DNA from: Pseudorhizobium sp.
GTDB lineage: Bacteria > Pseudomonadota > Alphaproteobacteria > Rhizobiales > Rhizobiaceae
Length of the DNA: 64,000 nucleotides
Direction of reading: 5' to 3'
NCBI GenBank assembly: GCA_046314035.1
Contig: JBKBXP010000001.1
Location: 580-64,579 of the forward strand
Part shown: one piece after another, positions 1-64,000 of the stretch
Numbering within the stretch: the stretch's first letter is position 1
Layout: each line of letters starts with the position of its first letter
Translations under genes and position numbers: made by a program
Notes under the pieces: generated by a model
Database searches by the model: none
Seen by the model: the letters and a program-made list of their open reading frames with translations, nothing else
What the model was told of the DNA's origin: nothing

Positions 1-2238
1 GAACTCGTCGCGCGGGATCTCAAATCACTCGGCATCTACACGGCCCGGGCCCTTTCATTCGCCGGTGTCGAATATGAGATCCTCGAGCATTGCCTGACCG
101 AGGATCAGATCGCGGTATACGATTCCTATGCTGAGGCCTGGGCGATCATTCACGCCAACCTGCGCGAAGCGCTGGAAGCCACACGGATCGTCGACAGCGA
201 GACTGGCGGGACGCTCAACTCCGGTGCCAAGTCCGCAGCGCTGTCGATCTTCGAGGGAACCAAGCAGCGCTTCTTCGCGCAGCTGCTTCTGTCTATGAAG
301 CTCCCAAGCCTGCTGCCCGCTATCGATACGGCGATTGCCGAAGGGCAGGCCGTGGTCGTGCAACTGGTCTCGACGGCAGAAGCCATGCTCGACCGCCGAC
401 TTGCGGACCTATCGAACGAGGAACGCGAAACTCTGGAGATCGACCTGTCCCCGCGGGAATATGTCATCGACTATCTCGCCAAGAGCTTTCCTGTCCGCCT
501 GATGGCGGTGTTCACGGACGAAAACGGCAATCCTCGCTCAGAGCCCATGAGTGACGAGCAAGGCGCACCGGTGCTCTGCCGCTCTGCGCTTGCCGCGCGC
601 GACCGGATGATCGAACAGCTCTGCGCCTTGCCGCCGATTGCCACCGCGCTTGATGCCATCATCGAACGCTTCGGCGTCGAACAGGTGGCGGAAGTCACCG
701 GTCGTACACGCCGGCTCATCGTCGGCCGCGACGGTCGTCAGAAGCTCCAATCGCGGTCGCCGCGCGCCAACGTGTCTGAGACCCAGGCGTTCATGGACGG
801 CGCCAAGCGTATCTTGGTCTTCTCCGATGCTGGTGGAACCGGGCGCAGCTACCACGCTGATCTTACCGCGAGGAACCAGGCCCGCCGTGTCCACTTCCTC
901 CTCGAGCCGGGCTGGCGGGCGGACGCCGCAATCCAGGGGCTTGGCCGGACCAATCGCACCAACCAGGCATCAGCCCCGCTGTTCAGGCCGGTGACCACCG
1001 ACGTGCGCGGCGAGCGCCGGTTCATCTCGACTATCGCGCGGCGGTTGGACAGTCTTGGCGCTCTGACGCGCGGGCAGCGCCAGACCGGCGGACAGAACCT
1101 GTTTGATCCTGCCGACAATCTCGAAAGCATCTACGCCAAGGAAGCGCTCCATCGCTGGTTCGGGCTGTTGTTCACCGGCAAGCTTGAAGCGGTCAGCCTT
1201 GGACGATTTCAGGAGCTGACAGGCCTGCGGATTGAAGCGCCTGACGGGTCGATGGTCGATGACCTACCGTCGATCCAGCGGTGGCTCAATCGCATCCTGG
1301 CGCTTCCTATCGCCCTGCAGAACGCGATATTTGACGAGTTCATGGGACTGGCCGAAGCGCGCATCGATGCCGCGCGGCAGGCTGGCACACTCGACCTCGG
1401 CCTGGAGACCATCGCAGTCGAGGAGTTCACGATCCTGTCGGACACGTTGCTGCGCACGGATCCGGCATCGGGCGCGACCACCCATCTGCTGGAATTGGAA
1501 ATTGCCAGAGCCCTGAAGCCGCTCACGCTGAAGCGGCTCGAGGAGCTCCACGGCATCGCTGGGCAGCGGCAGCGGCTTCTGTGGAATGCCCGTTCAGGAC
1601 GGGTCGCATTGCTGGTGCCCGCTCGCAGCATTCTTGCCGATGACGGCACACGCGTGACCCGCTTCGAATTACTGCGCCCGCTCAAGCGCAGTCACATCAC
1701 CGAGGATCAGTTGGCGGAGAGCAGCTGGGAGGATATTGCCATCGACGCCTTCCGCAATGTCTGGTCAACCGAAGTCGCGGAGGCGCAAACCAGCCACAAG
1801 CGCGAGCACCTCTATCTTGCGACGGGCCTCCTGTTGCCGGTCTGGGACAAGCTTCCTTCGGATTTCGTGAGGGTGAGCCGCATCTCGGCGGCGGATGGTC
1901 GTTCGCTCCTCGGCCGGGAGGTTCCTGTCCATTCTGTTCCGGAACTGTGCCGGGCGCTGGGTCTGGAACGCGAGCAAACGCTCTCCGCCGATGACATCAT
2001 CCAGACCGTCCTGGCAAATGGCCGGGCCATGGAATTGGCCGGCCGCGAAAAGCTCATGGTCAAACGCAGCCTGGTCAATGGCTCACAGCGACTTGAACTC
2101 ACCGGATGGAGTGTTGCTCGGCTCGATTGGTACAAGGCGCAAGGCTGCTTTACCGAGATAATCCGCTACCAGACACGGCTGTTCGTGCCGATCGAAGGCG
2201 CAGCGAGCGTGATTGCCAGACTGGCATCATCGGCATAG
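1..2238 (+). CDS. Strawberry-notch-like SF2 helicase/NTPase (C-terminal part, truncated by window edge)
   Basis: Frame 1 is open from base 1 (ELVARDLKSLGIYTARALSF...) into the 295..2238 ORF. Motifs SDAGGTGRSYHAD and LEPGWRADAAIQGLGRTNRTNQ are typical of the strawberry notch helicase C domain. Confidence 0.9.
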   Translation, partial: ELVARDLKSLGIYTARALSFAGVEYEILEHCLTEDQIAVYDSYAEAWAIIHANLREALEATRIVDSETGGTLNSGAKSAALSIFEGTKQRFFAQLLLSMKLPSLLPAIDTAIAEGQAVVVQLVSTAEAMLDRRLADLSNEERETLEIDLSPREYVIDYLAKSFPVRLMAVFTDENGNPRSEPMSDEQGAPVLCRSALAARDRMIEQLCALPPIATALDAIIERFGVEQVAEVTGRTRRLIVGRDGRQKLQSRSPRANVSETQAFMDGAKRILVFSDAGGTGRSYHADLTARNQARRVHFLLEPGWRADAAIQGLGRTNRTNQASAPLFRPVTTDVRGERRFISTIARRLDSLGALTRGQRQTGGQNLFDPADNLESIYAKEALHRWFGLLFTGKLEAVSLGRFQELTGLRIEAPDGSMVDDLPSIQRWLNRILALPIALQNAIFDEFMGLAEARIDAARQAGTLDLGLETIAVEEFTILSDTLLRTDPASGATTHLLELEIARALKPLTLKRLEELHGIAGQRQRLLWNARSGRVALLVPARSILADDGTRVTRFELLRPLKRSHITEDQLAESSWEDIAIDAFRNVWSTEVAEAQTSHKREHLYLATGLLLPVWDKLPSDFVRVSRISAADGRSLLGREVPVHSVPELCRALGLEREQTLSADDIIQTVLANGRAMELAGREKLMVKRSLVNGSQRLELTGWSVARLDWYKAQGCFTEIIRYQTRLFVPIEGAASVIARLASSA

Positions 2239-2242
2239 TTCC

Positions 2243-2278
2243 TTGCCAAATGGCATTATTCAGAGTATATGATGCCAT
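2243..2278 (+). promoter_or_regulatory. Putative sigma70 promoter and palindromic operator of the Xre/RES TA operon
   Basis: TTGCCA (2243-2248), 17 bp spacer, TATATG (2266-2271). Inverted repeat ATGGCAT (2250-2256) / ATGCCAT (2272-2278) brackets the -10. Confidence 0.55.
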
Positions 2279-2291
2279 ATGGAGAACTGCC

Positions 2292-2705
2292 ATGCTTGCT
2301 CTGCAACCCGTTGATACCGCCGTTACCGCCTTCCGGCCCGATCCGATTACTCAGGACGAGGCAGCTGCCATGTTCCGGGCAGTCCTCAATCTGTTCGGCA
2401 AATGGGAACTGACCGACGAGCAGGCGGCAACCCTGCTCGACATGCCGGTTCGATCTTATCGGCGCTGGAAGGCGGAAGGGCCGGGACGCGTCTCGCGCGA
2501 TGGGCGTGCTCGTCTCTCCAACCTCATGGGCATTCACAAGGCGCTCCGGATCATCTTCTCGGAGGCGACCCGTGGTTATGCCTGGATCAGGGCGACCAAC
2601 GATGCATTCGGTGGCGTGAGTGGCCTTGACGTGATGCTCGGAGGCGAGCTCACCGACATCATGCGGGTGCGTCGCTACCTCGACGCCGAACGTGGTGGAT
2701 GGTGA
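2292..2705 (+). CDS. Xre/MbcA/ParS-family antitoxin
   Basis: ATG at 2292 after GGAGA. HTH (QAATLLDMPVRSYRRWK) plus C-terminal W..N..FGG..LD.ML..G motif; overlaps the RES gene. Confidence 0.88.
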   Translation: MLALQPVDTAVTAFRPDPITQDEAAAMFRAVLNLFGKWELTDEQAATLLDMPVRSYRRWKAEGPGRVSRDGRARLSNLMGIHKALRIIFSEATRGYAWIRATNDAFGGVSGLDVMLGGELTDIMRVRRYLDAERGGW

Positions 2706-3436
2706 GCGGAACGGCGGATATCCCCGTTTCTCGAGTTGAGTGGAAGGGTGCTGTTCGGATCATCCGCAGTGCCTTTCCGCCCATCGACCTGTTCGAGGAC
2801 ATCGCTGATCCAGCCGACTGGCCGCTATTGATCTCGGCAGAGCAGAAGACCAATCCTCGCATCATGGCGACGATTGGCAATCTTGACCTCGTTCCAGTCG
2901 ACCGACGCGTCGGCGGCAACGGCGCTTCCTACCTCATGGCGCCATTCACACATGTCAGCACCGACCGGCCAAGTCGCTTTACCGATGGCAGCTACGGCGT
3001 GCTCTATGTTGGCGACCGGTTTGAAACCGCGTTGTTCGAGACGATCCACCACCATGCCCGCTTCATGGCCCGAACCCACGAAGCGCCTGGCTGGACGTCG
3101 CAATTCCGGGAGATCGTCATGTCGGTAGATGCAGATTTGCATGATCTCCGAGTTCCGGCGGGGGAGCCAGTTCCGGCGCTCGATCCCGACAGCTACGCGG
3201 CATCGCAAGCGGTCTCGCGGCACCTCAGGGGCGCGGGATCGAACGGAATTGCCTACCCGAGCATCCGGCATCCCGGTGGGAAATGCGTCGCGCTCTTCTA
3301 CCCGGACTGCGCGTCGAACCCCCTACAGGGGCGGCACCTCGACTATCACTGGGATGGCGCGCGCGTCGATCTGGTGCGCGATGCTGGGACGGGCGCGGTC
3401 TTTCGTGTGGTGGACCTGCCCGCCAGTCAGACCTAA
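2699..3436 (+). CDS. RES-domain toxin (NAD+ phosphorylase family)
   Basis: SRFTDGSYGVLY, ETALFET and GIAYPSIR motifs supply the R-E-S residues; coupled to the antitoxin. Confidence 0.88.
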   Translation: MVSGTADIPVSRVEWKGAVRIIRSAFPPIDLFEDIADPADWPLLISAEQKTNPRIMATIGNLDLVPVDRRVGGNGASYLMAPFTHVSTDRPSRFTDGSYGVLYVGDRFETALFETIHHHARFMARTHEAPGWTSQFREIVMSVDADLHDLRVPAGEPVPALDPDSYAASQAVSRHLRGAGSNGIAYPSIRHPGGKCVALFYPDCASNPLQGRHLDYHWDGARVDLVRDAGTGAVFRVVDLPASQT

Positions 3437-3456
3437 TCGCTTCAAACCCGTAACCG

Positions 3457-4913
3457 TTAGATGTATCGCCGATAATCGGGGCTAACCACTTGGCCATCGG
3501 CCATGTACTTCAGCACCTCACCGACCTTTCGGGCGGCCCGGATGGGGACTGGTAGACGCTGGTTCATCTGCGTCGAATTCCAGTTGATCTTCGTCAGCGA
3601 CAAAACCTCTTCTGCGATTTGCGCTATCGTGCTGTCGCTGCTGGGGTGCGGGCAAAGCAGCAATGGTCGGGGCACATACAGACCTGGATAGGTGGCGTAA
3701 TAAGGGATGCTGCCATTGGTGTAGAGCAGACCCTTGCCATTTAGCTCAACGAACGTGCCTCGGAGGACCGGGTAATCGCCATCTCGCAGAATCTTTGCGT
3801 CATACGACTCCTGGACCCACACTAGATCGCGGTACTCTGTTTCCGCCTCATTAAGCGCTCGCAGGATGCCATCGGCCTCCTCGCTGCGGAAGCGCGATGT
3901 CTTCAAGATGATGACACGGGCCGGAGGATGTTTGTGGTGGTCCCGATAGGCCTTTAATGCGCCCTTCACGAGCTCATAAGCATCAGCCTCGGTCATGTAT
4001 GGATGGCGGCCACGCGTCTCGGTCTGAGCTCGCTTGCCCTTCAAGATAAACCCTCTGCCGCGCTCGTCGAACATCTGGGCAGCGCTGGTCCAAAGCTGCT
4101 GGCCGCTCACGTCGCGGTAGAAGCTGATCCCAATGTAGCAGGCGCGAAACTCCCCCTCCTTCGGTAAACGGCGCCATGGAATGCGTCCTGAGCCCTTGTA
4201 GTAGAGAGTGGTAATCAGGTTCCAAGTTCGTCCAGCCTGGTCCTGAATTTTCCGATCGCTGGAGACCTTCACCTTCCTGGGAATCTTGGCCTTCTCGTCG
4301 ATGACGTCTTCCCAGATAATCTGGATCGGGAAGTTGAGTGGCATGGCCCTTGCCTTCAGCAGTCCGCGGAAATTTGGGGCATCTGAGCCCCCGCATCCTC
4401 CACCTCAACGGTACCTTCGGCATCAGTCTTGGCATTCCATACCCGCTCAATCAGCGCCACAGGCAGTGCGACCACCGCGACATCGGGCCGGCTTCCGCTA
4501 TCATCGATCGTTTGAAGGATATCCATGATAGCATCGACCGCCATTTCGACCGCCTTTGCGTGATTGGGCTCCTTTATGATCCGATCAATTTGCGCCTTGG
4601 TGAGCGCGCGACAAGCGTCATCATCAACCTCGAAACCACAGCGGAACGGATTGTTATTGTGAAGGCCCGGGAAGTTAGGGTTCATGTTCGGGTGGCTTTC
4701 AGCCTTTGATGCGAACCCGCCTGCGGCCGTCAGGAAGAATTCCTTCGTTCCCTGAACCGTCTTTGAATCGCCTACTACGCCCAAGCGGATCTTGTCGCCC
4801 AGCGGCGCCTGTAGCGGACCGGCTTCGGTCAGCCCGAGACGAGGATCCTGATGGCTGTGCTGATCGCCAAATTCGAGCAGTGGCTCATCGAATATCCGGC
4901 ACTCAAACCTCAT
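3457..4913 (-). pseudogene. Short prokaryotic Argonaute (MID-PIWI, catalytically inactive), split by a 1-nt frameshift
   Basis: N-part [16 protein letters not shown]...DPRLGL; C-part ACYIGISFY...LTKINWN..Q...[11 protein letters not shown]. Adding one base to the C5 run at 4388-4392 joins them through [18 protein letters not shown], giving about 485 aa. Confidence 0.85.
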
Positions 4914-6233
4914 TGAACAACAGCTCCGAAGTATCGCAAGCATCTCGCTCCACTGCCGATCGTCGACCCCAAACATCGTCCGGCACTGCAGTTGGCAGCT
5001 CGATTTCCGGCGGAGGGTCGAAGCGCAGGGTTACAGCCGGTCCGATAGGCTCGGCGAACAGATCGGTGGCGCCGCTCTCATACTGCGTCAGGAAGCGATG
5101 CCACATAATTACTTGGCCACGGATCGCGGCGTTGTTTTCCATCCGCTTCTTCCCCGAGAGCAGCGCATCTGGGAAAGGGTGGCGCGTGTAGCCGTTCGTC
5201 GTGAAATGGTAGGTCGGACTGACCATCAAAAACCATTGATCCATCATGCATTCGAATTTCGGCACGAAGGCATGATGCCTTACGAAGCCTACCTTGCCAG
5301 GCACTTTCGTGCTCATGGTGACATTCACCACGTCTGCCTTCGTCTTCACCTTGGCCGACTGGTAATGGAATGTTCGTGGCTGGCTGTCCTCATGCGCCTT
5401 TACGTAGAAGATTTTATTATCCTTATCCCAAGCCAGATCATCTTGCATCTGATGCTGAAGCGTTTGACGCAACAGGAACGCGAAGTTGTTCTGCTCGTCT
5501 ATGTCGTCATGAAACCCAATCAAACTGGTCTCGATAGCTTCGACCTGGTCGATATCGACGAAACATCCTGTCACCGCCTCACGTGGGTCATGGAAGGACC
5601 AGAATGTGCCATCCTTGATCACCCAGTCGTATCGCGCGCTTCTCCAGTGTCGTACATCTCCTTGATCGCGCTCTTGCGATCAAAAGCCGTACTCGCAACG
5701 AAGATCTCGGTGGGCAAAGTAATCGGTAGAAAATTGACCAGTGCTGTTTCACCGCCGCCCAATGGGGGGACGTAGTATCCGAAACCATTGATGGGAACTG
5801 TCAGGGCCGCGAGCCGGTCGAGCGATGATTTGTCTAAAGCGTCCTGCGTCTTGTCAAACGTCAGCCGGCGCTGCTCCACTCCCGGTTGGACTTGAACCTG
5901 CGCCCAATAGTGGCTGTCGTCGCTCTCCCGGTACATCACGACGATGACTGGGAGGTTGGACGTCTTCCAGTAAGCAAGGTCCTTCACGTCCAGTAGGTAG
6001 GTGAAGCCGGTTTCCGTTTCGGACGTATATTTCGCTGCTCGGGTCGACTTGATCTGCACGGCAATCATCCGCGCCGTTGGCTCGCCATCGATCATCACTT
6101 CCGCCAGGCCGTCGATGCCCGCCTCCAGCCGACTACGAGAGTCAAATTGGAAGCCCATGGACAAGAAACGCTTGCGAACTGCCGCCTCGCCCAACTCGCC
6201 GATCAGTTGATTGTCGGTGATCCTTTTCGCCAT
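4903..6233 (-). pseudogene. DUF4365 (PD-(D/E)XK nuclease)-APAZ effector of a short pAgo (SPARDA/DREN-APAZ type), split by a 1-nt frameshift
   Basis: ATG 6233 [16 protein letters not shown]...GIDG...VQIKST. The frame breaks near 5632-5640 (GAAGCGCGCGATAC); one added base gives ...[20 protein letters not shown] and about 443 aa. The stop overlaps the pAgo start. Confidence 0.78.
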
Positions 6234-6419
6234 ACTCGGATGATAGAACATCGTAGCAACAACGCCATCTCGAATTTTGTAATTCGCTGATCTTCTCCAC
6301 GATTTCCTACTTCCTAAACCTTTTTGGCCGTCTCTATGAGAGGGAAGGGGGCTTTGCCCTGATTGAGCCATTTGGGCGTCGATGGTCGATGCGCGGGCTC
6401 ACAATCAGGAGTGTGTCCC

Positions 6420-8408
6420 ATGATCAAGTCGATCCCGCTGAACAAGCTCGTTCAATCGCCCCGTAATGTCCGCCGTCACACTGACCCGGCAGCAGATGCT
6501 GAGCTTAAGGCCAGCATCGCAGCACGCGGTCTGCTACAGAACCTGATCGTCAGACCCGCCGCCAAGGGCAAGTTTGAGGTCGAAGCCGGTGAGCGGCGTC
6601 GGCGTGCGATGCTCGCGCTGGCAGACGAAAAGATCCTCGCTCGCGATCACGACGTCACCTGTCTGGTCCTCGAGGACAGTGCCGAAGCTGCGGTCGAGAC
6701 CAGTCTCGCCGAGAACTTCCACCGTCTCGCCATGAACCCGGCCGACGAAGCCCAGGCCTTTGCGGCGCTTGTCGCAGGCGGTGCGAGTGTCGAAGATGTT
6801 GCCCGTCGCTTCGGTCTGACCGTACGCTTTGTCGAGGGCCGTCTGCGCCTTGCAACGCTTGCGCCCGTTGTGTTCGAGGCTCTGGCGTCCGGCGAGATCA
6901 CTCTCGACATCGCCAAAGCCTTCGGCGCGACCTCGGACCAGGACATCCAGGCTCGCGTCTTCGAGCAGGTCACCTCTGCCTATTATGCGCCCAATCCCGA
7001 TAGCATCCGGCGCATGGTTCTGTCCGGCACCGTCCGCGGCGGTGATCCGCGAGCGCGCCTTGTCGGCCGCGATGCCTACATCGCAGCCGGCGGTCGGATC
7101 GAGCGCGAACTGTTCGATGACGAAGACAGCGAATCCTGGGTCGACGTCGCGTTGCTCGAGAGCCTCGCCGCAGCGAAGATGGAAGAGCAGGCGAAAGCGC
7201 TCGCCGCTGAGCAGGGTCTCGCCTGGGTCAAGCCCACGCTCGATCCCTATGCCAGCCACGATCTCGTCGAGGGGCTGGTCCGACTTCCTGCCGAACCGGC
7301 GCCGCTGACCGAAGCCGAATTGGCAAGGCTCGACGAACTCGATACCTCCTATGACGAACATGCGGCGATCCTCGAAGACGAGGACAGTGCCGAGGAGGCT
7401 GTGGCTGCGGCCGAAGCGGCAATCGAGGCCATCGAACGCGAGTGCCAGGAAATCCGGGCCCGACCGCCGGTTATCGCGCCCGAACTCAAGGCCGAGGCAG
7501 GAATGGTGCTGGTGCTCTCCCGTGATGGGACGCCGGTTCTCCAGCCGGTGTTCTACGGCGAGCGTCAAGCTGAACCCGCCGAAGCCGACGGTGGGATCGA
7601 AGTCGTTGCTGGCGAGGAAGGTTCGGACAAGCGCCGGACGACCTTGTCCAAGCGCCTGGTTGACGAGCTCGCGATGCAGCGCCGGGATGTCCTGGCACTG
7701 CACGTTGCATCTGACCCCGGTCTGGCGCTCGACATCATGGTCTTCACGCTTGCCGATGCCGATACCCACGACTGGCGGGCGCGGGCTGCGAGCACGCTGC
7801 GCGCGCCTGTTCCGGCAGGCCCGATCATCGGCTTCGAAGCCAAGGATGCTCCGGCGAGCAGCGGGCTTGCCGAGTTCCGCTCCAGTCTCGACGAAAGCTG
7901 GCGCGCTGGTGACGATGCGATCTCCCGCTTCGATCTGTTTCGGGCGCTGCCCGATGACAGCCGCGCGGCCTGGCTTGGCTATGTCGTTGCCCGGTCGCTC
8001 GAGGCGAGCCTCAACATGGCCGGTGAGCGTCAGCTGCCATTCCAAGATCATCTCGGAAGCCTGGTCGGCATCGACATGGCGCAGTGGTGGCGCCCGACGG
8101 CGGCCAACTACTTTGATCGGGTGTCGAAGCAGGTGATCCTCGATGCGCTGACCGATGTCGGCGGTCTCGAGCTCTCCTCGCGCTTTGCGTCGGTCAAGAA
8201 GGGTGACCTGGCGATGAGCGCCGAGCGCGTCTTCGCCGGCACCTACATCACCGAGGTCGAGGTCCGCGAAAAGGCTCTGGCCTGGGTGCCCGAGGTCATG
8301 TGCTTCGCTTGCACTGCACCGGAGGTTGGTGAAGCCGAGATCGAAGCAGCTGACGCTGATCCTGGTGTCGACGGCGAAATTCATACCCCCCGCGAGCTGG
8401 CCGCCTGA
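6420..8408 (+). CDS. Long ParB/RepB/Spo0J-family protein (leading-region type, no adjacent parA)
   Basis: ParB N-domain (GLLQNLIV, AGERRRRA, SLAEN) and HTH; ATG 6420 after CAGGAG. Confidence 0.9.
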   Translation: MIKSIPLNKLVQSPRNVRRHTDPAADAELKASIAARGLLQNLIVRPAAKGKFEVEAGERRRRAMLALADEKILARDHDVTCLVLEDSAEAAVETSLAENFHRLAMNPADEAQAFAALVAGGASVEDVARRFGLTVRFVEGRLRLATLAPVVFEALASGEITLDIAKAFGATSDQDIQARVFEQVTSAYYAPNPDSIRRMVLSGTVRGGDPRARLVGRDAYIAAGGRIERELFDDEDSESWVDVALLESLAAAKMEEQAKALAAEQGLAWVKPTLDPYASHDLVEGLVRLPAEPAPLTEAELARLDELDTSYDEHAAILEDEDSAEEAVAAAEAAIEAIERECQEIRARPPVIAPELKAEAGMVLVLSRDGTPVLQPVFYGERQAEPAEADGGIEVVAGEEGSDKRRTTLSKRLVDELAMQRRDVLALHVASDPGLALDIMVFTLADADTHDWRARAASTLRAPVPAGPIIGFEAKDAPASSGLAEFRSSLDESWRAGDDAISRFDLFRALPDDSRAAWLGYVVARSLEASLNMAGERQLPFQDHLGSLVGIDMAQWWRPTAANYFDRVSKQVILDALTDVGGLELSSRFASVKKGDLAMSAERVFAGTYITEVEVREKALAWVPEVMCFACTAPEVGEAEIEAADADPGVDGEIHTPRELAA

Positions 8409-8443
8409 CCTCCTCCTGACAGGCTCGGCCACTCGCACCTAGA

Positions 8444-8485
8444 GAAGCGGTCCTTCGGCTTACGCCGGAGGGCCGCTTCCTTTTT
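8444..8485 (+). terminator. Intrinsic terminator after parB-like gene
   Basis: GAAGCGGTCCTTCGGC-TTAC-GCCGGAGGGCCGCTTC hairpin followed by CTTTTT. Confidence 0.7.
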
Positions 8486-8575
8486 GGAAGCAGAGCAGAG
8501 GGGGCTCGGGAACCTGTGGCACTGACCGGCGAACCCGTCGCCGACTGTCCAGATGCCTCAATCAGGAGAACCATC

Positions 8576-9517
8576 ATGGCCTATCGTAAGCGGCATGGCA
8601 GCGGCGTGTCGCCCGCCACCCGCATCACCCAAGAAATCATCGCCCGTCTGGAAGCAGGCACGAAGCCGTGGATCAAACCGTGGCGCGGTGTCCCGGTCTC
8701 CCGGCCCCTTCGGGCTTGCGGCATCCCGTACCGCGGCATGAACGTGTTTTGGCTCTGGATGGTCGCCGACATGTGCGGCTACGCCTCGCCGTTCTGGATG
8801 ACCTACAACCAAGCGAAATCGCTCGGAGCCCAGGTTCGCAAGGGCGAGAAGTCGACCATCGCGATCTTCTACAAGAGCTACAACAAAGAGGTGGAAGCCC
8901 CCGATACCGGCGAAAAGACCGACGAAGCCCGCCGGGTGCTGAAGGCCTATCCGGTCTTCAATGCCGATCAGGTCGAAGGGCTGCCCGAGCGCTTTCATCC
9001 GGCTGCAACGCTCGAATTGGTCGAGCCTGCAGGGCGCGAAGCCGAGCTCGACGCCTTCTTCGCTGCCATCCCCGTCAACCTGCGCCACCAAGGCTGCGAA
9101 GCCTATTATGAACCGACTGCGGATCGCGTTACAATGCCGCCAACGAGCCTATTCTCTGGTTTCGATCACTACTACGCCACGCTCGCACACGAGTTGTCGC
9201 ACTGGACCGGCCATGCGACCCGTCTGGGACGTGATCTCAAGAACCGCTTCGGCACAGCGGCATACGCCGCCGAGGAACTGGTCGCCGAACTCTCCAGCGC
9301 CATGCTGGGCGCCGAGCTGGGGCTGCCGGTCACGCATCTCGACAGCCACGCGAGCTATATCGAGCACTGGCTCAAGCTTCTGAAGCACGACGACCGCGCC
9401 ATCCTGACCGCTGCGGCCAAGGCCGAAGAAGCTGCGAGACTGCTGCTGAATCTCGGCGGGAGAGTCACTCCTGAGCAGTTTGACGACGTGTCAGACGACG
9501 CTGCGCTTGCGGCCTGA
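8576..9517 (+). CDS. ardC: ArdC antirestriction protein (ssDNA-binding domain + zincin-like metallopeptidase)
   Basis: PWIKPW, YRGMN, WMTYNQA, VRKGEK, VFNADQ, zinc motif HELSHWTG and YAAEELVAEL. Confidence 0.93.
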   Translation: MAYRKRHGSGVSPATRITQEIIARLEAGTKPWIKPWRGVPVSRPLRACGIPYRGMNVFWLWMVADMCGYASPFWMTYNQAKSLGAQVRKGEKSTIAIFYKSYNKEVEAPDTGEKTDEARRVLKAYPVFNADQVEGLPERFHPAATLELVEPAGREAELDAFFAAIPVNLRHQGCEAYYEPTADRVTMPPTSLFSGFDHYYATLAHELSHWTGHATRLGRDLKNRFGTAAYAAEELVAELSSAMLGAELGLPVTHLDSHASYIEHWLKLLKHDDRAILTAAAKAEEAARLLLNLGGRVTPEQFDDVSDDAALAA

Positions 9518-9528
9518 GGGAGGATGTC

Positions 9529-9951
9529 ATGGGCCGATCCGTCAGCTATCCCAGCGGCGCTATAGTCGCCTTCACGGTGCTCGAGGTCGAAAGCGAGGAC
9601 GACTGGGAATTTGAGTACGAATGGCTGCGCGACGATCTGCGCGAACGGGCATCCAGAGCCTTTCCGTCCCTGATCCCGCATGACGCCTGGCGCGGTCGGG
9701 AGGACCGGACCCTCATGCGCAATGCCTACGCCGATTTCGGCGTATCGGTCTATGGCGGGCTGGTGGCCGTCTGGATCGTCGAACGCGATGACGGGGCCTA
9801 TTGGGACGCCGATTGGCGCACGGCCCGTTCACCCCGCGCACAGCGCTGGCTGTCCCAGATTGCATCCCGGTTCGATGCCATGTTCGGCGACTACGATTGC
9901 CTTGGGCATATGTCGAACGGCGAGGGGGTCTACACCAAGCGCGCAGCTTGA
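9529..9951 (+). CDS. Hypothetical acidic/Trp-rich protein co-transcribed with ardC
   Basis: 140 aa ORF with GGAGG SD, 11 nt after the ardC stop. Confidence 0.7.
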   Translation: MGRSVSYPSGAIVAFTVLEVESEDDWEFEYEWLRDDLRERASRAFPSLIPHDAWRGREDRTLMRNAYADFGVSVYGGLVAVWIVERDDGAYWDADWRTARSPRAQRWLSQIASRFDAMFGDYDCLGHMSNGEGVYTKRAA

Positions 9952-10015
9952 GCTCCGCGACTTGGTCACGCCCATAGCTTTGGGTTGCCATCCCTGACTG
10001 AGCTTTGCCGGCCGC

Positions 10016-10214
10016 TCATGGTCTGTTGCCATGCGAGAGAGGCCCTGGGCCAGCCGCCAGCCTTGCGCAACCCGGCTTGGGCGGGCCCGTGTTGGCCTTC
10101 GCCCTTCAGGCTCAAGGCCTGCCCGCGCCAGCCCGCCAAGCCGGGTTTCCCCTGACGGGTGCGCAATCCTGCCTGAATGCTGGCCCTGACGGGCTCTCGC
10201 TGGCGCAGCCATGA
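10016..10214 (+). promoter_or_regulatory. Long branched hairpin, candidate single-stranded-DNA promoter (Frpo/ssi-like)
   Basis: Nested inverted repeats: GGGCCAGC 10047/GCTGGCCC 10179, TTGCGCA 10063/TGCGCAA 10160, AACCCGGCTTGG 10069/CCAAGCCGGGTT 10136. Lies directly upstream of a leading-region gene. Confidence 0.55.
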
Positions 10215-10253
10215 ACGGATGCGCCGGTGTCACGTCAGTCAGGAGGATATCCC

Positions 10254-11207
10254 ATGCACACGTCATTTGTCGACCAACTCGCCGGGCTCGATCTTGCCGG
10301 TTTCTCGATCGGACCCGCTCCCGTATCGACAAGCGATTTCCCGGTCCGGGAGGCGGTCGTCCAAACTCTCGAAGCGGTCTGGTCCGATCTTTTCGCCATG
10401 GTGTCCGGGACCGCTCTGGAAGCCGACGCCGAGGATCTTGGCTGGGCTTTCGTCAACATCTTTCACCGCTCGGCCGAACGTAAATCAACTGCCGTCGACC
10501 GGGCGACCGACGAGGTCCGCGCGCTGATTTCTACGGCCGATGGATCCGAGGTCCACACCCATGAACTCGAGACGCAGGTCGAGCGGGCGCAGTGCGCCGA
10601 AAGTGCCATGCTGGCGCTCGAAGAGATGCGCGAGGTCGCAGCAGCCCTTTACATCAACGAGTTCGGTTCCTCCTGGAAGCCGGTCTCCAGTTCGCGTTTC
10701 AATCACAGCGTCATGCTCACCTCAGCGCTCGTCGAAGGGCGCGACTTCCTGCGTGCCCGTGCCGAGGCCAAGCGCCGTGCGGCGGTGCCCGAAGGAACCC
10801 CGGTCGTCTTCGCTGGCGGGCGCACCCGTCATGCGACCGAAGACGATGCGCTGACCTTCGGCAACAATGTCTGGGCAACGCTCGACAAGGTTCGTGACCG
10901 TGTGCCCGACATGGTGCTCATCCATGGCGGCGACACCAAGGGAGTCGACCGCCTGGCGTCGAGCTGGGCTGAACGTCGCGGCATCCCACAGGTCACGTTC
11001 TCGCTCGACATGCGGCTGGGCGCCCGTGCCGGCTTCAAGCGTAACGAGCGGATGCTCTCCCTCGATCCGCGATACGTCATCGCCTTTCCGGGCAATGGCG
11101 TACTCGAACGTTTGGTGATCGAGGCCAAGACTCGGCGGATCACCGTTGTCGATCGCCGCGGGCCCCTTGGCACCAATCCGAAGAGCACTTCGGCAGGGAC
11201 TGACTGA
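10254..11207 (+). CDS. DUF2493 / YspA-related SLOG-family protein
   Basis: C-terminal SLOG motifs VVFAGG, LIHGG..KGVDRLA..WA, AGFKRNERM, AFPGNG; CAGGAGG SD. Confidence 0.8.
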   Translation: MHTSFVDQLAGLDLAGFSIGPAPVSTSDFPVREAVVQTLEAVWSDLFAMVSGTALEADAEDLGWAFVNIFHRSAERKSTAVDRATDEVRALISTADGSEVHTHELETQVERAQCAESAMLALEEMREVAAALYINEFGSSWKPVSSSRFNHSVMLTSALVEGRDFLRARAEAKRRAAVPEGTPVVFAGGRTRHATEDDALTFGNNVWATLDKVRDRVPDMVLIHGGDTKGVDRLASSWAERRGIPQVTFSLDMRLGARAGFKRNERMLSLDPRYVIAFPGNGVLERLVIEAKTRRITVVDRRGPLGTNPKSTSAGTD

Positions 11208-11329
11208 GGTCATGCCGGTCCTCGCGCCAGCGCCCAATCGGCGCTGGCGTCATCCATCAGAGGAAAGGCGCGCGCCTGTCGTTTGGAGCCAGCGAATAGC
11301 CGTTGGCTTCATTCACCAGGAGGCATTCC

Positions 11330-11791
11330 ATGACAAATATCGAGGCCGTGATGGCCGATTTTTTCGTCCGGCAAACGGAGCGGCAGGTGCAAGTGGCCGA
11401 AGAAATCCAGCAGCTCAAGACAGCCATTCTTCCGCGGTTGCGAGAGGCTGGCATCGCACGCGTCGAGATCCGCTTTGACGGCTGCGGCGACAGCGGTGCT
11501 GTTGAAGAATGTGCATGCCTCGATGCAGCCGGCGCGGCGATCCCGTGCCCGGATGTCTCCCTCATTGAAGGCGAAGCAGGCAGCGTTGCTCGTGCCGGTT
11601 CCGAAGAGCTGCCTTCACTCGGCCAGGCACTCGAGCAGCTGACCTACCTGGCACTCGAACGTCACCATCCAGGCTGGGAGGTCAATGACGGTGCCTGCGG
11701 TGAACTGGCGATCGATGTGGCCGAGGCGACCTTCGTGCTCGACTGCAGTCTGCGCTTCACCGCGACCGATGATCACTCGACCGAGCTGTAG
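11330..11791 (+). CDS. Hypothetical protein (DUF6878-like)
   Basis: FDGCGDSGAVE and GWEVNDGACG motifs; CAGGAGG SD. Confidence 0.7.
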   Translation: MTNIEAVMADFFVRQTERQVQVAEEIQQLKTAILPRLREAGIARVEIRFDGCGDSGAVEECACLDAAGAAIPCPDVSLIEGEAGSVARAGSEELPSLGQALEQLTYLALERHHPGWEVNDGACGELAIDVAEATFVLDCSLRFTATDDHSTEL

Positions 11792-11801
11792 GAGACCTGG
11801 C

Positions 11802-12230
11802 ATGGCACATTGCTACTACCACGCTCTCTCGTCGGTCCGGAAATGGGGCGGCACGGTTGATGACTATCTCCCGTTGCACCAGTGGTTCGACCAGTCGAAG
11901 GCTATTCTCGCAGACCCCCGTCACCGCGCGCTGCGGCACCATGCCGAGGGGATATTCATGCTTGAAACACTCTTCGGCGAGACCCTCGTCAATGCCGATG
12001 GCCGGGTCGTTCCGGTACGTCTGGTCGGCGAACAGCACGTACGTGAAGACCTGGGCTCGATCCCCTCCTTTGCTGATTGGGCGCGCTTGATCACGCCGCA
12101 GGCCTGGATGCTTCGAGGCAACCCTCTGGACGGCGCTGAAGGGGTGACGATCGACATGCCTCTCCCTGGCGAAGCAGGTGCGTCCAAGAATGTGCCACCT
12201 GTTGGAGGAGCGGTCAGTACGATGATCTAA
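11802..12230 (+). CDS. His-rich hypothetical protein (DUF6915-like)
   Basis: HALSS..KWGG, LHQWFDQSK, HRALRHHAEG and GEQHVREDLG; AGGAG SD 10 nt after the previous stop. Confidence 0.75.
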   Translation: MAHCYYHALSSVRKWGGTVDDYLPLHQWFDQSKAILADPRHRALRHHAEGIFMLETLFGETLVNADGRVVPVRLVGEQHVREDLGSIPSFADWARLITPQAWMLRGNPLDGAEGVTIDMPLPGEAGASKNVPPVGGAVSTMI

Positions 12231-12393
12231 GAAGTGGTTCTCCGGTGGAAGGTCAGCAGGGATGATCCGGCCAAGACCGGAGGGAAACGAGGCAGGGCAA
12301 ACCTGTTCAAGGCATCCAGCTCCACCCGGCTTCGATGCAAACCTGTCCCTGAATCACCCCCCGTCGAGACGCGCAACCCGGATCAGGTCCGGC

Positions 12394-12517
12394 CGAGTTG
12401 CCGGGCTGTGCCCGGCTGCCCGCACCACCCGAACCAGTTCCGGGTTCCCCTTCGGTGCGCTTCGCCATGGGGCGCTTCTGCTCGGGTTTTGCAGCCGGGA
12501 TGGACCCGGAATGCTCG
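12394..12517 (+). promoter_or_regulatory. Hairpin upstream of ssb, candidate ssDNA promoter
   Basis: CCCGGCTGC 12411/GCAGCCGGG 12491, ACCCGA 12427/TCGGGT 12482 and CGCACC 12421/GGTGCG 12454. Confidence 0.5.
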
Positions 12518-12532
12518 ATCAGGAGAAAGCCC

Positions 12533-12922
12533 ATGACCAATCTCGTTATCCTCGTTGGCCGCATCGCTCGCGACCCCGAGACCCGCACCACCCAGGGTGG
12601 AACCAGCATCACCTCGATCTCGGTCGTGACCGACCGTCCCGCCCGCAAGGATGGCAAGACCTACAAGGACGAAAACGGCTACACCGCCAAGGACAGCGAA
12701 TTCCACCGGATCACTTGCTTCAACGGCCTGGGCCAGAACGTCGCCAAGTATTGCACCAAGGGTCAGCTCGTGACGGTCGAAGGGCGCATCCACTACACCC
12801 AGTGGGAAGATCAGAGCGGCGCCAAGCGCTACGGCTGCGAGATCATCGCCGACAAGGTCGACTTCCTCACCAAGGGCCGCTCCGGCAGCAACGAAGGTGC
12901 TCCCGATATCGACGAGGACTGA
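12533..12922 (+). CDS. ssb: Single-stranded DNA-binding protein
   Basis: NLVILVGRIARDPE, KGQLVTVEGRI, acidic tail; ATG 12533 after CAGGAG. Confidence 0.95.
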   Translation: MTNLVILVGRIARDPETRTTQGGTSITSISVVTDRPARKDGKTYKDENGYTAKDSEFHRITCFNGLGQNVAKYCTKGQLVTVEGRIHYTQWEDQSGAKRYGCEIIADKVDFLTKGRSGSNEGAPDIDED

Positions 12923-12940
12923 ATGTCCTCACCCTGCGAC

Positions 12941-12979
12941 AAGGCCCCGGTGGCAGACGCCATCGGGGCCTTTTCTTTT
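12941..12979 (+). terminator. Intrinsic terminator after ssb
   Basis: GGCCCCGGTGGC-AGAC-GCCATCGGGGCC followed by TTTTCTTTT. Confidence 0.8.
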
Positions 12980-13036
12980 GCACGCCGGCGATGCGGCGGC
13001 GCGGGGGATCGAACCCCTTGCCGCCGCCGGGTTGAG

Positions 13037-13267
13037 CTACGCGGGAGCTATCCGCTTCAGCGTTTCCTCGATCCCGAGTGTCAATGCTCCTCGGACGATT
13101 TGACGCAGCTGCGCTGGTTCGATCGTCTCGGCGCCGCACTCGATCAGCATCCTGCCGAGTTCGATTGCTGCCTCCTCGCGGAGACGCGCCTCCTCGTTTT
13201 CGAGTTGGGCACGCTGTTCACGCAGCTTCCTCAGCGCATCGCGTGCAGTAGGTTTGGACCTGGCCAT
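13037..13267 (-). CDS. Small coiled-coil protein (DUF6437 / rhizobial TraC-like)
   Basis: 76 aa MARSKPTARDALRKLREQRAQLENEEARLREEAAIELGR; AAGGAAG SD. Confidence 0.65.
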   Translation of the reverse strand: MARSKPTARDALRKLREQRAQLENEEARLREEAAIELGRMLIECGAETIEPAQLRQIVRGALTLGIEETLKRIAPA

Positions 13268-13409
13268 AGTGCTTCCTTCTTGCTGGCCGTTGGTCCCCTC
13301 CGCTCTCGATCTTGGCACTGCGAGGTCATGTAGGAAAATGGTTTGTGGGGCAGACGTTGCACTTCTTCGCTGACGTTGGAGAGGTCTCTCTCGCAGAAAG
13401 ACCAAGTCT

Positions 13410-13544
13410 GATGCGGGCTTTGGGGCTGCGTCAAGGACGACGGGGCCCCACCATTTTTACCGGGCAAGCCCGGCAAAAATCGTTGCCCCCATCGCCGCTT
13501 CGCGGCCGCTATCGCGGTCCCTGACCCAGCCCGTCACCCACATC
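13410..13544 (+). promoter_or_regulatory. Long hairpin, candidate ssDNA promoter closest to oriT
   Basis: ATTTTTACCGGGC-AA-GCCCGGCAAAAAT (13453-13480) inside GGGCTGCGTCAAGGAC 13423/GTCCCTGACCCAGCCC 13517 and GATGCGGG/CCCACATC. Confidence 0.55.
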
Positions 13545-13590
13545 CTTCGCAGCTCCTGATGCAACGCATCGAACATCAGGAGGAAAGAAC

Positions 13591-13827
13591 ATGTACGCTT
13601 CACTGAACATTGCCGCTGCAGGTTGCCAAGCAGATCAGGCAGCCTTCGTTGCAGCTCTCGATCAGGCCCATGCCCGGTCCTATCACAGCTACTACACGCA
13701 GTACGTCCTGACCGATAACGAGGCAGGATACATCGCGGTCGACGAAGGAGATTACGGCGCCTTGCCCAAGGCCATGCTGGACCGTGTCATCGACACTGTG
13801 CCGGGCCGTCTCAGCGATGAATTCTGA
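13591..13827 (+). CDS. Small acidic hypothetical protein, first sense-oriented leading gene
   Basis: 78 aa ORF with CAGGAGG SD, followed by a terminator. Confidence 0.7.
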   Translation: MYASLNIAAAGCQADQAAFVAALDQAHARSYHSYYTQYVLTDNEAGYIAVDEGDYGALPKAMLDRVIDTVPGRLSDEF

Positions 13828-13838
13828 CCCGCCGGTTT

Positions 13839-13874
13839 GGGAGGAAGTCCGTCAGGGCTTCCTCCTTTCTTTTT
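13839..13874 (+). terminator. Intrinsic terminator
   Basis: GGAGGAAGTCC-GTCA-GGGCTTCCTCC followed by TTTCTTTTT. Confidence 0.75.
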
Positions 13875-13929
13875 GCTCGTAGACCGTTTCGGCATCCCTC
13901 AGCCGGTACGGGAAGGCGGGTCGCCAGCG

Positions 13930-14124
13930 TCAGTCGGGGGTATCGGTACGGTCGAGATCGGCGAGCCGCTCCGGCATGCCCAGGACCTTCAACGCCGCGG
14001 CCTCGATTGCCTCTGCCTGCGTCGGGAAAGCCTCGGAAGAACTGATCGACACACCGTTCGGGTAGGTGACTGTCGCCTGGAAACCGTTGCCCTTCGGTGT
14101 CGCACTCAACGTGACCTGGCCCAT
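13930..14124 (-). CDS. Small hypothetical protein (possible dsRBD-like beta-beta-beta-alpha fold)
   Basis: ATG 14124 after AAGGAAG; GFQATVTYPNG...TQAEAIEAAALKVL. Confidence 0.5.
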   Translation of the reverse strand: MGQVTLSATPKGNGFQATVTYPNGVSISSSEAFPTQAEAIEAAALKVLGMPERLADLDRTDTPD

Positions 14125-14299
14125 GCCGCGCTTCCTTGCTGCCATCATTAGTGCCTGCAGCATAGGCATCGATACCGTCTGTGCCTATCAGGATCCGAGG
14201 GGCGGCAACCTGTTAAGCGCCGTCGATTCTCGGGGTCACAAACCGCATCATCCGTTACAGGCTCAATAGCTGGTTCCTGTCCTCGCAGCTGGGGACTTA

Positions 14300-14330
14300 G
14301 GAGCACACCCTACGCGACGGGTCGCAGCAA
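14300..14330 (-). other. oriT nic region for the MOBF relaxase
   Basis: Minus strand reads GCGAC-CC-GTCGC-GTAGGGTGT^GCTC: a short inverted repeat followed by a sequence resembling the F nic (TGCGTGGGGTGT^GG). It lies just upstream of RHH-TraD-TrwC. Confidence 0.7.
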
Positions 14331-14478
14331 ATGTACGAAGGAAAAGCGTTAAATCACAAAGGCATAGATCAAATTTTGCAAAATGGCAGCTTCTCCGTCA
14401 AAAGTGACGGGGGCGAGGGCAGTTACGTGGATTTGACCAAGGCCAGGCCGGAAGTGGCGGAATTCCGCAGCCCTCTAT

Positions 14479-14511
14479 GTTCTTGACATGTTCTTGAATC
14501 TGACTTAGCTT
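14479..14511 (+). promoter_or_regulatory. LexA box overlapping the -35 of the relaxosome operon promoter
   Basis: GTTC-TTGACAT-GTTC (14479-14493) contains TTGACA (14483-14488); 17 bp spacer; TAGCTT -10 (14506-14511). Confidence 0.75.
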
Positions 14512-14564
14512 CGATCTCGCCTTTCGCAGTGTGAACCGGGCTCCTGACCACAAGGAGTCCGTGC

Positions 14565-14897
14565 ATGACACGGCCAATCTGTCTCCAGGTTTACATCTCA
14601 AGCGAGCTCAGCTCGCTGATCCGCAAAGCTGCCAAGGCCAAGGGGATCAGCATGAGCGAGTGGGTTCGCGCCTTGCTCGCCAATGCCTGCACCGAGGACG
14701 AGCTTGCCTCGCGGCTCGACGCTTCCATCGAACGCATTTCCCGCCGCTCTGTGTTCCTCATGGTCGGTGTGGATGCGCTGCTGGCAGGGCACCCCGATCA
14801 CGCTTTGCGCGGTCGAGCGCACCAGGCTTACATGCGCAAATGCAAGGAGCTCGGCCTTTCCGCCGCTAGCGGCGAGGGAGGTTCCGATGAAGCGTAA
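14565..14897 (+). CDS. Ribbon-helix-helix relaxosome accessory protein (TrwA/CopG-like)
   Basis: LQVYISSELSSLIRKAAKAKGISMSEWVRALL RHH pattern; lies between oriT and the coupling protein. Confidence 0.75.
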   Translation: MTRPICLQVYISSELSSLIRKAAKAKGISMSEWVRALLANACTEDELASRLDASIERISRRSVFLMVGVDALLAGHPDHALRGRAHQAYMRKCKELGLSAASGEGGSDEA

Positions 14898-17283
14898 CCT
14901 CGTCAATTTCACGCGCGGCAGCCAGCTGCTCGGACACTTCAGCTTCATGTTCGCGGCGGGTCTCAAGGGCCCACTGATCGTTGCCGCTCTCGTGATCTCA
15001 TGGACCTCCTGGTGGACCATTTCGGCAGGGCTCACCGATCACGAAGTCTATCTGGTCTGGATACGGATCTATGCCGCCATCTACGGCTTCATGGAGTTCG
15101 ATCCCGCAAAGCGTATCACTCTGGAAACCGCCTTTGGCGCGACCATCCAGTTTCCGATTGCCCAGCTCGATCGCTACCCGCCGGTTGCCCATGCGTGGGA
15201 GAAGCTGACGGATTTGCTGACCAGTGCCTTGTGGCGTTCCGGGTTCCTGTTGGTCCCCGCCTTTGCCGTCTTCTACTGGTTCGCCGAGCGGTTCGGAGGC
15301 CGGTCAAAGGAGCGCAAACACGAGCGCGGCGCGATGCTGGTCACGCTTCCCGAGCTCGTCGACGAACTGACCACCCACAACCGGCGCGAGCGCACCCGTG
15401 AGCTCGATTCCGCGCTGGGCTGGAAATGGCGGCTCAGCCTGCGGCGGGAAATTGTCCGGGTCTTTCCTTATAGGCCATCGCATATCGCCACGGTCGCTTA
15501 TCCCTGGCGGCTCGAGCAGAGCCACGCGATGCTCATTGGCACGACCGGTATGGGCAAGACCGTGGCGATCTCCGACATGATCGCGGAAGCAAGAGCCAAG
15601 GGTCAGCGCTGCGTTGTCTTCGATCTGACTGGCGCCTTTATCGAGCACTTCCATGCCGCCCATTGCGACATCATTCTGAACCCGCTCGATGCGCGCTGCC
15701 CCCAGTGGAACCTGTTCGATGAATGCCGTTCCGAAGGCGAGTTCTGGGCCGCCGCGGACGCCCTCGTGCCTCACGACGGAGGCGGTGAAGCCCAGTTCTG
15801 GGTGATTGCTGCCCGCGCGCTGTTCGTCGAATTCTGCCTCAAACTCGTGGCCGAGGGCAGGGCGACCAACGAAGCCTTGGCGCGCGAGCTGATGACCGCG
15901 GACCTCTCGCGCGTTCATGCCATGATGCGCGGAACGATCGCCGATCCGCTGACCGCGCCGGAAGCTGCACGCATGGCGGAATCGATCCGGGCCGTCTTCA
16001 ACGTGAACGCCAAGGCGCTCAAGCTGCTGCCCACTGCCGGACCTCGTTTTTCGGTTCGCCAATGGATCGAAGACGGGGCCGATAGCGCTCGAAGCGAAGG
16101 CTCGATCCTGTTCATTTCTGCCCGCTATGTCGACATGAGCGTCTGCGCGCAGTTGCTCACGCTCTGGCTCGACACGGCAATGAATACGCTGATGACGATG
16201 CCCCGTACTCGCGATCTCAAGTGCTGGTTCTTCGTCGATGAGCTGGGGGCGTTGCACCGCCTGCCGGCCCTCGAGAAAGGCTTGCAGACGGCGCGCAATT
16301 TCGGCGGCGCGATTGTTCTTGGTCTTCACGCTTATGCCAAGCTCAAGGAGGTCTACGGCGAGAACATGGCGATGACGCTGGCATCGCTCGCCCGGACCAA
16401 ACTGATCCTCGGAACCGCCGACCGCGAAACGGCCACCTGGTGCTCCGACTTCATCGGCCATCGCCAGGTCAGGGACATGGAGGAGGGCTACACTTACGGC
16501 TACAACAATGCCCGTGATGCGGTCAGCCTCACCCCGCGCAAGCATATCGAGCCGCTCCTGCTGCCCGACCAGCTGATGAACCTGCCGCGCCTGTCGGGGT
16601 ACATCAAGTTCCCCGACGGCTTTCCCGCCGCACCGGTCAAACTCAAGCCCGTTGACCGACCCAAGCGAGCGGAGACGTTCATCGCCAGGGTCAAGGAAAG
16701 CCCGAAGGCGAGGGGCACCGTGCCCCATTCGTCGACAGAGCAGGAAGAGCAGCCGGCAGTGGCGACAGGCAACGAGCATCCCTCGTCCAACGATGACGGA
16801 GCGGGCAAACCGGTCGTCCCAAAGCAGGGAGAGCTGGCCCTGGATCAGGGTGCGCGAGCCGCGCCGAAACAGGAGCCTGACGTGCCATCCAAGGACCTTG
16901 AACGGGCAGTTGAACGCACACCCGGCAAGACGTCAAAGGAGCAGAAACCGGCAGCTCACTCCGGGCAAGAGAAGGCTGGCAAGGCCAAGAAGGAGCGATC
17001 ACACACCAGAACCGATGCCCCGCCGCGAAAGACTGGACCTTCCGCCCGCCCACTTCTCCCGACGGGCGAAGCCGCAGCGATTCCGGATCAGCCAGCTTCT
17101 GCCAAGGGTGGAGCCCGGCCCGGCGCGCCCGACACTAAGGCGCTGCAAGAGGACAAGCCGGACACCCCGAAGAGCCGAGGCTCCAGCGATGCCGCCGCGC
17201 GCAAGCTGATGCTCGAGGATGGTCTGCGGGAGCATGAGCCTCCGCCGATCACTGGTCCGGATCTTGGCGACATGGAGATGTGA
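14887..17283 (+). CDS. traD: Type IV coupling protein TraD/TrwB
   Basis: Two N-terminal TM segments, Walker A GTTGMGKT, Walker B FVDELGAL, long low-complexity tail; ATG 14887 after GGGAGG. Confidence 0.92.
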   Translation: MKRNLVNFTRGSQLLGHFSFMFAAGLKGPLIVAALVISWTSWWTISAGLTDHEVYLVWIRIYAAIYGFMEFDPAKRITLETAFGATIQFPIAQLDRYPPVAHAWEKLTDLLTSALWRSGFLLVPAFAVFYWFAERFGGRSKERKHERGAMLVTLPELVDELTTHNRRERTRELDSALGWKWRLSLRREIVRVFPYRPSHIATVAYPWRLEQSHAMLIGTTGMGKTVAISDMIAEARAKGQRCVVFDLTGAFIEHFHAAHCDIILNPLDARCPQWNLFDECRSEGEFWAAADALVPHDGGGEAQFWVIAARALFVEFCLKLVAEGRATNEALARELMTADLSRVHAMMRGTIADPLTAPEAARMAESIRAVFNVNAKALKLLPTAGPRFSVRQWIEDGADSARSEGSILFISARYVDMSVCAQLLTLWLDTAMNTLMTMPRTRDLKCWFFVDELGALHRLPALEKGLQTARNFGGAIVLGLHAYAKLKEVYGENMAMTLASLARTKLILGTADRETATWCSDFIGHRQVRDMEEGYTYGYNNARDAVSLTPRKHIEPLLLPDQLMNLPRLSGYIKFPDGFPAAPVKLKPVDRPKRAETFIARVKESPKARGTVPHSSTEQEEQPAVATGNEHPSSNDDGAGKPVVPKQGELALDQGARAAPKQEPDVPSKDLERAVERTPGKTSKEQKPAAHSGQEKAGKAKKERSHTRTDAPPRKTGPSARPLLPTGEAAAIPDQPASAKGGARPGAPDTKALQEDKPDTPKSRGSSDAAARKLMLEDGLREHEPPPITGPDLGDMEM

Positions 17284-17320
17284 GCATGTCGCTGAGTTCC
17301 TCGGTATCGGGGACCGACCC

Positions 17321-20248
17321 ATGCTGTCGGTAGCCAATGTCCGCACAGCAGGCGGCGCGGCCAACTACTTCGCTGCCGACAATTACTACACGCGGGCTGA
17401 TGCCGATCGCTCGGGTGAATGGCTGGGCAAGGGCGCTGCGGCGCTCGGGCTCAAAGGGGCCGTCGACGCGCGGCAGTTCGAGGCAATCCTCAAGGGGATG
17501 TTGCCTGACGGGAGCCGCGTCGGCAGTGACAACCGGGCGCACCGGGCGGGGACCGATCTCACCTTTTCGATGCCGAAAAGCTGGTCGGTCCTCGCTCTGG
17601 TGGGCGGCGACAAACGGATCCTCGACGTCTACGCTGCGGCCGTCCGGGAAACCCTGCGCTGGGCCGAGAAGAACCTCGCCGAGACCCGGATGGAGGTTCG
17701 CGGCAGGGAGCGAGCCGTTCAGACCGGCAACTTTGCGATCGCGCTGTTCCAGCACGACACCAATCGCAACCAGGAGCCCAACGCTCACTTCCATGCCGTC
17801 ATTGCCAATGTGACGAGAGGGGCCGATGGCAAATGGCGGGCATTGCGCAACGACAAGCTCTGGCAGCACAATACCCTCCTCAATGCCATGACGATGGCGC
17901 GGTTTCGTCTGAGCGTCGAAAAGCTCGGCTACGAGGTCGGTGAGTTCGGCAAGCACGGCAATTTCGAGGCCGTCGGGGTGCCCAAGCCGGTCCGCGATGC
18001 CTTCAGTTCCCGGCGAGCTGAAATCCTGGAAGCGGCCGCCCAGATGAACTTCTCAGGGCCAGGCGTGCTCGATGCTGCAACCTTGATGACCCGGGTCGAC
18101 AAGGGGCGGATCGAAGATCGCGATGCGCTGACCCAGAAGTGGCAGGAAACGTCCGCAAGGTTGGGCTTTGATCCCGCCACCGTCATCGCCCAAGCCAATG
18201 CTCGCAGTGCGCAGGATCTTGGCAATGTGACCGGCTTGAGGCCAACGATGCGCGCGCTTGTTCGCAATGTTCAGGCCCTTGCAACCTTCTTTGCCGAGCG
18301 CCTTGGCCTGCGCGAAGGTGACCCGCTGATACCTAGCAGGCTGACCAATCGCAGCGTCGAGCAGGTCGCCGCAATTCATGCGGTCGCCTCGGCTGTCCGG
18401 CATCTCGGCGAGCGGGAAGCCGCCTTCACTCGGGCCGACATCTACCGTGCAGCGCTTGGCTTTGCGCTGCCGACTTCACTTGCAGACATCGAGCACCGCG
18501 TCGACCAGCTGCTCCGCCAGGGGCATCTGGAGAGGGGCAGGGGCGCCGACCGGGAACTGCTGACGACACGCGATGCTATCAGCCTCGAACAGCGCATCAT
18601 TGCTGGGGTCGAAAAGGGGCGCGGTGCCGCGCCGGCGATTGTCTCTCCTGAGCTTGCAGGGACCCGTCTGCAGGCCCTATCCCAGATCAAATACGGGCTG
18701 ACCCTGAATGCGGGACAGGAAGGGGCAGGACGTCTGCTGCTTGGTTCGAACAACCGGATCGTCGCGATCCAGGGCGTCGCGGGTGCAGGCAAGAGCACGG
18801 TCCTCAAACCTGTCGCCGATATCCTGCGCGAGGAGGGCCGGGCCGTGCTCGGGCTCGCTGTGCAGAACACGCTGGTCCAGATGCTCGAGCGCGATACGGG
18901 TATTCCATCGATGACGGTGTCGCGGTTCCTCGCTCGGCACCGCGACCTCCTGGAAAGAGCCGATGCGGACCGTCTCGCCGAGGCGCGGGCCGACATGCGC
19001 GGCACCGTCGTGCTGCTCGACGAGGCCTCGATGGTCGGGAATGCCGACAAGGAAAAGCTGGTGCGCCTGGCAAACCTGCTCGAACTCGGCCGCTTTGCGA
19101 GCATTGGTGACCGCAAGCAGCTGGGCGCAGTCGATGCCGGAAAGCCCTTCGATGTGATGCAGCAGGCCGGCATTGAGACGGCCGTCATGAGCACCAATCT
19201 TCGCGCGCGCAGCGAAGGCCTTCGTGAAGCGCAACAGGCAGCGCAACAAGGGCGCATCCAGGACGCCATGCGCCACCTCGCACCCCAGGTGATCGAGGTG
19301 GGGAACGATGCTGCTGTCGATGCCGCCGCCGCTTGGTTGTCGCTCTCGTCAGCCGGGCGCGAGACAACTGCAATCTATGCTTCAGGCCGAATCCTGCGCA
19401 GCGCCGTGAACGAGGCTGTGCAGACCGGCCTCAAAGCGAGCGGGGAGATTGGGCCAGTATCAATGCGGCTCCAGACCCTCTCGCGCGTCAATGTAACCCG
19501 TGAGGAGCTGCGCTATGCGAGCACCTATGCCCCCGGCATGGTGGTCGATGTCGCGCGGCGTCAGCGCAGCCAGGGCCTTGCAGCAGGCGAATACCGGGTG
19601 GTCGGAACTGATGTGGCGCGCGAGCGGGTCACGCTGGAGAACGCGCGTGGCCGCCAGTTCGAGTTTCGTCCCGGTCAGATCAGGCCGCAAGGTGAGCAGG
19701 ATCCGCTACGCCTGTTCGAAGTTCGTGCCCTCGACATTTACACCGGTGACAGGATCCGTTGGACCGACACCGATCACCAGCGGGGCCTGCTCAATGCCGA
19801 CCAGGCCCGGATTGTCGCAGTCGACAAAGAGGCTGTCGTGCTGAAGACATCCTTGGGCGCAGAGCACAGGCTCGAACGCGACGATCCAATGCTGCGACGT
19901 CTCGATCTCGCCTATGCGCTCAATGCCCATATGGCACAGGGGCTGACTTCCGATCGCGGCATTGCTGTCATGGACAGTCGCGAGCGTAATCTGGCCAACC
20001 AGCAGACGTTCCTGGTGACAGTCACGCGGCTGCGCGATGGTCTCACGCTCTTTGTCGATAATGCTGGCAAGCTCGAAGCGGCGGTCGAACGCAATGCTGG
20101 CATGAAGCGCTCGGCGTTGGAAACGGTCGATCTCCTCCGCGATGCGGCAGCCAAAGGGCAGGCCAAAGATCGTGTCGATCCTGCACCGGAACGCACGCCG
20201 CCAGAACTTGACCGGTCGATCACGAAGCCGTTCGAGATCGGCATCTAG
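17321..20248 (+). CDS. trwC: MOBF relaxase-helicase TrwC/TraI
   Basis: N-terminal NYF..DNYY tyrosines, DLTFSMPKSWS, HUH motif HDTNRNQEPNAHFH, helicase GVAGAGKS and DEASM. Confidence 0.95.
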   Translation: MLSVANVRTAGGAANYFAADNYYTRADADRSGEWLGKGAAALGLKGAVDARQFEAILKGMLPDGSRVGSDNRAHRAGTDLTFSMPKSWSVLALVGGDKRILDVYAAAVRETLRWAEKNLAETRMEVRGRERAVQTGNFAIALFQHDTNRNQEPNAHFHAVIANVTRGADGKWRALRNDKLWQHNTLLNAMTMARFRLSVEKLGYEVGEFGKHGNFEAVGVPKPVRDAFSSRRAEILEAAAQMNFSGPGVLDAATLMTRVDKGRIEDRDALTQKWQETSARLGFDPATVIAQANARSAQDLGNVTGLRPTMRALVRNVQALATFFAERLGLREGDPLIPSRLTNRSVEQVAAIHAVASAVRHLGEREAAFTRADIYRAALGFALPTSLADIEHRVDQLLRQGHLERGRGADRELLTTRDAISLEQRIIAGVEKGRGAAPAIVSPELAGTRLQALSQIKYGLTLNAGQEGAGRLLLGSNNRIVAIQGVAGAGKSTVLKPVADILREEGRAVLGLAVQNTLVQMLERDTGIPSMTVSRFLARHRDLLERADADRLAEARADMRGTVVLLDEASMVGNADKEKLVRLANLLELGRFASIGDRKQLGAVDAGKPFDVMQQAGIETAVMSTNLRARSEGLREAQQAAQQGRIQDAMRHLAPQVIEVGNDAAVDAAAAWLSLSSAGRETTAIYASGRILRSAVNEAVQTGLKASGEIGPVSMRLQTLSRVNVTREELRYASTYAPGMVVDVARRQRSQGLAAGEYRVVGTDVARERVTLENARGRQFEFRPGQIRPQGEQDPLRLFEVRALDIYTGDRIRWTDTDHQRGLLNADQARIVAVDKEAVVLKTSLGAEHRLERDDPMLRRLDLAYALNAHMAQGLTSDRGIAVMDSRERNLANQQTFLVTVTRLRDGLTLFVDNAGKLEAAVERNAGMKRSALETVDLLRDAAAKGQAKDRVDPAPERTPPELDRSITKPFEIGI

Positions 20249-20293
20249 CGTCCCACTGTCCTCATGCGTCCGCACATGGCCGATTGACGCGAA

Positions 20294-20308
20294 GTTCTTT
20301 ATTTGTTC
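20294..20308 (+). promoter_or_regulatory. LexA box
   Basis: GTTC-TTTATTT-GTTC, downstream of TTGACG (20284) and 10 nt before ATG 20319. Confidence 0.7.
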
Positions 20309-20318
20309 TCATTGACCC

Positions 20319-20558
20319 ATGCCCCGAATCTCCGATGATATCCTCCTTACTCATCTCGAAGTCGCGCTGGCCGTTGCGCCGGAGCACACGCTCGTTCGTC
20401 TCAATGCCGATGATCCACGCGCCCAGCGCAACGCCAGGGTCGATCTGGCTCGTCATCTTGTCGAGCGCATGCGCGGTTTCACCATCGAAGGCGACAGCCA
20501 TGGCGGTCCAGGCGCGCAGCCGTGCCTGTTTCCGGGCGATCTGTCGCCGATCGGATGA
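20319..20558 (+). CDS. Small hypothetical protein (DUF6771-like), SOS-boxed
   Basis: 79 aa ORF directly downstream of a LexA box. Confidence 0.6.
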   Translation: MPRISDDILLTHLEVALAVAPEHTLVRLNADDPRAQRNARVDLARHLVERMRGFTIEGDSHGGPGAQPCLFPGDLSPIG

Positions 20559-20581
20559 ACTGGTAGTCTTCCCGAGGAGGG

Positions 20582-20779
20582 TTACTGTAGTGGCCGGTCC
20601 GGGGCGTTGGAGCTCAGCTGAACAATTCGCTCGGCGATAGCCTGCCATGTCCGAATGCCCGCCTCGTCGCCAGCAAGTGCGAGCGCCCCAATCTGCTCGG
20701 CGACGTGCAAGGGAGCCTTGTCCCCATGAGTTTGCAAGACATGGTTGGCGCAGGCCCAGAGCTCCCAGTCGCTCAGCAT
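20582..20779 (-). CDS. Small hypothetical protein (DUF6961-like)
   Basis: MLSDWELWACANHVLQTHGDKAP...WQAIAERI; start overlaps the upstream stop. Confidence 0.65.
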   Translation of the reverse strand: MLSDWELWACANHVLQTHGDKAPLHVAEQIGALALAGDEAGIRTWQAIAERIVQLSSNAPDRPLQ

Positions 20780-21084
20780 CAGCGCAGCAGGCTGACGACA
20801 CCGCCAACCGCCGCGTAAAGACCGTAGGCGACGAAGGCTGCGGCAAGGAGGAGTTCGAGCCGGAGTTTGAAGGCAGTCGGACGAGGCTGTCCGGCTGGCC
20901 ATATCTGGTCACAGACAAATCCGTTGAACCCCGAACGCTCCCCGACAACTTCGACGCGAGCGCCGATGAATTTCCGTACCTGGCGGGTGTTGTCGAGTTC
21001 CCAAGTCCCGCCACCGTCAGTTCGCAGCACCGGTCCGTTGGCCGCCCATTCGACGATACCGGTCAGATGCGTGGTGCTGCTCAC
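20779..21084 (-). CDS. OB-fold-like membrane-anchored protein (DUF5818-like)
   Basis: GPVLRTDGGGTWELD...GARVEVVGERSGF plus a C-terminal TM helix; GTGA overlap with the nuclease gene. Confidence 0.65.
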   Translation of the reverse strand: MSSTTHLTGIVEWAANGPVLRTDGGGTWELDNTRQVRKFIGARVEVVGERSGFNGFVCDQIWPAGQPRPTAFKLRLELLLAAAFVAYGLYAAVGGVVSLLR

Positions 21085-21506
21085 CGGCAAGCCGGGCCTT
21101 TCCAGTAGCGATCCCAACGCAGGACCGTGCCGGTCTTGATCATGGCGCATGACAGATCGGCACCTGACGGCAGACGGCACCAGGCAGCGGTCCTGTTTCC
21201 GCCTGCGGACCCCTCGGAGCGGCATGTCAGCCGCGGACCTCTGACCACCACATGACCGGTCGAAATTGTTCCCTTCGCGCCACCCATCAGCTGTACAAGG
21301 GCGTCGCGCGCTTCAATTGCCGTGGCATTTGGGCAGGGCTGATTGGTGCGGCAGGTGCCGTCCATTTCCCGGGCCGCGATGCCGGCGATCCGCAGGTGAG
21401 GGCCTTCCGCACACCAGACCGGACCGTCTCCATCCCAGACATGAGTCGGTGTGCAGGTAAAGGTCTGTCCGGAAGCGACGATCGAAGCGGCAAGGAGGGC
21501 AAGCAT
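21081..21506 (-). CDS. Secreted thermonuclease (SNase-like)
   Basis: Signal-like N-terminus, VWDGDG, LRIAGIAARE and DLSCAMIKTG motifs. Confidence 0.75.
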   Translation of the reverse strand: MLALLAASIVASGQTFTCTPTHVWDGDGPVWCAEGPHLRIAGIAAREMDGTCRTNQPCPNATAIEARDALVQLMGGAKGTISTGHVVVRGPRLTCRSEGSAGGNRTAAWCRLPSGADLSCAMIKTGTVLRWDRYWKGPACR

Positions 21507-21518
21507 CAGAGAACCACC

Positions 21519-22160
21519 TTAGAGCGCCCGTCCGAACCAGAGAACCCGTCCGACGATATTGAGCGTGCGTTTCTCGAGGCCGCGCCAGCTTGGATAGGCC
21601 GGGTTGTCGCTCAGAACCGACGCCCGCTTGCCCTGCGGTTCGAGGGCAATGCGCTTTACGCTCAACATGTCGTCCATCCGCAGGACATAGATCCCGTCTC
21701 TCAGCCGCGACTGGCCATCCCCGAGATCGACCATAACCTCGTCGCCATCGTGGAGGGTGGGCTCCATGGAGTCCCCATGGACCGCGATAATCGAGAGGCT
21801 CGATGCCTTGCTCGCGGTCAGTCGGCGAAGCCACTTCTCGTCGAAGCCGAACTGCGCGGATTTGGCTTCCATTTCGGCCAGAGCGCCATGGCCGGCCGAT
21901 GCCTCGACATTGAGCAAAGGCACATGGACCAGTTCGACGACCGGGCCTAAGCGGCGGGCAGGGGCTCCAAGAACCTTCTCATCGACCCCGAAAAATCGCG
22001 CCAGAACCGAGCGGTCCTGCTCGTCCAGCTGCCTCGGGCTGCCGCGCCGAATATACTGCTGGATGTAAGCGGCATTGCGCCCCAACAGGCGCGAAACCGA
22101 GGAGTAATTCACCCCTCGTTGCTGGATCAGTTCGTCCAGGGCTCTCCGTGCGTCGTCCAT
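21519..22160 (-). CDS. cI/LexA-like repressor with HTH and S24 autopeptidase domain
   Basis: HTH, cleavage loop EASAGHG, catalytic GDSMEP Ser and SVKRI Lys. Confidence 0.9.
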   Translation of the reverse strand: MDDARRALDELIQQRGVNYSSVSRLLGRNAAYIQQYIRRGSPRQLDEQDRSVLARFFGVDEKVLGAPARRLGPVVELVHVPLLNVEASAGHGALAEMEAKSAQFGFDEKWLRRLTASKASSLSIIAVHGDSMEPTLHDGDEVMVDLGDGQSRLRDGIYVLRMDDMLSVKRIALEPQGKRASVLSDNPAYPSWRGLEKRTLNIVGRVLWFGRAL

Positions 22161-22184
22161 GACTGCCAGTCCTATCGCGGGCAC

Positions 22185-22241
22185 CTAGGAAAATCGATCC
22201 TAGACTCTAGGAAGCCTTCCTAGTAAGAACATAACAGGAAC
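22185..22241. promoter_or_regulatory. Divergent switch region: two CTAGGA..TCCTAG palindromes plus a LexA box
   Basis: CTAGGA-N7-TCCTAG (22185-22203), CTAGGAAG-C-CTTCCTAG (22207-22223) and GAAC-ATAACAG-GAAC (22227-22241). Confidence 0.75.
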
Positions 22242-22260
22242 TCAAGCTAAAAGCGAGTCT

Positions 22261-22491
22261 ATGGCGATGGAGCTATTGGAGCAGATCGAGGCATATCTAG
22301 CGCGAACACGGACGTCGCCGAGCACCTTCGGCAGACTAGCGGTTGGTGACCCTAGGTTCGTGGTTGATCTTCGGTCAGGACGAAAGCCAAGACGTCAAAC
22401 CCATGATCGCGTGAAGCTTTACCTTATGGCGCAGGGCGGGGCCGGTTACCCCAAATTCAAAACCTGCCCAGTGCATGAGGGCTTTCAATAG
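22261..22491 (+). CDS. Cro-like small HTH protein
   Basis: LLEQIEAYL...SPSTFGRLAVGDPRFVVDLRSGR; divergent from the S24 repressor. Confidence 0.8.
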   Translation: MAMELLEQIEAYLARTRTSPSTFGRLAVGDPRFVVDLRSGRKPRRQTHDRVKLYLMAQGGAGYPKFKTCPVHEGFQ

Positions 22492-22701
22492 CTACCACTG
22501 ATTAATTCGCTTTCGCGACGAATGCGCGAATCGCGGCTATTCAAAGGGAGCGGCGCTCCCCCCTTTTCTTGTTTGTAGGCTTGTTACGGATCAGTGATCG
22601 GGTCTCGGGGTTGCGATCCGTCCTCACAGGCGTATTTGTCGGCGGGCATGGCGCTTTCAACCTAGAAGATTGCCCTGCCTTGTGCCGAAATTGTAGAATA
22701 A

Positions 22702-22730
22702 GCCTATATATAGGATATCAAAAAATAGGC
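22702..22730 (+). promoter_or_regulatory. Palindromic operator upstream of the XRE gene
   Basis: CCTATATATAGG (22703-22714) and GCCTAT/ATAGGC inverted repeat in an AT-rich stretch. Confidence 0.45.
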
Positions 22731-22760
22731 ATAATTGCTCCATCGTAACTGGAGACGCAT

Positions 22761-23687
22761 ATGCCTCGCATCAATCCTTTAAGACTTCGCCATTATCGGA
22801 CGAAGCAGAATCTCAGCCAGGATGACCTCAGCCGTCAATCCGGTGTCGACAAGGGCACGATCTTTCGCATCGAAGCCGGCAAGACCAAGCGCAACGGAGT
22901 CCGTGTCATTGAGGCGCTTGCCAAACCGTTGAAGATCGAGCCAGTTCAGCTCACTGCGGCTGACGCAGAGGGCATGGAGCCGGCTGCCGACGAGCTCTTT
23001 CCGAAAACGCAACTCAATATGCGGGTCACCCCCGAGGTCCGCAACGCTCTCGCGCTAGTCAGCCTTCGCTATGGAGTGAAGCCGACCGAGGTGATCGAGT
23101 TCGCCCCATTGCTGTTCCACCTCGCGGCGTGCGAAAGCCTGAAGGACCGGACTCAGAGGCTCGAGCAGCTTCAGTCCGCCCGCGCAGGTGTCGAAGCATT
23201 TAGCGGCCGCTTCAAGCATATCACGGAGCGCCTTGTAAGCGATTGGGATGCTGAGAACCTCGAGATGATGGAGGCGCGCTCGATCGCGGCCCGTGATCTT
23301 CGAGGTGATCGCCTCGATGACGGAGACTCAGTTACTGACAGTCGGCCCTTGGGATATGACGACGGCGAAGCCAACCCCTTCGTGGTCCACCTTAGGGAGC
23401 GACTGGAAGCTGTCCAAGTCGGGGAGTCCGATAAGCTGGAAGGTTGGTTCTCTTATGCCGGCGTACGATATGAAATCTGCCGCGAACAGGCCCTCGAGTG
23501 GTTCGGAGGCGACGAAGATGCTGCGGATGACTTTGTAGGCGGCCGGTTCAGCATCAGCGACATGCCGCGTGACCTTCGTGCTGCGGAACCTGCCGAGCGG
23601 GTAGCTTGGGTCGCAGAGAAACGCGTGGAATTAGCAGAGCGCTCGAAAGCCTGGAGCGCCTCGCTCGGATTGGAGGGGCTGCTATGA
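22761..23687 (+). CDS. XRE-family HTH protein with large acidic C-terminal region
   Basis: LRHYRTKQNLSQDDLSRQSGVDKGTIFRIEAGK HTH, then a TQLNMRV...NALALV RHH-like segment. Confidence 0.8.
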   Translation: MPRINPLRLRHYRTKQNLSQDDLSRQSGVDKGTIFRIEAGKTKRNGVRVIEALAKPLKIEPVQLTAADAEGMEPAADELFPKTQLNMRVTPEVRNALALVSLRYGVKPTEVIEFAPLLFHLAACESLKDRTQRLEQLQSARAGVEAFSGRFKHITERLVSDWDAENLEMMEARSIAARDLRGDRLDDGDSVTDSRPLGYDDGEANPFVVHLRERLEAVQVGESDKLEGWFSYAGVRYEICREQALEWFGGDEDAADDFVGGRFSISDMPRDLRAAEPAERVAWVAEKRVELAERSKAWSASLGLEGLL

Positions 23688-23986
23688 TCGCCCTTGAAAA
23701 CGACGATGGTGGCATCCGCAGGCGCCGAGAGCCTAGCCTTAGCAGACATGCGCGCCAGCGCATGAAGGATCGATCTATTCCGCTGTCAGTCGTCGAAGCT
23801 CTGCTGGACTTCGGTGAACGGATGTCGGGTGGCACCGGCACTGAGATCTGTTTTTTCACCAAGAAAAGCTGGCGTCGCTTCGCTTCCTATCTCGGCTTGG
23901 AGGCCCGCCATTTCGAGCGTTATCGTAGTGCCTACGTCGTGGTCGCAAAAGATGGCGAGGTGATCACAACCTGCTGGCGTCACTAA
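23684..23986 (+). CDS. Small basic DUF4258-like protein (putative RNase toxin)
   Basis: SRHARQRMKDRSI...LLDFG...VVVAKDGEVITT pattern; ATGA overlap with the XRE gene. Confidence 0.65.
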   Translation: MIALENDDGGIRRRREPSLSRHARQRMKDRSIPLSVVEALLDFGERMSGGTGTEICFFTKKSWRRFASYLGLEARHFERYRSAYVVVAKDGEVITTCWRH

Positions 23987-24082
23987 GTCGACCGAATGGC
24001 AGTTAGATCCGCTGTCGTCGGTTTCCATTGATTGGGGCCAGCCATTTAGTACAAGCTAGAATGCTGGAAAAAGGGGGTAAGT

Positions 24083-25921
24083 TTGTCGTCACATCCGTCT
24101 GCTGCGGCTTGGGTTCGGTTCCTGCGGAACTATGGCCCGATCCCGACCAACGACAATATGTACGACGAATCGATTCAGCGTGCCCTGAAACGCGGCAAGA
24201 TCGCGCCTATCACGCTACCTGCACCGCTAGTGGATCGCCTAGTCGAGAATTTTAGGAGCAGCGCGCCCGTATCGCATATCATCACCGGTACTGCCGGAGA
24301 CGGTAAGACTTATCACTGCCGCGAAGTGTGGACCAAGCTCGGTGGCGACCCAGTCGTCTGGAGCGGCGGCGAGAAGGTACAAACCCTAACGATCGGCTCA
24401 CGATCGCTGGTGATTGTGAAGGACCTGAGCGAACTTCGCGACGATGAGAGTGCAACGCTTATCGCGGCCTTCGCACGTGATGTCGCAGACCCTCAGGCTT
24501 CGACGACCTATCTGTTAGCCGCCAACCACGGGCAGTTGCTCGAGAAGCTCAAATCCGCCCCGCACAGTCCAGAGATCGAGCGTGTGACAGCAGTCGTCGA
24601 GGAACTCCTCGTCACCGGTCTCAATCCGGACACTGCGATCGCTGTCGATCTCGACGACCTCAGCCGTTCACCAGCCGCTGACATGGCAATGCGCATTATC
24701 GACGAAATCACCGCACATGAAGGATGGGATGGTTGCGGCTCCTGCGCCGCCAACTTGGGTGATAACGTCTGCCCGATCTTCGAGAACCGCCGACGGTTGA
24801 TCGGTGAAGGGCCAGACGATCCGTTCAAGGGCCGCGTCACGGCGCTGATCGAGCTGAGCGAGCGCAACGGTAACCACTTCCCGGTGCGCCAATTGCTTGC
24901 ACTTGTCGCCAACAGCATCCTTGGTCATCCCGATGCGCGTGATGGATTGATGAATTGCGCTGAAGTGCCGTCAATCGTCCAGAGTGGTCGCGTTGACCTT
25001 GCGAGCATCTATCGCAACATCTTCGGCGAGAATCTCCGACCGAGCAAAGCTGAAAAGACTGAGCTGTTCCGGAAGCTGAATGCCTTCGGGATCGGCTCGG
25101 AAACCAGCAATCGGGTCGACAATCTCCTCGTCTACGGAGCCGATGATCCCGCTTATGCTGAGGACTACGCGAAGCTTGTCCTTGCAGACCCAATCTATGG
25201 TGCGACCCCGGCTTACATGGTTGCCCAGAAGGCTTACCTCGAAGGTGCCGAGGGTAGTGATCGGACTGGGTTTCTAGCGGCACTTCGATCTCAGCGGCAG
25301 CGGCTCTTCTTCACAATGCCGGAGGCACTTGCCAGCGAGTACGATCTTTGGGACCTGACTGTTTTTCGCTATGCTGGTCTTTATCTCGACGTTGCGGCGA
25401 GGGCCTCCGCGAAACAACCAGTGCCTCGCCAAGCCGTCACAATGGTCGTCCGTGGCCTTAATCGCATTTTCACCGGAATGCTGGCGCAGAACCAGGATGA
25501 GCTCGTTCTCGCAACTTCCGGCAGCTACTCGCAGTCGAAGCGAAGCCCGCTCCTTGATGAGCTGATTTCCGTTCCACGGCAGGGTGGCGAGGAGGTCTCG
25601 ATAGCGCCGGATGGCGTTGGTGGTTTCTGTGTTTCCGTGAAGCTCGTTCGCGGTAGTGAGATTCCGCCGGTCACCCTCTCGCTCTCGCCAACACGCTTCG
25701 AATTTCTCGGGCGCGTCGCGGAAGGCGCTCTCCCGAGCAGTTTCTCGCTCGAATGTCATGAGGATCTCTTGGCGTTTAAAGCGAGATTGCTCCGGGAGAC
25801 TGAAAATCGCCGCAAGCTCGATGGGGACGATGAAATCAACGAGGGCGAGTTGATGCTCCGTTTCATCGACCTTGGCAGCGATGGCCGTGCGGTTGCCCGC
25901 CGCGTAATTGTGCGAGTGTAA
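24083..25921 (+). CDS. sspF: Phosphorothioate-dependent restriction ATPase SspF-like
   Basis: Walker A GTAGDGKT, IVKDLSE, AANHGQL; first of three coupled genes beside sspABCD. Confidence 0.7.
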   Translation: MSSHPSAAAWVRFLRNYGPIPTNDNMYDESIQRALKRGKIAPITLPAPLVDRLVENFRSSAPVSHIITGTAGDGKTYHCREVWTKLGGDPVVWSGGEKVQTLTIGSRSLVIVKDLSELRDDESATLIAAFARDVADPQASTTYLLAANHGQLLEKLKSAPHSPEIERVTAVVEELLVTGLNPDTAIAVDLDDLSRSPAADMAMRIIDEITAHEGWDGCGSCAANLGDNVCPIFENRRRLIGEGPDDPFKGRVTALIELSERNGNHFPVRQLLALVANSILGHPDARDGLMNCAEVPSIVQSGRVDLASIYRNIFGENLRPSKAEKTELFRKLNAFGIGSETSNRVDNLLVYGADDPAYAEDYAKLVLADPIYGATPAYMVAQKAYLEGAEGSDRTGFLAALRSQRQRLFFTMPEALASEYDLWDLTVFRYAGLYLDVAARASAKQPVPRQAVTMVVRGLNRIFTGMLAQNQDELVLATSGSYSQSKRSPLLDELISVPRQGGEEVSIAPDGVGGFCVSVKLVRGSEIPPVTLSLSPTRFEFLGRVAEGALPSSFSLECHEDLLAFKARLLRETENRRKLDGDDEINEGELMLRFIDLGSDGRAVARRVIVRV

Positions 25922-25923
25922 AG

Positions 25924-27465
25924 ATGGAAATTCTGGCCCGCCCTACGAGCTTCGATGATCGCACTGGTCCTGATTTTTGGATTGACGAAGCGATCTGGGG
26001 TCATCGTCTTTACGACGAACAAACACCCTGGCTCACGTTTCTCGAATTCATGACGGTCCTGCTTGCAGAGCACCGTGCGGGGCGCGCGCTTCGCGAGGAA
26101 ACGCTTAACAGCCTCTCCTATCGGCCGCAGCTGCAGTTGCGACTTCGGAACCTGGTCTTCAACAATCCGCACATCATGACTGTCCTTGCCGAGGACCGCG
26201 CAGATGAAGCTGCCTGGACGATTTGGCTCGGCAAGATGGCTGAGACTGCTGGCGGCCTAGACTGCACTGATTTCTCCTATCTGCGCGACAGATTTGAGAG
26301 TTTTCAGGATTTTGCTGCCGTAATCGGCTTTCTTCAGGGGTCAGCTATTGAAGGCTCCAGCAACAAGCGCTGGTCTTCGAAGTTTGTTTTCCCATTTGGG
26401 CCAAACGCTCTCTACGAGGACGCCAACGTCAACCCCCGTGGCGGCGTATCCAACGATCGCCGGTTTTTCGCTCGCACCGGCGAGCTCCTTTATCTGATGC
26501 TCTGTCGGAGCGGTGTGGCGAATGAGCTACGCGGCCTTGTGGTGTCCCGGTTCCTCGAGAACCCGGCTCCATATGACAGTATGGCCCGGGCGCTCCAAAA
26601 CGATCCTCAATTCTCGAAGGCAGAGCGTGCAGGTGCATACCTGCCGTGCTCATCCCATCCGGTCTTCGACCGACTCGCGGAAGACTGGCTCGCAATCCTT
26701 GGCTCGCCGATCCCTGCTTATGATGCCATCCCTCACTTGGTCGCGATGACCGGCCTTAACCTCACGCTGTATCAACTCGAGCGCGCGCGCGAGGTTCTCG
26801 ATGGCGACCCGGTCCAGCTCGTCTGCGAGATCGTTTCGCCCCGTAAGTCGGTGGTTCGCGATCTTTCCGCTGACTCCTATCAGCGAAACAATAGTCTTCC
26901 CCAGCAAGCGGTTGAGCGCTTTGTCCGGCAGGTCACCGAAACCGAAGAATGGCACTCGGCCGTCGTGTCGGAGGACCCAATTCTGAACGCTGCGGATATA
27001 CTCAAGCATACCTTTGGGTGGCCTGACACAGATGATGAGGAAATAGCGCCTGATCCAACCGCGTTGATCGACCAGCTGGCCGACCGCGCCATAAGCCGCC
27101 ACAAGCAGCATATCGGCAAGATCCATATGACATGGTCACGGGCCATCGGGCTCTCGTCGCGGCGGTCCAGCCGTCGTGTGCGCTATGCACCGACCGACAG
27201 GCTCCTGAAGACGCTCGTAGTATGCTGCGTGGCCAAACGTCTTGAGTTTCGAGATTTCCTTGCGCTTCTTCATGAGCGCTATGGCCTGGTCATCGGAGAC
27301 GCCCAAGCTCGCAGCTTCATAGCCAGCGGCGATGCCGACCAGGAAGATTTCTCCGATAATGCTAGGCGACTAGAAGAGCGGCTTGCAAGCCTCGGCTTGC
27401 TCAAGCGTCTCTCAGATTCCTGCGCCTATGTCGAAAACCCCTTCGAACGAGCCCAAGCCGCGTGA
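25924..27465 (+). CDS. sspG: SspG-like restriction subunit
   Basis: C-terminal winged-helix-like LASLGLLKRLSDSCAYVENPF resembles DndG/DptG ends; assigned partly by position. Confidence 0.65.
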   Translation: MEILARPTSFDDRTGPDFWIDEAIWGHRLYDEQTPWLTFLEFMTVLLAEHRAGRALREETLNSLSYRPQLQLRLRNLVFNNPHIMTVLAEDRADEAAWTIWLGKMAETAGGLDCTDFSYLRDRFESFQDFAAVIGFLQGSAIEGSSNKRWSSKFVFPFGPNALYEDANVNPRGGVSNDRRFFARTGELLYLMLCRSGVANELRGLVVSRFLENPAPYDSMARALQNDPQFSKAERAGAYLPCSSHPVFDRLAEDWLAILGSPIPAYDAIPHLVAMTGLNLTLYQLERAREVLDGDPVQLVCEIVSPRKSVVRDLSADSYQRNNSLPQQAVERFVRQVTETEEWHSAVVSEDPILNAADILKHTFGWPDTDDEEIAPDPTALIDQLADRAISRHKQHIGKIHMTWSRAIGLSSRRSSRRVRYAPTDRLLKTLVVCCVAKRLEFRDFLALLHERYGLVIGDAQARSFIASGDADQEDFSDNARRLEERLASLGLLKRLSDSCAYVENPFERAQAA

Positions 27466-30400
27466 CCCCTTCAAACCTCATCGGTGCAGCCGGCGCCGCT
27501 TCGATTCGCCAACGCCTCTCTTCAATCTCAGAGGCTGACGGAGTAGCTAGGTATCTGCTTGATCGCCTTACCGGTGAGCAAGTTGCTGCGATCACAAGAG
27601 CGCTTCTCGAGGACTCCAGCACGCAAGCCCTTCTCAAGATCGCGCTGCCGCGGAATTTGGTCGGTGATTTTGGACTGCCGGACCACGTCGTCACCGACGA
27701 GCGAACGGTCGCAGTCCGTCACGCAGAGTGTGATCGTCCCGCCTTGTTACTTGCGAATACAGACGACGACCAGGGAGCTTCACTAGGCGATGTAACGCTT
27801 ATTGGCGCTAAGCAGCTTACCGAAGACGCTGATCCATGGGTCGAGGCCGCCGCAGCAGGATTGGGGCTTCCCGACAGTCAGATCGGGGCATGGAAGGCGG
27901 CGCTCAAGGGTTTGAACAACGCCGACGATTGGACGCTTCACCAAATCTCGAACTATGTCGCTCTAACTCGTGAGCGGATCGCTGCGGAGTCGACCACTGT
28001 TCCGGATGCACTAGGTTGGGCGCTTCCCGCACTCCATCTCCCCCGTGACAGCGGCTATTTCCTGAGCATTAGGGAGCTGGAGCAGTCTCGTCGCTGGAAG
28101 CGGCAGTTCGAAAAGCTAGTCTCTGACCGGAAGCCGTTGCTCGCCAAGCAGCGTCCGAACAGGCAGATCATCGAGGGCGAGGAGCTGCGGTCACAATTCG
28201 AAGCGGTGAAAGAAGATATTCCAGTCACGGTCCATCCCGCAATCGAAGCTTTCATTACAGCCACGCCAGGATGGAACGAGGCAGCCAACGCTCTGTCCCA
28301 GTTTGAATGGGAGGGCCAGAGCGTCCTGCAGCTTTTTTCGGGCATCAAGCTCAAGAAGACAACGCTGCCGCAAGAAACGCTGACCTATTTCGAGTTCACG
28401 TTCCCCGATCGGCTCAGCCCGGCGGACATCGATTATCTCGAAGCGCTAAAGGCGCGGTCGCTCAAAGAGACGCGAGACGAGGACCGCGAGTTTTTCGAAG
28501 CTCACCGAGATGATATCGGCCAAGACAAGGCGCTTCGCGTCAAATGGGAGCGTTTCATCTTCGGACGTCCCATCGAATGCCATGACTTTCTCGAGGGACT
28601 GCTGCGGGCGTTGGAACGCCTGTTCGGGCAGGTAAACCTAGCCGGCGGTAATCGCTCGCTGACGATTCGCTCAGCACGTAGAAACCGTTCGCAATGGCTC
28701 GATATCAACGCCGACGTCGGGCTCGCCTTTGGCCTTCGTTACAGGGGGCTGCGCGAACTAATGGGGCCCACCATTACTTGGGATACGCCTCATATATTCG
28801 AGTATGAAGAAGTCCTGGACCGGGCTAAGAAGCGGAAAAAGTATCGGCGGAATGAATCGACCTCCCGCGCTGCTCTGCAGATCAAGTTCGACATTGTGCT
28901 GGAGTCGGGCTCGGAGCGTGCGACCGTCCAGCTCATCTGGATCGCGCAGCCCAACGCCGTCGGTCTCGAACTACCGAAGGACCTTGGCCGACTGTTGAAG
29001 CGACCACTGACGCGAAGCAGCGTCGCACGCTTGCCAGTCAACCGGAAGGGCGCACTTCAGTCGGTGTCGCTCACCGACGTTGGGACGCTGCAGCCCGCCT
29101 TCGGGCAAGATGCGGGCAGCTTGGTGCCAAGGACCACCGCGGGTGAAGATCTCGCCAAGACCTTTGCCAGAGCACTGAAGGTCGCGGGGCAGAGCGGCCG
29201 CATCGATCCGCATGGGCTTACGGCGGTTGAAGCGGCTTGGTCAATCTTCAGGGCGGAGTATATCGAGGCACTGAGCGCTCTTCAATCATCGGGCTATGCA
29301 TCGCCTTTCCTGCTTTCTCAAGCAGAGGCTTATGGCGCGCTCCTACGCGCACTGTCGCTACATGCGCCAGGCGATCTCAATCGCCGCGACCTTTGGGAGC
29401 CCGTCCTTAGCATCGGTGTGATCCCGGTTACGGGAAGTGCTCCTTCGGCGATTGTCGCTCCATGGCACCCTCTTCGCCTCGCGGCGGGCGCGATCAAGAT
29501 GCGCGCGGTTGCAGGGCTCGCAGACTACCTACTCTCCGACGTAGACGTGAACTTTGGCGACTCACGCCTGTTCTTTTCCGACCTGCGCGATGAGCTGGCC
29601 CATCCGCTCTATCCGGAAATCGCAGTCGGCTATGACGGGAGCGAAGCCGTTCTTCTCACCGAGACGGGCACGGTGAACGATTACAGCTTGTTGGAACGCC
29701 CGGTCCGCGACCCGTCCGAAGCGACGACTGACGTCGATCCCGCAGAGGCTGCTCGCCAGATCCGCAGCCTGTTGGAGCGCTATCTGGACCTTCAGCCGCA
29801 TGAGCGCTCGAATCTCAGCATCATGCTCTTCAACTGCGATGCCGCCGGTTTGCCTTTAGCCACGGTAAATGTCCTGAGCTCGGTGCAGGACCAGGAAGAG
29901 GTTCATTGCAACGTGCTCGTCCGCCATCGGGATCGTTCGCGTCTCTCCCATGTCTATGGTGAGCTGCTCGATCGCTCCGAAGGTGATTCGGACGCCATCG
30001 TTGTGAGCGAGACCTCTCGCAATTTCATGTCGAAGCTGCGCATTGGAGTGATGCTTGACAGCGGTGCCGCCCGGCCCAGCGATGCGGCCCGAGAAATCGA
30101 CATCGCGTTCCTTCATGATGTGGTGTCTCGACAGGCGCGCGAACAATGGTTCCCGGTGCCTGCCGCAGCCGCGAACCCTTCGCTTCTCGAGCATGTCCCG
30201 GCTCGTTGGTCCTACCGGCGCGTCACGGCCGAAGATGAGCTTAAGGCCACGGTCTACTTGACCTGTCCGCGCCAGCCTGATGCTGGTTGGGCCTATGTTG
30301 ATGCGGTTGCGAACGTCATCCGCCGGCAAGCGCATGGGGCCAAAGAGCACTATCTGCCGGCACGGCAGATATCCTTCCAGGATTCCGGCCTGAAGGCCAT

Positions 30401-32873
30401 GTTCGACGAGGTCCACGATCTCGCAGAGTGGGTCGCAACCTATGATGACCTGTTAGACAAACGGCAGCTTGCTGCGCAGGGTATCAATGTAATTCGCTAT
30501 CGCCGACAGCGGACGCACGGCCGCAATATGGTGGTCTCGTCGACATCTGAACTGCGGATTCTAAATGTCCTTGTTCGCCGCCGATTGTCGGAACTCTCAC
30601 TCGGGCTCGATGATGAGCGCTTATCGAAGCTCGCCAAACGTCTAATCGACGATGCCAATGCCATTTCCGGCGATATCGTTCTTCGCGCCGCGAAGCGGGG
30701 GGGTTCTGCCGGGGAACTGATCGGTCTCGTCCTTAGCAGGGCACTGGTGGCAGAGGAGCTCGGTGATCATGCTGCCGTCGCGTGGTTCCTGCTCGACGAC
30801 TATGCGGGATGGCTCGGACAACGCGAGGAGGGCATCGCAGACATCCTTGCGCTCTGTTTGGTTGAGGGTGAAGGTGGAGCACCACATTTGCGTGCGATCG
30901 TCACCGAGGCAAAATATGTCGATCAAAGTGGGTCTGCCGAAGCGAGCCGAAAGTCTCGCCAGCAGCTACGGCAGACTGTGGCGCGCATCGACGATGCACT
31001 GTTTGGCGATCCAGGACGTCTCGATCGGGACCTCTGGCTTTCGCGGATTGCGGACCTCCTGCTCGACGGCACGGCGGCACTTGGGCAGACGAGTCTGCTC
31101 GAGCAGGTCCGCGACGGTATTCGGCGCGGCGAAGTTCCAATCGATCTGCGCGGCTACTCGCACATCTTCATCTCCGGCCCAGCGACTGATGGGTCCTCAA
31201 TCGGCGAGCAGAATGTGGTTCCCGATGTAAACGGGGGGCTACAGGAGACTTTCACCCGTGAGGGGCTCCGGCAGTTGCTCAAAGCCTATGAAGCAGGACA
31301 GCCATTGAAGGCACTGCGCGCTAGCTTGGGAGGAAATGATAGTTGGGACCACCCTGAATATCGTGACCCTGCACCGCGCGTTGATTGGACAAAGGGACTT
31401 ACCGTCAAGCCAAAGTCTACGGTCTCGGCCAAGCTGATCCAGCATGACTATGACAACGAAGACGATGATGAGGAGGAGGCGTCGGCGACTGTCCCCAAAT
31501 CATCCGAGCCATCCGTAACCGCTGAACCTGCCGTGCCACTAGTGACTGAGGAACCTCCTCTTGCGGCATCTGAGCCGTCCGCACCGTTCCAATCGGTCCC
31601 TGGGCTGGAGCCAGCTACAATCTCAGCGATAACGGCGCAGGCTCCAGAGGACACGATCATCAAGCCCGCAGCGCCAACGCCTGCGCTCGGATCAAAGGCC
31701 ATTGATGCCTTAATTGCGGCCCACGCGCAGAAGGCACACGAGGACTCTGCGGAAGAACGGGCCTGGCTCGATACTACTGCTCAGAAGCTCCGGTCGGCGT
31801 TAATGGGCTATAATCTGCAGGCCAAGGTTCTCGGAACGAGACTCACGCCAAACGCGGCGCTGATCCGCTTTATGGGGAGCGACCGTCTACGCGTTGAAGA
31901 TATCGAGGCTAAGCAGTCGGCTTTGCTTACTACCCACGGGCTTCGTCTGATTTCGGTGTCGCCGCTTCCGGGCGAGATCGTCGTTGGTGTCGCTCGGCCC
32001 CAGCGTCAGGTAGTTTCGCTCTGGGATGTTTGGGGTCGCCGTGAAGTGAACCGCAATGCGGCTGGCGTGAACACATCCTTCGTCCTCGGCCTAAAGGAGC
32101 TCGACGGGGACATCCTCTACCTCAATCTGGGCGGGGCATTCGCCGGCGGACAATCGCACGAGCCGCACACGCTCGTTGCGGGCGCAACAGGCTCGGGCAA
32201 ATCTGTTCTCATCCAGGCTCTGTTGCTCGACATCGCCGCTACCAATTCAAGCGCGCTGGCCCATATCTACTTGATCGATCCGAAGATGGGGGTCGACTAT
32301 GTAGCGATCGAACGGCTTCCGCATCTGCAGGGCGGGGTCATTGTCGATCAGACCCGCGCTGTTGAGGTGATGGAGGCGCTCGTTGGTGAAATGGAGCGAC
32401 GCTATGAGTTGTTCCGGGCCAACGGTGCTCGAGACATTCGCGCTTACAACACGAAGGTCACTGCCGGGGAGCGGTTGCCCTATGTGTTCCTTGTCCATGA
32501 TGAGTTTGCCGAGTGGATGCTCACCGAGGACTACAAGGCTGCGGTTACCGCGAATGTGTCGCGCCTAGGTGTGAAGGCGCGCGCAGCCGGCATGCATCTC
32601 ATCTTTGCTGCGCAGAGGCCAGACGCGAACGTCATGCCGATGCAGTTGCGCGATAACCTCGGCAACCGGCTTATTCTCAAGGTAGCAAGTGTGGGAACGT
32701 CGGAAATCGCCCTTGGCGTAAAAGGTGCTGAGCAATTGCTAGGTCTCGGCCATCTGGCGGCACGGCTGAGTGGTGAACCTGCGATCATCTATGCTCAGGC
32801 ACCATTTCTGTCCGATGACGACATTGATGATGTCGTGGATGCGATTAGAGCTAGCGACGCTGTGAAGACCTAG
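27462..32873 (+). CDS. sspH: SspH-like large protein with C-terminal FtsK/SpoIIIE ATPase
   Basis: 1803 aa; HTLVAGATGSGKS, LIDPK, VHDEFAE, ARAAGMHLIFAAQRP. Confidence 0.75.
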   Translation: MTPSNLIGAAGAASIRQRLSSISEADGVARYLLDRLTGEQVAAITRALLEDSSTQALLKIALPRNLVGDFGLPDHVVTDERTVAVRHAECDRPALLLANTDDDQGASLGDVTLIGAKQLTEDADPWVEAAAAGLGLPDSQIGAWKAALKGLNNADDWTLHQISNYVALTRERIAAESTTVPDALGWALPALHLPRDSGYFLSIRELEQSRRWKRQFEKLVSDRKPLLAKQRPNRQIIEGEELRSQFEAVKEDIPVTVHPAIEAFITATPGWNEAANALSQFEWEGQSVLQLFSGIKLKKTTLPQETLTYFEFTFPDRLSPADIDYLEALKARSLKETRDEDREFFEAHRDDIGQDKALRVKWERFIFGRPIECHDFLEGLLRALERLFGQVNLAGGNRSLTIRSARRNRSQWLDINADVGLAFGLRYRGLRELMGPTITWDTPHIFEYEEVLDRAKKRKKYRRNESTSRAALQIKFDIVLESGSERATVQLIWIAQPNAVGLELPKDLGRLLKRPLTRSSVARLPVNRKGALQSVSLTDVGTLQPAFGQDAGSLVPRTTAGEDLAKTFARALKVAGQSGRIDPHGLTAVEAAWSIFRAEYIEALSALQSSGYASPFLLSQAEAYGALLRALSLHAPGDLNRRDLWEPVLSIGVIPVTGSAPSAIVAPWHPLRLAAGAIKMRAVAGLADYLLSDVDVNFGDSRLFFSDLRDELAHPLYPEIAVGYDGSEAVLLTETGTVNDYSLLERPVRDPSEATTDVDPAEAARQIRSLLERYLDLQPHERSNLSIMLFNCDAAGLPLATVNVLSSVQDQEEVHCNVLVRHRDRSRLSHVYGELLDRSEGDSDAIVVSETSRNFMSKLRIGVMLDSGAARPSDAAREIDIAFLHDVVSRQAREQWFPVPAAAANPSLLEHVPARWSYRRVTAEDELKATVYLTCPRQPDAGWAYVDAVANVIRRQAHGAKEHYLPARQISFQDSGLKAMFDEVHDLAEWVATYDDLLDKRQLAAQGINVIRYRRQRTHGRNMVVSSTSELRILNVLVRRRLSELSLGLDDERLSKLAKRLIDDANAISGDIVLRAAKRGGSAGELIGLVLSRALVAEELGDHAAVAWFLLDDYAGWLGQREEGIADILALCLVEGEGGAPHLRAIVTEAKYVDQSGSAEASRKSRQQLRQTVARIDDALFGDPGRLDRDLWLSRIADLLLDGTAALGQTSLLEQVRDGIRRGEVPIDLRGYSHIFISGPATDGSSIGEQNVVPDVNGGLQETFTREGLRQLLKAYEAGQPLKALRASLGGNDSWDHPEYRDPAPRVDWTKGLTVKPKSTVSAKLIQHDYDNEDDDEEEASATVPKSSEPSVTAEPAVPLVTEEPPLAASEPSAPFQSVPGLEPATISAITAQAPEDTIIKPAAPTPALGSKAIDALIAAHAQKAHEDSAEERAWLDTTAQKLRSALMGYNLQAKVLGTRLTPNAALIRFMGSDRLRVEDIEAKQSALLTTHGLRLISVSPLPGEIVVGVARPQRQVVSLWDVWGRREVNRNAAGVNTSFVLGLKELDGDILYLNLGGAFAGGQSHEPHTLVAGATGSGKSVLIQALLLDIAATNSSALAHIYLIDPKMGVDYVAIERLPHLQGGVIVDQTRAVEVMEALVGEMERRYELFRANGARDIRAYNTKVTAGERLPYVFLVHDEFAEWMLTEDYKAAVTANVSRLGVKARAAGMHLIFAAQRPDANVMPMQLRDNLGNRLILKVASVGTSEIALGVKGAEQLLGLGHLAARLSGEPAIIYAQAPFLSDDDIDDVVDAIRASDAVKT

Positions 32874-32916
32874 TTTGGCATAAAAGCTTGAGACCGTGAG
32901 GTCGAGCACTCGCCGT

Positions 32917-33756
32917 CTACTTATGGCAGATGACGCAGCTGCTCGATCCTTCGTCGATACCGTAGGCGTCATCGATTGTCTCTGCCGTGTTGGCAGAGAG
33001 CGGGTTCACCCGACGGTTGCGGAACAGCCGCTCGCGCCGCTTCTGATAGTCGAGTTTGATCTGATCTACCCGCGCTGGCTCGATGAGCTCCGTAAGGCTT
33101 TCACCCTGGCTCCAAGTAAACGGCGAACCGTCACGAAGTGCGGTCTTTTCGTAGTCTACAGCTTCGGCAAAGCGGTCTGGATGCTCCTCGAAAAGGCGAA
33201 CCCATTCGATCTTCTGCTGGAAGAAGCAGAACGTGCAGCCCGACCGTGATCGCCACTTATAATATTCGGGCTCGCCGACGTCCGATTGGTCGAGGATCTC
33301 GATCACACCAAGTCGATCGATGCCTGCATCCCTCAGCGGGAGATGAACCCGCATGTTTGGGTGTGTAGCTTGATACCCCTCGCGGCTCGGTTCGTCCGCA
33401 CGGATCGCAACGTAGGAGTGGACGATAGTGCCACTGTCTAAGTCGTCTCGGAGCCAATGCTCCAAAGGGCGTAGCTTGAGCTGGCGGGTGCACCAGCGCG
33501 TGCGCGGTGATGGGAGAAAGTTCCCATACTCCTCGAGCCAAAAATCGAAGTCGCGATCGGGATTCAGCCTCTCAATCGGGCGGCCAAGAAAGCCCTCCAA
33601 CTTGTCGAGGAACTTGTAAACCTCGGGAAGCTCTTTGCCCGTGTCAGTGAAGAAATATTCGATCGGTAACTCGGGTCGATATTGACGCATGTAAACAGCC
33701 AGCGCGGCACTGTCCCGACCGCCCGACAGTCCCAGGATATGGCGCTCTTTGCTCAC
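32917..33756 (-). CDS. sspD: SspD (DndC-like PAPS-reductase-family Fe-S protein)
   Basis: PP-loop SGGRDS, FTDTG, WCTRQLK, RSGCTFC and terminal CVICHK. Confidence 0.85.
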   Translation of the reverse strand: MSKERHILGLSGGRDSAALAVYMRQYRPELPIEYFFTDTGKELPEVYKFLDKLEGFLGRPIERLNPDRDFDFWLEEYGNFLPSPRTRWCTRQLKLRPLEHWLRDDLDSGTIVHSYVAIRADEPSREGYQATHPNMRVHLPLRDAGIDRLGVIEILDQSDVGEPEYYKWRSRSGCTFCFFQQKIEWVRLFEEHPDRFAEAVDYEKTALRDGSPFTWSQGESLTELIEPARVDQIKLDYQKRRERLFRNRRVNPLSANTAETIDDAYGIDEGSSSCVICHK

Positions 33757-36700
33757 GCGATTTCCACTTCGTCATCTGTCTCCGCCGCGAGCATCGCGAC
33801 CGCTCGTGCAAGCGCTGCAAGGCGAAGTCGTCCCGATATTTCGTCAGCCCGAAGGTCAGCAACGACCCGGTCCGCCAAGCTCGCAGCAGCGTTCTTCTCC
33901 TTGTCGTTCAGAACGAAGCTGCGCAGCAGTGGTGGAGCTTTAGGATCCAATCCAACGACCAAAGCGAGGGCTTCGGTATGCGACTGGCGGTCGCGGACGA
34001 CCGCGAGCGCCTCTAGCTCCCTGAAGCGGCGCCCGAAGCGGGCGATCTCGGTCAGGGCCTCCTCGCGATCGCGATCGGACCAGTTTCTAGCTGGTCGGTG
34101 CAGAAGGACGCTAACCAGGCTTTCAATATCACCAGTTCCTTGCTCGATCGCAGCCGCACGGTCCGCGAACGCATCGAATGCGTAGTCGTTCGTGAGGCCT
34201 TTCACCGATGCGACCCTGTCAGAAATGCCACTGAAGGATTCCGCCTCGACACCGAGTGCTCGTGCGAGCGCCTGACGTAGTTCCACGAGCAGGCTGGGAT
34301 AAGCCGCCTCGCACGCCAACAATCCCTCGAATACAAGGTCGGGCGTCAATCTCTCTCCGAACGCATCTGGAAGAGCATCGAACAGCAGCGCCTCAGGATC
34401 CTCCGCCTTCGCCACGACGCCGCGCACCTTGCATGCGTCATCATCCAGTCTTTGCGTCCGCTTTGCAAAAGACGACAGGGCTTCGAATCGTTGGAACAGG
34501 GCCGCCGCGACGGGCAATGAGCCTTCGCTGGCCTCCGTAGCTAAACGTTCCGCCAACCCACTCAGGAACGCCGTCTCGCGGATTGATCGATCAATTCGAC
34601 GCAGGCGGAAACCGCCGGGTTTTTGAAGAAGTTTGTCGACAACGACGTCGTTGATCGCCGTCTGATAAACGCCGTCGATGTAGACCGCGACGCTGTCTCG
34701 GCGGGCCAGCATATAAGCCAGAGCCAATACCGGCATGACACCTGCCTTGAGTCCGAAAGGCGGGAGGGCCCATCGCTTGAATACCGCGTTGAGCCCTTCC
34801 ATACCAAGCTCGTCGAGCACGTTCCAAGCTGGTTGTAGCGATTGTCCTTCATCACTGTCATCGGGCTCACCAAAGGCGAACGCGCCTGAAGGCAACCGAT
34901 GGTGCAAGCCGAAGGGCTTCAGTGTCGTCAGATAGAGTCCAAGCTCTGCCGGATAGCCCGTGATCCCCAAATTTTCCTCTGCAAATCGCGTCACCATCGC
35001 GTGAGCTAGGTCGCGCAACGCGGCCATCGCGTTCGAAGATGGCTTGTCGCGCTGCAGCAGTTCGCTCTTTAGGATCGGAGCCGATGGATAGCCTGCGTCG
35101 GCAAGCGCGCTCGCAACCACTGCCAATGGTCCCCGCAGGCCTTTGTTGGGGGAGGGGGCCAGAAACCAACGCGCGGTCTCGAGGGATGCCTCAAGCGTCT
35201 GATGAAGCTGATCGATGCATAGCGACTGACGAGCGGCGATCTCTCGGCGCGCAATACGGTCGCCCTCGAGCTGTGGATGGTCTCGAATGACCCGCTCAAC
35301 TGCGAGGAGTTCTGCTGCGATTGAACGAAACGCAAAGCTGTCGGCGGCAGCACCGATTGCGACAACTCTGCCCTCGTCCTTTAGTTTCTTGGCGGTCGCT
35401 TTCGCGAGTGCATCGACATCCGAAGGTTGAAGGGATCCGTCCGAGAGCGTCAGTAAGAGCAGCCCACTGCCACGCTTTGGTCGGTTGAGAAGGGACATGG
35501 CTAGTTCGTCGGCAGCGTCATCAGTACCGACGATATGAAGCGCAATTTCAAAGGTACGAAGGGCGCCAGTCAGAAAGTAGTGTCGCTTCGCTGTCGCGAA
35601 GCCAAAGCCAACCCGTTGAGGTAGTTCTTCGAGCTGCTGATTCCCGACGGGGGTGATCGCGCGCCCGATGGCGTCTTCGAGATCGAAGTCGCTGCCGGCA
35701 AACAGTGCATAACCCCCAAGGCGCGGCTGGCGGATAAGCACCGCCCAATCGAGCAAGTCTTTGATCGCCGAGGACCGGATTTCTGCGGAAACGGTCGGCA
35801 GAGCGAACGCAAGTATGTCGTCTGCTAGCGCCAGACCCGATCCGTTCCGAAAGAATTCAATGACTGCGGCGGCTTTGGTCAACGCGACGTGCTCTGGACC
35901 GCCTTTCGCACCAGCCCGTTCAATAGCCTCAAAGGCCAGGCTGAACCGACTGCCTTCCGGTCCAGTTGCGAGGGCCATGCCAAAATTGGCTGAGAGATAG
36001 TCCCACAACATTGACGGGTCGTAAGTGCCGTCACCGATCTTGGTCGCTGAGAGGAATTGCTGGAAACCTGCTGGCTCGGCCGAGCTCAGAAAGCCAAAGA
36101 CGCTCCGCTCGTTCTGGGCGAAACGCGCGCGGGACACCGGGCCGAGCAGCAACGCCGTCACCGGGTTCAGCGGCCATGTCTCCGCAAGAGCCTGAGTGAG
36201 CGCCGGAACCTCGGTAGGCCGCCTTTTCGCAATCGCTTCTGCAACCTTGGCCGCCTCGGTGTGCGCCGACGAGGGCGGTTCACTCGCGATCGCGCGCCCG
36301 AGGAGGGCCACTGTCTCGTCCGCTCCGCTGAGGAAGGCGATATCTTGATAGCGGCCTTGAACCTTGGCCCATTCTTGGCGGGCATCGCGTGCCGCCCGAG
36401 CTGCATATTGCTCGAATGATTGGTGAAGGATGCCAATAACGACAAGCTGGCCATCGCTGCGGGAAGCCCGCTCTGCGATATCCTGTAGAAGGTGAACGTC
36501 TCCGCCCTCGAGCGCTTCATGCTCCAGCATCTTGCCGAGCTCATCGAGGATGACAAGCGTGCCGCCTGCCGTTTTCCCTGCGGGCACCAATGCCCCGATC
36601 AATGCCTCATCACTGGCACCGTATCTCTCGCGAGCGGGCTGATCCCAGCCGAAAGCACTGGCCGCAGCATCGGCTATTGCGTCGCGCAAGCGAACTCGTC

Positions 36701-37058
36701 CGCCGGTCACGGCAACGACGTGCCACTCGCCAACGCTTTCGGGAAAGGCTTTGGCGTAAAGCTCGGTCAGTGCCGGGCCTGCTAATTGCCTTGCTATCTT
36801 GCGGTTTGCGCGGCCGCCCGCCACCAAGTTAGCCAAAAGCAGGGCAGCGCTCGACTTGCCACCGCCATACGGCCCGGTCCAGGTAAAGGCACCTTGCTGG
36901 CTTTCGATCTGGCTCTCGGCAAGCAGCGTCAACGCCTTGGCGACTGTCGCTTGCAGAACATAGCCGACGAGAGGGGGGGTGCCGTTGAGATCGGCATCCA
37001 AACGCGCAGACCTCGCGAACCTTCGATCGATCGCAACCTTAGAGGAGAGGAGCGTCAT
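33753..37058 (-). CDS. sspC: SspC ATPase
   Basis: Walker A GPYGGGKS, Walker B ILDELGK, FAQNERSVFGFL; ATG 37058 overlaps the sspB stop. Confidence 0.82.
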   Translation of the reverse strand: MTLLSSKVAIDRRFARSARLDADLNGTPPLVGYVLQATVAKALTLLAESQIESQQGAFTWTGPYGGGKSSAALLLANLVAGGRANRKIARQLAGPALTELYAKAFPESVGEWHVVAVTGGRVRLRDAIADAAASAFGWDQPARERYGASDEALIGALVPAGKTAGGTLVILDELGKMLEHEALEGGDVHLLQDIAERASRSDGQLVVIGILHQSFEQYAARAARDARQEWAKVQGRYQDIAFLSGADETVALLGRAIASEPPSSAHTEAAKVAEAIAKRRPTEVPALTQALAETWPLNPVTALLLGPVSRARFAQNERSVFGFLSSAEPAGFQQFLSATKIGDGTYDPSMLWDYLSANFGMALATGPEGSRFSLAFEAIERAGAKGGPEHVALTKAAAVIEFFRNGSGLALADDILAFALPTVSAEIRSSAIKDLLDWAVLIRQPRLGGYALFAGSDFDLEDAIGRAITPVGNQQLEELPQRVGFGFATAKRHYFLTGALRTFEIALHIVGTDDAADELAMSLLNRPKRGSGLLLLTLSDGSLQPSDVDALAKATAKKLKDEGRVVAIGAAADSFAFRSIAAELLAVERVIRDHPQLEGDRIARREIAARQSLCIDQLHQTLEASLETARWFLAPSPNKGLRGPLAVVASALADAGYPSAPILKSELLQRDKPSSNAMAALRDLAHAMVTRFAEENLGITGYPAELGLYLTTLKPFGLHHRLPSGAFAFGEPDDSDEGQSLQPAWNVLDELGMEGLNAVFKRWALPPFGLKAGVMPVLALAYMLARRDSVAVYIDGVYQTAINDVVVDKLLQKPGGFRLRRIDRSIRETAFLSGLAERLATEASEGSLPVAAALFQRFEALSSFAKRTQRLDDDACKVRGVVAKAEDPEALLFDALPDAFGERLTPDLVFEGLLACEAAYPSLLVELRQALARALGVEAESFSGISDRVASVKGLTNDYAFDAFADRAAAIEQGTGDIESLVSVLLHRPARNWSDRDREEALTEIARFGRRFRELEALAVVRDRQSHTEALALVVGLDPKAPPLLRSFVLNDKEKNAAASLADRVVADLRADEISGRLRLAALARAVAMLAAETDDEVEIA

Positions 37059-37978
37059 GCTGCGCTTCTCCACGATCCGCTCCTTGGAAAGGCGGAAGGG
37101 ATAAGTTCTGTCACATCGATATCTTGCTTTCGCTGGATCTGACGCAGTCCGGCAGTATCGACCCACTGCCATGCGCCGTCTGTCACGTCATCGATCCGCA
37201 TGAGGCGTGTAATGACACTGTCTTCGTCAAGTTTGAACACGCGACCTGGGGAGCCTGCGGAATAGCAGACTTGTTCGGCAGTCATAGTCGTAGCGCCGCC
37301 GCTTCGCTCCCAGAAACTGCCAAGCGCGTAAGCGAACACAGCGTCGTGCAGCGTCGGCTTGGGGCCGCGCACGAACTCGTACCATCCACCCACGCGAGCT
37401 TCGCGGATGAGGGCGAGTTCGGCCAACAGTGGCTCCGCTGCATCCTCGCTGAAAGTCTCACCTTTGCGGACGTAGCTTCGCAGGAAAACTTCGATGTCAC
37501 GCTTCAGTGTGCCGCGCGTAGCCCGCCATCCTCGGGCGCTGACCACGCCGAAGAGCTCGTCGAGCAATGTAGTCGGGTTAAACTCGATCGCGTTTAGCAC
37601 GTTGAAAGCGTAGAAAGTTGTCGTGGCTTTCGTCTGGGAGCTGGCGATGTGCCAGTGGACGAGCCAGATCGTTGCTGCCTGCTCCAAGTATGGATCGAGG
37701 CCGTCATCGGCGAGAATAGCGTGACCTAGGGCTGTGGGCCGGATAACCCGGTCTACTTCTTCAAAAAAGCCCGATGCAGTAGCCCAGTACCGCATCGAAA
37801 CGGCCATATTGCGTCCCACGCCAAACCGAGTGATGGCCTCCTGTTCCTGGAATGTTCCAATGGGGGCCTCGGCTCCCACGGCATCATAGGCTTTTTTCAG
37901 CCATAGGAGGCGCAGGGGGAATGTCTCGTGCCCCGCGAACTGTACCTTCGAATCAAGTTTTAAACCATTCCTCGCCAT
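37055..37978 (-). CDS. sspB: SspB (DUF4007) nickase
   Basis: FAGHETFPLR..WLKK, FGVGRNMA.SMRYW and DPYLE DUF4007 signatures. Confidence 0.88.
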   Translation of the reverse strand: MARNGLKLDSKVQFAGHETFPLRLLWLKKAYDAVGAEAPIGTFQEQEAITRFGVGRNMAVSMRYWATASGFFEEVDRVIRPTALGHAILADDGLDPYLEQAATIWLVHWHIASSQTKATTTFYAFNVLNAIEFNPTTLLDELFGVVSARGWRATRGTLKRDIEVFLRSYVRKGETFSEDAAEPLLAELALIREARVGGWYEFVRGPKPTLHDAVFAYALGSFWERSGGATTMTAEQVCYSAGSPGRVFKLDEDSVITRLMRIDDVTDGAWQWVDTAGLRQIQRKQDIDVTELIPSAFPRSGSWRSAA

Positions 37979-37987
37979 AAGGCGACG

Positions 37988-39178
37988 CTACTGGCGAACC
38001 TCTCCAGTAGCAAGCAGTGAACGGTGTATAGCGTCGGAAATCACGTCGATCGCTTTATCGATTTCTGCAGCAGCAGTGTAGCGGTTGCAAAAGATCCGAA
38101 CAACAGAGCGCGCCTCGGTCGCAGAAAATCCAATCGCTTCAAGAACATGCGATGTTCTAATTTGGCCGGCGGTGCAGGCGGAACCTGTAGACAGCGAAAC
38201 GTGACGTGCGATCATTGAGCATAGCGCGTCCCCGTCGACGCCGGGGAAAGACACCGCAACACCGCCAGGCACCGTGGGAGCGTGTCTGTTGACTGTCGAA
38301 AGGCGAACCTGCCGGTCGCGGAGACCGTTCAGTAGCTTGGAAATCAGTGCAGACCCATGATTTTGGTCTTCAATCAGACGAGACCGTGCGACTGAAGCGG
38401 CGGCTCCAAAGCCCGCAATGAGTGCGACCGGTTCGGTTCCCGGGCGTGCCCCCGCCTGCTGCCCGCCGCCGAACATTAGCGGTACCGGCTTCGTTGCTCC
38501 CGCTGACACATAAAGCGCGCCGATCCCCATCGGCCCATAACATTTGTGCCCAGACAGGCTAAGGTAATCCACGTCGAGATCGAGCACGTCGACTGCAATC
38601 TTACCTACACCTTGGGCTGCATCACAGTGAAACAGCGCTCCGTAGGCGTGCGCAAGTTCGGCCGCCTCTCCGACGGGCTGCACAATCCCAGTTTCATTGT
38701 TCACGAGCATAACTGACGCAAGCAGGACGTCATCCCCCAGCAAATGTCCGAACGCCTCAAGATCAAGAGTTCCGCTTCGATCGACAGGTGCGAACTCCAC
38801 GATAAAACCATGCTTCTTCAGTTGCTCTGCAGGTTCGATCACCGCCTTGTGCTCGATTGCTGAAAGCACGATCCGCCTACGATATGGCTGATGGCCTGCG
38901 ACAGCGTTCACGACGCCCACAATCGCCAGATTGTTTGCCTCGGTCGCACCGGATGTGAAGATGATTTCGCTCGGCGCAGCACCGATCAACTCGGCTACCT
39001 CGGCTCGCCCCTCTGCTATAATGGCGGCAGCCCGCTCACCCGACTGATTTGGGGATCCAGCATTGCCTGGGATATCCCAGACCGCGAGCATTGCGGCCCT
39101 CGCTTCAGGGGCGAGGGGGAGCGAGGCAAACCCATCTAGGTAGATTGATGGGGAATGGTCGGCGTTTCTCATGTTCAT
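37988..39178 (-). CDS. sspA: Cysteine desulfurase SspA (IscS-like)
   Basis: FTSGATEANN, NNETG, HCDAAQ, PLP lysine SGHKCYGP, catalytic STGSAC. Confidence 0.92.
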   Translation of the reverse strand: MNMRNADHSPSIYLDGFASLPLAPEARAAMLAVWDIPGNAGSPNQSGERAAAIIAEGRAEVAELIGAAPSEIIFTSGATEANNLAIVGVVNAVAGHQPYRRRIVLSAIEHKAVIEPAEQLKKHGFIVEFAPVDRSGTLDLEAFGHLLGDDVLLASVMLVNNETGIVQPVGEAAELAHAYGALFHCDAAQGVGKIAVDVLDLDVDYLSLSGHKCYGPMGIGALYVSAGATKPVPLMFGGGQQAGARPGTEPVALIAGFGAAASVARSRLIEDQNHGSALISKLLNGLRDRQVRLSTVNRHAPTVPGGVAVSFPGVDGDALCSMIARHVSLSTGSACTAGQIRTSHVLEAIGFSATEARSVVRIFCNRYTAAAEIDKAIDVISDAIHRSLLATGEVRQ

Positions 39179-39187
39179 GAGTTGTTC
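39173..39187 (-). promoter_or_regulatory. LexA box over the sspA start
   Basis: GTTC-ATGAGTT-GTTC on the plus strand, overlapping the ATG at 39178. Confidence 0.65.
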
Positions 39188-39430
39188 TTAGTTCCGCTTG
39201 CGTAGAGTCGGAACCCCAAAATGAGTGGCGCAAAGTCGACGGGTCGTGCGAAGACTACCCCATGAAGAGACTAGTGGCCAGAGCCAGCGCTTGACTCCGC
39301 GTGTGCTCGATGCCGAACTGCCCGTTCTCGAAAAGGAGAGGGCGCTCAGCTTTTCCGGGAACCCACGGGCGTCTGTCGAATTCTCCTAGCCCTGCGCGAG
39401 TGTTTCCCCTATGTTCTAGGGAGGACCGAG

Positions 39431-39661
39431 ATGAGTGCCATTATGACGAATTTCGACGTTGATACCTCCGAGGCGCACGGATCCCGCAAGTGGGAAGGCC
39501 TCTCTGAGCTTGATCAGGCAATTCGCGACAATCGCCTAATGGAGTACAGGCTCAAGAAGTCGTGGGCCGATCCTTGGGGGCGCAAGCTGACGATAATCGG
39601 CCTTATCGTCATTGGCGCAGTTTTCGCGTTTCTGGCTGGAGCATCCTTCGGCCTGTGGTGA
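39431..39661 (+). CDS. Small membrane protein convergent with traG (entry-exclusion candidate)
   Basis: 76 aa with C-terminal TM helix and GGAGG SD; preceded by GTTT-N7-GTTC (39402-39416). Confidence 0.6.
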   Translation: MSAIMTNFDVDTSEAHGSRKWEGLSELDQAIRDNRLMEYRLKKSWADPWGRKLTIIGLIVIGAVFAFLAGASFGLW

Positions 39662-39671
39662 CCGTTGCAGG

Positions 39672-42374
39672 TCACCACTCCTTTACATCATCCGCTGCTT
39701 CTGCACTGGCACCTTGGGCTCCCTTGGTGATTGCGTCCAGACGTCCCCTAGAGTCGGTAATCTTCTGGCGACCGGCCGCCTGAGCCCTTTGCACATCTTC
39801 ACGGACATCGCCGACCCCCACCCGTGGTACTGAACCGGAATCCCCGCCGCCGGTCTGTGCCTGGCGGCGCACCGATCCTGCGCCAGAGACTGCCGGACGG
39901 GATACAGGCTGTCCGGGGACGAGTACGAGGCGCTCGTCGATCCCGTTGCGAAGCTGCTCGGCATAGCTTTCGATGAATTTTGCCTGCAATGCTTGGCCTT
40001 TAGGGCTGAGCTGGAAAGTGACATCGTCGAACCGCGCATTGCCATAGAAATCGCGGTTGCTTTCGATCTCGGCGACACCCCATTCTCGGTAGGCCTGCGA
40101 CAGATTGAGGCTGCCTGTAGCGCTGTTTCCTTCGAAGAAAGACGCCTGGCTTTCGAGACGATTAGCAAGCTCCTCTGCCCGACGAGCTTCGATTGTGAAG
40201 CTCTGTGCTTCTGTCAGAGATGCGTTCATGCCGCTCGCGGTGTTCGAGATCGACGAGCTTGATGAGGTACTGACTGAGCGCACGAACCCATCGCGGGTGC
40301 TCGACCAATTGCGGCTGTCAGACATCTGGGACAGGCTCCCGAAGATCCGCGAACGGTCTTCCGAAGCGATCCCGATATCGCTGTCGGTCCACGTGCGTGT
40401 CCCACCGCCCTTTGCTCCGATGCTTCCAGACAGCACGCCATTTGAAATTCCGGCCTTTGCCCCGGCCTCACCGCCGAGAAACCAAGCAGTAGAGATGTCA
40501 TCGGCGGCCCTGCGCGATAGCCCGAATTGCCGCTGCAGATTGGTCGATGCCTGATCGACTTCGCTGAATGCGGTCTGGATGCTGTCGGAGTTCGAGGTGC
40601 CGGTTGCGCTCTCGAAGGATGCGCCTCGGCTGAACTGGTCTCTCAGCTCGCGGAACTTCGTGACCGCGCTGGTCGTCGATTCCGTTGCGACATTCGCATA
40701 GGTCTCGCTGTTGGCGCGGGCCTGCGATGCCATCGTCGAAAGGCGCGCCGTGAATTCCTGGCCCAGCGTCGGCGTGAAAGGATAGCTGGATGTCGGGATC
40801 TGATCGTAGCTGCCGTCAGGAAAGCTCGTGGTCATTGCCCCGGTGTCGCTGAAGGTCCGTGTCTGCGGCGCGCCGTACGTGAAGCTCGGCGCGATCGTCC
40901 CTTGTGCGAACTGGCGGGTGAGGACGCTCGAGTTTTCGAAGCTGGTGTTGCCGAGTGAGACATTGCCGGTGCTCGCCTCTCGGGCCGCTTCCTCGGCCGC
41001 GTTCTGGCTCGGGTTGAGGTAGCTCGTGGCATGGTGGGAAATCGCCATGGCGCCCTTGGCCACACCCCCTGCCAAGAACGGCACCGATGCGATGAGATAG
41101 CCTGCCAGCAGACCGATATCGCTGTTGACGTCGGCCATTCCGGTAAAGCTCGCCAGGCTGAGGCCGTTGCTGCCCGTGACCGCGCTTATGTCGGCCGCGC
41201 CCTTGTACATCAGCATCATGTGGAGGATCACGAACAGCGGTCCCCAGGCCGCGAGATAGAAGAAGCCTGTCACATAGCCCTTGAGTGCGACAGGTCCCGT
41301 CTTGGGGAGAAGGAAGAGCGGGAAAAGCACCGGGAAAAGGGCGTAGAACAGCACGGTCAGCACGACGTTCAGGAGCGGGACCCACTTCATCGCGTTGCTC
41401 GCAATCGAGCCATAGGTCCGTTCGGTCTGAATGTCGGCGCGGGTCTGGGCGTAGACGTCGACATTGCCCGCGCCGCTGGTGCCGGACATCGAATGCATGG
41501 CCTGGCTCATCGCGTTGATGGTCAGCGTCTGCTTGAAGATTTCGGTCGCGTTGGCCGAGACGCCGGTGAGGTACTGATAGGCCACCGGCAGGTCGGCAAA
41601 GAGCTTCGCCTTGGCGAGCGCGGCCGTCTGGTTGGGGTAAAGCTGGCGGCCAAACACCGATCCCATCGCATCGACGAGGCCGGCCCACTGCGCATTGAGC
41701 GTGTCGTAGGCCTCGCGGCAGGTCACGATGTTCGAGCTCACCTGGCCCGAAGTGGCATCCAGGGTCAGGAACCGCTGCGCGCGCGCCTGGCTGCCCGGCG
41801 CGATTGTCGCCCAGATGTCGCCGGTTTCCGCGAGCTCCTTCATCGAGTAGCGGCCGAGCAGCACGTCGTAGAACACGCATTGCCGGAAATGCTCGTCGAG
41901 ATTGGCAGCAAACTCCGGATCGGAAATCCGCAAGGACCGGGTCGCATCGTAGAGCCGCGCGCCGTAGATCATCCCGTTTTTCGAATAGTTGAGATCCCCA
42001 GGCAGGCCGAACACCACTTCTGCCGAGCCCGTCAGATAGTCGCCGACCTGGCTGGTAAAGCTCGCCATCAAAGCCAAGCCCAGCGGCACGTTGCTGACAT
42101 TGGCCGGGGCAAGGCTCGGATTGAGCCGGTCGGTCACATGGACATCGAGCCGCGGCACCATGAGGCAGGAGTAGATGAGCGTTGCGCCGAGGAACCAGTT
42201 GATCCAGGCGCGCCAGTCCTGATTGAACGCAAGGGTCAGGGCGGACAAGCCCAGCCCCATTACCATCACCACCTGGAGCAGGCTCTTGTAGCCCCCGTTG
42301 CCGGTCCAGGCGGCGACTGCCTGGAAGACGTTGACCAGATAGTCCCCGCCGCCGACCGTGAAAATCTCGACCAT
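39672..42374 (-). CDS. traG: F-type mating-pair stabilisation protein TraG
   Basis: MVEIFTVGGGDYLVNVFQAVAA N-terminus, VPLGLA, multiple TM helices, Ser/Ala-rich C-terminal half. Confidence 0.92.
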   Translation of the reverse strand: MVEIFTVGGGDYLVNVFQAVAAWTGNGGYKSLLQVVMVMGLGLSALTLAFNQDWRAWINWFLGATLIYSCLMVPRLDVHVTDRLNPSLAPANVSNVPLGLALMASFTSQVGDYLTGSAEVVFGLPGDLNYSKNGMIYGARLYDATRSLRISDPEFAANLDEHFRQCVFYDVLLGRYSMKELAETGDIWATIAPGSQARAQRFLTLDATSGQVSSNIVTCREAYDTLNAQWAGLVDAMGSVFGRQLYPNQTAALAKAKLFADLPVAYQYLTGVSANATEIFKQTLTINAMSQAMHSMSGTSGAGNVDVYAQTRADIQTERTYGSIASNAMKWVPLLNVVLTVLFYALFPVLFPLFLLPKTGPVALKGYVTGFFYLAAWGPLFVILHMMLMYKGAADISAVTGSNGLSLASFTGMADVNSDIGLLAGYLIASVPFLAGGVAKGAMAISHHATSYLNPSQNAAEEAAREASTGNVSLGNTSFENSSVLTRQFAQGTIAPSFTYGAPQTRTFSDTGAMTTSFPDGSYDQIPTSSYPFTPTLGQEFTARLSTMASQARANSETYANVATESTTSAVTKFRELRDQFSRGASFESATGTSNSDSIQTAFSEVDQASTNLQRQFGLSRRAADDISTAWFLGGEAGAKAGISNGVLSGSIGAKGGGTRTWTDSDIGIASEDRSRIFGSLSQMSDSRNWSSTRDGFVRSVSTSSSSSISNTASGMNASLTEAQSFTIEARRAEELANRLESQASFFEGNSATGSLNLSQAYREWGVAEIESNRDFYGNARFDDVTFQLSPKGQALQAKFIESYAEQLRNGIDERLVLVPGQPVSRPAVSGAGSVRRQAQTGGGDSGSVPRVGVGDVREDVQRAQAAGRQKITDSRGRLDAITKGAQGASAEAADDVKEW

Positions 42375-42407
42375 GTCTGTTGTCCCGCCTGGATGTGGTT
42401 GGCCCGG

Positions 42408-43856
42408 TCAGTGGGTGAGGGCGCGGCTCTGGACGCCGCGCGACCAGTCCAGCGATGCGACCATTCCGGGCGACATCGAGGCAGCCAGCACGTTCTCGAT
42501 GAACGCCGTCTTCTCAATGATCTGCAGCACTGCATTGACCTTGAGATGCGTGTTGGCTTGCCGGTCAGCGAGAGCCTGACGCACGACATTGACCTGATTC
42601 TGCCACATCGCGATCTTGGCTTCGTCGGCTCCGATGAAGCTCGACATCGAGCGGCCCGCCTCGCTCACGATCCGGTCGAGCACGGCAAACAGCAGGTCGA
42701 CACTGGCGATCTCGGCCAGGGTCTCCCGGTCGTCGGTCGGCATGCCCCGGCCATAGGCCGCCTGGACGGTTAGGATCTTGTAGAGCGGGATGGACGCGAC
42801 TTGCAGCAGTTCCTTCTGCTCTTCGCTGATCGCGGTGTCGTCGCGGATGGCCTGAACCATACCGCCGATGAGCGCCGCCACGCGCGGCCGCAGCGCTTTC
42901 GATGCCGGCAGGCTCAGCGACTTGAAGCCCGGGTTGAGGCACTTCTCCTGCTCGGCGCAGTCAAAGATGAGGACGTTGCCATTCGAGGTGCCATCCAGCA
43001 GCGAAGTCACGAGGGTGGACGATGCCTCACCGACTATCGGCACGAACTTGCCCGGCTCGTCGTCTTTGGGGGGCACGTAGATGATCGTGCCCAGCAGCGT
43101 CATCGCATATTCGGCGAGCTCTTCGTCGAACCGGCCGCCAGGCGAGAAGAACGCCGACTTCTTGAGGATCGTCCAGGTGTAGTTTCGCGCAACGCCGGGA
43201 TTGACGTCATCGTATTTGCCCGAGCCTTGCGCGGTCGTGCTCGATCGCTGCCCCCGGGTGCCGCACCCATGCTTGGCCGCGGCATAGTCGGTGAAAATCC
43301 CTTCGGAGTTGCCGATCGCTTCGCAGATCGCCTTGTCGGCAAGGTCGCCCTTCGGCCAGATCCCGCCCACCAGACCCTGCGCCATCTCGCAGGAGTTGAT
43401 GTTGAGGTTGTTCATGAGCTGAGCCTTCTGGCTGAACTCCTGCATGATCTTTGAGCATTCCGGGCAGACAGTGTCGATCGCCAGGCTGAAGGCAAAGCCG
43501 ACAGCGTTGTTCGCGACTGCCTTCAGCATCGCGACGATCTCGCTCGCGTTGATGAAGCTGAAGGACCCGGCGAAGATGTCGATGCCGCCGCAACCGGCGC
43601 GGGCGCGCGGCAGCTGCAGATTGGCGATGTTGGTGGTCTTCTGCGGGAAGCGTGTCCAGACATTGCCGAGGCTATAATAGCCGGCAGACTGTCCCTGGAA
43701 CGCGGTAGGTCCGTTGACGTTGGCAGCGCCCCCGACGTCGTTCAGAAACGAGTCCATCGAACTGCCGACGTCGGCCGATGCGCCAGACAGAGGGAGGGCG
43801 AAGGGGAGGGCGGCTGCAAGAAGCGCAGCGACGGCTCTTTTCATCCTAGTAGTCAC
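42408..43856 (-). CDS. traH: Pilus assembly protein TraH
   Basis: AGCGGIDIFAGSFSFIN and NSCEMAQG motifs. Confidence 0.95.
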   Translation of the reverse strand: MTTRMKRAVAALLAAALPFALPLSGASADVGSSMDSFLNDVGGAANVNGPTAFQGQSAGYYSLGNVWTRFPQKTTNIANLQLPRARAGCGGIDIFAGSFSFINASEIVAMLKAVANNAVGFAFSLAIDTVCPECSKIMQEFSQKAQLMNNLNINSCEMAQGLVGGIWPKGDLADKAICEAIGNSEGIFTDYAAAKHGCGTRGQRSSTTAQGSGKYDDVNPGVARNYTWTILKKSAFFSPGGRFDEELAEYAMTLLGTIIYVPPKDDEPGKFVPIVGEASSTLVTSLLDGTSNGNVLIFDCAEQEKCLNPGFKSLSLPASKALRPRVAALIGGMVQAIRDDTAISEEQKELLQVASIPLYKILTVQAAYGRGMPTDDRETLAEIASVDLLFAVLDRIVSEAGRSMSSFIGADEAKIAMWQNQVNVVRQALADRQANTHLKVNAVLQIIEKTAFIENVLAASMSPGMVASLDWSRGVQSRALTH

Positions 43857-44697
43857 GTCCAGCTTCCTTCGATGTGAGGAGGTAAATCCGGTCCTGAAGC
43901 TCGTCGGCGCTCATGACGCCGTAGCCGATCGGAATGGGGCGGCCGGTCCGCGCGTCCCAGAGCACGACCGCTGGCGTGATCTTGGGCTCGAGCCCCATGC
44001 GGCTGCGCTGGTTGGTCTCGACCGTGTAGTTCGGGAAATGCCGCGACGGGCCGCCATCGGTCGAAATCGCGCGCACCGCGATATGCCAGGTCGAGGCAAC
44101 GCTCTGCACGATCGGCGACATGACTTCGCAAGCGCCGCAGCTCTGGGCGAAGAAGTAGAAGAGCCCGTAACGCTCGGAAAGCTGGGCCATCGCGGCGTTC
44201 CGTTCCGCGCTTCGCGAATCCTGCCACTGGCGCTTGCCAAGCGTCGAGACCGGGCGCTGCAGCGTGTAGTCGAGCTCGGGATCCTGCCAGATCGCCCGCT
44301 GCCAGACGTCGCTGAAGAGCGATGCCCGGTCGAGCTGGGCGCGCTGGAACCGAATATAGGCCGTCACATTTGCTGGCGTCGGCTCGAGGATCGCCTTGGC
44401 CTTCAGTTCGCGCAACGTCGCCGTGATCGCGTCAAGTTGGCTGGTCGCGCTGGACGTAGGTGCTGGCGAGGGCGAATTCTGCTCCGGCGTCTTGGGCCGC
44501 TCGCAGTAAAACCAGTATCCGAGCCGCCGTTCCTCGCAATAGAAGCTATCTTGGCGCTCGGCCGATTGTGCGCTGGGCGGCGCATCGGTCCGGCTTGCGA
44601 CCGACTGGGCGGTCGCCGGAGACAACTGGCAAACGGAATTGGCAATCGCGCAGGCGGCAAGCAGCCACCACGCGGCCTTACTGGCGGGCGCGGGCAT
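43846..44697 (-). CDS. traF: Pilus assembly thioredoxin-like TraF
   Basis: GYWFY, AILEPT..NV..Y, FFAQSCGAC, ISTDG. Confidence 0.9.
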   Translation of the reverse strand: MPAPASKAAWWLLAACAIANSVCQLSPATAQSVASRTDAPPSAQSAERQDSFYCEERRLGYWFYCERPKTPEQNSPSPAPTSSATSQLDAITATLRELKAKAILEPTPANVTAYIRFQRAQLDRASLFSDVWQRAIWQDPELDYTLQRPVSTLGKRQWQDSRSAERNAAMAQLSERYGLFYFFAQSCGACEVMSPIVQSVASTWHIAVRAISTDGGPSRHFPNYTVETNQRSRMGLEPKITPAVVLWDARTGRPIPIGYGVMSADELQDRIYLLTSKEAGRDY

Positions 44698-46405
44698 AGT
44701 AGTCCTCGATCTTCTGTTGGATGTCCTGGGTGGCCTGAAGCTCGTCAGGCAGCCGAGCAGCGTCGGTGAACTCGGCGTAGACCTCGCTGAAGTCCATTTT
44801 CGAGAGGTCGAGCCGGGCAAACTCGTCGATGGTGAAGCCCTGGCATTGCTCGGTCTTCGGCTTGCCCCAGGGCTTGTTTAGCTGCTGGCGGCCTTGCTCC
44901 TGCAGGATTCGCGAGAGCTTGGATTCAAAGCAGCAGTAGACCTTGCGCTTGGTCAGGCACACGCCAAGGAACGAGGACGAGCAATAGGTGCCGACGTAGG
45001 CGCACAGACCCTGCGCATCCTTCTGATGCAGCAGCATCTCCTCGCGGCTGCAGCCCAGCGCCACGAGTAGCTGGATGCCCGGGATAAGCGGGAAGCCCTT
45101 GCCCTTGCAGCAGTTGAGCACGCCGAAGACCTTGGACGAGCAGCTTTCCCGGGTCCCCTTGAACAGAGTGAGATTGTTCGGATCGAATTCGCGGCGCGCC
45201 TGGTTCATCGCGTTCAAGGCGACGGCCGCGTCCTTGAACTCGTCGTTAGCCTCGCGCTGGATGGTCTCGCACGAGCCATCGATGCAGTAGACATCACCGT
45301 CGCAGATGAACTGGCCGGTCGTTGCAGGCTGGTCTGGAACCGGGCAATCATAGACCCGCTCCCAGGTGCGGCAGGGCTCCCCCGCGAGGCAGTCTTCGCG
45401 CACCAGCTTGCAGCCCGGAGTGGCTTCAAGTGTCTGGCAGTCCTGTGCCTCGGTGAACTGCGCACAGCTGTAACTGCGGCTCCACGCCCAGCACGGCTGC
45501 GTCACGGCGATGCCATCGACGATGCGGGTCACCGGATCGCTGTCCGTGCACGTCTCGGTGTCCTGCTGGCACGAGGTATCAGCCGCAAGACCAGCACACT
45601 GGCTTTCATCGCGCGTGGTCGTGACGACGTTCTCGCCTGTCACCGTGTAGGGCGTGGCACCATCTACCGGCGCCGTGCAACTCACGAGATCGACCCTCAG
45701 ATCGCCCGAGTTACAGCCCCAGTAGATCCCGAAATAAGGATCGCACAGGTTGACCGGATAGGACTGCGTGACCGTGCATTGCGGCGCGGGGTAGCGGTTG
45801 CAGTTGTAGACCGAAGCCGGATCGACCCCGCTGCCACCAACACAGTAGTAGCCGTAGACCTGCCGATGTTCGACACGCGCGGTCAACGTCACGGGGCAGG
45901 TCCGCGTTTCCTGTGTCGCCGTATAGCCGACATTGCAGGTCGCCATGTAGCGCGCCGCGGTTCCGCTGGCCGGAGGCAAGGGCACGCACCGCCCTTGTGA
46001 ACCGCCGATGGCCATTCCGCTCGTATAGGCGAGCGGGTCATCGCTGATCACATTGCTGCGCGCGATCGTTGCGTCGAGATCCTGTGGCGCAAACCGGGCG
46101 CGCCGGTCCATCGAATCCCGCATGGCCTTGTAGCCTGTGTTGGTCGTCGCCTGGCTCGCCGCTTCGCGGCTCATCCGGTCAGGATCGTCGAAGTAACCCG
46201 ACTGGCTCGGCGTGCCGCCGAAATTGGGAATGCGGCTCGCATCGGGGTTCGTCGTTGCCGCGCTTTGCGCCGAGGCTGCCTTGTCCCGCCCGAAAGCCTT
46301 GCCGTCGGCGTTGGCAGCATCGGTTGTGGTTTGGGCGTGGAGCGGGCCGACGGGGGCGAGCAGAAGCACGCCCACGCCAGCGAGAGAGAGGACCGATCGT
46401 TTCAT
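44678..46405 (-). CDS. traN: Mating-pair stabilisation protein TraN
   Basis: Cys-rich; YCCFESKLSRILQEQGR.QL and CQGFT...LDLSKMDFSE. Confidence 0.93.
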   Translation of the reverse strand: MKRSVLSLAGVGVLLLAPVGPLHAQTTTDAANADGKAFGRDKAASAQSAATTNPDASRIPNFGGTPSQSGYFDDPDRMSREAASQATTNTGYKAMRDSMDRRARFAPQDLDATIARSNVISDDPLAYTSGMAIGGSQGRCVPLPPASGTAARYMATCNVGYTATQETRTCPVTLTARVEHRQVYGYYCVGGSGVDPASVYNCNRYPAPQCTVTQSYPVNLCDPYFGIYWGCNSGDLRVDLVSCTAPVDGATPYTVTGENVVTTTRDESQCAGLAADTSCQQDTETCTDSDPVTRIVDGIAVTQPCWAWSRSYSCAQFTEAQDCQTLEATPGCKLVREDCLAGEPCRTWERVYDCPVPDQPATTGQFICDGDVYCIDGSCETIQREANDEFKDAAVALNAMNQARREFDPNNLTLFKGTRESCSSKVFGVLNCCKGKGFPLIPGIQLLVALGCSREEMLLHQKDAQGLCAYVGTYCSSSFLGVCLTKRKVYCCFESKLSRILQEQGRQQLNKPWGKPKTEQCQGFTIDEFARLDLSKMDFSEVYAEFTDAARLPDELQATQDIQQKIEDYYARARQ

Positions 46406-47166
46406 GGAACCTGCCTTTCAAGACGGGCGAGGTGCTGGGCGGCGAGCAAAGCGCCGGGGCCGCCGCCGCGCGCGAAGGTCTCGAGCGCGTAAGCTGCGCT
46501 GACATTGCCGCTCATCCGGTCGTGCGGCGGAACTTGCGTCCGGCAGTCGAACCCGTCGCATAGATCGAAGTCGCTGCTGGTGACGACGTAAGTGGGAACC
46601 GCCTCGATCCCGAAGGCGCGGAACAGCCGCGGGTCGATGCCGACGCCGTCCAGCTGCTCGCCGGGCTTGGCAACTTTGGCCAATGCCGCCGTGAGAGCCT
46701 TGGCGCTGTTGCCGGGCAGCCCGCGCAAGGCAACAACACCGCCAGCCTTGGTCACGTCGTCGATCATCGCACGCAGCGCTGCAGGCGGCATCGATAGCGA
46801 AGCAAAGGCGATGAACCTCGGCGCCTCGCCCATGCCTTCGCTGGTCATGGCGCCGGCATCGGCCACCATTCGGTCAAAATCGAATGTGCTGGCCTCACCA
46901 GGCTTCGTGTTTGCGGCGGCCTCACGCATGTAGCGGCGAGCGTGCGCCTCGGCCTCGTCGGAGCTGGTCCTCGCCTCCCGCGCGAGGGCTTCGGCTCTGG
47001 CGCGGGCATTGGCGGACAGCGCGTCGGCATCGGGGGCACCAGCACTGGCCCGCGCCCGGATAGCGGCCAGATCGAGGTCCGGTTCGGCCGTCTGCGCCGA
47101 GGCGCCAGCCAAAGCAGCAAGGCTGGAAAGCGATGCGACGACAAGAAGATGAGGAAGTTTGTTCAT
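46402..47166 (-). CDS. trbC: F-type pilus assembly protein TrbC
   Basis: FASLSMP, LRGL, IDPRLFRAFGIEAVP, GNVS..YALE; ATG 47166. Confidence 0.9.
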   Translation of the reverse strand: MNKLPHLLVVASLSSLAALAGASAQTAEPDLDLAAIRARASAGAPDADALSANARARAEALAREARTSSDEAEAHARRYMREAAANTKPGEASTFDFDRMVADAGAMTSEGMGEAPRFIAFASLSMPPAALRAMIDDVTKAGGVVALRGLPGNSAKALTAALAKVAKPGEQLDGVGIDPRLFRAFGIEAVPTYVVTSSDFDLCDGFDCRTQVPPHDRMSGNVSAAYALETFARGGGPGALLAAQHLARLERQVP

Positions 47167-48191
47167 AGCGCACAGCAATTCCGCTTGCGCCAGACCAGGT
47201 AGCCCATGTCCTCGCCAATGGCGGGATAGACCTGGCCTGCCGACATGAAGGTGGTGGAGGCACCAATGGGCGCGCAGGCATAGCGGCCCTTGGTCTGCGG
47301 ATTGGGATTGGTGGCCTGGAAGCGGTACTGCTGCTTGCGCATCACCGGCATCAGGTACTTGCCGCAAAGCCCTTTGCTGCCCATCGTCCCCCAGGCAACG
47401 AGCTCGCGGTGGAGCTTGTAGGAGAAGCGGGCGAGTGCGAGCCGCGAGGCCTGGACATGGCCAATCGTTGCCGAGACATTGCCGTTGAGCGGATACATCG
47501 TGCCCTGGCAGCCCGCGCACCAGAACAGCTCATCGGTCGGCAGCTTGCCTGTTGCCGCCACGCAGTCCGCTGCACAGGCGGCAAGCGCCAAGGGATTGGC
47601 GAAGAGGACCGCCTCGGGATTGATGATCGCGGTTAGCTCGCTGTCCTGCCAGAGCGGATCAATCTCGGTGATGTAGAGGATGTCGATCGAGCCGGACTCG
47701 AGGCACAGGAAATCGGCGACGATCTCCATCCAGTAGATCAGCGGATAGGCATACCAGTGGACATGCCACTGCGAATTGTACTGGGTGTTGCCGCCAACCG
47801 CCGATGGCCCCGCCATCGACTTGAAGCCGATGTCGAAACCCGGATCGAGCTTCATCCCGCCGAGATTGACGAAGCACCATGGCTTCATGCTGACGTCGGC
47901 AAGCCGCACCGGCTCCCAGAACCCCATGGCGATGCCGGGCCGCAAACCGCAGAGGCAAACGGGGAGAGCCGGATTGCTGGTATCGGGACGGCTCGACGGC
48001 CAGATCTTCAGGCCACCGATCGAGATCGGAAACAGGCACGACCAGCAGATGTCCGTGATCGGATTGACGAACTTGCCAGTGCAGCGCCCGGGGCCGGCCG
48101 CAGCCTGGGCAGGAGCACTGGACACGACGCTCAGGCTGGTGAGCAGAAGTGCTCCGCAAAGCCATGACAGAAGGCGTTTTTTCTTGCTCAT
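47163..48191 (-). CDS. traU: Pilus assembly protein TraU
   Basis: NPITDICWSCLFP, GFWEP, WCAGC, WRKRNCC. Confidence 0.95.
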   Translation of the reverse strand: MSKKKRLLSWLCGALLLTSLSVVSSAPAQAAAGPGRCTGKFVNPITDICWSCLFPISIGGLKIWPSSRPDTSNPALPVCLCGLRPGIAMGFWEPVRLADVSMKPWCFVNLGGMKLDPGFDIGFKSMAGPSAVGGNTQYNSQWHVHWYAYPLIYWMEIVADFLCLESGSIDILYITEIDPLWQDSELTAIINPEAVLFANPLALAACAADCVAATGKLPTDELFWCAGCQGTMYPLNGNVSATIGHVQASRLALARFSYKLHRELVAWGTMGSKGLCGKYLMPVMRKQQYRFQATNPNPQTKGRYACAPIGASTTFMSAGQVYPAIGEDMGYLVWRKRNCCAL

Positions 48192-48835
48192 GACGGCGCA
48201 CGCTCCTTGAGAGGCACGGGCTGTTCGGTGATGATGAGCGCGCGGCCCTGCTGCTCGACGGTTGCGGGCACCGCGCGAATGCCGAAGTGTTTCACCAGCG
48301 TGCCGCCCTGATCGAAGTAGAAGCGCCGCTGACGGGCCTTCATGAGTTCGAGCGGCGCACCGGCTACGAGGATGAGCTTCGCCTTGGTGCTGGCAAAGCG
48401 GCGGGTGGCCCAGGCGAGCTGCGCCGGGTCGTCCCCGTCGATAAAGACGAGGGGTGCGCGCAGCGGCACGGTATCCAGAGGATTGACCCGCGTGCCTGCG
48501 GCAATGATGACCCGGCCCTTGTCGTCGGCAATATCGCGCGGGGCGGTGATCGTCGGATCGAAGCGCCAGCTGCGCAGCGCCGAGGCGAGGGTAACGCCAG
48601 CAACAGGCTCTGGCCGGTTGACCCGGGCGGTTGTCCGTCGCTTCAGCTCTTCGTTGAGACGGGCCGTTTCGCCGGTCTTATCAAGCCGGGTGAGCCTGGC
48701 ATGGATCTGCTGAAGCAGGTCCGGTTCGATGACCGGCCATACCGCGCCGTGCTGGCCGTAATCGCGAGCCATTGCCTGTGGTGCGATGGCCAGCGCCAGC
48801 GCAGTGGTGCAAACCGGCAGAGTGAGGAGCCTCAC
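48188..48835 (-). CDS. traW: Pilus assembly protein TraW
   Basis: G.VWPVIEPD, FDPTI, VNPLD, FIDGDD, FYFDQGG. Confidence 0.92.
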   Translation of the reverse strand: MRLLTLPVCTTALALAIAPQAMARDYGQHGAVWPVIEPDLLQQIHARLTRLDKTGETARLNEELKRRTTARVNRPEPVAGVTLASALRSWRFDPTITAPRDIADDKGRVIIAAGTRVNPLDTVPLRAPLVFIDGDDPAQLAWATRRFASTKAKLILVAGAPLELMKARQRRFYFDQGGTLVKHFGIRAVPATVEQQGRALIITEQPVPLKERAPS

Positions 48836-49356
48836 AGGATTGGCCTCCCGACCCCGAGTATGCGCGTTCCACAGATCCAACCGATCGCGGCATAGCGACT
48901 GTCGAAGCCATCCTTGTGTTCGCTGGTGACGAAGTAGCAGCCTTTCGGCACGCGCCCCGTAGGTCCAAGCGCCAGCGCTTCGCCGAAGCGGCTCTCAAGC
49001 TTGGCTTTGGCCACGGCCTCACCGTTGACGAAGTAGATGCGGTTTTGCTCGGTGATGATGTCGCCCGGAACACCGCTCACACGCTTGCCGAACGGCTTGG
49101 GCTTCGCCCCGAAATGCTTGACCAGCAAAGGCGAGGTGGGCGGGTCGAACAGGATGATGTCCCCGCGATGCACGGGTGCCCCCCGCGTGACCCAGATGGC
49201 CCAGTAGGGCAGGCTGGGGCTCACATTGATCATGAGCGCATGGCCCTGCGCGAAGGCGGCAAGCGAGGAGAGCGCCAATGCCCCGGCGCCGAGCCCGCCC
49301 CAAAGCACGAGCCGGCGCGCCGATGCTGAGCGGATCAAGAGATCAGCGGGCTGCAT
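48832..49356 (-). CDS. trhF: S26 conjugative signal peptidase (TrhF-like pilin maturase)
   Basis: NVSPSLP, KRVSGVPGD, FDSRY motifs. Confidence 0.85.
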   Translation of the reverse strand: MQPADLLIRSASARRLVLWGGLGAGALALSSLAAFAQGHALMINVSPSLPYWAIWVTRGAPVHRGDIILFDPPTSPLLVKHFGAKPKPFGKRVSGVPGDIITEQNRIYFVNGEAVAKAKLESRFGEALALGPTGRVPKGCYFVTSEHKDGFDSRYAAIGWICGTRILGVGRPIL

Positions 49357-49750
49357 CGGGAAGGGCTCCCATGCGGCGCACGACGTCGGCACGCACAGAC
49401 CCGGTCAGGTCCGGCGTGCTCCCGGCGACCACTGCTTCGGCAACCAGAACTGTCCGGCCTTCGCGGCCGAGCTTCTGTACCGAGGCTTCCACGGCCTTGA
49501 GGTAGGCCTGGACGCGCAGTCTGGTTTCTTCAGGCGGCCGACCGGCACGCGCTTCGGCTTCGATGAAGTCGCCCATGATCCGGCTCAGCTGGACCGTGAC
49601 GACCTCGCGTTTTTCCAGGGTGAGCAGCTTGTCCGTCGCCCAGACACCCCACAGCACCTGACCGACCATGCCAGCGCCGACCAGGACAGCGGTGAGATTG
49701 ATCGCTGAAAGCCGCCCCCGCAGACTCGATGTTGCCAGAATGTTCTTCAT
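49343..49750 (-). CDS. trbI: TrbI F-type protein
   Basis: Single TM helix, VLVAEAVVAG..PDLT; position in the operon. Confidence 0.8.
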   Translation of the reverse strand: MKNILATSSLRGRLSAINLTAVLVGAGMVGQVLWGVWATDKLLTLEKREVVTVQLSRIMGDFIEAEARAGRPPEETRLRVQAYLKAVEASVQKLGREGRTVLVAEAVVAGSTPDLTGSVRADVVRRMGALPDAAR

Positions 49751-50139
49751 AGCTTTTCTCCCGAAAGTTCGCGGTCGAGATCGCGGATGAAGCGCGGCAT
49801 GCGCCACACGACGACGAGCGTCGCGAGACCGATCAGAACGAACTTGCACTGGCCGAGGAAGGTCACGCGCCGTGCGAGGTCGGCCGCCAGGAAGCGGTCA
49901 CCGAGATTGGCGACATGGGCGAAGAAGGCATCGGGATTGCCGCCCGACAACAGCAGGAAGAACAGCAGCGGCAGGCCCAGTGCCATCAGGTAGGATGAGC
50001 CGAGAAACAGGCAGCCGCGAATCAGAATGTAGCAGCCATCGGCCATGCGCGAGCGCAAGGTCTGGACTGGCTGGCTGACGGGCTGTTCGTCTTCGGACGG
50101 GTCGGTCCGGTCGAACGGGGTGACGAGGTGGAGAGGCAT
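49747..50139 (-). CDS. Hypothetical membrane protein inside the tra operon
   Basis: 130 aa with two hydrophobic segments; stop overlaps the trbI start. Confidence 0.65.
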   Translation of the reverse strand: MPLHLVTPFDRTDPSEDEQPVSQPVQTLRSRMADGCYILIRGCLFLGSSYLMALGLPLLFFLLLSGGNPDAFFAHVANLGDRFLAADLARRVTFLGQCKFVLIGLATLVVVWRMPRFIRDLDRELSGEKL

Positions 50140-50168
50140 GGAGATAGGGATCCTTTGGTGATGGGGTG

Positions 50169-52712
50169 TCAGCGGTTGGGATGAGCGATGCGCTCGATGG
50201 CATCGGCGAGCTGGTGCCCGCGCGCGATCTCGGCATCGATGGCGGCAAAGGTCTGGGGCGAACTCGAGAAGAGCGTTGCCGAATAGTCATCGAGCACGAG
50301 CCGCCCGATCGCCTCGGTCTCCGGCCCCTTGATGAACACCTCGGAATAGTCGCTCCCGGAGCGCTTGAGACTGCGGATCAGCGTCTCGGTGCGATCGTCC
50401 ATATCGAGGCGCTTGCTCGCCTTGAAATCGGCGATCGTCTCGGGCTTCTGCTGGAGGATCAGCATCCAGTCGCTGTTTTCGAGCGCCGCTGTCGCCCCGT
50501 CGGACTTGTAGTAGTCGTTGAGCGACTGGGTTGCGGTCGCCAGCGCACCGCCATATTTGCGGCAGGTGCGGGCGTAGGTTTCGACGAATTCACCCATCGA
50601 GCCGCCCTTCAGCATCGACCAGGCTTCATCGATCAGCAGGAGCTTGCGCAGCGACCGCGGGCTTCGCGTCATCGCCTGGCTGGTCATGAACATGATCGCG
50701 GAGAGCACCACGCTGCGCAGATCCTCACGGCTCGCGAGGTCCGACATCTCGAAGACGGTGAAGTCGGCATCGAGGTCGAGGCTTGCCTGGCCTTCGAAGA
50801 AGGCCCCGTAGGTCCCGCCCGCCATGTAGGGGGCAAGCGCAGTCGCAATGTCTGAGGCGGTGTCATGCCCAAGACTGGCCAGCATCTCGCCAACTGTGGT
50901 GACCGTCGCAGCGGCACCATGTTCCGCCCAGACGAGATTGACCGCCCGGTCGATAAGCCCGCGCTCGGTATCGGTCAGCTTCGCGCTGTGGCGAGCCATT
51001 TGCCCGACAATCGCCTTGATCATCCCGAAGCAGTCGAGACGATAGTCCTCGTCCTCGGCCGCTCGGGTCCCATCGATCATCGAAAACGGGTTGAGGCAAA
51101 AGCCCGCTTTCATCGTGAACTCGACAAAGCGGCCGCCCTGCAGCTTGACCGAATGCTCGAAGCTGCGGCCGTCGTCGATCACGACCACTTGCGCGCCGGC
51201 ACCGCGCAGGGCAGCGCACATCTCCTGGAGCAGCACCGATTTGCCCGATCCCGACTTGCCGCAGATCGCGACATTGTGGTTGCCCGCCTCGTTCTCGAAC
51301 GGCGACCAGAAGAAGGGCTGGCCGCGCCGCCCGACGAACAGCAGGTGAGGTTGAGCGCTTCCAAGATACTCACCCTGCATCGGTGCGATATTGGCGGCAG
51401 TGGTCGACAGGACGGTCTTGAACCGCTTCAGCCGCTCCATGTCGGCCCCGAGCCCGTCGGCTAGCGTCAACGGCATCGCCGCGAGAAGTCCCTGGAGCTG
51501 GAGATAGCGCTCGTCGGTGAGATCCCAGCCCGCGGCCTTGTAGATCGACTTGATCGCGCGTTCGTGGCGATCGCCTTGCCCTGCCGGCGAATAGGTCGTC
51601 ACGCCGTAGAACACCCGCACGAGGCGGCGGCCTTCCTGGAGCTCGGCCTGAACGTGTTGCCACTCGGCGGCCTGTTCCCCGATCCGGGGCAGGAACCTGG
51701 CGCTGCGGGTCCCGGCGAGGCTGGTCGTTCGCATGAACTTGAAGCCGGCCTTTGCCGATGCCGCTTCCTGGTCCGGATAGACGAGACAGAGCATTGTGGC
51801 GGCCGGGCAGGGGAAGCGCAGCTTGTCGGTGAAAAGGTCGCCGATCAGCCGCGCGCATTCCCACGGGGCCCAACGCGATGGCATGTTGCGCACGGCAAAA
51901 TGCCGGACGTCGAAGGCATCAGGATAGACCGTCCCGATCTCGGGTACGCCGTCGTTAACCTTGCCGGTCGGACGAAAGCGCTCGGTCACGAGCCGCATGC
52001 GATCTTCAGCCACGACCAGTTCGATGTCGTGGCGGATCGCCTGGGAGGCGATTGGATCGTTCGGATTGTAAGGCACCGCATCGTCCTGCGGGGCGGTGGT
52101 CGGCGAGGTCAGATCATCGATGACAGCGATCAGCGCTTCCGGCCCGACTTCGACCACGCCGAGGTTGAGCGACTTCAGCATCGCCATCAGGCCCTCGCGG
52201 GTCTGCTTGAGATCCTCGTTGCTGACCGACTTGGACGTCGGCACGCCGACCGAGACGATGACCTGGTGATGCCGCGCATGGAAGGGCGCGTCCGGCGAGC
52301 CGGATTCCCAGACGAGCGAATAGAGCCGCCGGGCCCGGTGCCGGGCAATCGCCTCGTACACGCCGCCCTGGATGTAGCGTGGGGCGAACCACGGGGCGAT
52401 GATCCTGCTGATGCGCGGACTTGCAAGGTGGAGCACCTGCAGGCAGGCGCCCGCTGGCAGGCCTTCCGAGAAGAACTGTCCCAGGATTTCCCCGGTGCGC
52501 TCGTCGGCTCCGATCAGCGGCGTAACCGAAAGGACAAAGCCCTTCGAGCGTGCGTTGAAGTAAAGGCGGGTTGCCGGATCGTAGACCCGGTAGGGGAGCC
52601 AGTCGGAGAGCATGTCGACCATGAGCTGCGGACGGGCCTTCTCGGCGCGCTCGACATCCCCCAGCAGTCCGCTGAGCAACCGATCGACGACGGACTTGAG
52701 TTGCTCGGCCAT
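50169..52712 (-). CDS. traC: VirB4-like ATPase TraC
   Basis: Walker A GKSGSGKS, IDDGRS, IDEAW, RKYGG..ATQS. Confidence 0.95.
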   Translation of the reverse strand: MAEQLKSVVDRLLSGLLGDVERAEKARPQLMVDMLSDWLPYRVYDPATRLYFNARSKGFVLSVTPLIGADERTGEILGQFFSEGLPAGACLQVLHLASPRISRIIAPWFAPRYIQGGVYEAIARHRARRLYSLVWESGSPDAPFHARHHQVIVSVGVPTSKSVSNEDLKQTREGLMAMLKSLNLGVVEVGPEALIAVIDDLTSPTTAPQDDAVPYNPNDPIASQAIRHDIELVVAEDRMRLVTERFRPTGKVNDGVPEIGTVYPDAFDVRHFAVRNMPSRWAPWECARLIGDLFTDKLRFPCPAATMLCLVYPDQEAASAKAGFKFMRTTSLAGTRSARFLPRIGEQAAEWQHVQAELQEGRRLVRVFYGVTTYSPAGQGDRHERAIKSIYKAAGWDLTDERYLQLQGLLAAMPLTLADGLGADMERLKRFKTVLSTTAANIAPMQGEYLGSAQPHLLFVGRRGQPFFWSPFENEAGNHNVAICGKSGSGKSVLLQEMCAALRGAGAQVVVIDDGRSFEHSVKLQGGRFVEFTMKAGFCLNPFSMIDGTRAAEDEDYRLDCFGMIKAIVGQMARHSAKLTDTERGLIDRAVNLVWAEHGAAATVTTVGEMLASLGHDTASDIATALAPYMAGGTYGAFFEGQASLDLDADFTVFEMSDLASREDLRSVVLSAIMFMTSQAMTRSPRSLRKLLLIDEAWSMLKGGSMGEFVETYARTCRKYGGALATATQSLNDYYKSDGATAALENSDWMLILQQKPETIADFKASKRLDMDDRTETLIRSLKRSGSDYSEVFIKGPETEAIGRLVLDDYSATLFSSSPQTFAAIDAEIARGHQLADAIERIAHPNR

Positions 52713-53521
52713 CACTTGGGCTCCTTGGGCTGCGCGGTGCTGTCGGTCGGCAGAGCGCCGTTCCGGATTGCTGGGCGGATTGCGGCCTTTGCGGCTTCAA
52801 TCGCCGCCGCGCTCGGGAACACCGGAGCGCTCTGCCCCGCCTCAGGCCGAGGGGCTCGATCACGCGGGGGAGGCGACGTGTCGAACCCCTCGACCGCCGG
52901 TGCCTTGGCACCGGCAACGGCCTCGCGCGCCGTGGAGGGGAGGACCAGCGGCGAGGCATCCGAAGTTTCAGTGAGCAAATTGGGGGCTTCTGCGGCCAGG
53001 GGTTGGACGGCCCTGGTTTCGGCAGTGTCGGCAGACGAGAAGGGCGACAGGTCGTCAGAGGCGTCGTTGTGTCTGTCCGCGCCAGCTTGTGATGCGACTG
53101 CCTGAGCAGCCTTCAGTTGCCGACGCACCTGGCGCATCAGGGTTCCGCCCTGATCCTCGCCCGGCTTGCGGCGCAGCTCGGTGGCCCAGCGCGGATTTTC
53201 GACAACCGTCCAGGCGACCGCTTCGTCGTGCAGTGTCCCAGCTTCATCGACATGGGCGGGGAAGACGACGCGCAAGGTGCGTTCCGCCGTGCGGGCAGTG
53301 TCGGCATCCACGACGCCAGATCTCTGCCGCACGCCTGATTGCGTGAGCACTTCAGCTGACGGATTACCGGTCGCCTTGGCATCGATCACATGGGTCGGTG
53401 CGCAGCCGCCCTTCGGAGCGCGGCAGGTGAAATCGCCCTCCACATTGGTGCCGAACGTGGCGCAGCCAGTGGCAAGCCCAGACAAGCAGGCGCAGGCAAG
53501 GAGACGTGTCGAAAACCGCAT
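52712..53521 (-). CDS. traV: Lipoprotein TraV
   Basis: Lipobox LATGC, FTC...GGC, R..ERTLRVVFP.HVD..G.LH. Confidence 0.85.
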   Translation of the reverse strand: MRFSTRLLACACLSGLATGCATFGTNVEGDFTCRAPKGGCAPTHVIDAKATGNPSAEVLTQSGVRQRSGVVDADTARTAERTLRVVFPAHVDEAGTLHDEAVAWTVVENPRWATELRRKPGEDQGGTLMRQVRRQLKAAQAVASQAGADRHNDASDDLSPFSSADTAETRAVQPLAAEAPNLLTETSDASPLVLPSTAREAVAGAKAPAVEGFDTSPPPRDRAPRPEAGQSAPVFPSAAAIEAAKAAIRPAIRNGALPTDSTAQPKEPK

Positions 53522-53525
53522 GGGA

Positions 53526-54440
53526 CTATCCTTTGGGAGCAGGGGTGGGGGCCTGGATGCGGGCAGGGCGCAGGAACTCCCGGAGCACGGCGGCAGGCCG
53601 GAAGCCCTCGAGAACAGCGCCGTCGGCGGGGCGTACGATTACAGGCGTGCCGCCAAAGCCGTGTGCCCGGGCAAAGGCCTCATTGGCATCGAGCCCGCTC
53701 GTGTCGCAGGGTTTGGGATTGGCGAGCGCCAGACCCGAATAGGCCATGTGCAGCGCCAGCTCAGGCCGCGGCGAGCACAGCACCCGTTCGGCATCGCGCC
53801 GGCTGTCCGCTCCGAAAATCGAGATCGGCCGCTCTTCGACCCGTGCCCCGATCGCCTTCAGCTCTGCCTCGAGTTTCTTGCAGTAACCGCAGTGGAAGTC
53901 CGAGAAGACGACGACGCGCGGACCATTGGCAGGCCCCCAGGTGATCGCGCCTTTGGCCGGAAGGTCGCCGAGCGGGACATGGCGCGGCGGGGTGTTTCGA
54001 GCTGACGCTGCAGCGGGTGTCGGATCGCCTTCTGCTTGCGTCTCGACATTGCTGCGCCGTGCTGCCCCCGCCGCAAGCAGGTCCGGATTGAGGGCGAGCA
54101 ACCGGGCAGCCGTCAGATCCTGACGGGCTTCCATGTCGTAGACACGGCCGATCACCAGATATTTGGCGGACCGGTCGACGTAGAAGAGCGTCGATTTGGA
54201 CGCGACTTCGCACAGACCGCCAAGGCCCTTGCAGTTGATCGCGTCGATCGGCGTCTTGGGCAGGCGCAGCTTGAGTGCTTCGCGCACCTTCGCGGTGTCT
54301 GGAGCAGCAGCAGAGGCTGCAAGGCTTGCCACACCCCATCCGGTCACAGCCGACACGGCGATGATTGCCGCCAGCCCAGCTCCGGCGCGCAACCAGGGGC
54401 GCCGACGGTTGTCCTGCTTGAGGAGAGTATTTTCGATCAT
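53526..54440 (-). CDS. dsbC: DsbC-like disulfide isomerase
   Basis: FSDFHCGYCKKL and GTP motifs. Confidence 0.9.
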   Translation of the reverse strand: MIENTLLKQDNRRRPWLRAGAGLAAIIAVSAVTGWGVASLAASAAAPDTAKVREALKLRLPKTPIDAINCKGLGGLCEVASKSTLFYVDRSAKYLVIGRVYDMEARQDLTAARLLALNPDLLAAGAARRSNVETQAEGDPTPAAASARNTPPRHVPLGDLPAKGAITWGPANGPRVVVFSDFHCGYCKKLEAELKAIGARVEERPISIFGADSRRDAERVLCSPRPELALHMAYSGLALANPKPCDTSGLDANEAFARAHGFGGTPVIVRPADGAVLEGFRPAAVLREFLRPARIQAPTPAPKG

Positions 54441-55774
54441 TGGGAGTTCCTCACGTAGACGCCGTCGAGGAACACGATCTCGACATCGATGCCGGTCGGC
54501 ATCTCGACGACGGGTTGGTACTGTTCGGCGCGCTCGATCAGGTATTTGCTGACCGTGTCGGCAGCATCGGCGGCGCCCTGGCCAAGCCCGCCGCCGAGGA
54601 TGTCGCCGGCCGAAAGCTTGGAGCGACTGCCGTCGGCGTTGGTCGTGACGCCTGAGAAGACGCTGTTGGCATTGGCGGAGAAGCCGCGCCCGAACCCGCC
54701 GACGATCCCGGCCAGCAGCGCTTGGCTGACGAGGCTGCCTTCGCGGCTCACGACGCGGCCGCGGACCCCGGACTTGCCGGCGAAGCTGATGAAGCCTTTG
54801 ACCTCACTCACCGCGACCCGGCCGCCGGGCTGATCGCAGGTCATGCGGGCGAGTTTCACATAGACCTTCTCGCTGCTGAGATCGCCGCGCGCCGCGCCGT
54901 TCACCACGCAGCCCTGGATCCGGGTGGTGAGAACCTTCCCGTTCTGCATGACCGATCGGGCTGGACCGGTGATCCTGAGGACCACGGGCAGCGGATCGGT
55001 CTGGCTGACGACGCCTGCCGAGGCATCGACGCCGACAATCACCCGGGCCGAAGCGTAGGAATTGGGGGGCAGGTAATCCGGCGAATCTTCGACGACGACC
55101 GGGGGCGCCTCGGGGCGGCCCACTCTGAGGCCGTTTGTCCCAGCCTTGTCGGTGCTGAAGCTCATCAGCTTCACCTCGCCCGGTGAAGGGATCATGCCGC
55201 CTTGCGGCTCACCCCCTGCGGACACACCGCCTGGCTGGGACGAACGGGCTCGCGCGTCATAGCCGCCCGCCTGCGGCCCATAGGCCGGTGGCGGTACAGC
55301 GGATGCCGTCGTCGCGGGCTGCGCGGCGAGCCGTGTCTTCAACTCAGCGTTCTCTGCAGAAATGGCATCAATCGCGGCCTGTCCATCGACCCGCATGGCC
55401 TGGTTCTCGGCCTTGAGAGCCGCCAGCTGCGCTTCAATCTCCGTCCGCGGGATGCTCCCATCCTTCAGCGCCTTCTGTTCGCGGGTGACGGCATCGAGCC
55501 GGTTGCCGTAGGTCGCGACGAATTCGCGCTGGGACAGATCGCGGTTGACGAGGCCTGCCGTGTCGATCGTCTGCGCCGCATTGGGATCGCCGGTCTTGGG
55601 CTTGTCATCGCCGCCAAGAATGAACCAGCTACCGCCAAGGAGTGCGAGTGCTCCCAGCGACCCCAGCAGCAGCTTCTGCCGGCGCGCGGTGCGGGCGTTG
55701 AGTCCGGAAAGTTCGGACGGCGCGGCGCTCTCGGCCTGCAGAGGGGACGTGCTCGTATTGGCTGCATCAGTCAT
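54437..55774 (-). CDS. traB: VirB10-like TraB
   Basis: TM helix, coiled coil, GDLSSEKVY, GKSGVRGRVVSR, AEQYQPVVE. Confidence 0.92.
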   Translation of the reverse strand: MTDAANTSTSPLQAESAAPSELSGLNARTARRQKLLLGSLGALALLGGSWFILGGDDKPKTGDPNAAQTIDTAGLVNRDLSQREFVATYGNRLDAVTREQKALKDGSIPRTEIEAQLAALKAENQAMRVDGQAAIDAISAENAELKTRLAAQPATTASAVPPPAYGPQAGGYDARARSSQPGGVSAGGEPQGGMIPSPGEVKLMSFSTDKAGTNGLRVGRPEAPPVVVEDSPDYLPPNSYASARVIVGVDASAGVVSQTDPLPVVLRITGPARSVMQNGKVLTTRIQGCVVNGAARGDLSSEKVYVKLARMTCDQPGGRVAVSEVKGFISFAGKSGVRGRVVSREGSLVSQALLAGIVGGFGRGFSANANSVFSGVTTNADGSRSKLSAGDILGGGLGQGAADAADTVSKYLIERAEQYQPVVEMPTGIDVEIVFLDGVYVRNSQ

Positions 55775-56525
55775 GACCGGTCTCCCCGCTTGCGCCGACA
55801 ACAAAGGCCGTGGTGCTGGCCCCGGGTTCGAGCTTCGGTTCGGCGATCGAAAGCGCGAGCGTGTCGCGGGGTGCGAGATCGCGCTCGGCGAGCGTCACGG
55901 GTTTCGATCCGCGATTGTGGATGCGGACGACCTTCCCGGTGAGGCTGGCACCGCGATAATCTGCGATGAGCTGGATCTCGAGATCGCCGACCCGGGCGGG
56001 CATGGCCGCCCTTTGCCGGACCTCAAAGCCGTCGACAGTCCGGTCATTGGCCATCGCCTGGATGAGCCTGACGGCGCTTGTTTCGAGCGGCGTCTCGTTC
56101 TCCCAATCCGCGGCGCGGTTCTTCGCGATCGCCGGGTTGGTCACGAAGATCTGCGCCGCCGGGATCTGCTCGACCCGGCACGCGATCTTGTAAACAAAGC
56201 CCTTCTTGGTAGTGGCGAAGAAGCTGATGGACCGGGCCGCGTAAGTTTCCGGCACCGACACGTAAATGTCGCCGCGCACCGGCTCGTTGGTCACGGCAAA
56301 GTCGTTGTACGGCGTGCCGGTCGAGATCTTGGAGACGCTGGCGAACTGGTCGTCGACCAATGCGAAGCGGGTCAGTTCGCGCGCCGAAACGCTGCATTCG
56401 ATCGCGGCGCCATCGGCGGCCTGCTTGAACTGGTCGGCCGCATGGGCAGCCTCGGCTGTTACGGCAAGCAGCGCCGCCGCGCTCAGAAGTAGGACTCGTG
56501 CGTGGGCCGCTGATCGGTAAGCCAT
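55767..56525 (-). CDS. traK: Secretin-like TraK
   Basis: Signal peptide, GDIYV, SFFATT.KG; position between traE and traB. Confidence 0.88.
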   Translation of the reverse strand: MAYRSAAHARVLLLSAAALLAVTAEAAHAADQFKQAADGAAIECSVSARELTRFALVDDQFASVSKISTGTPYNDFAVTNEPVRGDIYVSVPETYAARSISFFATTKKGFVYKIACRVEQIPAAQIFVTNPAIAKNRAADWENETPLETSAVRLIQAMANDRTVDGFEVRQRAAMPARVGDLEIQLIADYRGASLTGKVVRIHNRGSKPVTLAERDLAPRDTLALSIAEPKLEPGASTTAFVVGASGETGHD

Positions 56526-57097
56526 CACTGGGCCTCCTTCGATTTGTCCTGTGGGGGGAGCTGGGCGAAGCCAGCCAGCGCCAGGCGCAGGCCGCTGTAA
56601 GTCCAGCTGAAGCGGAAGCGGCGCTCGTCACTCGCAATCACCTGCGCGCCGACAAACGTCTTGAGCGTGCCCGTAACATCCGAGGTGAGGCCCTTGGGAT
56701 CGACAGTCATCGACCGGATCACGAATGCCTGGGTGACATCCGAGCCCCGCTGCTCTTCGACGATCCGGACGAGCTCGGCCTTGAGGCGGCCATAGCTTGC
56801 AGGATCAGCGAGCTTCAGGATCTCGTTCATCCAGTAATCGAGGCCTTCCGGACTGCGATTGAGAAGAACAAGGGCCGCATCGCGGGTGACGAGCTCAAGA
56901 TAATCGGCCTCGACCCCGGCACTGCTCAAGGTGAGCGTTTTGGGGACGGTCGGAACCAGCACCACTTCGCGGTCCCGGGTAGCGGCAAGGCTCCCAGCGA
57001 TGACCAATGCGAGGCCAAGGCCCGCGCTGGTCAGCGCAAAGAGGTTTCGCTGGCGTAGCAGCGATTGCTGACGTTCGTGGGATATGTCGGAAAACAT
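56525..57097 (-). CDS. traE: TraE
   Basis: TM helix, VVLVP, YLE..RD...LLN.SP, G.LKTFVG. Confidence 0.9.
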   Translation of the reverse strand: MFSDISHERQQSLLRQRNLFALTSAGLGLALVIAGSLAATRDREVVLVPTVPKTLTLSSAGVEADYLELVTRDAALVLLNRSPEGLDYWMNEILKLADPASYGRLKAELVRIVEEQRGSDVTQAFVIRSMTVDPKGLTSDVTGTLKTFVGAQVIASDERRFRFSWTYSGLRLALAGFAQLPPQDKSKEAQ

Positions 57098-57107
57098 GGG
57101 CTTCCCC

Positions 57108-57395
57108 TCAACCGGCAAGCAGTCGGCAGTGAGAAGGCGGCGTTGCCTTGAGACCCAGAAATCCTGCAGGCAGATACCAGTATGCGGCATGGGCTACCCA
57201 GGAACTGGCGCGTCCTGCTTTTGCCTTTCGCAATGCGAACCAGGCGCCGAAGGCGACTATGATGCCGATAAAGATATGCTGGGTGAGGATCCCCCAGGTG
57301 AAGGGGGCCAGCATTCCCGCGAACTCGTCGATGGTCCAAAAGCCGATAAGCTCCGGGTCATCGAGCCGTCGAGGAATGATGTATGGGTCTGCCAT
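57108..57395 (-). CDS. traL: TraL
   Basis: YIIPRRLDDP...WTIDE and HAAYWYLP. Confidence 0.92.
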   Translation of the reverse strand: MADPYIIPRRLDDPELIGFWTIDEFAGMLAPFTWGILTQHIFIGIIVAFGAWFALRKAKAGRASSWVAHAAYWYLPAGFLGLKATPPSHCRLLAG

Positions 57396-57421
57396 GGCGA
57401 CGCCGCCTTCTCTTGCCGCGC

Positions 57422-57766
57422 TCAGATGACCGCGGTCACGACCGAGGTGACGATCGGAACACCCGTGCCGACACCGATGCCGACACCAACCGGAACGGCG
57501 ACCTGGCCGAGCGAAAAACGCCCGGATGCCAGACCGATCAGGCCGCCAGCGAGGCTGAGAACCGTGATGATCTTGCCGCCCGAGCCTTCCAGAAAGTCCG
57601 TGAACTTCGTGAGGGCAGGGGTGAAGGTCGTGTCAGCGCCGGCATAGGCGGCGCTCGCCGCAAGCGCCGCGATTGCGACCGGGATGGCAATGTTGAGGGC
57701 ACTGCCAAGTTTCTTTGGGCCGAGACCCGTGGCGCTGGCGCGCCGGGGGTGGGTGAGAGACTGCAT
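57422..57766 (-). CDS. traA: Conjugative pilin TraA/VirB2
   Basis: Leader ending AYA, two hydrophobic helices; first gene of the tra operon. Confidence 0.82.
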   Translation of the reverse strand: MQSLTHPRRASATGLGPKKLGSALNIAIPVAIAALAASAAYAGADTTFTPALTKFTDFLEGSGGKIITVLSLAGGLIGLASGRFSLGQVAVPVGVGIGVGTGVPIVTSVVTAVI

Positions 57767-57805
57767 GTGAAGCTCCGGTTGGAGGGGTTGTCACAGCGTA
57801 CTTGC

Positions 57806-57851
57806 GTTCGCTGTGTGTTCCACATGCATCTAGGAAATGTTTGTAGGAAAG
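57806..57851 (-). promoter_or_regulatory. tra operon control region: LexA box plus two TAGGAAA motifs
   Basis: GTTC-GCTGTGT-GTTC (57806-57820); CTAGGAAAT (57830) and TGTAGGAAAG (57842). Confidence 0.7.
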
Positions 57852-58028
57852 TGTCGAGCGGGAATCCCGCCTGGATGTGGAAGGATGCGGACGCAACTTT
57901 TGCAGTCCGACGCTCCAAACCAGCGATAACGACGCTAAACCAGTTATTTTATGTCGGTAGATACCGCCGCAGCTGACGGGATTCGGCGACGACTCGGGTA
58001 GAGGAACTGAGTCGCCTCTAAACGAGAC

Positions 58029-58061
58029 GTTCCTCGTCTGTTCTTTTTATTTTCCTACATG
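58029..58061 (+). promoter_or_regulatory. LexA box plus TAGGAAA motif upstream of the HTH/AlpA unit
   Basis: GTTC-CTCGTCT-GTTC (58029-58043); ATTTTCCTACATG (58049-58061). Confidence 0.7.
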
Positions 58062-58116
58062 GGATACTTCGCGTTATGCCTGCGAGTCGCACCAGTGCAG
58101 AAGCTAGGAGACAACC

Positions 58117-58578
58117 ATGTACCATCCAACCGCCGCCGCCAGACCGGCCAATGAAAGCCTGGCCCGCGTCCTTGCCCATGCGATCGAAGCCGCTGGCAAA
58201 CCTCGCCACCGGATTGCCAATGAATGCGGGATGCACCGCGAGACTCTGCTTCGCGTAGCGCGTGGCGAGCGGCCTATCGGGCTCGACGAAGCGGCACTTG
58301 TGCTCGCCGCCTGTGGAGCGCACCCCCGTGCAACCATGATCCTTGCTCTTGCCGGGCAAGAAGAGCTCGCCTGCGAGTGGATGCATGGCGAGATGGGCGA
58401 ATTTCTCGAAGAGTTCTTCACCAGCCTGCCCGTCCATCTGCAGCGGACCCTGGGACGCCGGATTGAGGATCTGCGGCCTCGGTGGGCTAACGGCACCTCA
58501 CAGCTCGTGGCGCGAATGCTTGCCAAGCACATCGATGATTTTGTGGGCCGCGACATCGCGATGTCGCTGTCCCGATAA
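58117..58578 (+). CDS. HTH transcriptional regulator
   Basis: RHRIANECGMHRETLLRVARGER HTH; AGGAG SD; divergent from traA. Confidence 0.8.
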   Translation: MYHPTAAARPANESLARVLAHAIEAAGKPRHRIANECGMHRETLLRVARGERPIGLDEAALVLAACGAHPRATMILALAGQEELACEWMHGEMGEFLEEFFTSLPVHLQRTLGRRIEDLRPRWANGTSQLVARMLAKHIDDFVGRDIAMSLSR

Positions 58579-58623
58579 ATCCTTGAGTTCGGAGGGGACC
58601 GAACCTTGCGAATGAGAACAGCA

Positions 58624-58860
58624 ATGCCGCATGCAACACAAGATGAAATGCACACGCCTCAACCGCCCGAAGCAGCGCCGCAGGCACGGCTTCTACGCCT
58701 GCCAGAAGTCATTGCCCGCGTAGGGCTGCGCCGTTCTGCCATCTATCAACGCATGAGCGATGGGCGGTTTCCGCGGTCGCGATCGCTAGGCCCTAAATGC
58801 GCAGTTTGGGTCGAGGCCGAAATTGATGAGTGGATCCGCTCAGTATCGCAGATGCCATGA
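58624..58860 (+). CDS. alpA: AlpA-family regulator / recombination directionality factor
   Basis: LLRLPEVIARVGLRRSAIY...GRFP....LG...VW.E.EIDEW; start codon uncertain. Confidence 0.88.
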   Translation: MPHATQDEMHTPQPPEAAPQARLLRLPEVIARVGLRRSAIYQRMSDGRFPRSRSLGPKCAVWVEAEIDEWIRSVSQMP

Positions 58861-58894
58861 TAACTATCTTTTGGCCGTTCTCTCGGGACCGCGC

Positions 58895-59116
58895 CTATCT
58901 GAGGTTCTCGGTGATCGATGTGAGTTTCGTCGCGACATTCCTTCCGTCGCGACCTTCCTTGACATCGAATTCCCAACGCTGCCCTTTGACGATTTCGTCA
59001 AATCCGGCCTGCCGTACCTCTGAGATATGGAGGAACACCTTGGGCAGCTTGTCGTCGCGCGAAATGAACGCCCAGTTTCCGTCTGGTCCAACATATTTGA
59101 CCGTGCCTGTTGGCAT
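58895..59116 (-). CDS. Cold-shock domain protein
   Basis: MPTGTVK...AFI...VFLHIS...GQ..EF...GRDG..A. Confidence 0.8.
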   Translation of the reverse strand: MPTGTVKYVGPDGNWAFISRDDKLPKVFLHISEVRQAGFDEIVKGQRWEFDVKEGRDGRNVATKLTSITENLR

Positions 59117-59124
59117 AGTGTGAA

Positions 59125-59463
59125 CTATCCTTCCCTGGCGCAATCAATGCAGGTGGCCACGGCAGGATTTTGATCTAGTCTTGCAGGTGCAATGTCCTCG
59201 CCGCATTTCAGGCAGTAGCCGAATTCGTCTTCCTCGATCCGCCGCAGCGCTGCATCGATGGCCAATCGTTCATTCCGCCGCCGCCTGGCCTGCGCCAGCG
59301 CCATGGCCTGAACTTGCATCGCATCGATCCGCGAGAGTCTGCCCACGCTGTCCTGATCGAGCGTGACCGGTGCCCGATCAGCCGCAGACAGCTGGTCCTC
59401 AGTCAGAAGCTCGTCCCGCCGGGCGAACAGTTTCTGGCGGAAAGAGGCAAGATCGCGCGCCAT
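59125..59463 (-). CDS. TraR/DksA C4 zinc-finger protein
   Basis: GRLSRIDAMQ, FGYCLKCGEDI...RL...P....CIDC. Confidence 0.9.
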   Translation of the reverse strand: MARDLASFRQKLFARRDELLTEDQLSAADRAPVTLDQDSVGRLSRIDAMQVQAMALAQARRRRNERLAIDAALRRIEEDEFGYCLKCGEDIAPARLDQNPAVATCIDCAREG

Positions 59464-59464
59464 C

Positions 59465-60316
59465 CTACCGCACGAGCAGCACCGGCACATGGACGGTGCG
59501 GATCATGGTGGTCGTCGTGCTGCCGACAATCAGGGTGCGGATCGGCGAGTGGCCATAGGCACCCATGACCAGCATCGCGCCGGGCGTTTGCTCGACTGCC
59601 TTTGCAATCACCGCTTCGGCCTTGCCGCTTTCCAGCGTCGTTGTGACGTCCCGCCCCTCGCCAAGGCGGAGCACGGCGTCGCTCAGCGCACGTCGGTGGG
59701 CCTCATTGTCCGTATCGGCCATGACCACGTTTACCGGCATTCCGGTGAACAACGTGGACTCAACCAAGCGGCCGAGGGCGCGCTTGGCGGCCGGGCTGGC
59801 ATCATAGGCAAACACAATGCTGCGTGGCTCAGCATACTCGCGCGAGGCGACGAGCACTGGCTTCCTGCTGGCGCGCACCACGCGCTCCAGCTTCGAGCCG
59901 ATATGCCCGCTGGCAAATTCGTGGGATGCGCCGCGCTTGCCGATCACGACGACGCGCGCGCCCTCTTCGCGTTCGAGGATAGTCTCAATGATGCCACCAT
60001 GGCGGTGCAGTGTGCGCACATCGAACGCCCCGCCTTCGCGCAAGCGCTTTTCGCCAGCGGCCAGCAGCAGGCGGCCGCGTTCGACTTTCAGCTTGGCATC
60101 GGCAGCTTCTATATTGACCAGCTCTTCCATGAGGCTGGTTTTGACCCCGAGACCGATAGCCCCTGACAAATCGCCGCGCGCAGCCACAGCGTCGCTGCGC
60201 TGAACGACGTGCAGCAGTTCGATCGGCATGGCAAGGCGCTTCGAAGCCCAGGCCGCCAGATCACAGACGCTGTCGGCGTAGCTCGAGGCGTCGATACAGG
60301 TGAGGACGTGTTCCAT
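59465..60316 (-). CDS. Universal stress protein (tandem USP domains)
   Basis: CIDAS, VIGKRG...GSKLE, VMGAYGHS..R..IVGSTT. Confidence 0.9.
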   Translation of the reverse strand: MEHVLTCIDASSYADSVCDLAAWASKRLAMPIELLHVVQRSDAVAARGDLSGAIGLGVKTSLMEELVNIEAADAKLKVERGRLLLAAGEKRLREGGAFDVRTLHRHGGIIETILEREEGARVVVIGKRGASHEFASGHIGSKLERVVRASRKPVLVASREYAEPRSIVFAYDASPAAKRALGRLVESTLFTGMPVNVVMADTDNEAHRRALSDAVLRLGEGRDVTTTLESGKAEAVIAKAVEQTPGAMLVMGAYGHSPIRTLIVGSTTTTMIRTVHVPVLLVR

Positions 60317-60329
60317 AGTCATGATCCTC

Positions 60330-61814
60330 TCAATGCGCGCCAAGTTGCGCTTCGGCACCCGGCTTGTCGTGTATGGCATAGCGATCGACCATAGAGGCGC
60401 TCGCCTCATTAAGCCCGACCACTTCGACTTCCGTGCCCTCGCGGCGGAACTTCAGGATCGCCTTGTCGAGTGTGCCGACTGCCGAAATGTCCCAGAAGTG
60501 GGCTTGTGATACGTCGATCACCACACGGTCCAGCACCTCCTTGAAATCGAACGCTTCGACAAAGCTCTCCGACGAAGCGAAGAAAACCTGGCCCGACACC
60601 ATGTAGCGGCGCGTCAGACCATCGGCTGAAGCTTCCGATTCGACGGTGAAGATGCGTTTGACCTTGCTCGCGAAGAACAGACCCGAAAGGATCACGCCTG
60701 CCAGTACGCCTTGCGCCAGATCATGCGTCCACACCACGATCACAACGGTGACCACCATGACGACCGAGGACTGCCATGGATGGTGGCGGATGTCGCGGAT
60801 CGAGGCCCACGAAAAGGTGCCGATCGAGACCATCACCATCACCGCCACCAGGGCGGCCATTGGGATGATGGCCACGAGCGATCCCAAGACGAGGATCAGG
60901 AACAGCAGGAAAGAGCCGGCAACGAAAGTCGATAGGCGGGTTTCGCCGCCGGACTTCACGTTGATCACCGACTGGCCGATCATTGCGCAACCACCCATGC
61001 CGCCCAGGAACCCGGTTAAGAAGTTGGCAATGCCTTGCCCCTTCATCTCGCGCTGCTTGTTTGACGGGGTGTCGGTGAGATCATCCACGATCTGCGCGGT
61101 CATCATCGACTCTAGCAAACCGACTGCCGCCATGGTCAGCGAATAGGGCAGGATGATTTGCAGGGTTTCCAACGTAAGCGGCACATCGGGGATCAGCCAG
61201 GCGGGCAGTGAGGAAGGCAGTTCGCCCATGTCGCCTACTGTGCGCACATCGAAACCGGTATAGTACACCAGCCCAGTGATCACGACGATTGCCACCAGCG
61301 GCGAAGGCACCGCCTTGGTGAGGTAGGGGAACAGGTAGATGATCGCTAGGCCACCCGCCACCAGCGCATAGGTCAGAATAGGAACGCCGGTCAGCTCTGG
61401 CAGCTGCGCCATGAAGATCAGGATCGCCAGCGCATTGACAAAGCCGGTGATGACCGAGCGCGAGACATATTGCATCAGCACGTTCAGCCGCAGGAAGCCG
61501 GCGATGACCTGGATCACGCCCATCAGGATGGTGGCAGCGAACAGATAGTCGACGCCGTGGTCGCGGATCAGCGGTAGAACCAGCACAGCGATTGCCGCAG
61601 TTGCTGCCGAGATCATGCCGGGTCGTCCGCCCACCAGTGAAATGATCACCGCGATTGAGAACGAGGCGTAGAGACCGACGCGGGGATCGACCCCGGCAAT
61701 GATCGAGAAACCGATGGCTTCGGGGATGAGGGCGAGTGCCACGACAATCCCGGCCAGGATGTCGCCGCGCGGGTTCGAGAACCACTCGCGCTTCAGTGTT
61801 TCCAAATTCGTCAT
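60330..61814 (-). CDS. sulP: SulP-family anion transporter with STAS domain
   Basis: [38 protein letters not shown]. Confidence 0.93.
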
Positions 61815-61907
61815 GGTTGACCTTATGCTTTTCCGACGCGTCGCATCCTCCGTGACGCTGAACCGGAAGGTCTTGCGTGGCGGGTTGCGGATCGGAAGGG
61901 AGAAAAA

Positions 61908-61963
61908 GGTTATCCCGGGGATAGGCGCCGGGCCGAGCCACTCGGCAAAACCGAGTCCGGCGG
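61908..61963 (-). ncRNA. Probable cis-regulatory RNA (sul1-motif-like) in the sulP leader
   Basis: Minus strand folds: GCCGG/CCGGC stem enclosing the CUCGG-UUUUG-CCGAG hairpin, then a UAUCC/GGAUA hairpin. sul1 RNAs are known upstream of alphaproteobacterial SulP genes. Confidence 0.5.
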
Positions 61964-62116
61964 ATATGGGATGCCCGTTACACAGGATCGCTTAGCGCTG
62001 CAAGTGCGAACAATATTGTGTCGGTCACGCGTGCTTGATGAATATGAACCGCGAACAAAGGGTCTCTGTGAAACGCAGGTGACAAAAGCTTAACTCGCAC
62101 AAACTATTCTATCCGA

Positions 62117-62581
62117 ATGACAGCTTACCTTCACGATGGCGATCTCAAGCTCCGTCAGAAAGTCCGCGCCATCGTTGTCAATGACAGCGGCCAGTTCCTG
62201 CTGGTTCGCCCGCACGGCTATCGTGATGGGGAATGGACTCTCGCGGGCGGAGGCGTTGAGCATGGCGAGACCATCCATCAGGCGATGCGACGCGAAATTG
62301 CAGAAGAACTTGGAATCGCGCTCGAAGAAGACCTGGAGCAACTGCCGGTGACCAACCGCTTTATCTATAGCGCAGCACACAAGGCCAAACGTGCGCTTGA
62401 TCATGATGGGCAGGACGCTGCAATGTTTCTGGTGCGCTTGCCCGACAACACCCCACTAGCTTTGCAGGCAGAGGAAATTGCGGATGCGCGCTGGTTTGGT
62501 CGGGACGATGCTTTGAAGGCGTTCCCGGTGGCGACGCAACGTGAAGTGTTTGAGGCCTGCTTGTCGGCAGTGGCCGCTTAA
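62117..62581 (+). CDS. NUDIX hydrolase
   Basis: Nudix box GGVEHGETIHQAMRREIAEELG. Confidence 0.9.
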   Translation: MTAYLHDGDLKLRQKVRAIVVNDSGQFLLVRPHGYRDGEWTLAGGGVEHGETIHQAMRREIAEELGIALEEDLEQLPVTNRFIYSAAHKAKRALDHDGQDAAMFLVRLPDNTPLALQAEEIADARWFGRDDALKAFPVATQREVFEACLSAVAA

Positions 62582-62634
62582 CCCATCATGGTCGCGATTC
62601 AGGCTGCCGCAATTCCGGCCTTCTCGGCTGGTGT

Positions 62635-63348
62635 TTAGGTCGGTTCGTTCCGGTCTTTCCGCTCGGAATAGCGATCGACCAGTTGCTCTGCGTGCGGCCG
62701 CAGAAGCACCGTGAAGCGCACCAGTTCCTCCACGACATCCACGATGCGATCGTAGTAGCTAGAAGGCTTCATCCGCCCCGCCTCGTCGAACTCCTCATAG
62801 GCTTTGGCGACGGAGGACTGGTTGGGAATGGTGAACATCCGCATCCAGCGCCCAAGAATGCGCAACGTGTTGACGCTGTTAAAGCTTTGCGATCCGGCGC
62901 TGACCTGCATCACCGCGAGCGTGCGGCCTTGGGTGGGACGCAGCCCCTTGTAGGCCAGCGGCAGATGATCGATCTGCGTCTTCATGATCCCGGTGATCTG
63001 GCCATGCCGTTCCGGGCTGCACCAGATCTGGCCTTCCGACCACAGCGAGTGTTCGCGCAGCTCATGCACGGCCGGGTGATCGTCGCCGTCGACCTGATCC
63101 GGCAAGGGTAGGTCGGAAGGATCATAGATACGCGTCTCGCAGCCGAAAAACTGCAGCAGCCGCGCGGCTTCCTCGACGACGAGACGCGAATAGGAGCGTT
63201 CGCGCAAAGAACCGTAAAGCAGCAATATGCGCGGCGGCGGATCGAGCTCGCCCAGGCCCAGTGCAGGACGGCGATGAGCATATTCGGGCTTGAGTGCAGG
63301 AAGCTGGCCTGGATCGGCAAGCGCGCGCAGACGAGGATACTCGGACAT
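62635..63348 (-). CDS. arsH: Arsenical resistance protein ArsH
   Basis: [36 protein letters not shown]. Confidence 0.95.
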
Positions 63349-63364
63349 ATTCAAACGAACTCCA

Positions 63365-63706
63365 TCACGCCGTTCGCGGCGCAAAGAGAATGATGGCCGC
63401 GCCAAGGATGCAGACAGCGGCTCCGGTGAAATCCCAGCGGTCAGGCTGCTGGCGTTCGACGACCCAAAGCCAGGCCAGCGATGCGGCGATATAGACGCCG
63501 CCGTATACGGCATAAGCGCGTCCCGCCGCATCGGTCGGTGCCAGTGTAAGCAACCACGCGAAGATCACCAGTGAAGCCGTTCCCGGCGCGAGCCACCAGA
63601 TCGATTTGCCTAGTCGGAGCCAAGCCCAGAAGGCAAAGCAGCCCGCGATCTCGAAGAAGGCGGCACCGACAAAAATACCGAGTGCGGGGGCAGAAATGAT
63701 GTTCAT
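63365..63706 (-). CDS. ynfA: YnfA-family small membrane protein
   Basis: [26 protein letters not shown]. Confidence 0.9.
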
Positions 63707-64000
63707 CCCCGCGTGTCTGCCGGAACACTGTCCGGAAACCAGCGCCGTCCGAACCAGAAGGCAACGTTGACTAGCAGGATCAGCACCGGCACCTCGACCA
63801 GAGGGCCGATGACGGCAGCAAAGGCGACCGGAGAGGCAAGCCCGAACGCGGCAATAGCGACGGCAATCGCGAGCTCGAAGTTATTGCCAGCTGCGGTGAA
63901 CGCCACTGCCGTGGTGCGCGGATAATCGCTGGCGATCAACTTGCCCATGAAGAAGCTGATGCTGAACTGGACCACGAAATAGATCGTCAACGGAATGGCG
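63703..64000 (-). CDS. acr3: Acr3 arsenite efflux pump (3' part, truncated by window edge)
   Basis: [14 protein letters not shown] and [10 protein letters not shown] signature. Confidence 0.92.

Follow-up and report, generated by a model that had tools for sequence, protein, structure and literature searches.

Four consecutive ORFs on the minus strand were found at 3457-6371 of the window (the whole stretch of DNA that was analysed, 64,000 nucleotides), and the ORF list placed them at 5619-6371, 4903-5622, 4356-4976 and 3457-4344. The first two ORFs matched positions 1-196 and 201-422, respectively, of the 429 positions of the PADLOC profile Aga_REase-PNTD1-PNTD2 (PDLC02398), and the last two ORFs matched positions 1-162 and 179-455 of the 455 positions of the PADLOC profile pAgo_I (PDLC02376). 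The first ORF contained DUF4365 (Pfam, 1.9e-29). The four ORFs were the broken parts of two genes, a DREN(DUF4365)-APAZ gene followed by a short MID-PIWI pAgo gene, and they were flanked by a RES-Xre pair on one side and by parB and ardC genes on the other. The features of the locus are given below.

2106..3436, + strand: Xre-like antitoxin and RES-domain toxin pair (Pfam Xre-like-HTH, Xre_MbcA_ParS_C and RES)
3457..4344, - strand: short pAgo 3' fragment from ATG 4344, residues 191-485, the rest of MID and PIWI (PDLC02376 179-455/455, 6.4e-122)
4356..4913, - strand: short pAgo 5' fragment from ATG 4913 (PDLC02376 1-162/455; homologue alignment)
4388..4394, - strand, gap at 4393/4394: break 2, in pAgo, GCCGGGGGC to GCGGGGGC, codon 174-175
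4903..5637, - strand: DREN-APAZ 3' part in the shifted frame, residues 200-443 (PDLC02398 201-422/429, 5.9e-87; PDB 9jsb_D residues 201-439, E 9.8e-81)
5619..6233, - strand: DREN(DUF4365)-APAZ 5' fragment (Pfam DUF4365; PDLC02398 1-196/429; PDB 9jsb_D residues 1-191, E 2.4e-77)
5640..5641, - strand: break 1, in DREN-APAZ, AAA to AA, GAGAAAGC to GAGAAGC, with AAA in L019, L020 and L018; codon ~199, inside APAZ
6363..9517, + strand: ParB-like protein and ArdC anti-restriction protein (Pfam ParB_N, HTH_ParB, ArdcN and MPTase-PolyVal)

The DREN-APAZ gene was directly upstream of the pAgo gene and overlapped it, which is the SPARDA architecture of clade S2B. The overlap between the end of DREN-APAZ and the start of pAgo was ATGAGGTTTGA, and the same overlap was found in the relatives. 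The catalytic residues of DREN, D41, Q60 and K62 of the PD-(D/E)xK nuclease (Nba numbering), were conserved, and GIDG...VQIKS was present at the same positions in the alignment with 9jsb_D. Because these residues fall at Nba-equivalent positions, ATG 6233 was taken as the equivalent start; the public gene calls start DREN-APAZ at the upstream ATG 6251. The pAgo 3' fragment, which contains PIWI, showed 96% identity to the intact orthologue P0001, and P0001 was aligned with NbaAgo (PDB 9jsb) over residues 1-485 without a gap (E 2e-242). Judged by its sequence, the locus is a SPARDA operon with DREN-APAZ followed by a short pAgo, a close orthologue of NbaSPARDA, whose chains are its nearest solved structures. 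The sequence-only reading had already proposed a SPARDA-type short-Argonaute nuclease system at this place, and the PADLOC, Pfam and PDB 9jsb matches bear this out.

The window was found to be a conjugative element: Pfam detected a TrwC/MOBF relaxase at 17219-20248, and the transfer genes of an F-type T4SS (TraE, K, B, C, U, N, H and G) occupied 39672-57190. A block of genes at 295-12922, all on the + strand, encoded an Sbn-like helicase, Xre-RES, the ParB-like protein, ArdC, YAcAr/SLOG, DUF6878 and SSB. These early genes were co-oriented and lay on the presumed oriT-proximal side, away from the relaxase, on an element that carries both relaxase and T4SS, so the block is a leading region, as had been suggested from the letters alone. 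The SPARDA operon was present between RES-Xre and parB-ardC in the antisense orientation; the ORF strands and the Pfam-annotated flanks agreed with the earlier remark that it runs against its neighbours. The RES-Xre pair was convergent with pAgo, and the RES stop was separated from the pAgo stop by 20 bp. On the other side, parB and ardC pointed away from the SPARDA operon, and YAcAr/SLOG, DUF6878 and SSB came after them, likewise on the + strand. A promoter and terminator scan of 3300-6550 gave results at chance level.

Eighty related loci, obtained from a scan of genome collections, were used for comparison. The operon showed the highest nucleotide identity with L019 (uncultured Sphingobium MAG, 95.8%) and L020 (Sphingomonadales MAG, 94.6%), followed by L018 (Sphingobium scionense, 86.1%). 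The MAFFT and BLAST DNA alignments with L019 and L020 showed exactly two uncompensated 1-nt deletions in the operon, one in each gene, and one deletion per gene was also found relative to L018-L024. At break 1 the window read ACTGGAG-AAGCGCG on the minus strand whereas the relatives contained ACTGGAGAAAGCGCG. At break 2 the minus strand of the window was aligned as GATG-CGGGGGCT with GATGCCGGGGGCT; as read, the window contained GATGCGGGGGCT against GATGCCGGGGGCT in L019, one base having gone beside (or in) the G5 run, and the change on the minus strand was from GATGCCGGGGGC to GATGCGGGGGC. L019 contained the same five-base run with the extra base just before it, so the simplest interpretation of break 2 is that one C of CC was lost; a loss from G6 to G5 in an unseen GCG-GGG-GGC ancestor may explain the break as well, and would be equally frame-restoring. 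The sequence-only reading had called for one extra base in each gene, and this was exactly what the alignments gave. It had put the break of the first gene near 5632-5640, in agreement with 5640/5641 in the alignment, and that of pAgo inside the C5 run at 4388-4392; the latter was nearly right, since L019 differs by a base immediately beside its own five-base run. When an X was inserted at each break, the frames were otherwise open over 443 and 485 codons, with a single terminal stop each; in the window copy, uninterrupted reading frames of ~443 and ~485 codons were absent. A slip from G5 to G6 would recreate the exact pAgo sequence, and the pAgo break is in principle revertible.

The native part of the DREN-APAZ 5' fragment, residues 1-198, took in all of the PD-(D/E)xK nuclease domain, the bridging loop and ~38 aa from the start of APAZ; six out-of-frame residues and TGA at 5621-5619 came next. 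The longest ORF of the 3' part started from GTG 5622, which overlapped this stop. The break thus leaves a free nuclease domain with ~38 APAZ residues and the remaining APAZ as a separate piece. The pAgo 5' fragment contained native residues 1-175, the N-terminal part of MID, followed by 10 out-of-frame residues and TGA. The GTGA stop/start overlap at 5619-5622 and ATG 4344 were both found as the earlier reading had described them. Because the 5' ORF of pAgo ends natively at residue 175 and the 3' ORF starts at M191, residues 176-190 are found in neither product; the codons for G176-A190 were present as an open frame between 4393/4394 and ATG 4344, outside the reading frames of both ORFs. The alignment of P0001 with NbaAgo was free of gaps, and residue numbers of NbaAgo therefore apply directly. 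In the guide-bound structure of NbaSPARDA, R183 and K187, together with K240, grip the 5'-phosphate of the guide, the pocket for base 1 is formed by F182 with W159 and W201, and N181 contacts the base (PMC12205087). The MID pocket for the guide 5' end (N181, F182, R183, K187, K240, W159 and W201) was incomplete, with N181, F182, R183 and K187 in neither fragment. The FRGLLKA segment, which the earlier reading had described as removed from both fragments, holds these four residues (PMC12205087). Taken on these reading frames, the function of the window copy was probably lost.

The pAgo was a single uninterrupted match in 80/80 loci, and DREN-APAZ, in the loci that have it, was a single match in all but ~2-4. 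The exceptions of DREN-APAZ included L034, with a frameshift near residue 360, and L042, with an insertion and a duplicated C-terminal remnant. Among the best database matches to the PIWI fragment, 116 of 120 were ~485 aa long (482-499 aa). The annotated proteins P0048, P0052 and P0105 (294-295 aa) were found to begin at the same Met191, and P0131 and P0133 were otherwise truncated homologues of pAgo; all five were compared at the protein level. P0131 comes from a second assembly of Sphingobium scionense; the L018 draft of this species is intact, and some of the truncated calls may therefore be assembly errors. In PLSDB a homologue was present on 44 plasmids, of which 19 were typed as conjugative; in ~3-4 it appeared disrupted, being in two pieces or lacking an annotated CDS. 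A megablast of the locus against the PLSDB plasmids gave no match, and when JGI metagenome contigs were scanned for the exact pattern spanning break 2, with 0 or 1 extra base, neither allele was found.

The substitution pattern of the two SPARDA genes was studied by counting codons where one of three taxa differed and the other two agreed. The ratio of nonsynonymous to synonymous changes was 20/47 on the window branch and 13/92 on the L019 and L020 branches together, giving an odds ratio of 3.0 (Fisher p=0.0056) for the window copy against its sister copies. On the same window branch, five flanking genes showed 14/149 against 20/47 in SPARDA (odds ratio 4.5, p=1.3e-4). The window copy thus shows relaxed constraint. 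The statistical signal amounted to ~13 excess amino-acid changes, which, together with the two indels, would fit neutral drift over about the most recent tenth of the window-specific branch and hence a recent pseudogene. The decay was slight: a single substitution hit a strongly conserved position, and stop codons and larger deletions were absent; the substitution was G407A in the pAgo 3' fragment, where the Gly is invariant in 80/80 relatives. The slight decay suggests that the inactivation was very recent.

The source genome is a MAG of 626 contigs, 81.6% complete and with 3.1% contamination, and the breaks were judged from assemblies. The exact pAgo fragments of 185 aa and 295 aa were found on a Logan contig of 3,096 bp, separate from the NCBI contig of 70.1 kb that holds the window, and the DREN fragment of 210 aa was recorded from both NCBI and Logan. 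The Logan contig may stem from the same sequencing run, and a systematic read error or a shared choice of a minority allele is possible there. The contexts of the breaks, AAA to AA and CC to C, contained no long homopolymer at either site. About 25 other genes of the window spanned their Pfam profiles end to end, and in the 14 kb shared with L019, L020 and L098 (window 457-14315) the other uncompensated indels were intergenic or without a conserved frame; both results are consistent with the earlier observation that no other gene is frameshifted. An indel at window 13033 relative to L098 was considered as a broken gene and was rejected, the surrounding sequence having no conserved frame. No internal stops were found in the rpoC and uvrA pieces of the MAG, and misbinning of the contig (C1) showed no clear sign, with a GC of 61.5% vs 63.2% and a tetranucleotide distance rank of 18/150. 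The contig ends, when compared, showed no overlap. From the Logan fragments, the contexts, the otherwise unbroken genes and the excess of amino-acid changes, both breaks look real and not assembly errors.

We consider that the locus is an antisense SPARDA cargo in the leading region of an F-type/MOBF element, with both genes inactivated by 1-nt deletions, and that it is a recent pseudogene (probability roughly 0.8). The cargo, a DREN-APAZ effector nuclease with a catalytically inactive short Argonaute, would occupy a variable RES-Xre/parB slot, and two independent 1-nt deletions would inactivate both genes, APAZ being cut at ~199 and the Ago losing residues of its guide 5'-end pocket. It is improbable that the deletions arose as an artefact of sequencing, assembly or consensus calling, or represent a minority allele of a mixed population, in an organism whose SPARDA is intact; this would imply AAA at break 1 and GCCGGGGGC or GCGGGGGGC at break 2. 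The contamination of 3.1% in a MAG of 626 contigs with some strain heterogeneity (two rpoC C-terminal pieces) speaks for an artefact, and so do public assemblies in which near-identical pAgos are called as truncated on contigs of megabase size, as for P0131. However, both pAgo fragments recurred on the separate Logan contig, neither site was a long homopolymer, and no other uncompensated coding indel in the ~14 kb shared with the relatives, nor truncated Pfam coverage elsewhere in the window, was found. An artefact would also not yield a lineage- and gene-specific excess of nonsynonymous changes, and two errors in one operon of 2.8 kb out of 64 kb are unlikely by chance. The assembly error named in the sequence-only reading is disfavoured by the Logan fragments and the amino-acid excess.

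Two further readings keep the system functional, and both are very unlikely. In the one, the G5 run permits ribosomal -1 or replication slippage (G5 to G6 and back), so that full-length pAgo is made at a low level or in a subpopulation; a -1 slip in the P site on GCG-GGG-G, or an added G, recreates the exact ancestral reading. However, DREN-APAZ was broken at GAGAAGC, where the AA is not a slippery tract, so that the system would stay broken even with pAgo repaired. The G5 run was present within an intact frame in the nearest relative, no relative among the 80 loci was frameshifted at break 2, five bases are short for phase variation, and the relaxed constraint speaks against a maintained function. 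Programmed frameshifting was likewise rejected, the site of gene 1 being non-slippery and no relative being shifted. In the other, DREN, APAZ, MID-N and MID-C/PIWI are made as four parts from restarts at GTG 5622 and ATG 4344 and then reassemble. A start codon lies near the break in both downstream fragments, with GTGA overlapping the upstream stop and AAGG 6-9 nt before ATG 4344. These start-like signals were ordinary coding sequence in the intact relatives, where M191 is conserved; residues 176-190, including N181, F182, R183 and K187 of the pocket (PMC12205087), are present in no product, and the break in APAZ lies inside the domain. The pAgo was unsplit in 80/80 related loci. The switch and the four-part split had been offered as alternatives in the sequence-only reading, together with a call to align intact homologues and look for naturally split relatives; that alignment, in which no relative was split at these points, and the essential nature of the lost segment speak against the split.

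The loss in this recent pseudogene may go back to its cost or to autoimmunity, where one host carries several conjugative elements, or to neutral decay; both explanations are plausible. Silencing through self-targeting, as first proposed, is unproven and is weakened by the sister elements: in L019 and L020 this slot still contains an intact SPARDA, and there is thus no inherent incompatibility between the system and the element.

In intact SPARDA, the Ago-APAZ heterodimer loads small RNA guides and recognises complementary invader DNA, then polymerises into filaments and unleashes DREN, leading to collateral DNA degradation; NbaSPARDA and XauSPARDA act as abortive anti-plasmid and anti-phage defence (PMC12205087; bioRxiv 10.1101/2025.04.08.647717). 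NbaSPARDA of Novosphingopyxis baekryungensis (PDB 9jsb and related; PMC12205087, PMC12774872) has the same layout of two genes, of ~442/443 aa and 485 aa, and the catalytic residues of DREN and the guide-pocket residues of Ago are encoded at identical positions in the window, whereas the window contains a 1-nt deletion in each gene and its pocket codons lie in an unread frame, from which loss of activity would be expected. XauSPARDA and EaeSPARDA (PDB 9qbl, 9qbp and 9qbq) belong to the same family (pAgo E ~1e-177, DUF4365-APAZ E ~1e-53) and are anti-plasmid systems that kill the cell by non-specific DNA degradation (bioRxiv 10.1101/2025.04.08.647717). Their sequences are further removed, and they are intact and either chromosomal or cloned, whereas the window copy is broken and is carried on a conjugative element. 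L019 and L020 showed the same synteny (Sbn, Xre, RES, antisense SPARDA, ParB and ArdC) with an operon identity of 94.6-95.8%, but both SPARDA genes were intact there. The window copy is thus a recently dead representative of a family that is well characterised, its structure and mechanism having been solved in 2024-2026. Taken alone, it is of minor importance. It does offer a clear instance from nature in which a conjugative element has lost an abortive anti-plasmid Argonaute system that its sister elements keep, and the breaks strike two functions that have to work together, the scaffold of APAZ and the guide pocket.

Of greater use is the evidence, obtained along the way, for the RES-parB interval of this family of alphaproteobacterial conjugative elements as an exchangeable defence slot, which is relevant to competition between plasmids. 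Relative to L019 the identity was 95.8% in the operon against ~84% overall, and the flanks of L019 and L020 (~84-91%) were more diverged than the operon, which suggests a more recent exchange for the cassette than for the backbone. Contig C79 of the same MAG contained a second leading module with 92-95% amino-acid identity, and its RES-parB slot contained an intact antisense Lamassu (LmuC, LmuB and LmuA) with a DUF6933 gene; contig C2 of the same MAG contained a third, distant conjugative element. SPARDA thus occupied the RES-parB slot in the window and in both L019 and L020, L073 had a divergent SPARDA there, and C79 had Lamassu. A class-wide search with the ParB protein gave, outside its own genome, only homologues of 32-42% identity, so the idea of a defence slot rests on these five loci. 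According to a joint reading, RES-parB would be a slot into which anti-plasmid abortive systems are swapped, always antisense and expressed only after synthesis of the complementary strand, and SPARDA would have been selectively inactivated here because the C79 and C2 elements would trigger it; we regard this as doubtful. Defence cargo hotspots of conjugative elements and leading-region anti-defence islands are known kinds of loci. The window resembles them in having a defence system among ssb, ardC and parB-like early genes, and differs from them in that its cargo is oriented against the early genes and is dead. Homologues of ParB or ArdC were found within 6 kb (<=6 kb) of SPARDA in 15/80 loci, mostly divergent from SPARDA.

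In the leading region, the window was found to be approximately 91% identical at the nucleotide level, from 457 to 14315, to a Sphingomonadales MAG genome which carries an intact SPARDA operon (DREN-APAZ and short pAgo) in the same slot, between the RES-Xre pair and parB-ardC. The homology ended at about 14315, and the leading-region module seems to have been exchanged as one block which ends at the predicted oriT. Relative to the window, the Sphingomonadales genome contained a 6.6-kb insertion downstream of ardC. The SPARDA cassette of the window (3457-6233) showed 95.8% identity to that of the uncultured Sphingobium MAG, whereas the backbone around the cassette showed approximately 84% identity overall; therefore, the common ancestor of the cassette was younger than that of the flanks. 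This difference in identity suggests that SPARDA was recombined at the level of the cassette.

Damaged DREN-APAZ genes were observed in two relatives. The Phyllobacteriaceae MAG SP17 (L042, 3277-5947) contained a complete DREN-APAZ together with approximately 1.1 kb of additional sequence, and a duplicated C-terminal remnant adjoined pAgo. In Consotaella aegiceratis (L034, 161-1469), DREN-APAZ was frameshifted near residue 360. The ParB-like gene of the Sphingomonadales MAG possessed one base more than those of the window and the Sphingobium MAG, at the position matching window 7625; in this long-read MAG the extra base would be a frameshift, either real or else an assembly error.

Another copy of the leading-region module was present in the window's own MAG, on contig C79 (L108, 3120-8381), with Sbn, Xre, RES, ParB, and ArdC at 92-95% amino acid identity. 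The RES-parB slot of this copy contained an intact antisense Lamassu system where the window has SPARDA, accompanied by a DUF6933/PDC-S63 gene.

Lamassu genes on contig C79
3873-5831, antisense, LmuA
5803-7731, antisense, LmuB
7728-8381, antisense, LmuC

A third, distantly related conjugative element was found on contig C2 of the same MAG (about 4875-38113), with amino acid identities of 47% for Sbn, 39% for ParB, 36% for ArdC, 37% for YAcAr, and 26% for TraC. The C-terminal region of rpoC occurred in two separate copies, on contigs C302 and C388, a hint that more than one strain, or contaminating DNA, is represented in the MAG.

Besides SPARDA, the window contained a second, large defence insert.

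Gene content of the second defence insert
24083-37172, AAA protein; 513-aa protein; 1803-aa FtsK-like protein; PAPS-reductase-like protein; 1139-aa protein

Follow-up and report, generated by a model that had tools for sequence, protein, structure and literature searches.

When the SOS response promotes the spread of conjugative elements, the usual explanation is an element-encoded repressor, such as SetR in SXT. For phages, integrons and one mobilizable island, direct control by host LexA is established. In the CTX phage of Vibrio cholerae, LexA and the phage repressor RstR act at one promoter, and in phage GIL01 LexA acts with a phage co-factor. By published accounts (PMC4542580, PMC9578287), SXT senses damage only through SetR, followed by the SetCD activators, and no LexA boxes on its tra operons are mentioned there. 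In SGI1, a host LexA site at the promoter of the master activator sgaDC was demonstrated by EMSA and reporter fusions (PMC9927553). In Alphaproteobacteria, PMC9578287 gives GTTCN7GTTC as the LexA box of Caulobacter, and for the GTTC-N7-GTTC SOS regulon it lists da Rocha et al. 2008.

The window analysed here, a 64-kb stretch of DNA, belongs to a conjugative element, probably an integrative one, whose relaxase is a MOBF TrwC and whose mating apparatus is of the F type. Relatives of the element occur in many Sphingomonadales genomes, on contigs of 1-4 Mb. As to an integrated element versus a plasmid, an AlpA-family gene is present, and no integrase or attachment sites were found in the 70-kb contig. 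A search of plasmid records for near-identical DNA gave only three matches of 50-66 bases, all within the coupling-protein gene, and hence no usable annotated relative. The contig's place in its bin is uncertain, and the recA of the bin is only 81-82% identical to Sphingomonadales recA. The cargo in this copy comprises a phosphorothioation defence system and arsenic-related genes.

Our comparisons make it likely that five backbone promoters of the element carry LexA-type operators, through which host LexA would silence the transfer genes and DNA damage would release them directly. Direct LexA wiring of a conjugative element would be a new form of a known theme, that of mobile elements co-opting host LexA. 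Like SGI1, this is probably an integrated transferable element in which SOS would free transfer genes via a host LexA site within the element, proven in SGI1 and putative here. SGI1, however, is mobilizable only, belongs to Gammaproteobacteria and has one functional site, a CTG-N10-CAG box, on its master activator, whereas the sites described here are alphaproteobacterial direct repeats, lie on the relaxase and mating-pore operons and on regulators, and coexist with an element-encoded cleavable repressor. With SXT/R391 the element shares an SOS response, predicted here, a lambda-cI-like self-cleaving repressor whose gene diverges from a cro-like one, and F-type mating genes (TraG_N, TraN, TraC, TraH). 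It differs in its MOBF TrwC relaxase, and no FlhDC-type activator was found among the proteins scanned; judged from these proteins against the SetR-SetCD cascade and the family backbone, it falls outside SXT/R391. CTX and GIL01 likewise combine host LexA with a regulator of their own at one control region (Fornelos et al., a review cited in PMC9578287), but in these phages LexA controls one or two promoters, whereas here the boxes involve five promoters or more, in a conjugative element.

Perfect boxes are concentrated in intergenic DNA

A motif scan of the window returned seven perfect GTTC-N7-GTTC boxes, at 14479, 20294, 22227 (minus strand), 37843, 39173, 57806 and 58029. All six boxes listed in the original prediction were recovered; the seventh, at 37843 inside sspB, had been overlooked. 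The mean over 100 dinucleotide shuffles was 1.68, and none of the shuffles reached seven. The whole genome has 111 boxes (29.7 per Mb), which gives 1.8 expected per 64 kb (P(>=7) = 0.003). GC content, guessed earlier at about 62%, was 0.56-0.67 along the window and 0.63 genome-wide. Six of the seven boxes fell within the 5,360 intergenic bases of the window (own gene calls), where 0.38 were expected from the rate in intergenic DNA of the rest of the genome (P(>=6) = 3e-6), so the boxes are not equally frequent in coding DNA. The extended form GTTC-N6-TGTTC, with T at position 11 (T11), was found in all seven, versus 12 of 74 within-gene boxes elsewhere in the genome (P = 3e-6).

The six intergenic boxes sit 11-82 nt from start codons, and the 14479 box encloses TTGACA. 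We infer the promoter position of the boxes from their intergenic location. A sigma-70 consensus scan around them returned almost nothing, with no canonical promoter at most sites; we weighed this outcome neither way, and because of it overlap of the boxes with core promoters is presumed rather than placed. Matches with at most one mismatch numbered 18 against 11.2 expected, seven of the 18 being the perfect boxes, and one-mismatch copies as a class were not clearly enriched over chance. The two near-boxes proposed earlier, at 6246 and 39402, do exist as one-mismatch copies, though neither conservation nor enrichment supports them, and both were set aside: that at 6246 lies in a variable segment missing from a 93%-identical contig, and that at 39402 has no counterpart in the related locus L132 by by-eye comparison.

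The same motif precedes host SOS genes

In this genome GTTC-N7-GTTC was found upstream of recA, ssb/uvrA, dinB, imuA, uvrD and comM, and also at two radical-SAM repair genes. A search for lexA in the assembly, which is 82% complete, found none; in five genomes carrying related elements the motif lies upstream of both lexA and recA. Host and element boxes have a common extended 3' form, TGTTCT. The element sites thus resemble the host alphaproteobacterial SOS regulon in the direct repeat, in T11 and in the frequent T after the second half-site. They differ in where they lie: the host sites are on repair genes, those of the element on transfer, regulatory and defence-modification genes. From this match, host LexA appears the most likely binder of the element boxes.

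Boxes recur at five backbone promoters of related elements

The original prediction had called for a check of positional conservation in related Sphingomonadales elements. We compared about 80 related MOBF/MPF-F elements, with TrwC 56-97% identical, and found boxes at the same five backbone promoters: those of RHH-traD-trwC (mob), the small gene, the S24-repressor/cro switch, traA and HTH-alpA. In the 80 TrwC loci, 170 of 218 perfect boxes lay at three homologous promoters (mob, small gene, repressor switch), although locus counts overstate the support because related sequences are not independent. The remaining 48 boxes had a density of 0.030 per kb, equal to the genome background. At four of the sites GTTC, T11 and GTTC are fixed while spacers and flanks drift. 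The traA and HTH boxes persist in a clade where TrwC is 56% and the HTH protein 36-41% identical, and there the remaining spacer has diverged. A search with the HTH protein in 400 genomes of the bin's taxonomic order gave no matches; the bin seems to be classified apart from the hosts in which the element is usually found, and this sample is therefore useless for judging conservation.

DNA-processing operon and small gene

The features of this region, with gene assignments from Pfam, are as follows.

14479..14493, plus strand: LexA-type box GTTCTTGACATGTTC, enclosing the -35-like hexamer TTGACA, 72 nt before the RHH gene
14565..20248, plus strand: DNA-processing operon RHH-traD-trwC
14565-14897, plus strand: NikA-like RHH
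14887-17283, plus strand: TrwB/TraD coupling protein
17321-20248, plus strand: TrwC relaxase-helicase
20294..20308, plus strand: LexA-type box GTTCTTTATTTGTTC, 11 nt before the 79-aa gene
20319..20558, plus strand: small conserved gene, 79 aa, after trwC and under the box

Of 69 related loci, 64 have a perfect mob box at the corresponding position; the box is absent from the distant clade (TrwC 56% identical). All 15 of its bases are invariant, and its conservation is for that reason inseparable from that of the embedded -35-like hexamer. The 15-mer GTTCTTTATTTGTTC is identical to the host ssb/uvrA box. It was found in 41/41 loci possessing the small gene, with invariant half-sites and a variable spacer. 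Pfam gave no confident family assignment for the 79-aa product. In public RNA runs, relatives of 14300-22600 appear only as assembled contigs, which span the region but carry nothing on transcript starts, strand or level.

The repressor/cro switch carries a second motif

Beyond the small gene lies a divergent regulatory pair.

21519..22160, minus strand: self-cleaving repressor, 213 aa, with a C-terminal Peptidase_S24 domain and an all-helical HTH N-terminal domain
22185..22223, no strand assigned: conserved inverted repeats (CTAGGA...TCCTAG), candidate operators for the repressor that the element encodes
22227..22241, minus strand: LexA-type box in the intergenic switch between the S24 repressor gene and the cro-like gene
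22261..22491, plus strand: cro-like gene, 76 aa, divergent from the repressor

The Peptidase_S24 match of the repressor was strong (PF00717, E = 5e-18), and the Ala89-Gly90 cleavage site and Ser131/Lys169 dyad are invariant in 14 homologues. Residues 1-76 were modelled as five helices with no strand (pLDDT 73.5, moderate confidence). A sequence search against solved structures gave no match; in a fold search the best structural matches of the N-terminal domain were the lambda and 186 cI repressors. No match to LexA_DNA_bind (PF01726) was found. Sequence and predicted fold together mark the protein as a self-cleaving repressor of the lambda-cI/SetR type and not as LexA-like. It is 32% identical to a P. 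mirabilis homologue, which we considered as SetR and rejected, since its neighbours (cII, DnaB, NinG) show it to be a lambdoid prophage cI. The cro-like protein matched no Pfam family.

The switch box was perfect in 65 of 66 loci, with a variable spacer. Separate conserved TAGGAA/TTCCTA motifs adjoin three boxes, at the switch, traA and HTH-alpA, and the cI-like repressor probably binds them there. The mob and small-gene promoters have the LexA-type box only, without this motif.

Mating-pair operon and HTH-alpA

The F-type mating-pair operon extends from traA to traG at 39672, and its promoter region is followed by a second regulatory pair.

57422..57766, minus strand: traA-like pilin gene, first gene of the mating-pair operon
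57806..57820, plus strand: LexA-type box, 40 nt upstream of traA
57830..57849, plus strand: two conserved direct TAGGAAA repeats adjoining the traA box (the second, element-specific motif)
58029..58043, plus strand: LexA-type box, 74 nt upstream of the HTH gene
58050..58057, plus strand: conserved TTTCCTAC motif, just 3' of the HTH box
58117-58578, plus strand: HTH_31 regulator (Pfam)
58606-58860, plus strand: AlpA-family gene (Pfam), after the HTH gene; the true start is probably a later ATG

Perfect half-sites were found in 26 of 31 aligned loci for the traA box, which is retained in the most distant clade, and in 30 of 31 for the HTH box. In the latter T11 is invariant, and conservation was 0.996 for the half-sites versus 0.65 for the spacer. 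The HTH gene is followed by alpA in 37 of 38 related loci, and an activator or excision function is probable for the pair.

Alternative readings of the boxes

The boxes might be operators of an element protein (the S24 repressor, HTH_31, cro-like or RHH protein) rather than of LexA, with the SOS resemblance due to mimicry or coincidence and an SXT-like sole sensor. Besides a self-cleaving repressor, three further small DNA-binding proteins are indeed encoded on the element, and one box sits in the repressor's own promoter region. Since boxes and repressor are both conserved family-wide, conservation alone cannot separate this reading from the LexA one. The form of the sites makes it unlikely. 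Their spacing, T11 and the 3' extension TGTTCT agree with those of host SOS boxes. The HTH of the repressor is all-helical and of the cI type, and the protein lacks a domain of the LexA type. Proteins with a cI-type HTH usually bind inverted repeats, and conserved CTAGGA/TCCTAG inverted repeats directly adjoin the box; a cargo gene, sspA, also bears a box in two elements. Alternatively, LexA may bind mainly for establishment, silencing the transfer genes on entry before the element's own repressor accumulates, while induction in donors falls mainly to the cI-like repressor. Any alphaproteobacterial recipient already has LexA, both repressor systems are present, and three promoters have both motifs. 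The mob and small-gene promoters, however, bear the LexA-type box alone, and cleavage of LexA by itself should therefore release them in donors; we regard a role mainly in establishment as very unlikely.

A reading that does without any repressor, in which the boxes are a chance cluster or are conserved as core-promoter or other sequence elements, is barely credible. The mob box, invariant throughout, does hold the -35-like TTGACA, and the sspB box is accounted for by coding constraint. At four sites, though, the spacers are free while GTTC/T11/GTTC is fixed, a pattern that fits a bipartite protein site and not a promoter hexamer, and chance is excluded by the enrichment together with the background-level density elsewhere in the loci. 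Promoters of an alternative sigma factor were also considered and rejected, since the boxes are spaced, and their spacers vary, as a two-part protein site would lead one to expect.

A proposed circuit with host LexA and the element repressor

We favour host LexA as the binder of the boxes. The putative host-type operators, which the original prediction placed on the operons for DNA processing and mating-pair formation and on the regulators, are conserved, intergenic and match the host SOS motif. The accompanying contrast with SXT/R391, where SOS acts through the element's own SetR, was overstated: this element has its own lambda-cI/SetR-like self-cleaving S24 repressor and a separate motif. 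Because that repressor comes with separate conserved motifs, the SOS input is probably dual, acting via both LexA and the element repressor.

Each of the five backbone promoters, and in this copy also that of the cargo gene sspA, carries one GTTC-N6-TGTTC site of the LexA-operator type. In the undamaged cell host LexA would occupy the boxes and block transcription, keeping silent the HTH-AlpA pair as well as the genes for DNA processing and the mating pore, with the lambda-cI-like repressor acting in parallel. DNA damage would activate RecA, leading to cleavage of both repressors, and the transfer genes would be freed directly and not only via a cascade.

A broader reading, which we put forward tentatively and at slightly short of even chances, is that the Sphingomonadales element family has a two-key SOS circuit, with LexA at all the major promoters for transfer (relaxosome, mating pore, AlpA excision/activator module) and the cI-like repressor at three. 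Host LexA would then be both entry silencer and donor trigger, host range would be tied to a LexA that reads GTTC-N7-GTTC, and new cargo, the DNA-phosphorothioation operon for one, would be drawn into the regulon.

A self-transmissible element family, present in 80 or more species-level genomes, appears to put a host LexA operator on its structural transfer operons and regulators. If so, transfer of the cargo, here the phosphorothioation defence and arsenic-related genes, would rise directly under conditions that damage DNA. The family would also lend itself, as a clean natural system, to the question why an element retains the host repressor plus its own, and regulator compatibility would be suggested as a limit on host range. 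Cultured isolates with close relatives of the element exist, and the prediction is directly testable there.

Boxes in the ssp cargo genes

Two further perfect boxes lie in the defence cargo.

37843..37857, plus strand: seventh perfect box, inside sspB (DUF4007)
39173..39187, plus strand: LexA-type box overlapping the ATG of sspA (sspA on the minus strand)

The sspA gene encodes the cysteine desulfurase of an SspABCD DNA-phosphorothioation operon. Its box is missing in ssp relatives of 36-55% identity and is present, with a different spacer, in L132 (SspB 91% identical). The link to a defence system drawn in the original prediction holds in that the sspA box is real, though it is a single box retained in one close relative only. 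The 37843 box encodes a conserved T-F-Q-E stretch, the in-frame site is repeated in L123 and L132, and this box is probably a by-product of coding constraint.

Perfect LexA-type boxes in the window

We searched both strands of the window for the perfect direct repeat GTTC-N7-GTTC, the operator type of alphaproteobacterial LexA (SOS) regulons. Seven boxes were found, at 14479, 20294, 22227 (minus strand), 37843, 39173, 57806 and 58029. The original prediction had listed six positions, all of which are indeed perfect, but had overlooked the box at 37843. The one-mismatch copies that it also named, at 6246 and 39402, were unsupported. The intergenic and start-site boxes, with the genes beside them, are as follows.

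14479: box 72 nt upstream of the RHH gene, enclosing TTGACA (mob promoter)
14565-20248: NikA-like RHH protein, TrwB/TraD coupling protein and TrwC relaxase (Pfam and NCBIfam)
20294: box 11 nt upstream of a 79-aa gene directly past trwC (small gene)
21519-22160, minus strand: 213-aa Peptidase_S24 protein (Pfam/NCBIfam), divergent from a 76-aa cro-like gene
22227, minus strand: box in the repressor/cro spacer (switch)
39173: box spanning the ATG of sspA, in an SspABCD-type cargo operon (cysteine desulfurase, DUF4007, a large protein and a PAPS-reductase-like protein) adjoined by a large three-gene set with an FtsK-like ATPase
57766 down to 39672: F-type mating apparatus, from the TraA-like pilin gene to traG, including TraB, TraC, TraN, TraH and TraG
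57806: box 40 nt upstream of traA
58029: box 74 nt upstream of the HTH-alpA pair
58117-58578: HTH_31 protein, followed by the AlpA-family gene
58606-58860: AlpA-family gene (E = 7e-20)

Seven boxes were reached in none of 100 dinucleotide-preserving shuffles of the window (mean 1.68). The window spans bases 580-64579 of contig C1, and the assembly it belongs to (626 contigs, 82% complete, 63% GC) contains 111 boxes, or 29.7 per Mb, which gives 1.8 expected per 64 kb. Using gene calls from a simple codon-bias caller built for this assembly (3,825 genes, 88% of the sequence covered), we counted 36 intergenic boxes genome-wide, six of them inside the window. Equal frequency in coding DNA is not what was found: the six boxes fall in 5,360 intergenic bases, where 0.38 would be expected from intergenic DNA elsewhere (P(>=6) ~3e-6). 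All seven window boxes have a T immediately before the second half-site (GTTC-N6-TGTTC, here T11), against 12 of 74 gene-internal boxes elsewhere in the genome (P ~3e-6).

The interval between trwC and the repressor gene (20319-21084) holds three small conserved genes, namely the 79-aa gene under the box, DUF6961 and DUF5818. The leading side (1-13000) encodes a Strawberry-notch-type helicase, a Xre-RES toxin-antitoxin pair, DUF4365, SLOG-family, DUF6878 and DUF6915 proteins, a long ParB-like protein, ArdC and SSB, and contains no perfect LexA-type box. Past alpA, the genes at 58895-63706 are all cargo and none carries a box; they encode a cold-shock-domain protein, a DksA/TraR zinc-finger protein, tandem Usp, a SulP/STAS transporter, a NUDIX protein, an FMN reductase (ArsH-like) and a YnfA-family protein.

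Resemblance to host SOS operators

The Caulobacter LexA box has been published as GTTCN7GTTC (PMC9578287). Within the window's own assembly, recA has a perfect box upstream, and others precede the divergent ssb/uvrA pair, a DinB-type polymerase, imuA, two radical-SAM repair genes, a UvrD-type helicase and comM. T11 is present in 8/9 of these host sites; a T after the second half-site occurs in 6/9 of these and in 5/7 of the window boxes. lexA itself was absent from the 626-contig, 82%-complete assembly. Five genomes with related elements have a standard lexA with a perfect box just upstream, and their recA genes are also boxed, with the T11 type. The proposed wiring of the element's promoters to host LexA is well supported at the sequence level.

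Outside the window, at position 14744 of another contig of the assembly (C8), a box (GTTCTTGACTTGTTC) was seen 38 nt upstream of an AbrB/MazE-PIN toxin-antitoxin pair. It is built like the mob promoter, the two half-sites flanking an embedded TTGAC.

Conservation across related elements

A TrwC search of species-representative genomes produced 80 loci, nearly all from Sphingomonadales, with TrwC identities from 56% to 97%. Many lie on contigs of 1-4 Mb, and the element is therefore probably chromosomal. Cultured carriers include Novosphingobium sediminis NBRC 106119 (L017), Sphingopyxis granuli NBRC 100800 (L009) and Croceicoccus mobilis Ery22 (L005). The 80 loci (1.59 Mb) contain 218 perfect boxes, 170 of which are at three homologous positions; the remaining 48 occur at 0.030 per kb, the genome background. 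For the traA and HTH boxes, a pilin search was made of the genomes behind 40 TrwC loci and the best 30 loci were used. The boxes recur at homologous promoters: upstream of the RHH gene in 64/69 loci, of the small gene in 41/41 and of the repressor in 65/66, with perfect half-sites at the traA box in 26/31 and at the HTH box in 30/31 aligned sequences, though these loci are kin and the counts non-independent.

The informative pattern is that of fixed half-sites and drifting spacers. Conservation was 0.996 for the half-sites of the HTH box, 1.0 for its T11 and 0.65 for its spacer; the corresponding half-site and spacer values were 1.0 and 0.87 for the small-gene box and 0.99 and 0.86 for the switch box. 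Eight extra loci, the most distant clade (TrwC 56-57%, HTH protein 36-41% identical) among them, retained the traA and HTH boxes as islands in a diverged spacer. The mob box is missing from this clade. The alpA gene follows the HTH gene in 37/38 loci.

T11-type boxes account for 15/48 of those outside the conserved positions. Extra boxes of this type in variable regions of related loci are at L005:15212, L014:15217, L004:4109 and 6214, L016:8023, L023:7286, L073:17105, L077:13922 and L050:17785. This hints that cargo promoters elsewhere may sometimes be drawn into the same regulon.

The element's own repressor and a second motif

The obvious rival to host LexA is the element's own S24 protein, which could itself bind the GTTC-N7-GTTC sites, and it does keep, as invariant residues, the Ala-Gly, Ser and Lys typical of self-cleaving repressors. 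Its N-terminal domain, however, is not LexA-like: neither scanning it directly nor scanning whole carrier genomes gave it a LexA_DNA_bind match, and similarity to a carrier's LexA was insignificant and confined to the protease domain. In the predicted fold, residues 1-76 form five helices and no strand (pLDDT 73.5), and the structures it resembles most are those of the lambda and 186 repressors. Over its full length the protein shares 32% identity with a Proteus mirabilis repressor, which is a lambdoid prophage cI judging by its neighbours (cII, DnaB and NinG).

A second conserved motif, (C/G)TAGGAA / TTCCTA(G/C), directly adjoins three of the LexA-type boxes.

22185-22223: two CTAGGA...TCCTAG inverted repeats (switch)
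57830-57849: two direct TAGGAAA repeats (traA)
58050-58057: single copy, TTTCCTAC (HTH gene)

We infer that this motif, whose arrangement is mixed between the three promoters, is bound by a regulator that the element encodes; at the inverted repeats this is most likely the cI-like repressor. A further pair of copies is found at 6302-6316, in a variable segment that precedes the parB-like gene. The original prediction had contrasted the element with SXT/R391, where SOS acts through SetR; the element does in fact carry a SetR-like self-cleaving repressor. The SOS input is probably dual, through LexA and this repressor. All five backbone promoters would be held by host LexA, with switch, traA and HTH-alpA additionally held by the element's repressor. 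Activated RecA would lead to cleavage of both repressors and, with it, to release of relaxosome, mating pore and AlpA module. Two promoters, mob and small-gene, have a LexA-type site only and therefore should respond to LexA alone. In a variant of this scheme, the main role of LexA would be to silence the element upon entry into a new cell.

Boxes in the ssp cargo

The 37843 box lies inside sspB and encodes T-F-Q-E. A 55%-identical SspB (locus L123) has an in-frame counterpart with a synonymous change, and the site is also present in a 91%-identical SspB (L132); coding constraint is the simplest reading, because the in-frame site is kept in both. The original prediction also tied the defence system to the regulon through the sspA box. 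In its favour, L132 again has a box over the sspA ATG, where the spacer differs and the sequence upstream has diverged; against it, ssp systems of 36-55% identity lack the box, those of other Sphingomonadales included. Such a defence link appears plausible but thin.

Relation to known systems and host assignment

Direct LexA control is well known in phages and integrons (PMC9578287). In the mobilizable island SGI1, direct LexA control of transfer functions was demonstrated by EMSA on the sgaDC promoter (PMC9927553). Self-transmissible integrative elements are credited with SetR or ImmR-type sensors in the reviews consulted. No account of an alphaproteobacterial element with LexA boxes on its transfer operons turned up in the literature searched, which mostly did not extend to subscription journals. 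The putative operators on the transfer operons are rated as a new form of the known co-option of LexA by mobile elements.

The recA of the bin (contig C89) is 81-82% identical to recA of five Sphingomonadales, and the element's HTH gene was found in 0/400 genomes of the bin's order. The window's contig may be mis-binned, or the element may be located outside its usual order. The LexA argument is intact either way, because the host motif is common to the alphaproteobacterial SOS genes examined. The proteins encoded on another contig (C79) match those of window 1-9500 at 93-96% identity, but the variable segment that precedes the parB-like gene differs there. On a third contig (C2) lies a second conjugative element, a more distant one; several related mobile elements or strains are therefore present in the bin. 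Finally, a contig labelled Acidovorax delafieldii (L022) was seen to carry the element, complete with all three boxes of the alphaproteobacterial type. This locus is assigned to a betaproteobacterium, whose LexA should recognise a different box, and the copy represents either contamination or a natural case in which the element lacks its host repressor.

Follow-up and report, generated by a model that had tools for sequence, protein, structure and literature searches.

Organization of the ssp locus

The DNA analyzed here, a stretch of 64,000 nucleotides referred to as the window, belongs to an F-type conjugative element or plasmid of a Rhizobiales-like host and carries the ssp genes behind traG. 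The modification genes are located on the reverse strand and comprise sspA (37988..39178), encoding a cysteine desulfurase of 396 aa (Pfam Aminotran_5; PADLOC SspA, E = 2e-113), sspB (37055..37978; DUF4007 by Pfam, also identified by PADLOC), sspC (33753..37058; an ATPase, PADLOC SspC) and sspD (32917..33756; PAPS-reductase-like, Pfam and PADLOC). The initial annotation had described these four genes as tightly packed, in agreement with a gap of 9 nt between sspA and sspB and overlaps of 4 nt each for sspB/sspC, where the sspC start overlaps the sspB stop, and for sspC/sspD. The restriction genes sspF (24083-25921), sspG (25924-27465) and sspH (27462-32873) occupy 24083..32873 of the forward strand, as identified by PADLOC, and are convergent with sspD; no SOS box lies upstream of them. 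SspH contains a Pfam FtsK_SpoIIIE domain (FtsK-like ATPase). The PADLOC E-values ranged from 1e-103 to 0 for SspA/B/C/D and from 1e-218 to 0 for SspF/G/H. With SspA-D encoded in one operon and an adjoining SspF/G/H module, the locus has the gene content of the SspABCD-SspFGH systems.

PADLOC assigned the same seven gene families as are found in the SspABCD-SspFGH system of Vibrio anguillarum FF-93 (PMC8092258), whereas the setting, a conjugative element in a Rhizobiales-like host, is different. SspA starts with 'MN', followed by residues 3-10 that are hypervariable among homologues, and the convergent arrangement of sspD and sspH occurred in all five loci of this 'MN' clade that had enough context. 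Regulation of ssp genes is described neither in PMC8092258 nor elsewhere in the literature searched.

A predicted SOS box at the start of sspA

An SOS box had initially been annotated on the sspA start codon, and the 15-mer in question is indeed present at 39173..39187, spanning positions -9..+6 relative to the sspA ATG on the reverse strand (gene strand GAACAACTCATGAAC; forward strand GTTCATGAGTTGTTC). On the forward strand it reads GTTC-ATGAGTT-GTTC, an exact direct repeat GTTC-N7-GTTC, which is the form published for the Caulobacter SOS box (PMC9578287) and the same direct repeat as in the alphaproteobacterial LexA regulon of Caulobacter, Rhizobium/Sinorhizobium and Rhodobacter. The host itself, whose RecA is 88-91% identical to that of Rhizobium, Mesorhizobium and Nitratireductor, has exact boxes upstream of recA, uvrA/ssb, comM, dinB, a radical-SAM repair gene and uvrD. 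Scored with a matrix trained solely on six host sites beside recognized SOS genes, the sspA box reached 18.2 bits (0.04 expected per window); a 12-site matrix gave 21.5 bits and rank 12 among all genomic 15-mers. With 18-21.5 bits and 0.005-0.04 expected per window, it is on par with the boxes of host recA, uvrA/ssb, dinB and comM. The box shares with the same four host sites a T-rich spacer and a T before the second GTTC, and its location near the start codon resembles that of the host dinB and radical-SAM gene boxes. The bare 8-base core is frequent, with 111 copies in the genome or 1.9 per 64 kb. The window contains 7 copies (1.7 expected), a number reached in none of 100 shuffles, and a chance origin of the sspA box is unlikely. 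Searching the metagenome-assembled genome (81.6% complete) with the LexA_DNA_bind profile yielded no match, only HTH-S24 proteins; an S24 match on contig C99 was considered as canonical LexA and rejected, as it represents an HTH-S24 regulator truncated where the contig ends.

The box forms the end of a 5' region of sspA that is conserved over 45 bp. Within this alignment (A2), invariant columns also form an upstream block, TTTTGGGGTTCCG (39209..39221, reverse strand; -43..-31 of sspA), which may represent a promoter element. A scan of 39100-39750 found no sigma-70 consensus promoter or terminator. Hand-read -35/-10 candidates (TTCCGA-17-TAAGAA; a yAnnTT -10 at about -45) were too weak to claim, and by inspection the conserved blocks fitted neither an ECF/EcfG-type GGAAC-N16-CGTT nor a sigma-54 reading. 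The upstream block was also rejected as a third LexA half-site, as it has no partner at N7. A weak box with one mismatch, GTTTCCCCTATGTTC (39402..39416, forward strand; 11.7 bits), lies just 5' of the Shine-Dalgarno sequence of a divergent ORF; it is kept only in the closest relatives (at least 89% identity), so that its conservation is not informative. The ORF itself (39431-39661) encodes a small membrane protein.

Conservation of boxes upstream of sspA

The exact sequence GAAC-AAnnnAT-GAAC was found at the sspA start in ten independent lineages of the clade with a 396-aa 'MN' SspA (65-99% identity), with the exact core at -9..+6 in L109, L110, L197, L189/L201, L190, L191, L192, L193/L202, L194, L195 and L020. 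An eleventh lineage, an Azospirillum relative (L019), has GAGC and thereby one core mismatch. Among the lineages with this box, the spacer centre (-3..-1), codons 3-10 and the upstream neighbours were all divergent, and the invariant positions, i.e., GAAC, the next AA and ATGAAC, coincide with those that are informative in the host matrix. Absence from close homologues, which the initial annotation had named as an argument against LexA control, was not observed, as every examined homologue of at least 75% identity has the box. In L020, sspA starts 10 nt after the upstream gene, which places the box in a gene array and not at an obvious promoter.

Other ssp lineages have independent strong boxes further upstream of sspA, at -63 (L204, 21.0 bits), -79 (L097/L099, 19.5 bits) and -167 (L111, 24.2 bits), with at most 0.02 expected; most lineages outside the 'MN' clade have no box upstream of sspA. 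Across 27 ssp loci (207.5 kb), 23 sites scored at least 16.5 bits while 0.5-2.3 were expected. Nineteen of them occurred in the ssp positions and two at imuA and SRAP genes, the latter serving as a positive control, and within these loci high-scoring boxes are specific to ssp. Among 401 genomes of the host's order sampled for SspA, there was only one distant match (49% identity).

A second box within sspB

A second exact GTTC-N7-GTTC repeat occurs 1330 bp downstream of the first, at 37843..37857 on the reverse strand (gene strand GAACATTCCAGGAAC), and falls within codons 41-46 of sspB (GGA ACA TTC CAG GAA CAG). The initial annotation was correct in reporting a box at sspA; it had overlooked that this is one of two conserved boxes and that the one in sspB is the more widespread. 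The score of the sspB box was 14.1 bits in the window, with values of up to 21.6 bits among relatives, and about 26 of 29 alphaproteobacterial sspB genes preserve the box through synonymous sites. The codons used at the box were GGA in 14 of 16 cases for Gly, AGA in 9 of 9 for Arg, ACA in 21 of 22 for Thr and GAA in 25 of 26 for Glu, compared to a gene-wide usage of 18% (GGA), 5.5% (AGA), 18.5% (ACA) and 47.5% (GAA). Residue 41 of SspB alternates between Gly and Arg, yet nGA is kept, and the codon for residue 46 begins with C whether it encodes Gln, His or Arg. The wobble sites within the spacer vary freely. In SspB from outside the Alphaproteobacteria (Methylibium, Tenderia), the amino-acid motif underlying the box is not conserved. 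As judged from this codon pattern, the sspB box is under selection at the nucleotide level. Synonymous-site entropy revealed no conserved promoter within about 90 nt on each side of it, and we know of no established repressive mechanism for a LexA operator 120 nt inside a coding region.

SOS boxes on the element and their absence from the restriction genes

Equally good boxes are present on the element at the traD/traI, traA and repressor promoters, and the box at 20294 of the window is identical to the host uvrA/ssb box. An HTH-S24 repressor of the element with an S24 (LexA/CI-type) peptidase domain is encoded at 21519-22184, and its start is preceded by a box at a distance of 43 bp. Here, sspABCD forms part of an SOS set that extends over the whole element. 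The box initially assigned to the modification operon is present, but on this element such boxes are not special to ssp.

The sspFGH side is different. It had been noted before that no box precedes sspF, and in the matrix scan no site from 22300 to 37800 exceeded 9 bits; likewise, no SOS box was found near sspF in the relatives L199 and L200. The nearest co-directional box to sspF is located at 22227, with a terminator-like hairpin downstream of it (22546-22560). Between this hairpin and sspF lies a unit on the forward strand (22761..23986) consisting of an XRE-family HTH gene (22761-23687) and a coupled gene for a 100-aa product (23684-23986), which ends 96 bp before sspF. The unit has its own promoter-like site at 22670-22699 and no box above 9 bits in front, and possibly provides separate control of the restriction genes. 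Its XRE product is, at 308 aa, not small, its matches to PADLOC Control_protein are weak (E = 3e-5), and the gene does not recur in front of sspF in L199. The earlier proposal, in which the modification operon but not the restriction operon has a LexA-type operator, hence receives strong comparative support, as the box is kept in homologues and sspF is free of boxes.

Alternative explanations for the repeats

The first half-site of the sspA box lies over a Shine-Dalgarno-like AGGA and the second consists of the ATG and the Asn codon, so that its conservation could partly serve translation. The motif might even be a mere by-product of translation without any role of LexA, with TAGGAACAA representing the Shine-Dalgarno sequence and an A-rich spacer, and ATGAAC the start and a favoured second codon. 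AGGA is found at -11..-8 in most lineages, at normal spacing from the ATG, the start codon supplies one G of the core, and other ssp clades with an ordinary GGGAAG/GGAG Shine-Dalgarno sequence have no box. However, position -10, which is relevant to the AGGA, varies between G and A while GAAC is constant, and neither the AC-AA after the Shine-Dalgarno sequence nor an invariant Asn codon before a hypervariable tail is needed for initiation. The explanation also accounts neither for the box held at synonymous sites in sspB nor for the more distant boxes of other lineages (-63, -79 and -167), and agreement with the host SOS matrix would have to be accidental, with a chance of about 1e-7 per position. 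We therefore regard translation as an unlikely sole cause of the motif.

Similarly improbable is that the repeats are read by a protein other than LexA, e.g., the HTH-S24 repressor of the element, an alphaproteobacterial factor not known so far, or the Ssp machinery itself, for which they might be a loading or self-marking site. The box in front of the S24 repressor gene would fit such a reading, and the intragenic position of the sspB box is odd for a classical operator. In contrast, boxes accompany the ssp cassette in loci without this S24 repressor, where the neighbours are an integrase, AbiEi, SRAP/imuAB or a GATase-like ORF; they are indistinguishable from the chromosomal recA, uvrA and dinB boxes, and the Ssp target CCA is absent from many copies of the sspB box. 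A masking of the ribosome-binding site at the RNA level by pairing of GGUUCC (-37..-32) with GGAAC (-10..-6) in the 5' leader can practically be dismissed. The two arms show near invariance in alignment A2 and are complementary over 4-5 bases, but a hairpin between the two conserved blocks has a consensus folding energy of -0.25 kcal/mol, four pairs only, no covariation with zero compensatory changes, and uncompensated mismatches in the window, L195 and L192, and would explain neither the second half-site nor the sspB box.

Discussion

Both GAAC-N7-GAAC repeats are best read as predicted operators for a host LexA of the alphaproteobacterial type. We consider it likely that host LexA represses sspABCD and that SOS induction raises phosphorothioate (PT) modification, with SspFGH being outside LexA control. 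As boxes are preserved on sspABCD across many relatives and none on the restriction genes, the modification and, thus, self-protecting half of the system is probably upregulated upon DNA damage. LexA binding, repression, inducibility, the position of the transcription start and any feedback or establishment logic are what we infer from these patterns. Our literature search found no paper linking LexA to the expression of Ssp or Dnd.

According to this model, LexA would occupy the sspA box in undamaged cells and keep sspABCD at a basal level. The box would be located at or just downstream of a short promoter region that belongs to the operon and travels with the cassette, and the sspB box may add another block or serve as an additional anchor. 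RecA would be activated by ssDNA, which could stem from an incoming conjugative strand, from genotoxic stress or from SspFGH nicking self DNA that is under-modified. In its activated form, RecA would then promote LexA self-cleavage, SspABCD levels would rise and more 5'-CCA-3' would be phosphorothioated. As sspFGH has no box and would be read from its own XRE-headed unit, the SOS signal should shift the balance to protection.

Entry of conjugative ssDNA induces SOS (Baharoglu 2010, as cited in PMC9578287), and SspFGH damages host DNA lacking PT and causes filamentation (PMC8092258). LexA control of sspABCD could provide a burst of modification upon conjugative entry, or a boost under stress. 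A more speculative and rather doubtful extension is that alphaproteobacterial Ssp systems form an autoimmunity homeostat, in which SspFGH would nick under-modified self DNA, SOS would free the two operators and PT would rise until no further damage occurs; upon entry of the element into a naive cell as ssDNA, this circuit would likewise produce a modification burst.

SOS-controlled functions of mobile elements include the integron integrase intI with its LexA box, SetR of SXT/R391 and the colicin operons. The predicted ssp operators would likewise borrow the stress repressor of the host, and the element has further boxes at transfer and repressor promoters. Induction of integrons by the entry of conjugative ssDNA is documented in PMC9578287. 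Unlike in these cases, control would be exerted on the modification half of a defence system that resembles restriction-modification, and the predicted operator moves with the ssp cassette into unrelated contexts. Also in comparison with the LexA regulon, the unit under proposed regulation is a phosphorothioation operon of a mobile element and not a gene for repair, mutagenesis or cell division, and a second box is kept intragenically at synonymous sites. The timing of restriction-modification systems can be controlled by C-proteins, and DndB represses dndBCDE. The problem to be solved is the same, i.e., modification has to precede restriction and the dosage of modification genes has to be limited, and an XRE-type HTH gene with weak PADLOC Control_protein matches heads the sspFGH side as well. 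However, the cassette has no dedicated regulator of the modification genes; the proposed use of host LexA would couple them to DNA damage and not to the accumulation of a regulator.

The intragenic box in sspB is a new observation and represents a clean natural case of a predicted transcription-factor site kept within a coding sequence by means of rare codons. The findings address the question of how PT systems set their well-known partial modification level and avoid self-restriction in a new host. If true, a conserved input of host LexA on the modification genes only would be a simple answer, in which DNA damage raises protection, and the SOS regulon would gain the epigenetic writer of a defence system. 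Genotoxic antibiotics would then be predicted to alter PT levels and the restriction of phages and plasmids in these bacteria.

An F-type conjugative element carries the ssp genes

The window covers part of an F-type conjugative element, with traD (14683-17283), the relaxase gene traI (17219-20248), traG/H/F/N/trbC genes (minus strand, from 39672 upward) and the pilin gene traA (57422-57766). Its transfer genes share only 65-68% DNA identity with those of Sphingomonadales F-type plasmids; the host metagenome-assembled genome (MAG) has a GC content of 63% and a RecA 88-91% identical to that of Rhizobium, Mesorhizobium and Nitratireductor. The defence insert sits behind traG, and all seven ssp genes were named by PADLOC with E-values of 1e-103 or better: sspA (37988-39178), sspB (37055-37978), sspC (33753-37058) and sspD (32917-33756) on the minus strand, and sspF, sspG and sspH (24083-32873) on the plus strand, convergent with sspD. 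The tight packing of sspABCD reported in the initial annotation is reflected in a 9-nt gap between sspA and sspB and two 4-nt overlaps within the operon. The same cassette also occurs downstream of traG in a second, different F-type element (TraF, TraH, TraG_N; L201:345-5473), where AbiEi, AAA, Fic and integrase genes are inserted between traG and ssp. Such elements may have a defence-cargo hotspot behind traG.

An SOS-type box at the sspA start codon

The GTTC-N7-GTTC repeat that had been proposed to overlap the sspA start codon (box 1) was located at 39173-39187 (GTTCATGAGTTGTTC; gene strand GAACAACTCATGAAC), spanning positions -9 to +6 of the ATG. By itself, the eight-base core carries little weight, occurring 111 times genome-wide (1.9 per 64 kb); in the window, it was found seven times against 1.7 expected, with a T before the second GTTC in every copy. 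Exact boxes on the host chromosome lie upstream of recA and between uvrA and ssb, and others precede comM, dinB, a radical-SAM repair gene and uvrD. GTTCN7GTTC has been published as the SOS box of Caulobacter (PMC9578287). On a weight matrix built from six chromosomal host boxes at recognised SOS genes, box 1 scored 18.2 bits (0.04 sites expected per window, 2.3 per genome), and on a 12-site matrix 21.5 bits, ranking 12th of all genomic 15-mers within a top-scoring cluster clearly apart from the others. No lexA gene was found in the host MAG, which is 81.6% complete, and 'host LexA' is therefore deduced from its regulon; the missing canonical gene is probably due to the incomplete assembly. 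The only other S24-peptidase gene of the MAG (contig C99:1-513, L005) encodes an HTH-S24 regulator and is truncated where the contig stops.

SspA homologues separate into clades, and that of the window, with 396 residues, is characterized by a Met-Asn start ('MN'), a hypervariable tail of about eight residues and a conserved PIYLDG core. A comparison of sspA upstream regions revealed the exact GAAC-AAnnnAT-GAAC at -9 to +6 (16.5-22 bits) in all eleven further 'MN' members for which DNA was fetched (65-99% identity; L109, L110, L197, L189/L201, L190, L191, L192, L193/L202, L194, L195 and Novosphingobium album, L020). In Azospirillum rugosum (L019, 68% identity) the first half-site is GAGC. Invariant columns in the alignment of the sspA 5' regions form two blocks, TA(G/A)GAACAA...ATGAAC and TTTnGGGTTCCG at -43 to -31, while positions -3 to -1 and codons 3-10 are hypervariable. 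Farther upstream the loci carry unrelated DNA (traG and a small ORF, integrase, AbiEi, SRAP/imuAB; in one case a GATase-like ORF 10 nt from sspA), indicating that the cassette brings along a 5' region of about 45 bp that ends 3' in box 1. An origin purely as translation signals, an unlikely reading, would account for part of box 1. The conserved positions are the informative positions of the host matrix, namely the two cores and the adjoining AA/TT, and position -10, which would be the most important for a Shine-Dalgarno (SD) AGGA, is either G or A. Pairing of the two blocks into an RNA hairpin was unsupported (-0.25 kcal/mol, no compensatory change). Residues 3-10 of the 'MN' proteins (SspA of the window, P0002-P0014 and P0041) retain reading frame and length despite their hypervariable sequence, and this tail resembles a linker that joins the PIYLDG core to a start codon whose position is fixed within the box.

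A second box within sspB

A further exact repeat, absent from the initial annotation, lies at 37843-37857 within codons 41-46 of sspB (GGA ACA TTC CAG GAA CAG, G-T-F-Q-E-Q). Of 29 alphaproteobacterial sspB genes, about 26 retain this box 2, and do so at synonymous sites; they come from both 'MN' and non-'MN' clades and include those of Asticcacaulis and Sphingopyxis. Where residue 41 is Gly, GGA is kept in 14 of 16 genes (usage in these genes, 18%), and where it is Arg, AGA in 9/9 (5.5%), so that nGA is always retained upon the Gly/Arg swap; ACA is kept for Thr 42 in 21/22 (18.5%) and GAA for Glu 45 in 25/26 (47.5%). Residue 46 is Gln, His or Arg, its codon being C-initial every time, and the two spacer codons show normal variation at their wobble positions (TTC/TTT, CAG/CAA/CAC). 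Only the core codons of box 2 have a reduced synonymous entropy, of 0.2-0.5 bits compared to 0.9-2.1 bits for the same amino acids elsewhere. No promoter-like footprint was seen around box 2. Its conservation cannot be a translation-start effect, and a translation signal accounts for none of it. Box 2 is the strongest sign of selection on the GAAC repeat itself in the ssp operon.

Boxes in other ssp lineages and on the element

Outside the 'MN' clade, most sspA genes from Rhizobiales and Sphingomonadales lack a box in the 400 bp preceding them. Three independent lineages have strong ones: at -79 (19.5 bits), in the divergent region between sspA and a DUF262 (SspE-like) gene, in Sphingobium xenophagum p1 and Sphingomonas bisphenolicum pBAR3; at -167 (24.2 bits) in a Gluconobacter-like contig (L111); and at -63 (21.0 bits) in Pleomorphomonas pSM30-2. 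About 0.002-0.02 sites this strong were expected (17 lineages x 300 bp each), and translation signals leave these upstream boxes unexplained. A matrix scan of 207.5 kb from 27 alphaproteobacterial ssp loci yielded 23 sites of at least 16.5 bits against 0.5-2.3 expected: eight at the sspA ATG, eight in sspB, three upstream of sspA, two elsewhere, and two in locus L194, one before an imuA-like gene and the other between two SRAP genes, which act as a positive control as these are classic SOS genes. In L201, the 10 kb preceding sspA, with its tra, AbiE, Fic and integrase genes, was free of matrix sites. In two metagenomic relatives (L194:1-2500, L196:1-900) the cassette adjoins an imuA-like/imuB (IMS + DUF6504) mutagenesis cassette, and in L194 also the two SRAP (YedK-like) genes, each of which has its own strong SOS box (20.1 and 19.6 bits). 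Reading of the boxes by another DNA-binding protein, e.g., the element's HTH-S24 repressor, is unlikely, as the cassette retains them in contexts without this repressor gene and they are indistinguishable from chromosomal SOS boxes.

Within the element, the box at 14479-14493 encloses a perfect TTGACA -35 motif, 17 nt before TAGCTT, in the promoter of an RHH gene (14565-14897) followed by traD and traI. That at 20294-20308 has the same sequence as the host uvrA/ssb box and is found 11 bp upstream of a 79-aa ORF (20319-20558). The box at 22227-22241, at the repressor switch, is flanked by the HTH-S24 repressor gene (21519-22184) on one side and a cro-like ORF (22261-22491) on the other. Two or three boxes in tandem (57806-57820 and 58029-58054, the latter with 58029/58040) lie between traA and a 153-aa gene (58117-58578). 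Since the same boxes occupy these control regions, sspABCD here belongs, as one unit, to an SOS set that spans the element; in the other loci, the boxes travel with the ssp cassette alone. On the plus strand, a small 76-aa ORF (39431-39661) is oriented convergently to traG and divergently to sspA. Its product has a hydrophobic helix at the C-terminus, and its strong SD (GGGAGGA) is immediately preceded by a one-mismatch box (39402-39416); L201 also has a small ORF in the equivalent place after traG.

The restriction genes

The absence of a box in front of sspF, noted earlier, held in the matrix scan, as no site above 9 bits occurred between 22300 and 37800. The nearest co-directional box is that of the repressor switch at 22227, which is followed by a terminator-like hairpin (22546-22560). 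An acidic 308-aa XRE-family HTH gene, ATGA-coupled to the gene of a basic 100-aa protein (22761-23986, plus strand), ends 96 bp before sspF, and the three genes have their own promoter-like site at 22670-22699. The pair, which N. album does not conserve upstream of sspF, could represent a toxin-antitoxin system or control the restriction genes locally. No site of at least 11 bits was found within 1.5 kb of sspF in N. album and A. rugosum, and sspH is convergent in 5/5 'MN' loci with enough context. SspF is conserved far better than SspA between the window and these two relatives (91% and 82% versus 76% and 68%; L199, L200), which suggests differing evolutionary rates of, or module exchange between, the two halves.

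Regulatory implications

The best-supported reading, inferred from these patterns, is that host LexA would bind both boxes, repress sspABCD and release it upon RecA-stimulated self-cleavage, with box 1 perhaps at the promoter or downstream of it and box 2 as a candidate roadblock or second anchoring site. Two published findings could explain why LexA control would be confined to the modification genes. Host DNA lacking phosphorothioate (PT) is damaged by SspFGH, resulting in filamentation (PMC8092258); under-modification would therefore raise the SOS signal and, via LexA, the modification genes, forming a negative feedback loop. SOS is also described as induced when single-stranded DNA enters by conjugation (Baharoglu 2010, as cited in PMC9578287), so that, as initially proposed, entry could trigger a burst of modification in a naive recipient.

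Mobile elements are well known to place functions under SOS control. Full-text searches combining phosphorothioate or Ssp with LexA returned no paper in which Ssp or Dnd expression is tied to LexA; in the literature found, SOS figures only as a consequence of unrestrained DndFGH/SspFGH or as a phage target. Intragenic LexA sites are already known from ChIP-seq in other phyla. On the sequence comparisons presented here, sspABCD would join the regulon as a new member, with an operator placed, unusually, in a coding sequence and with a regulatory logic that is appealing.
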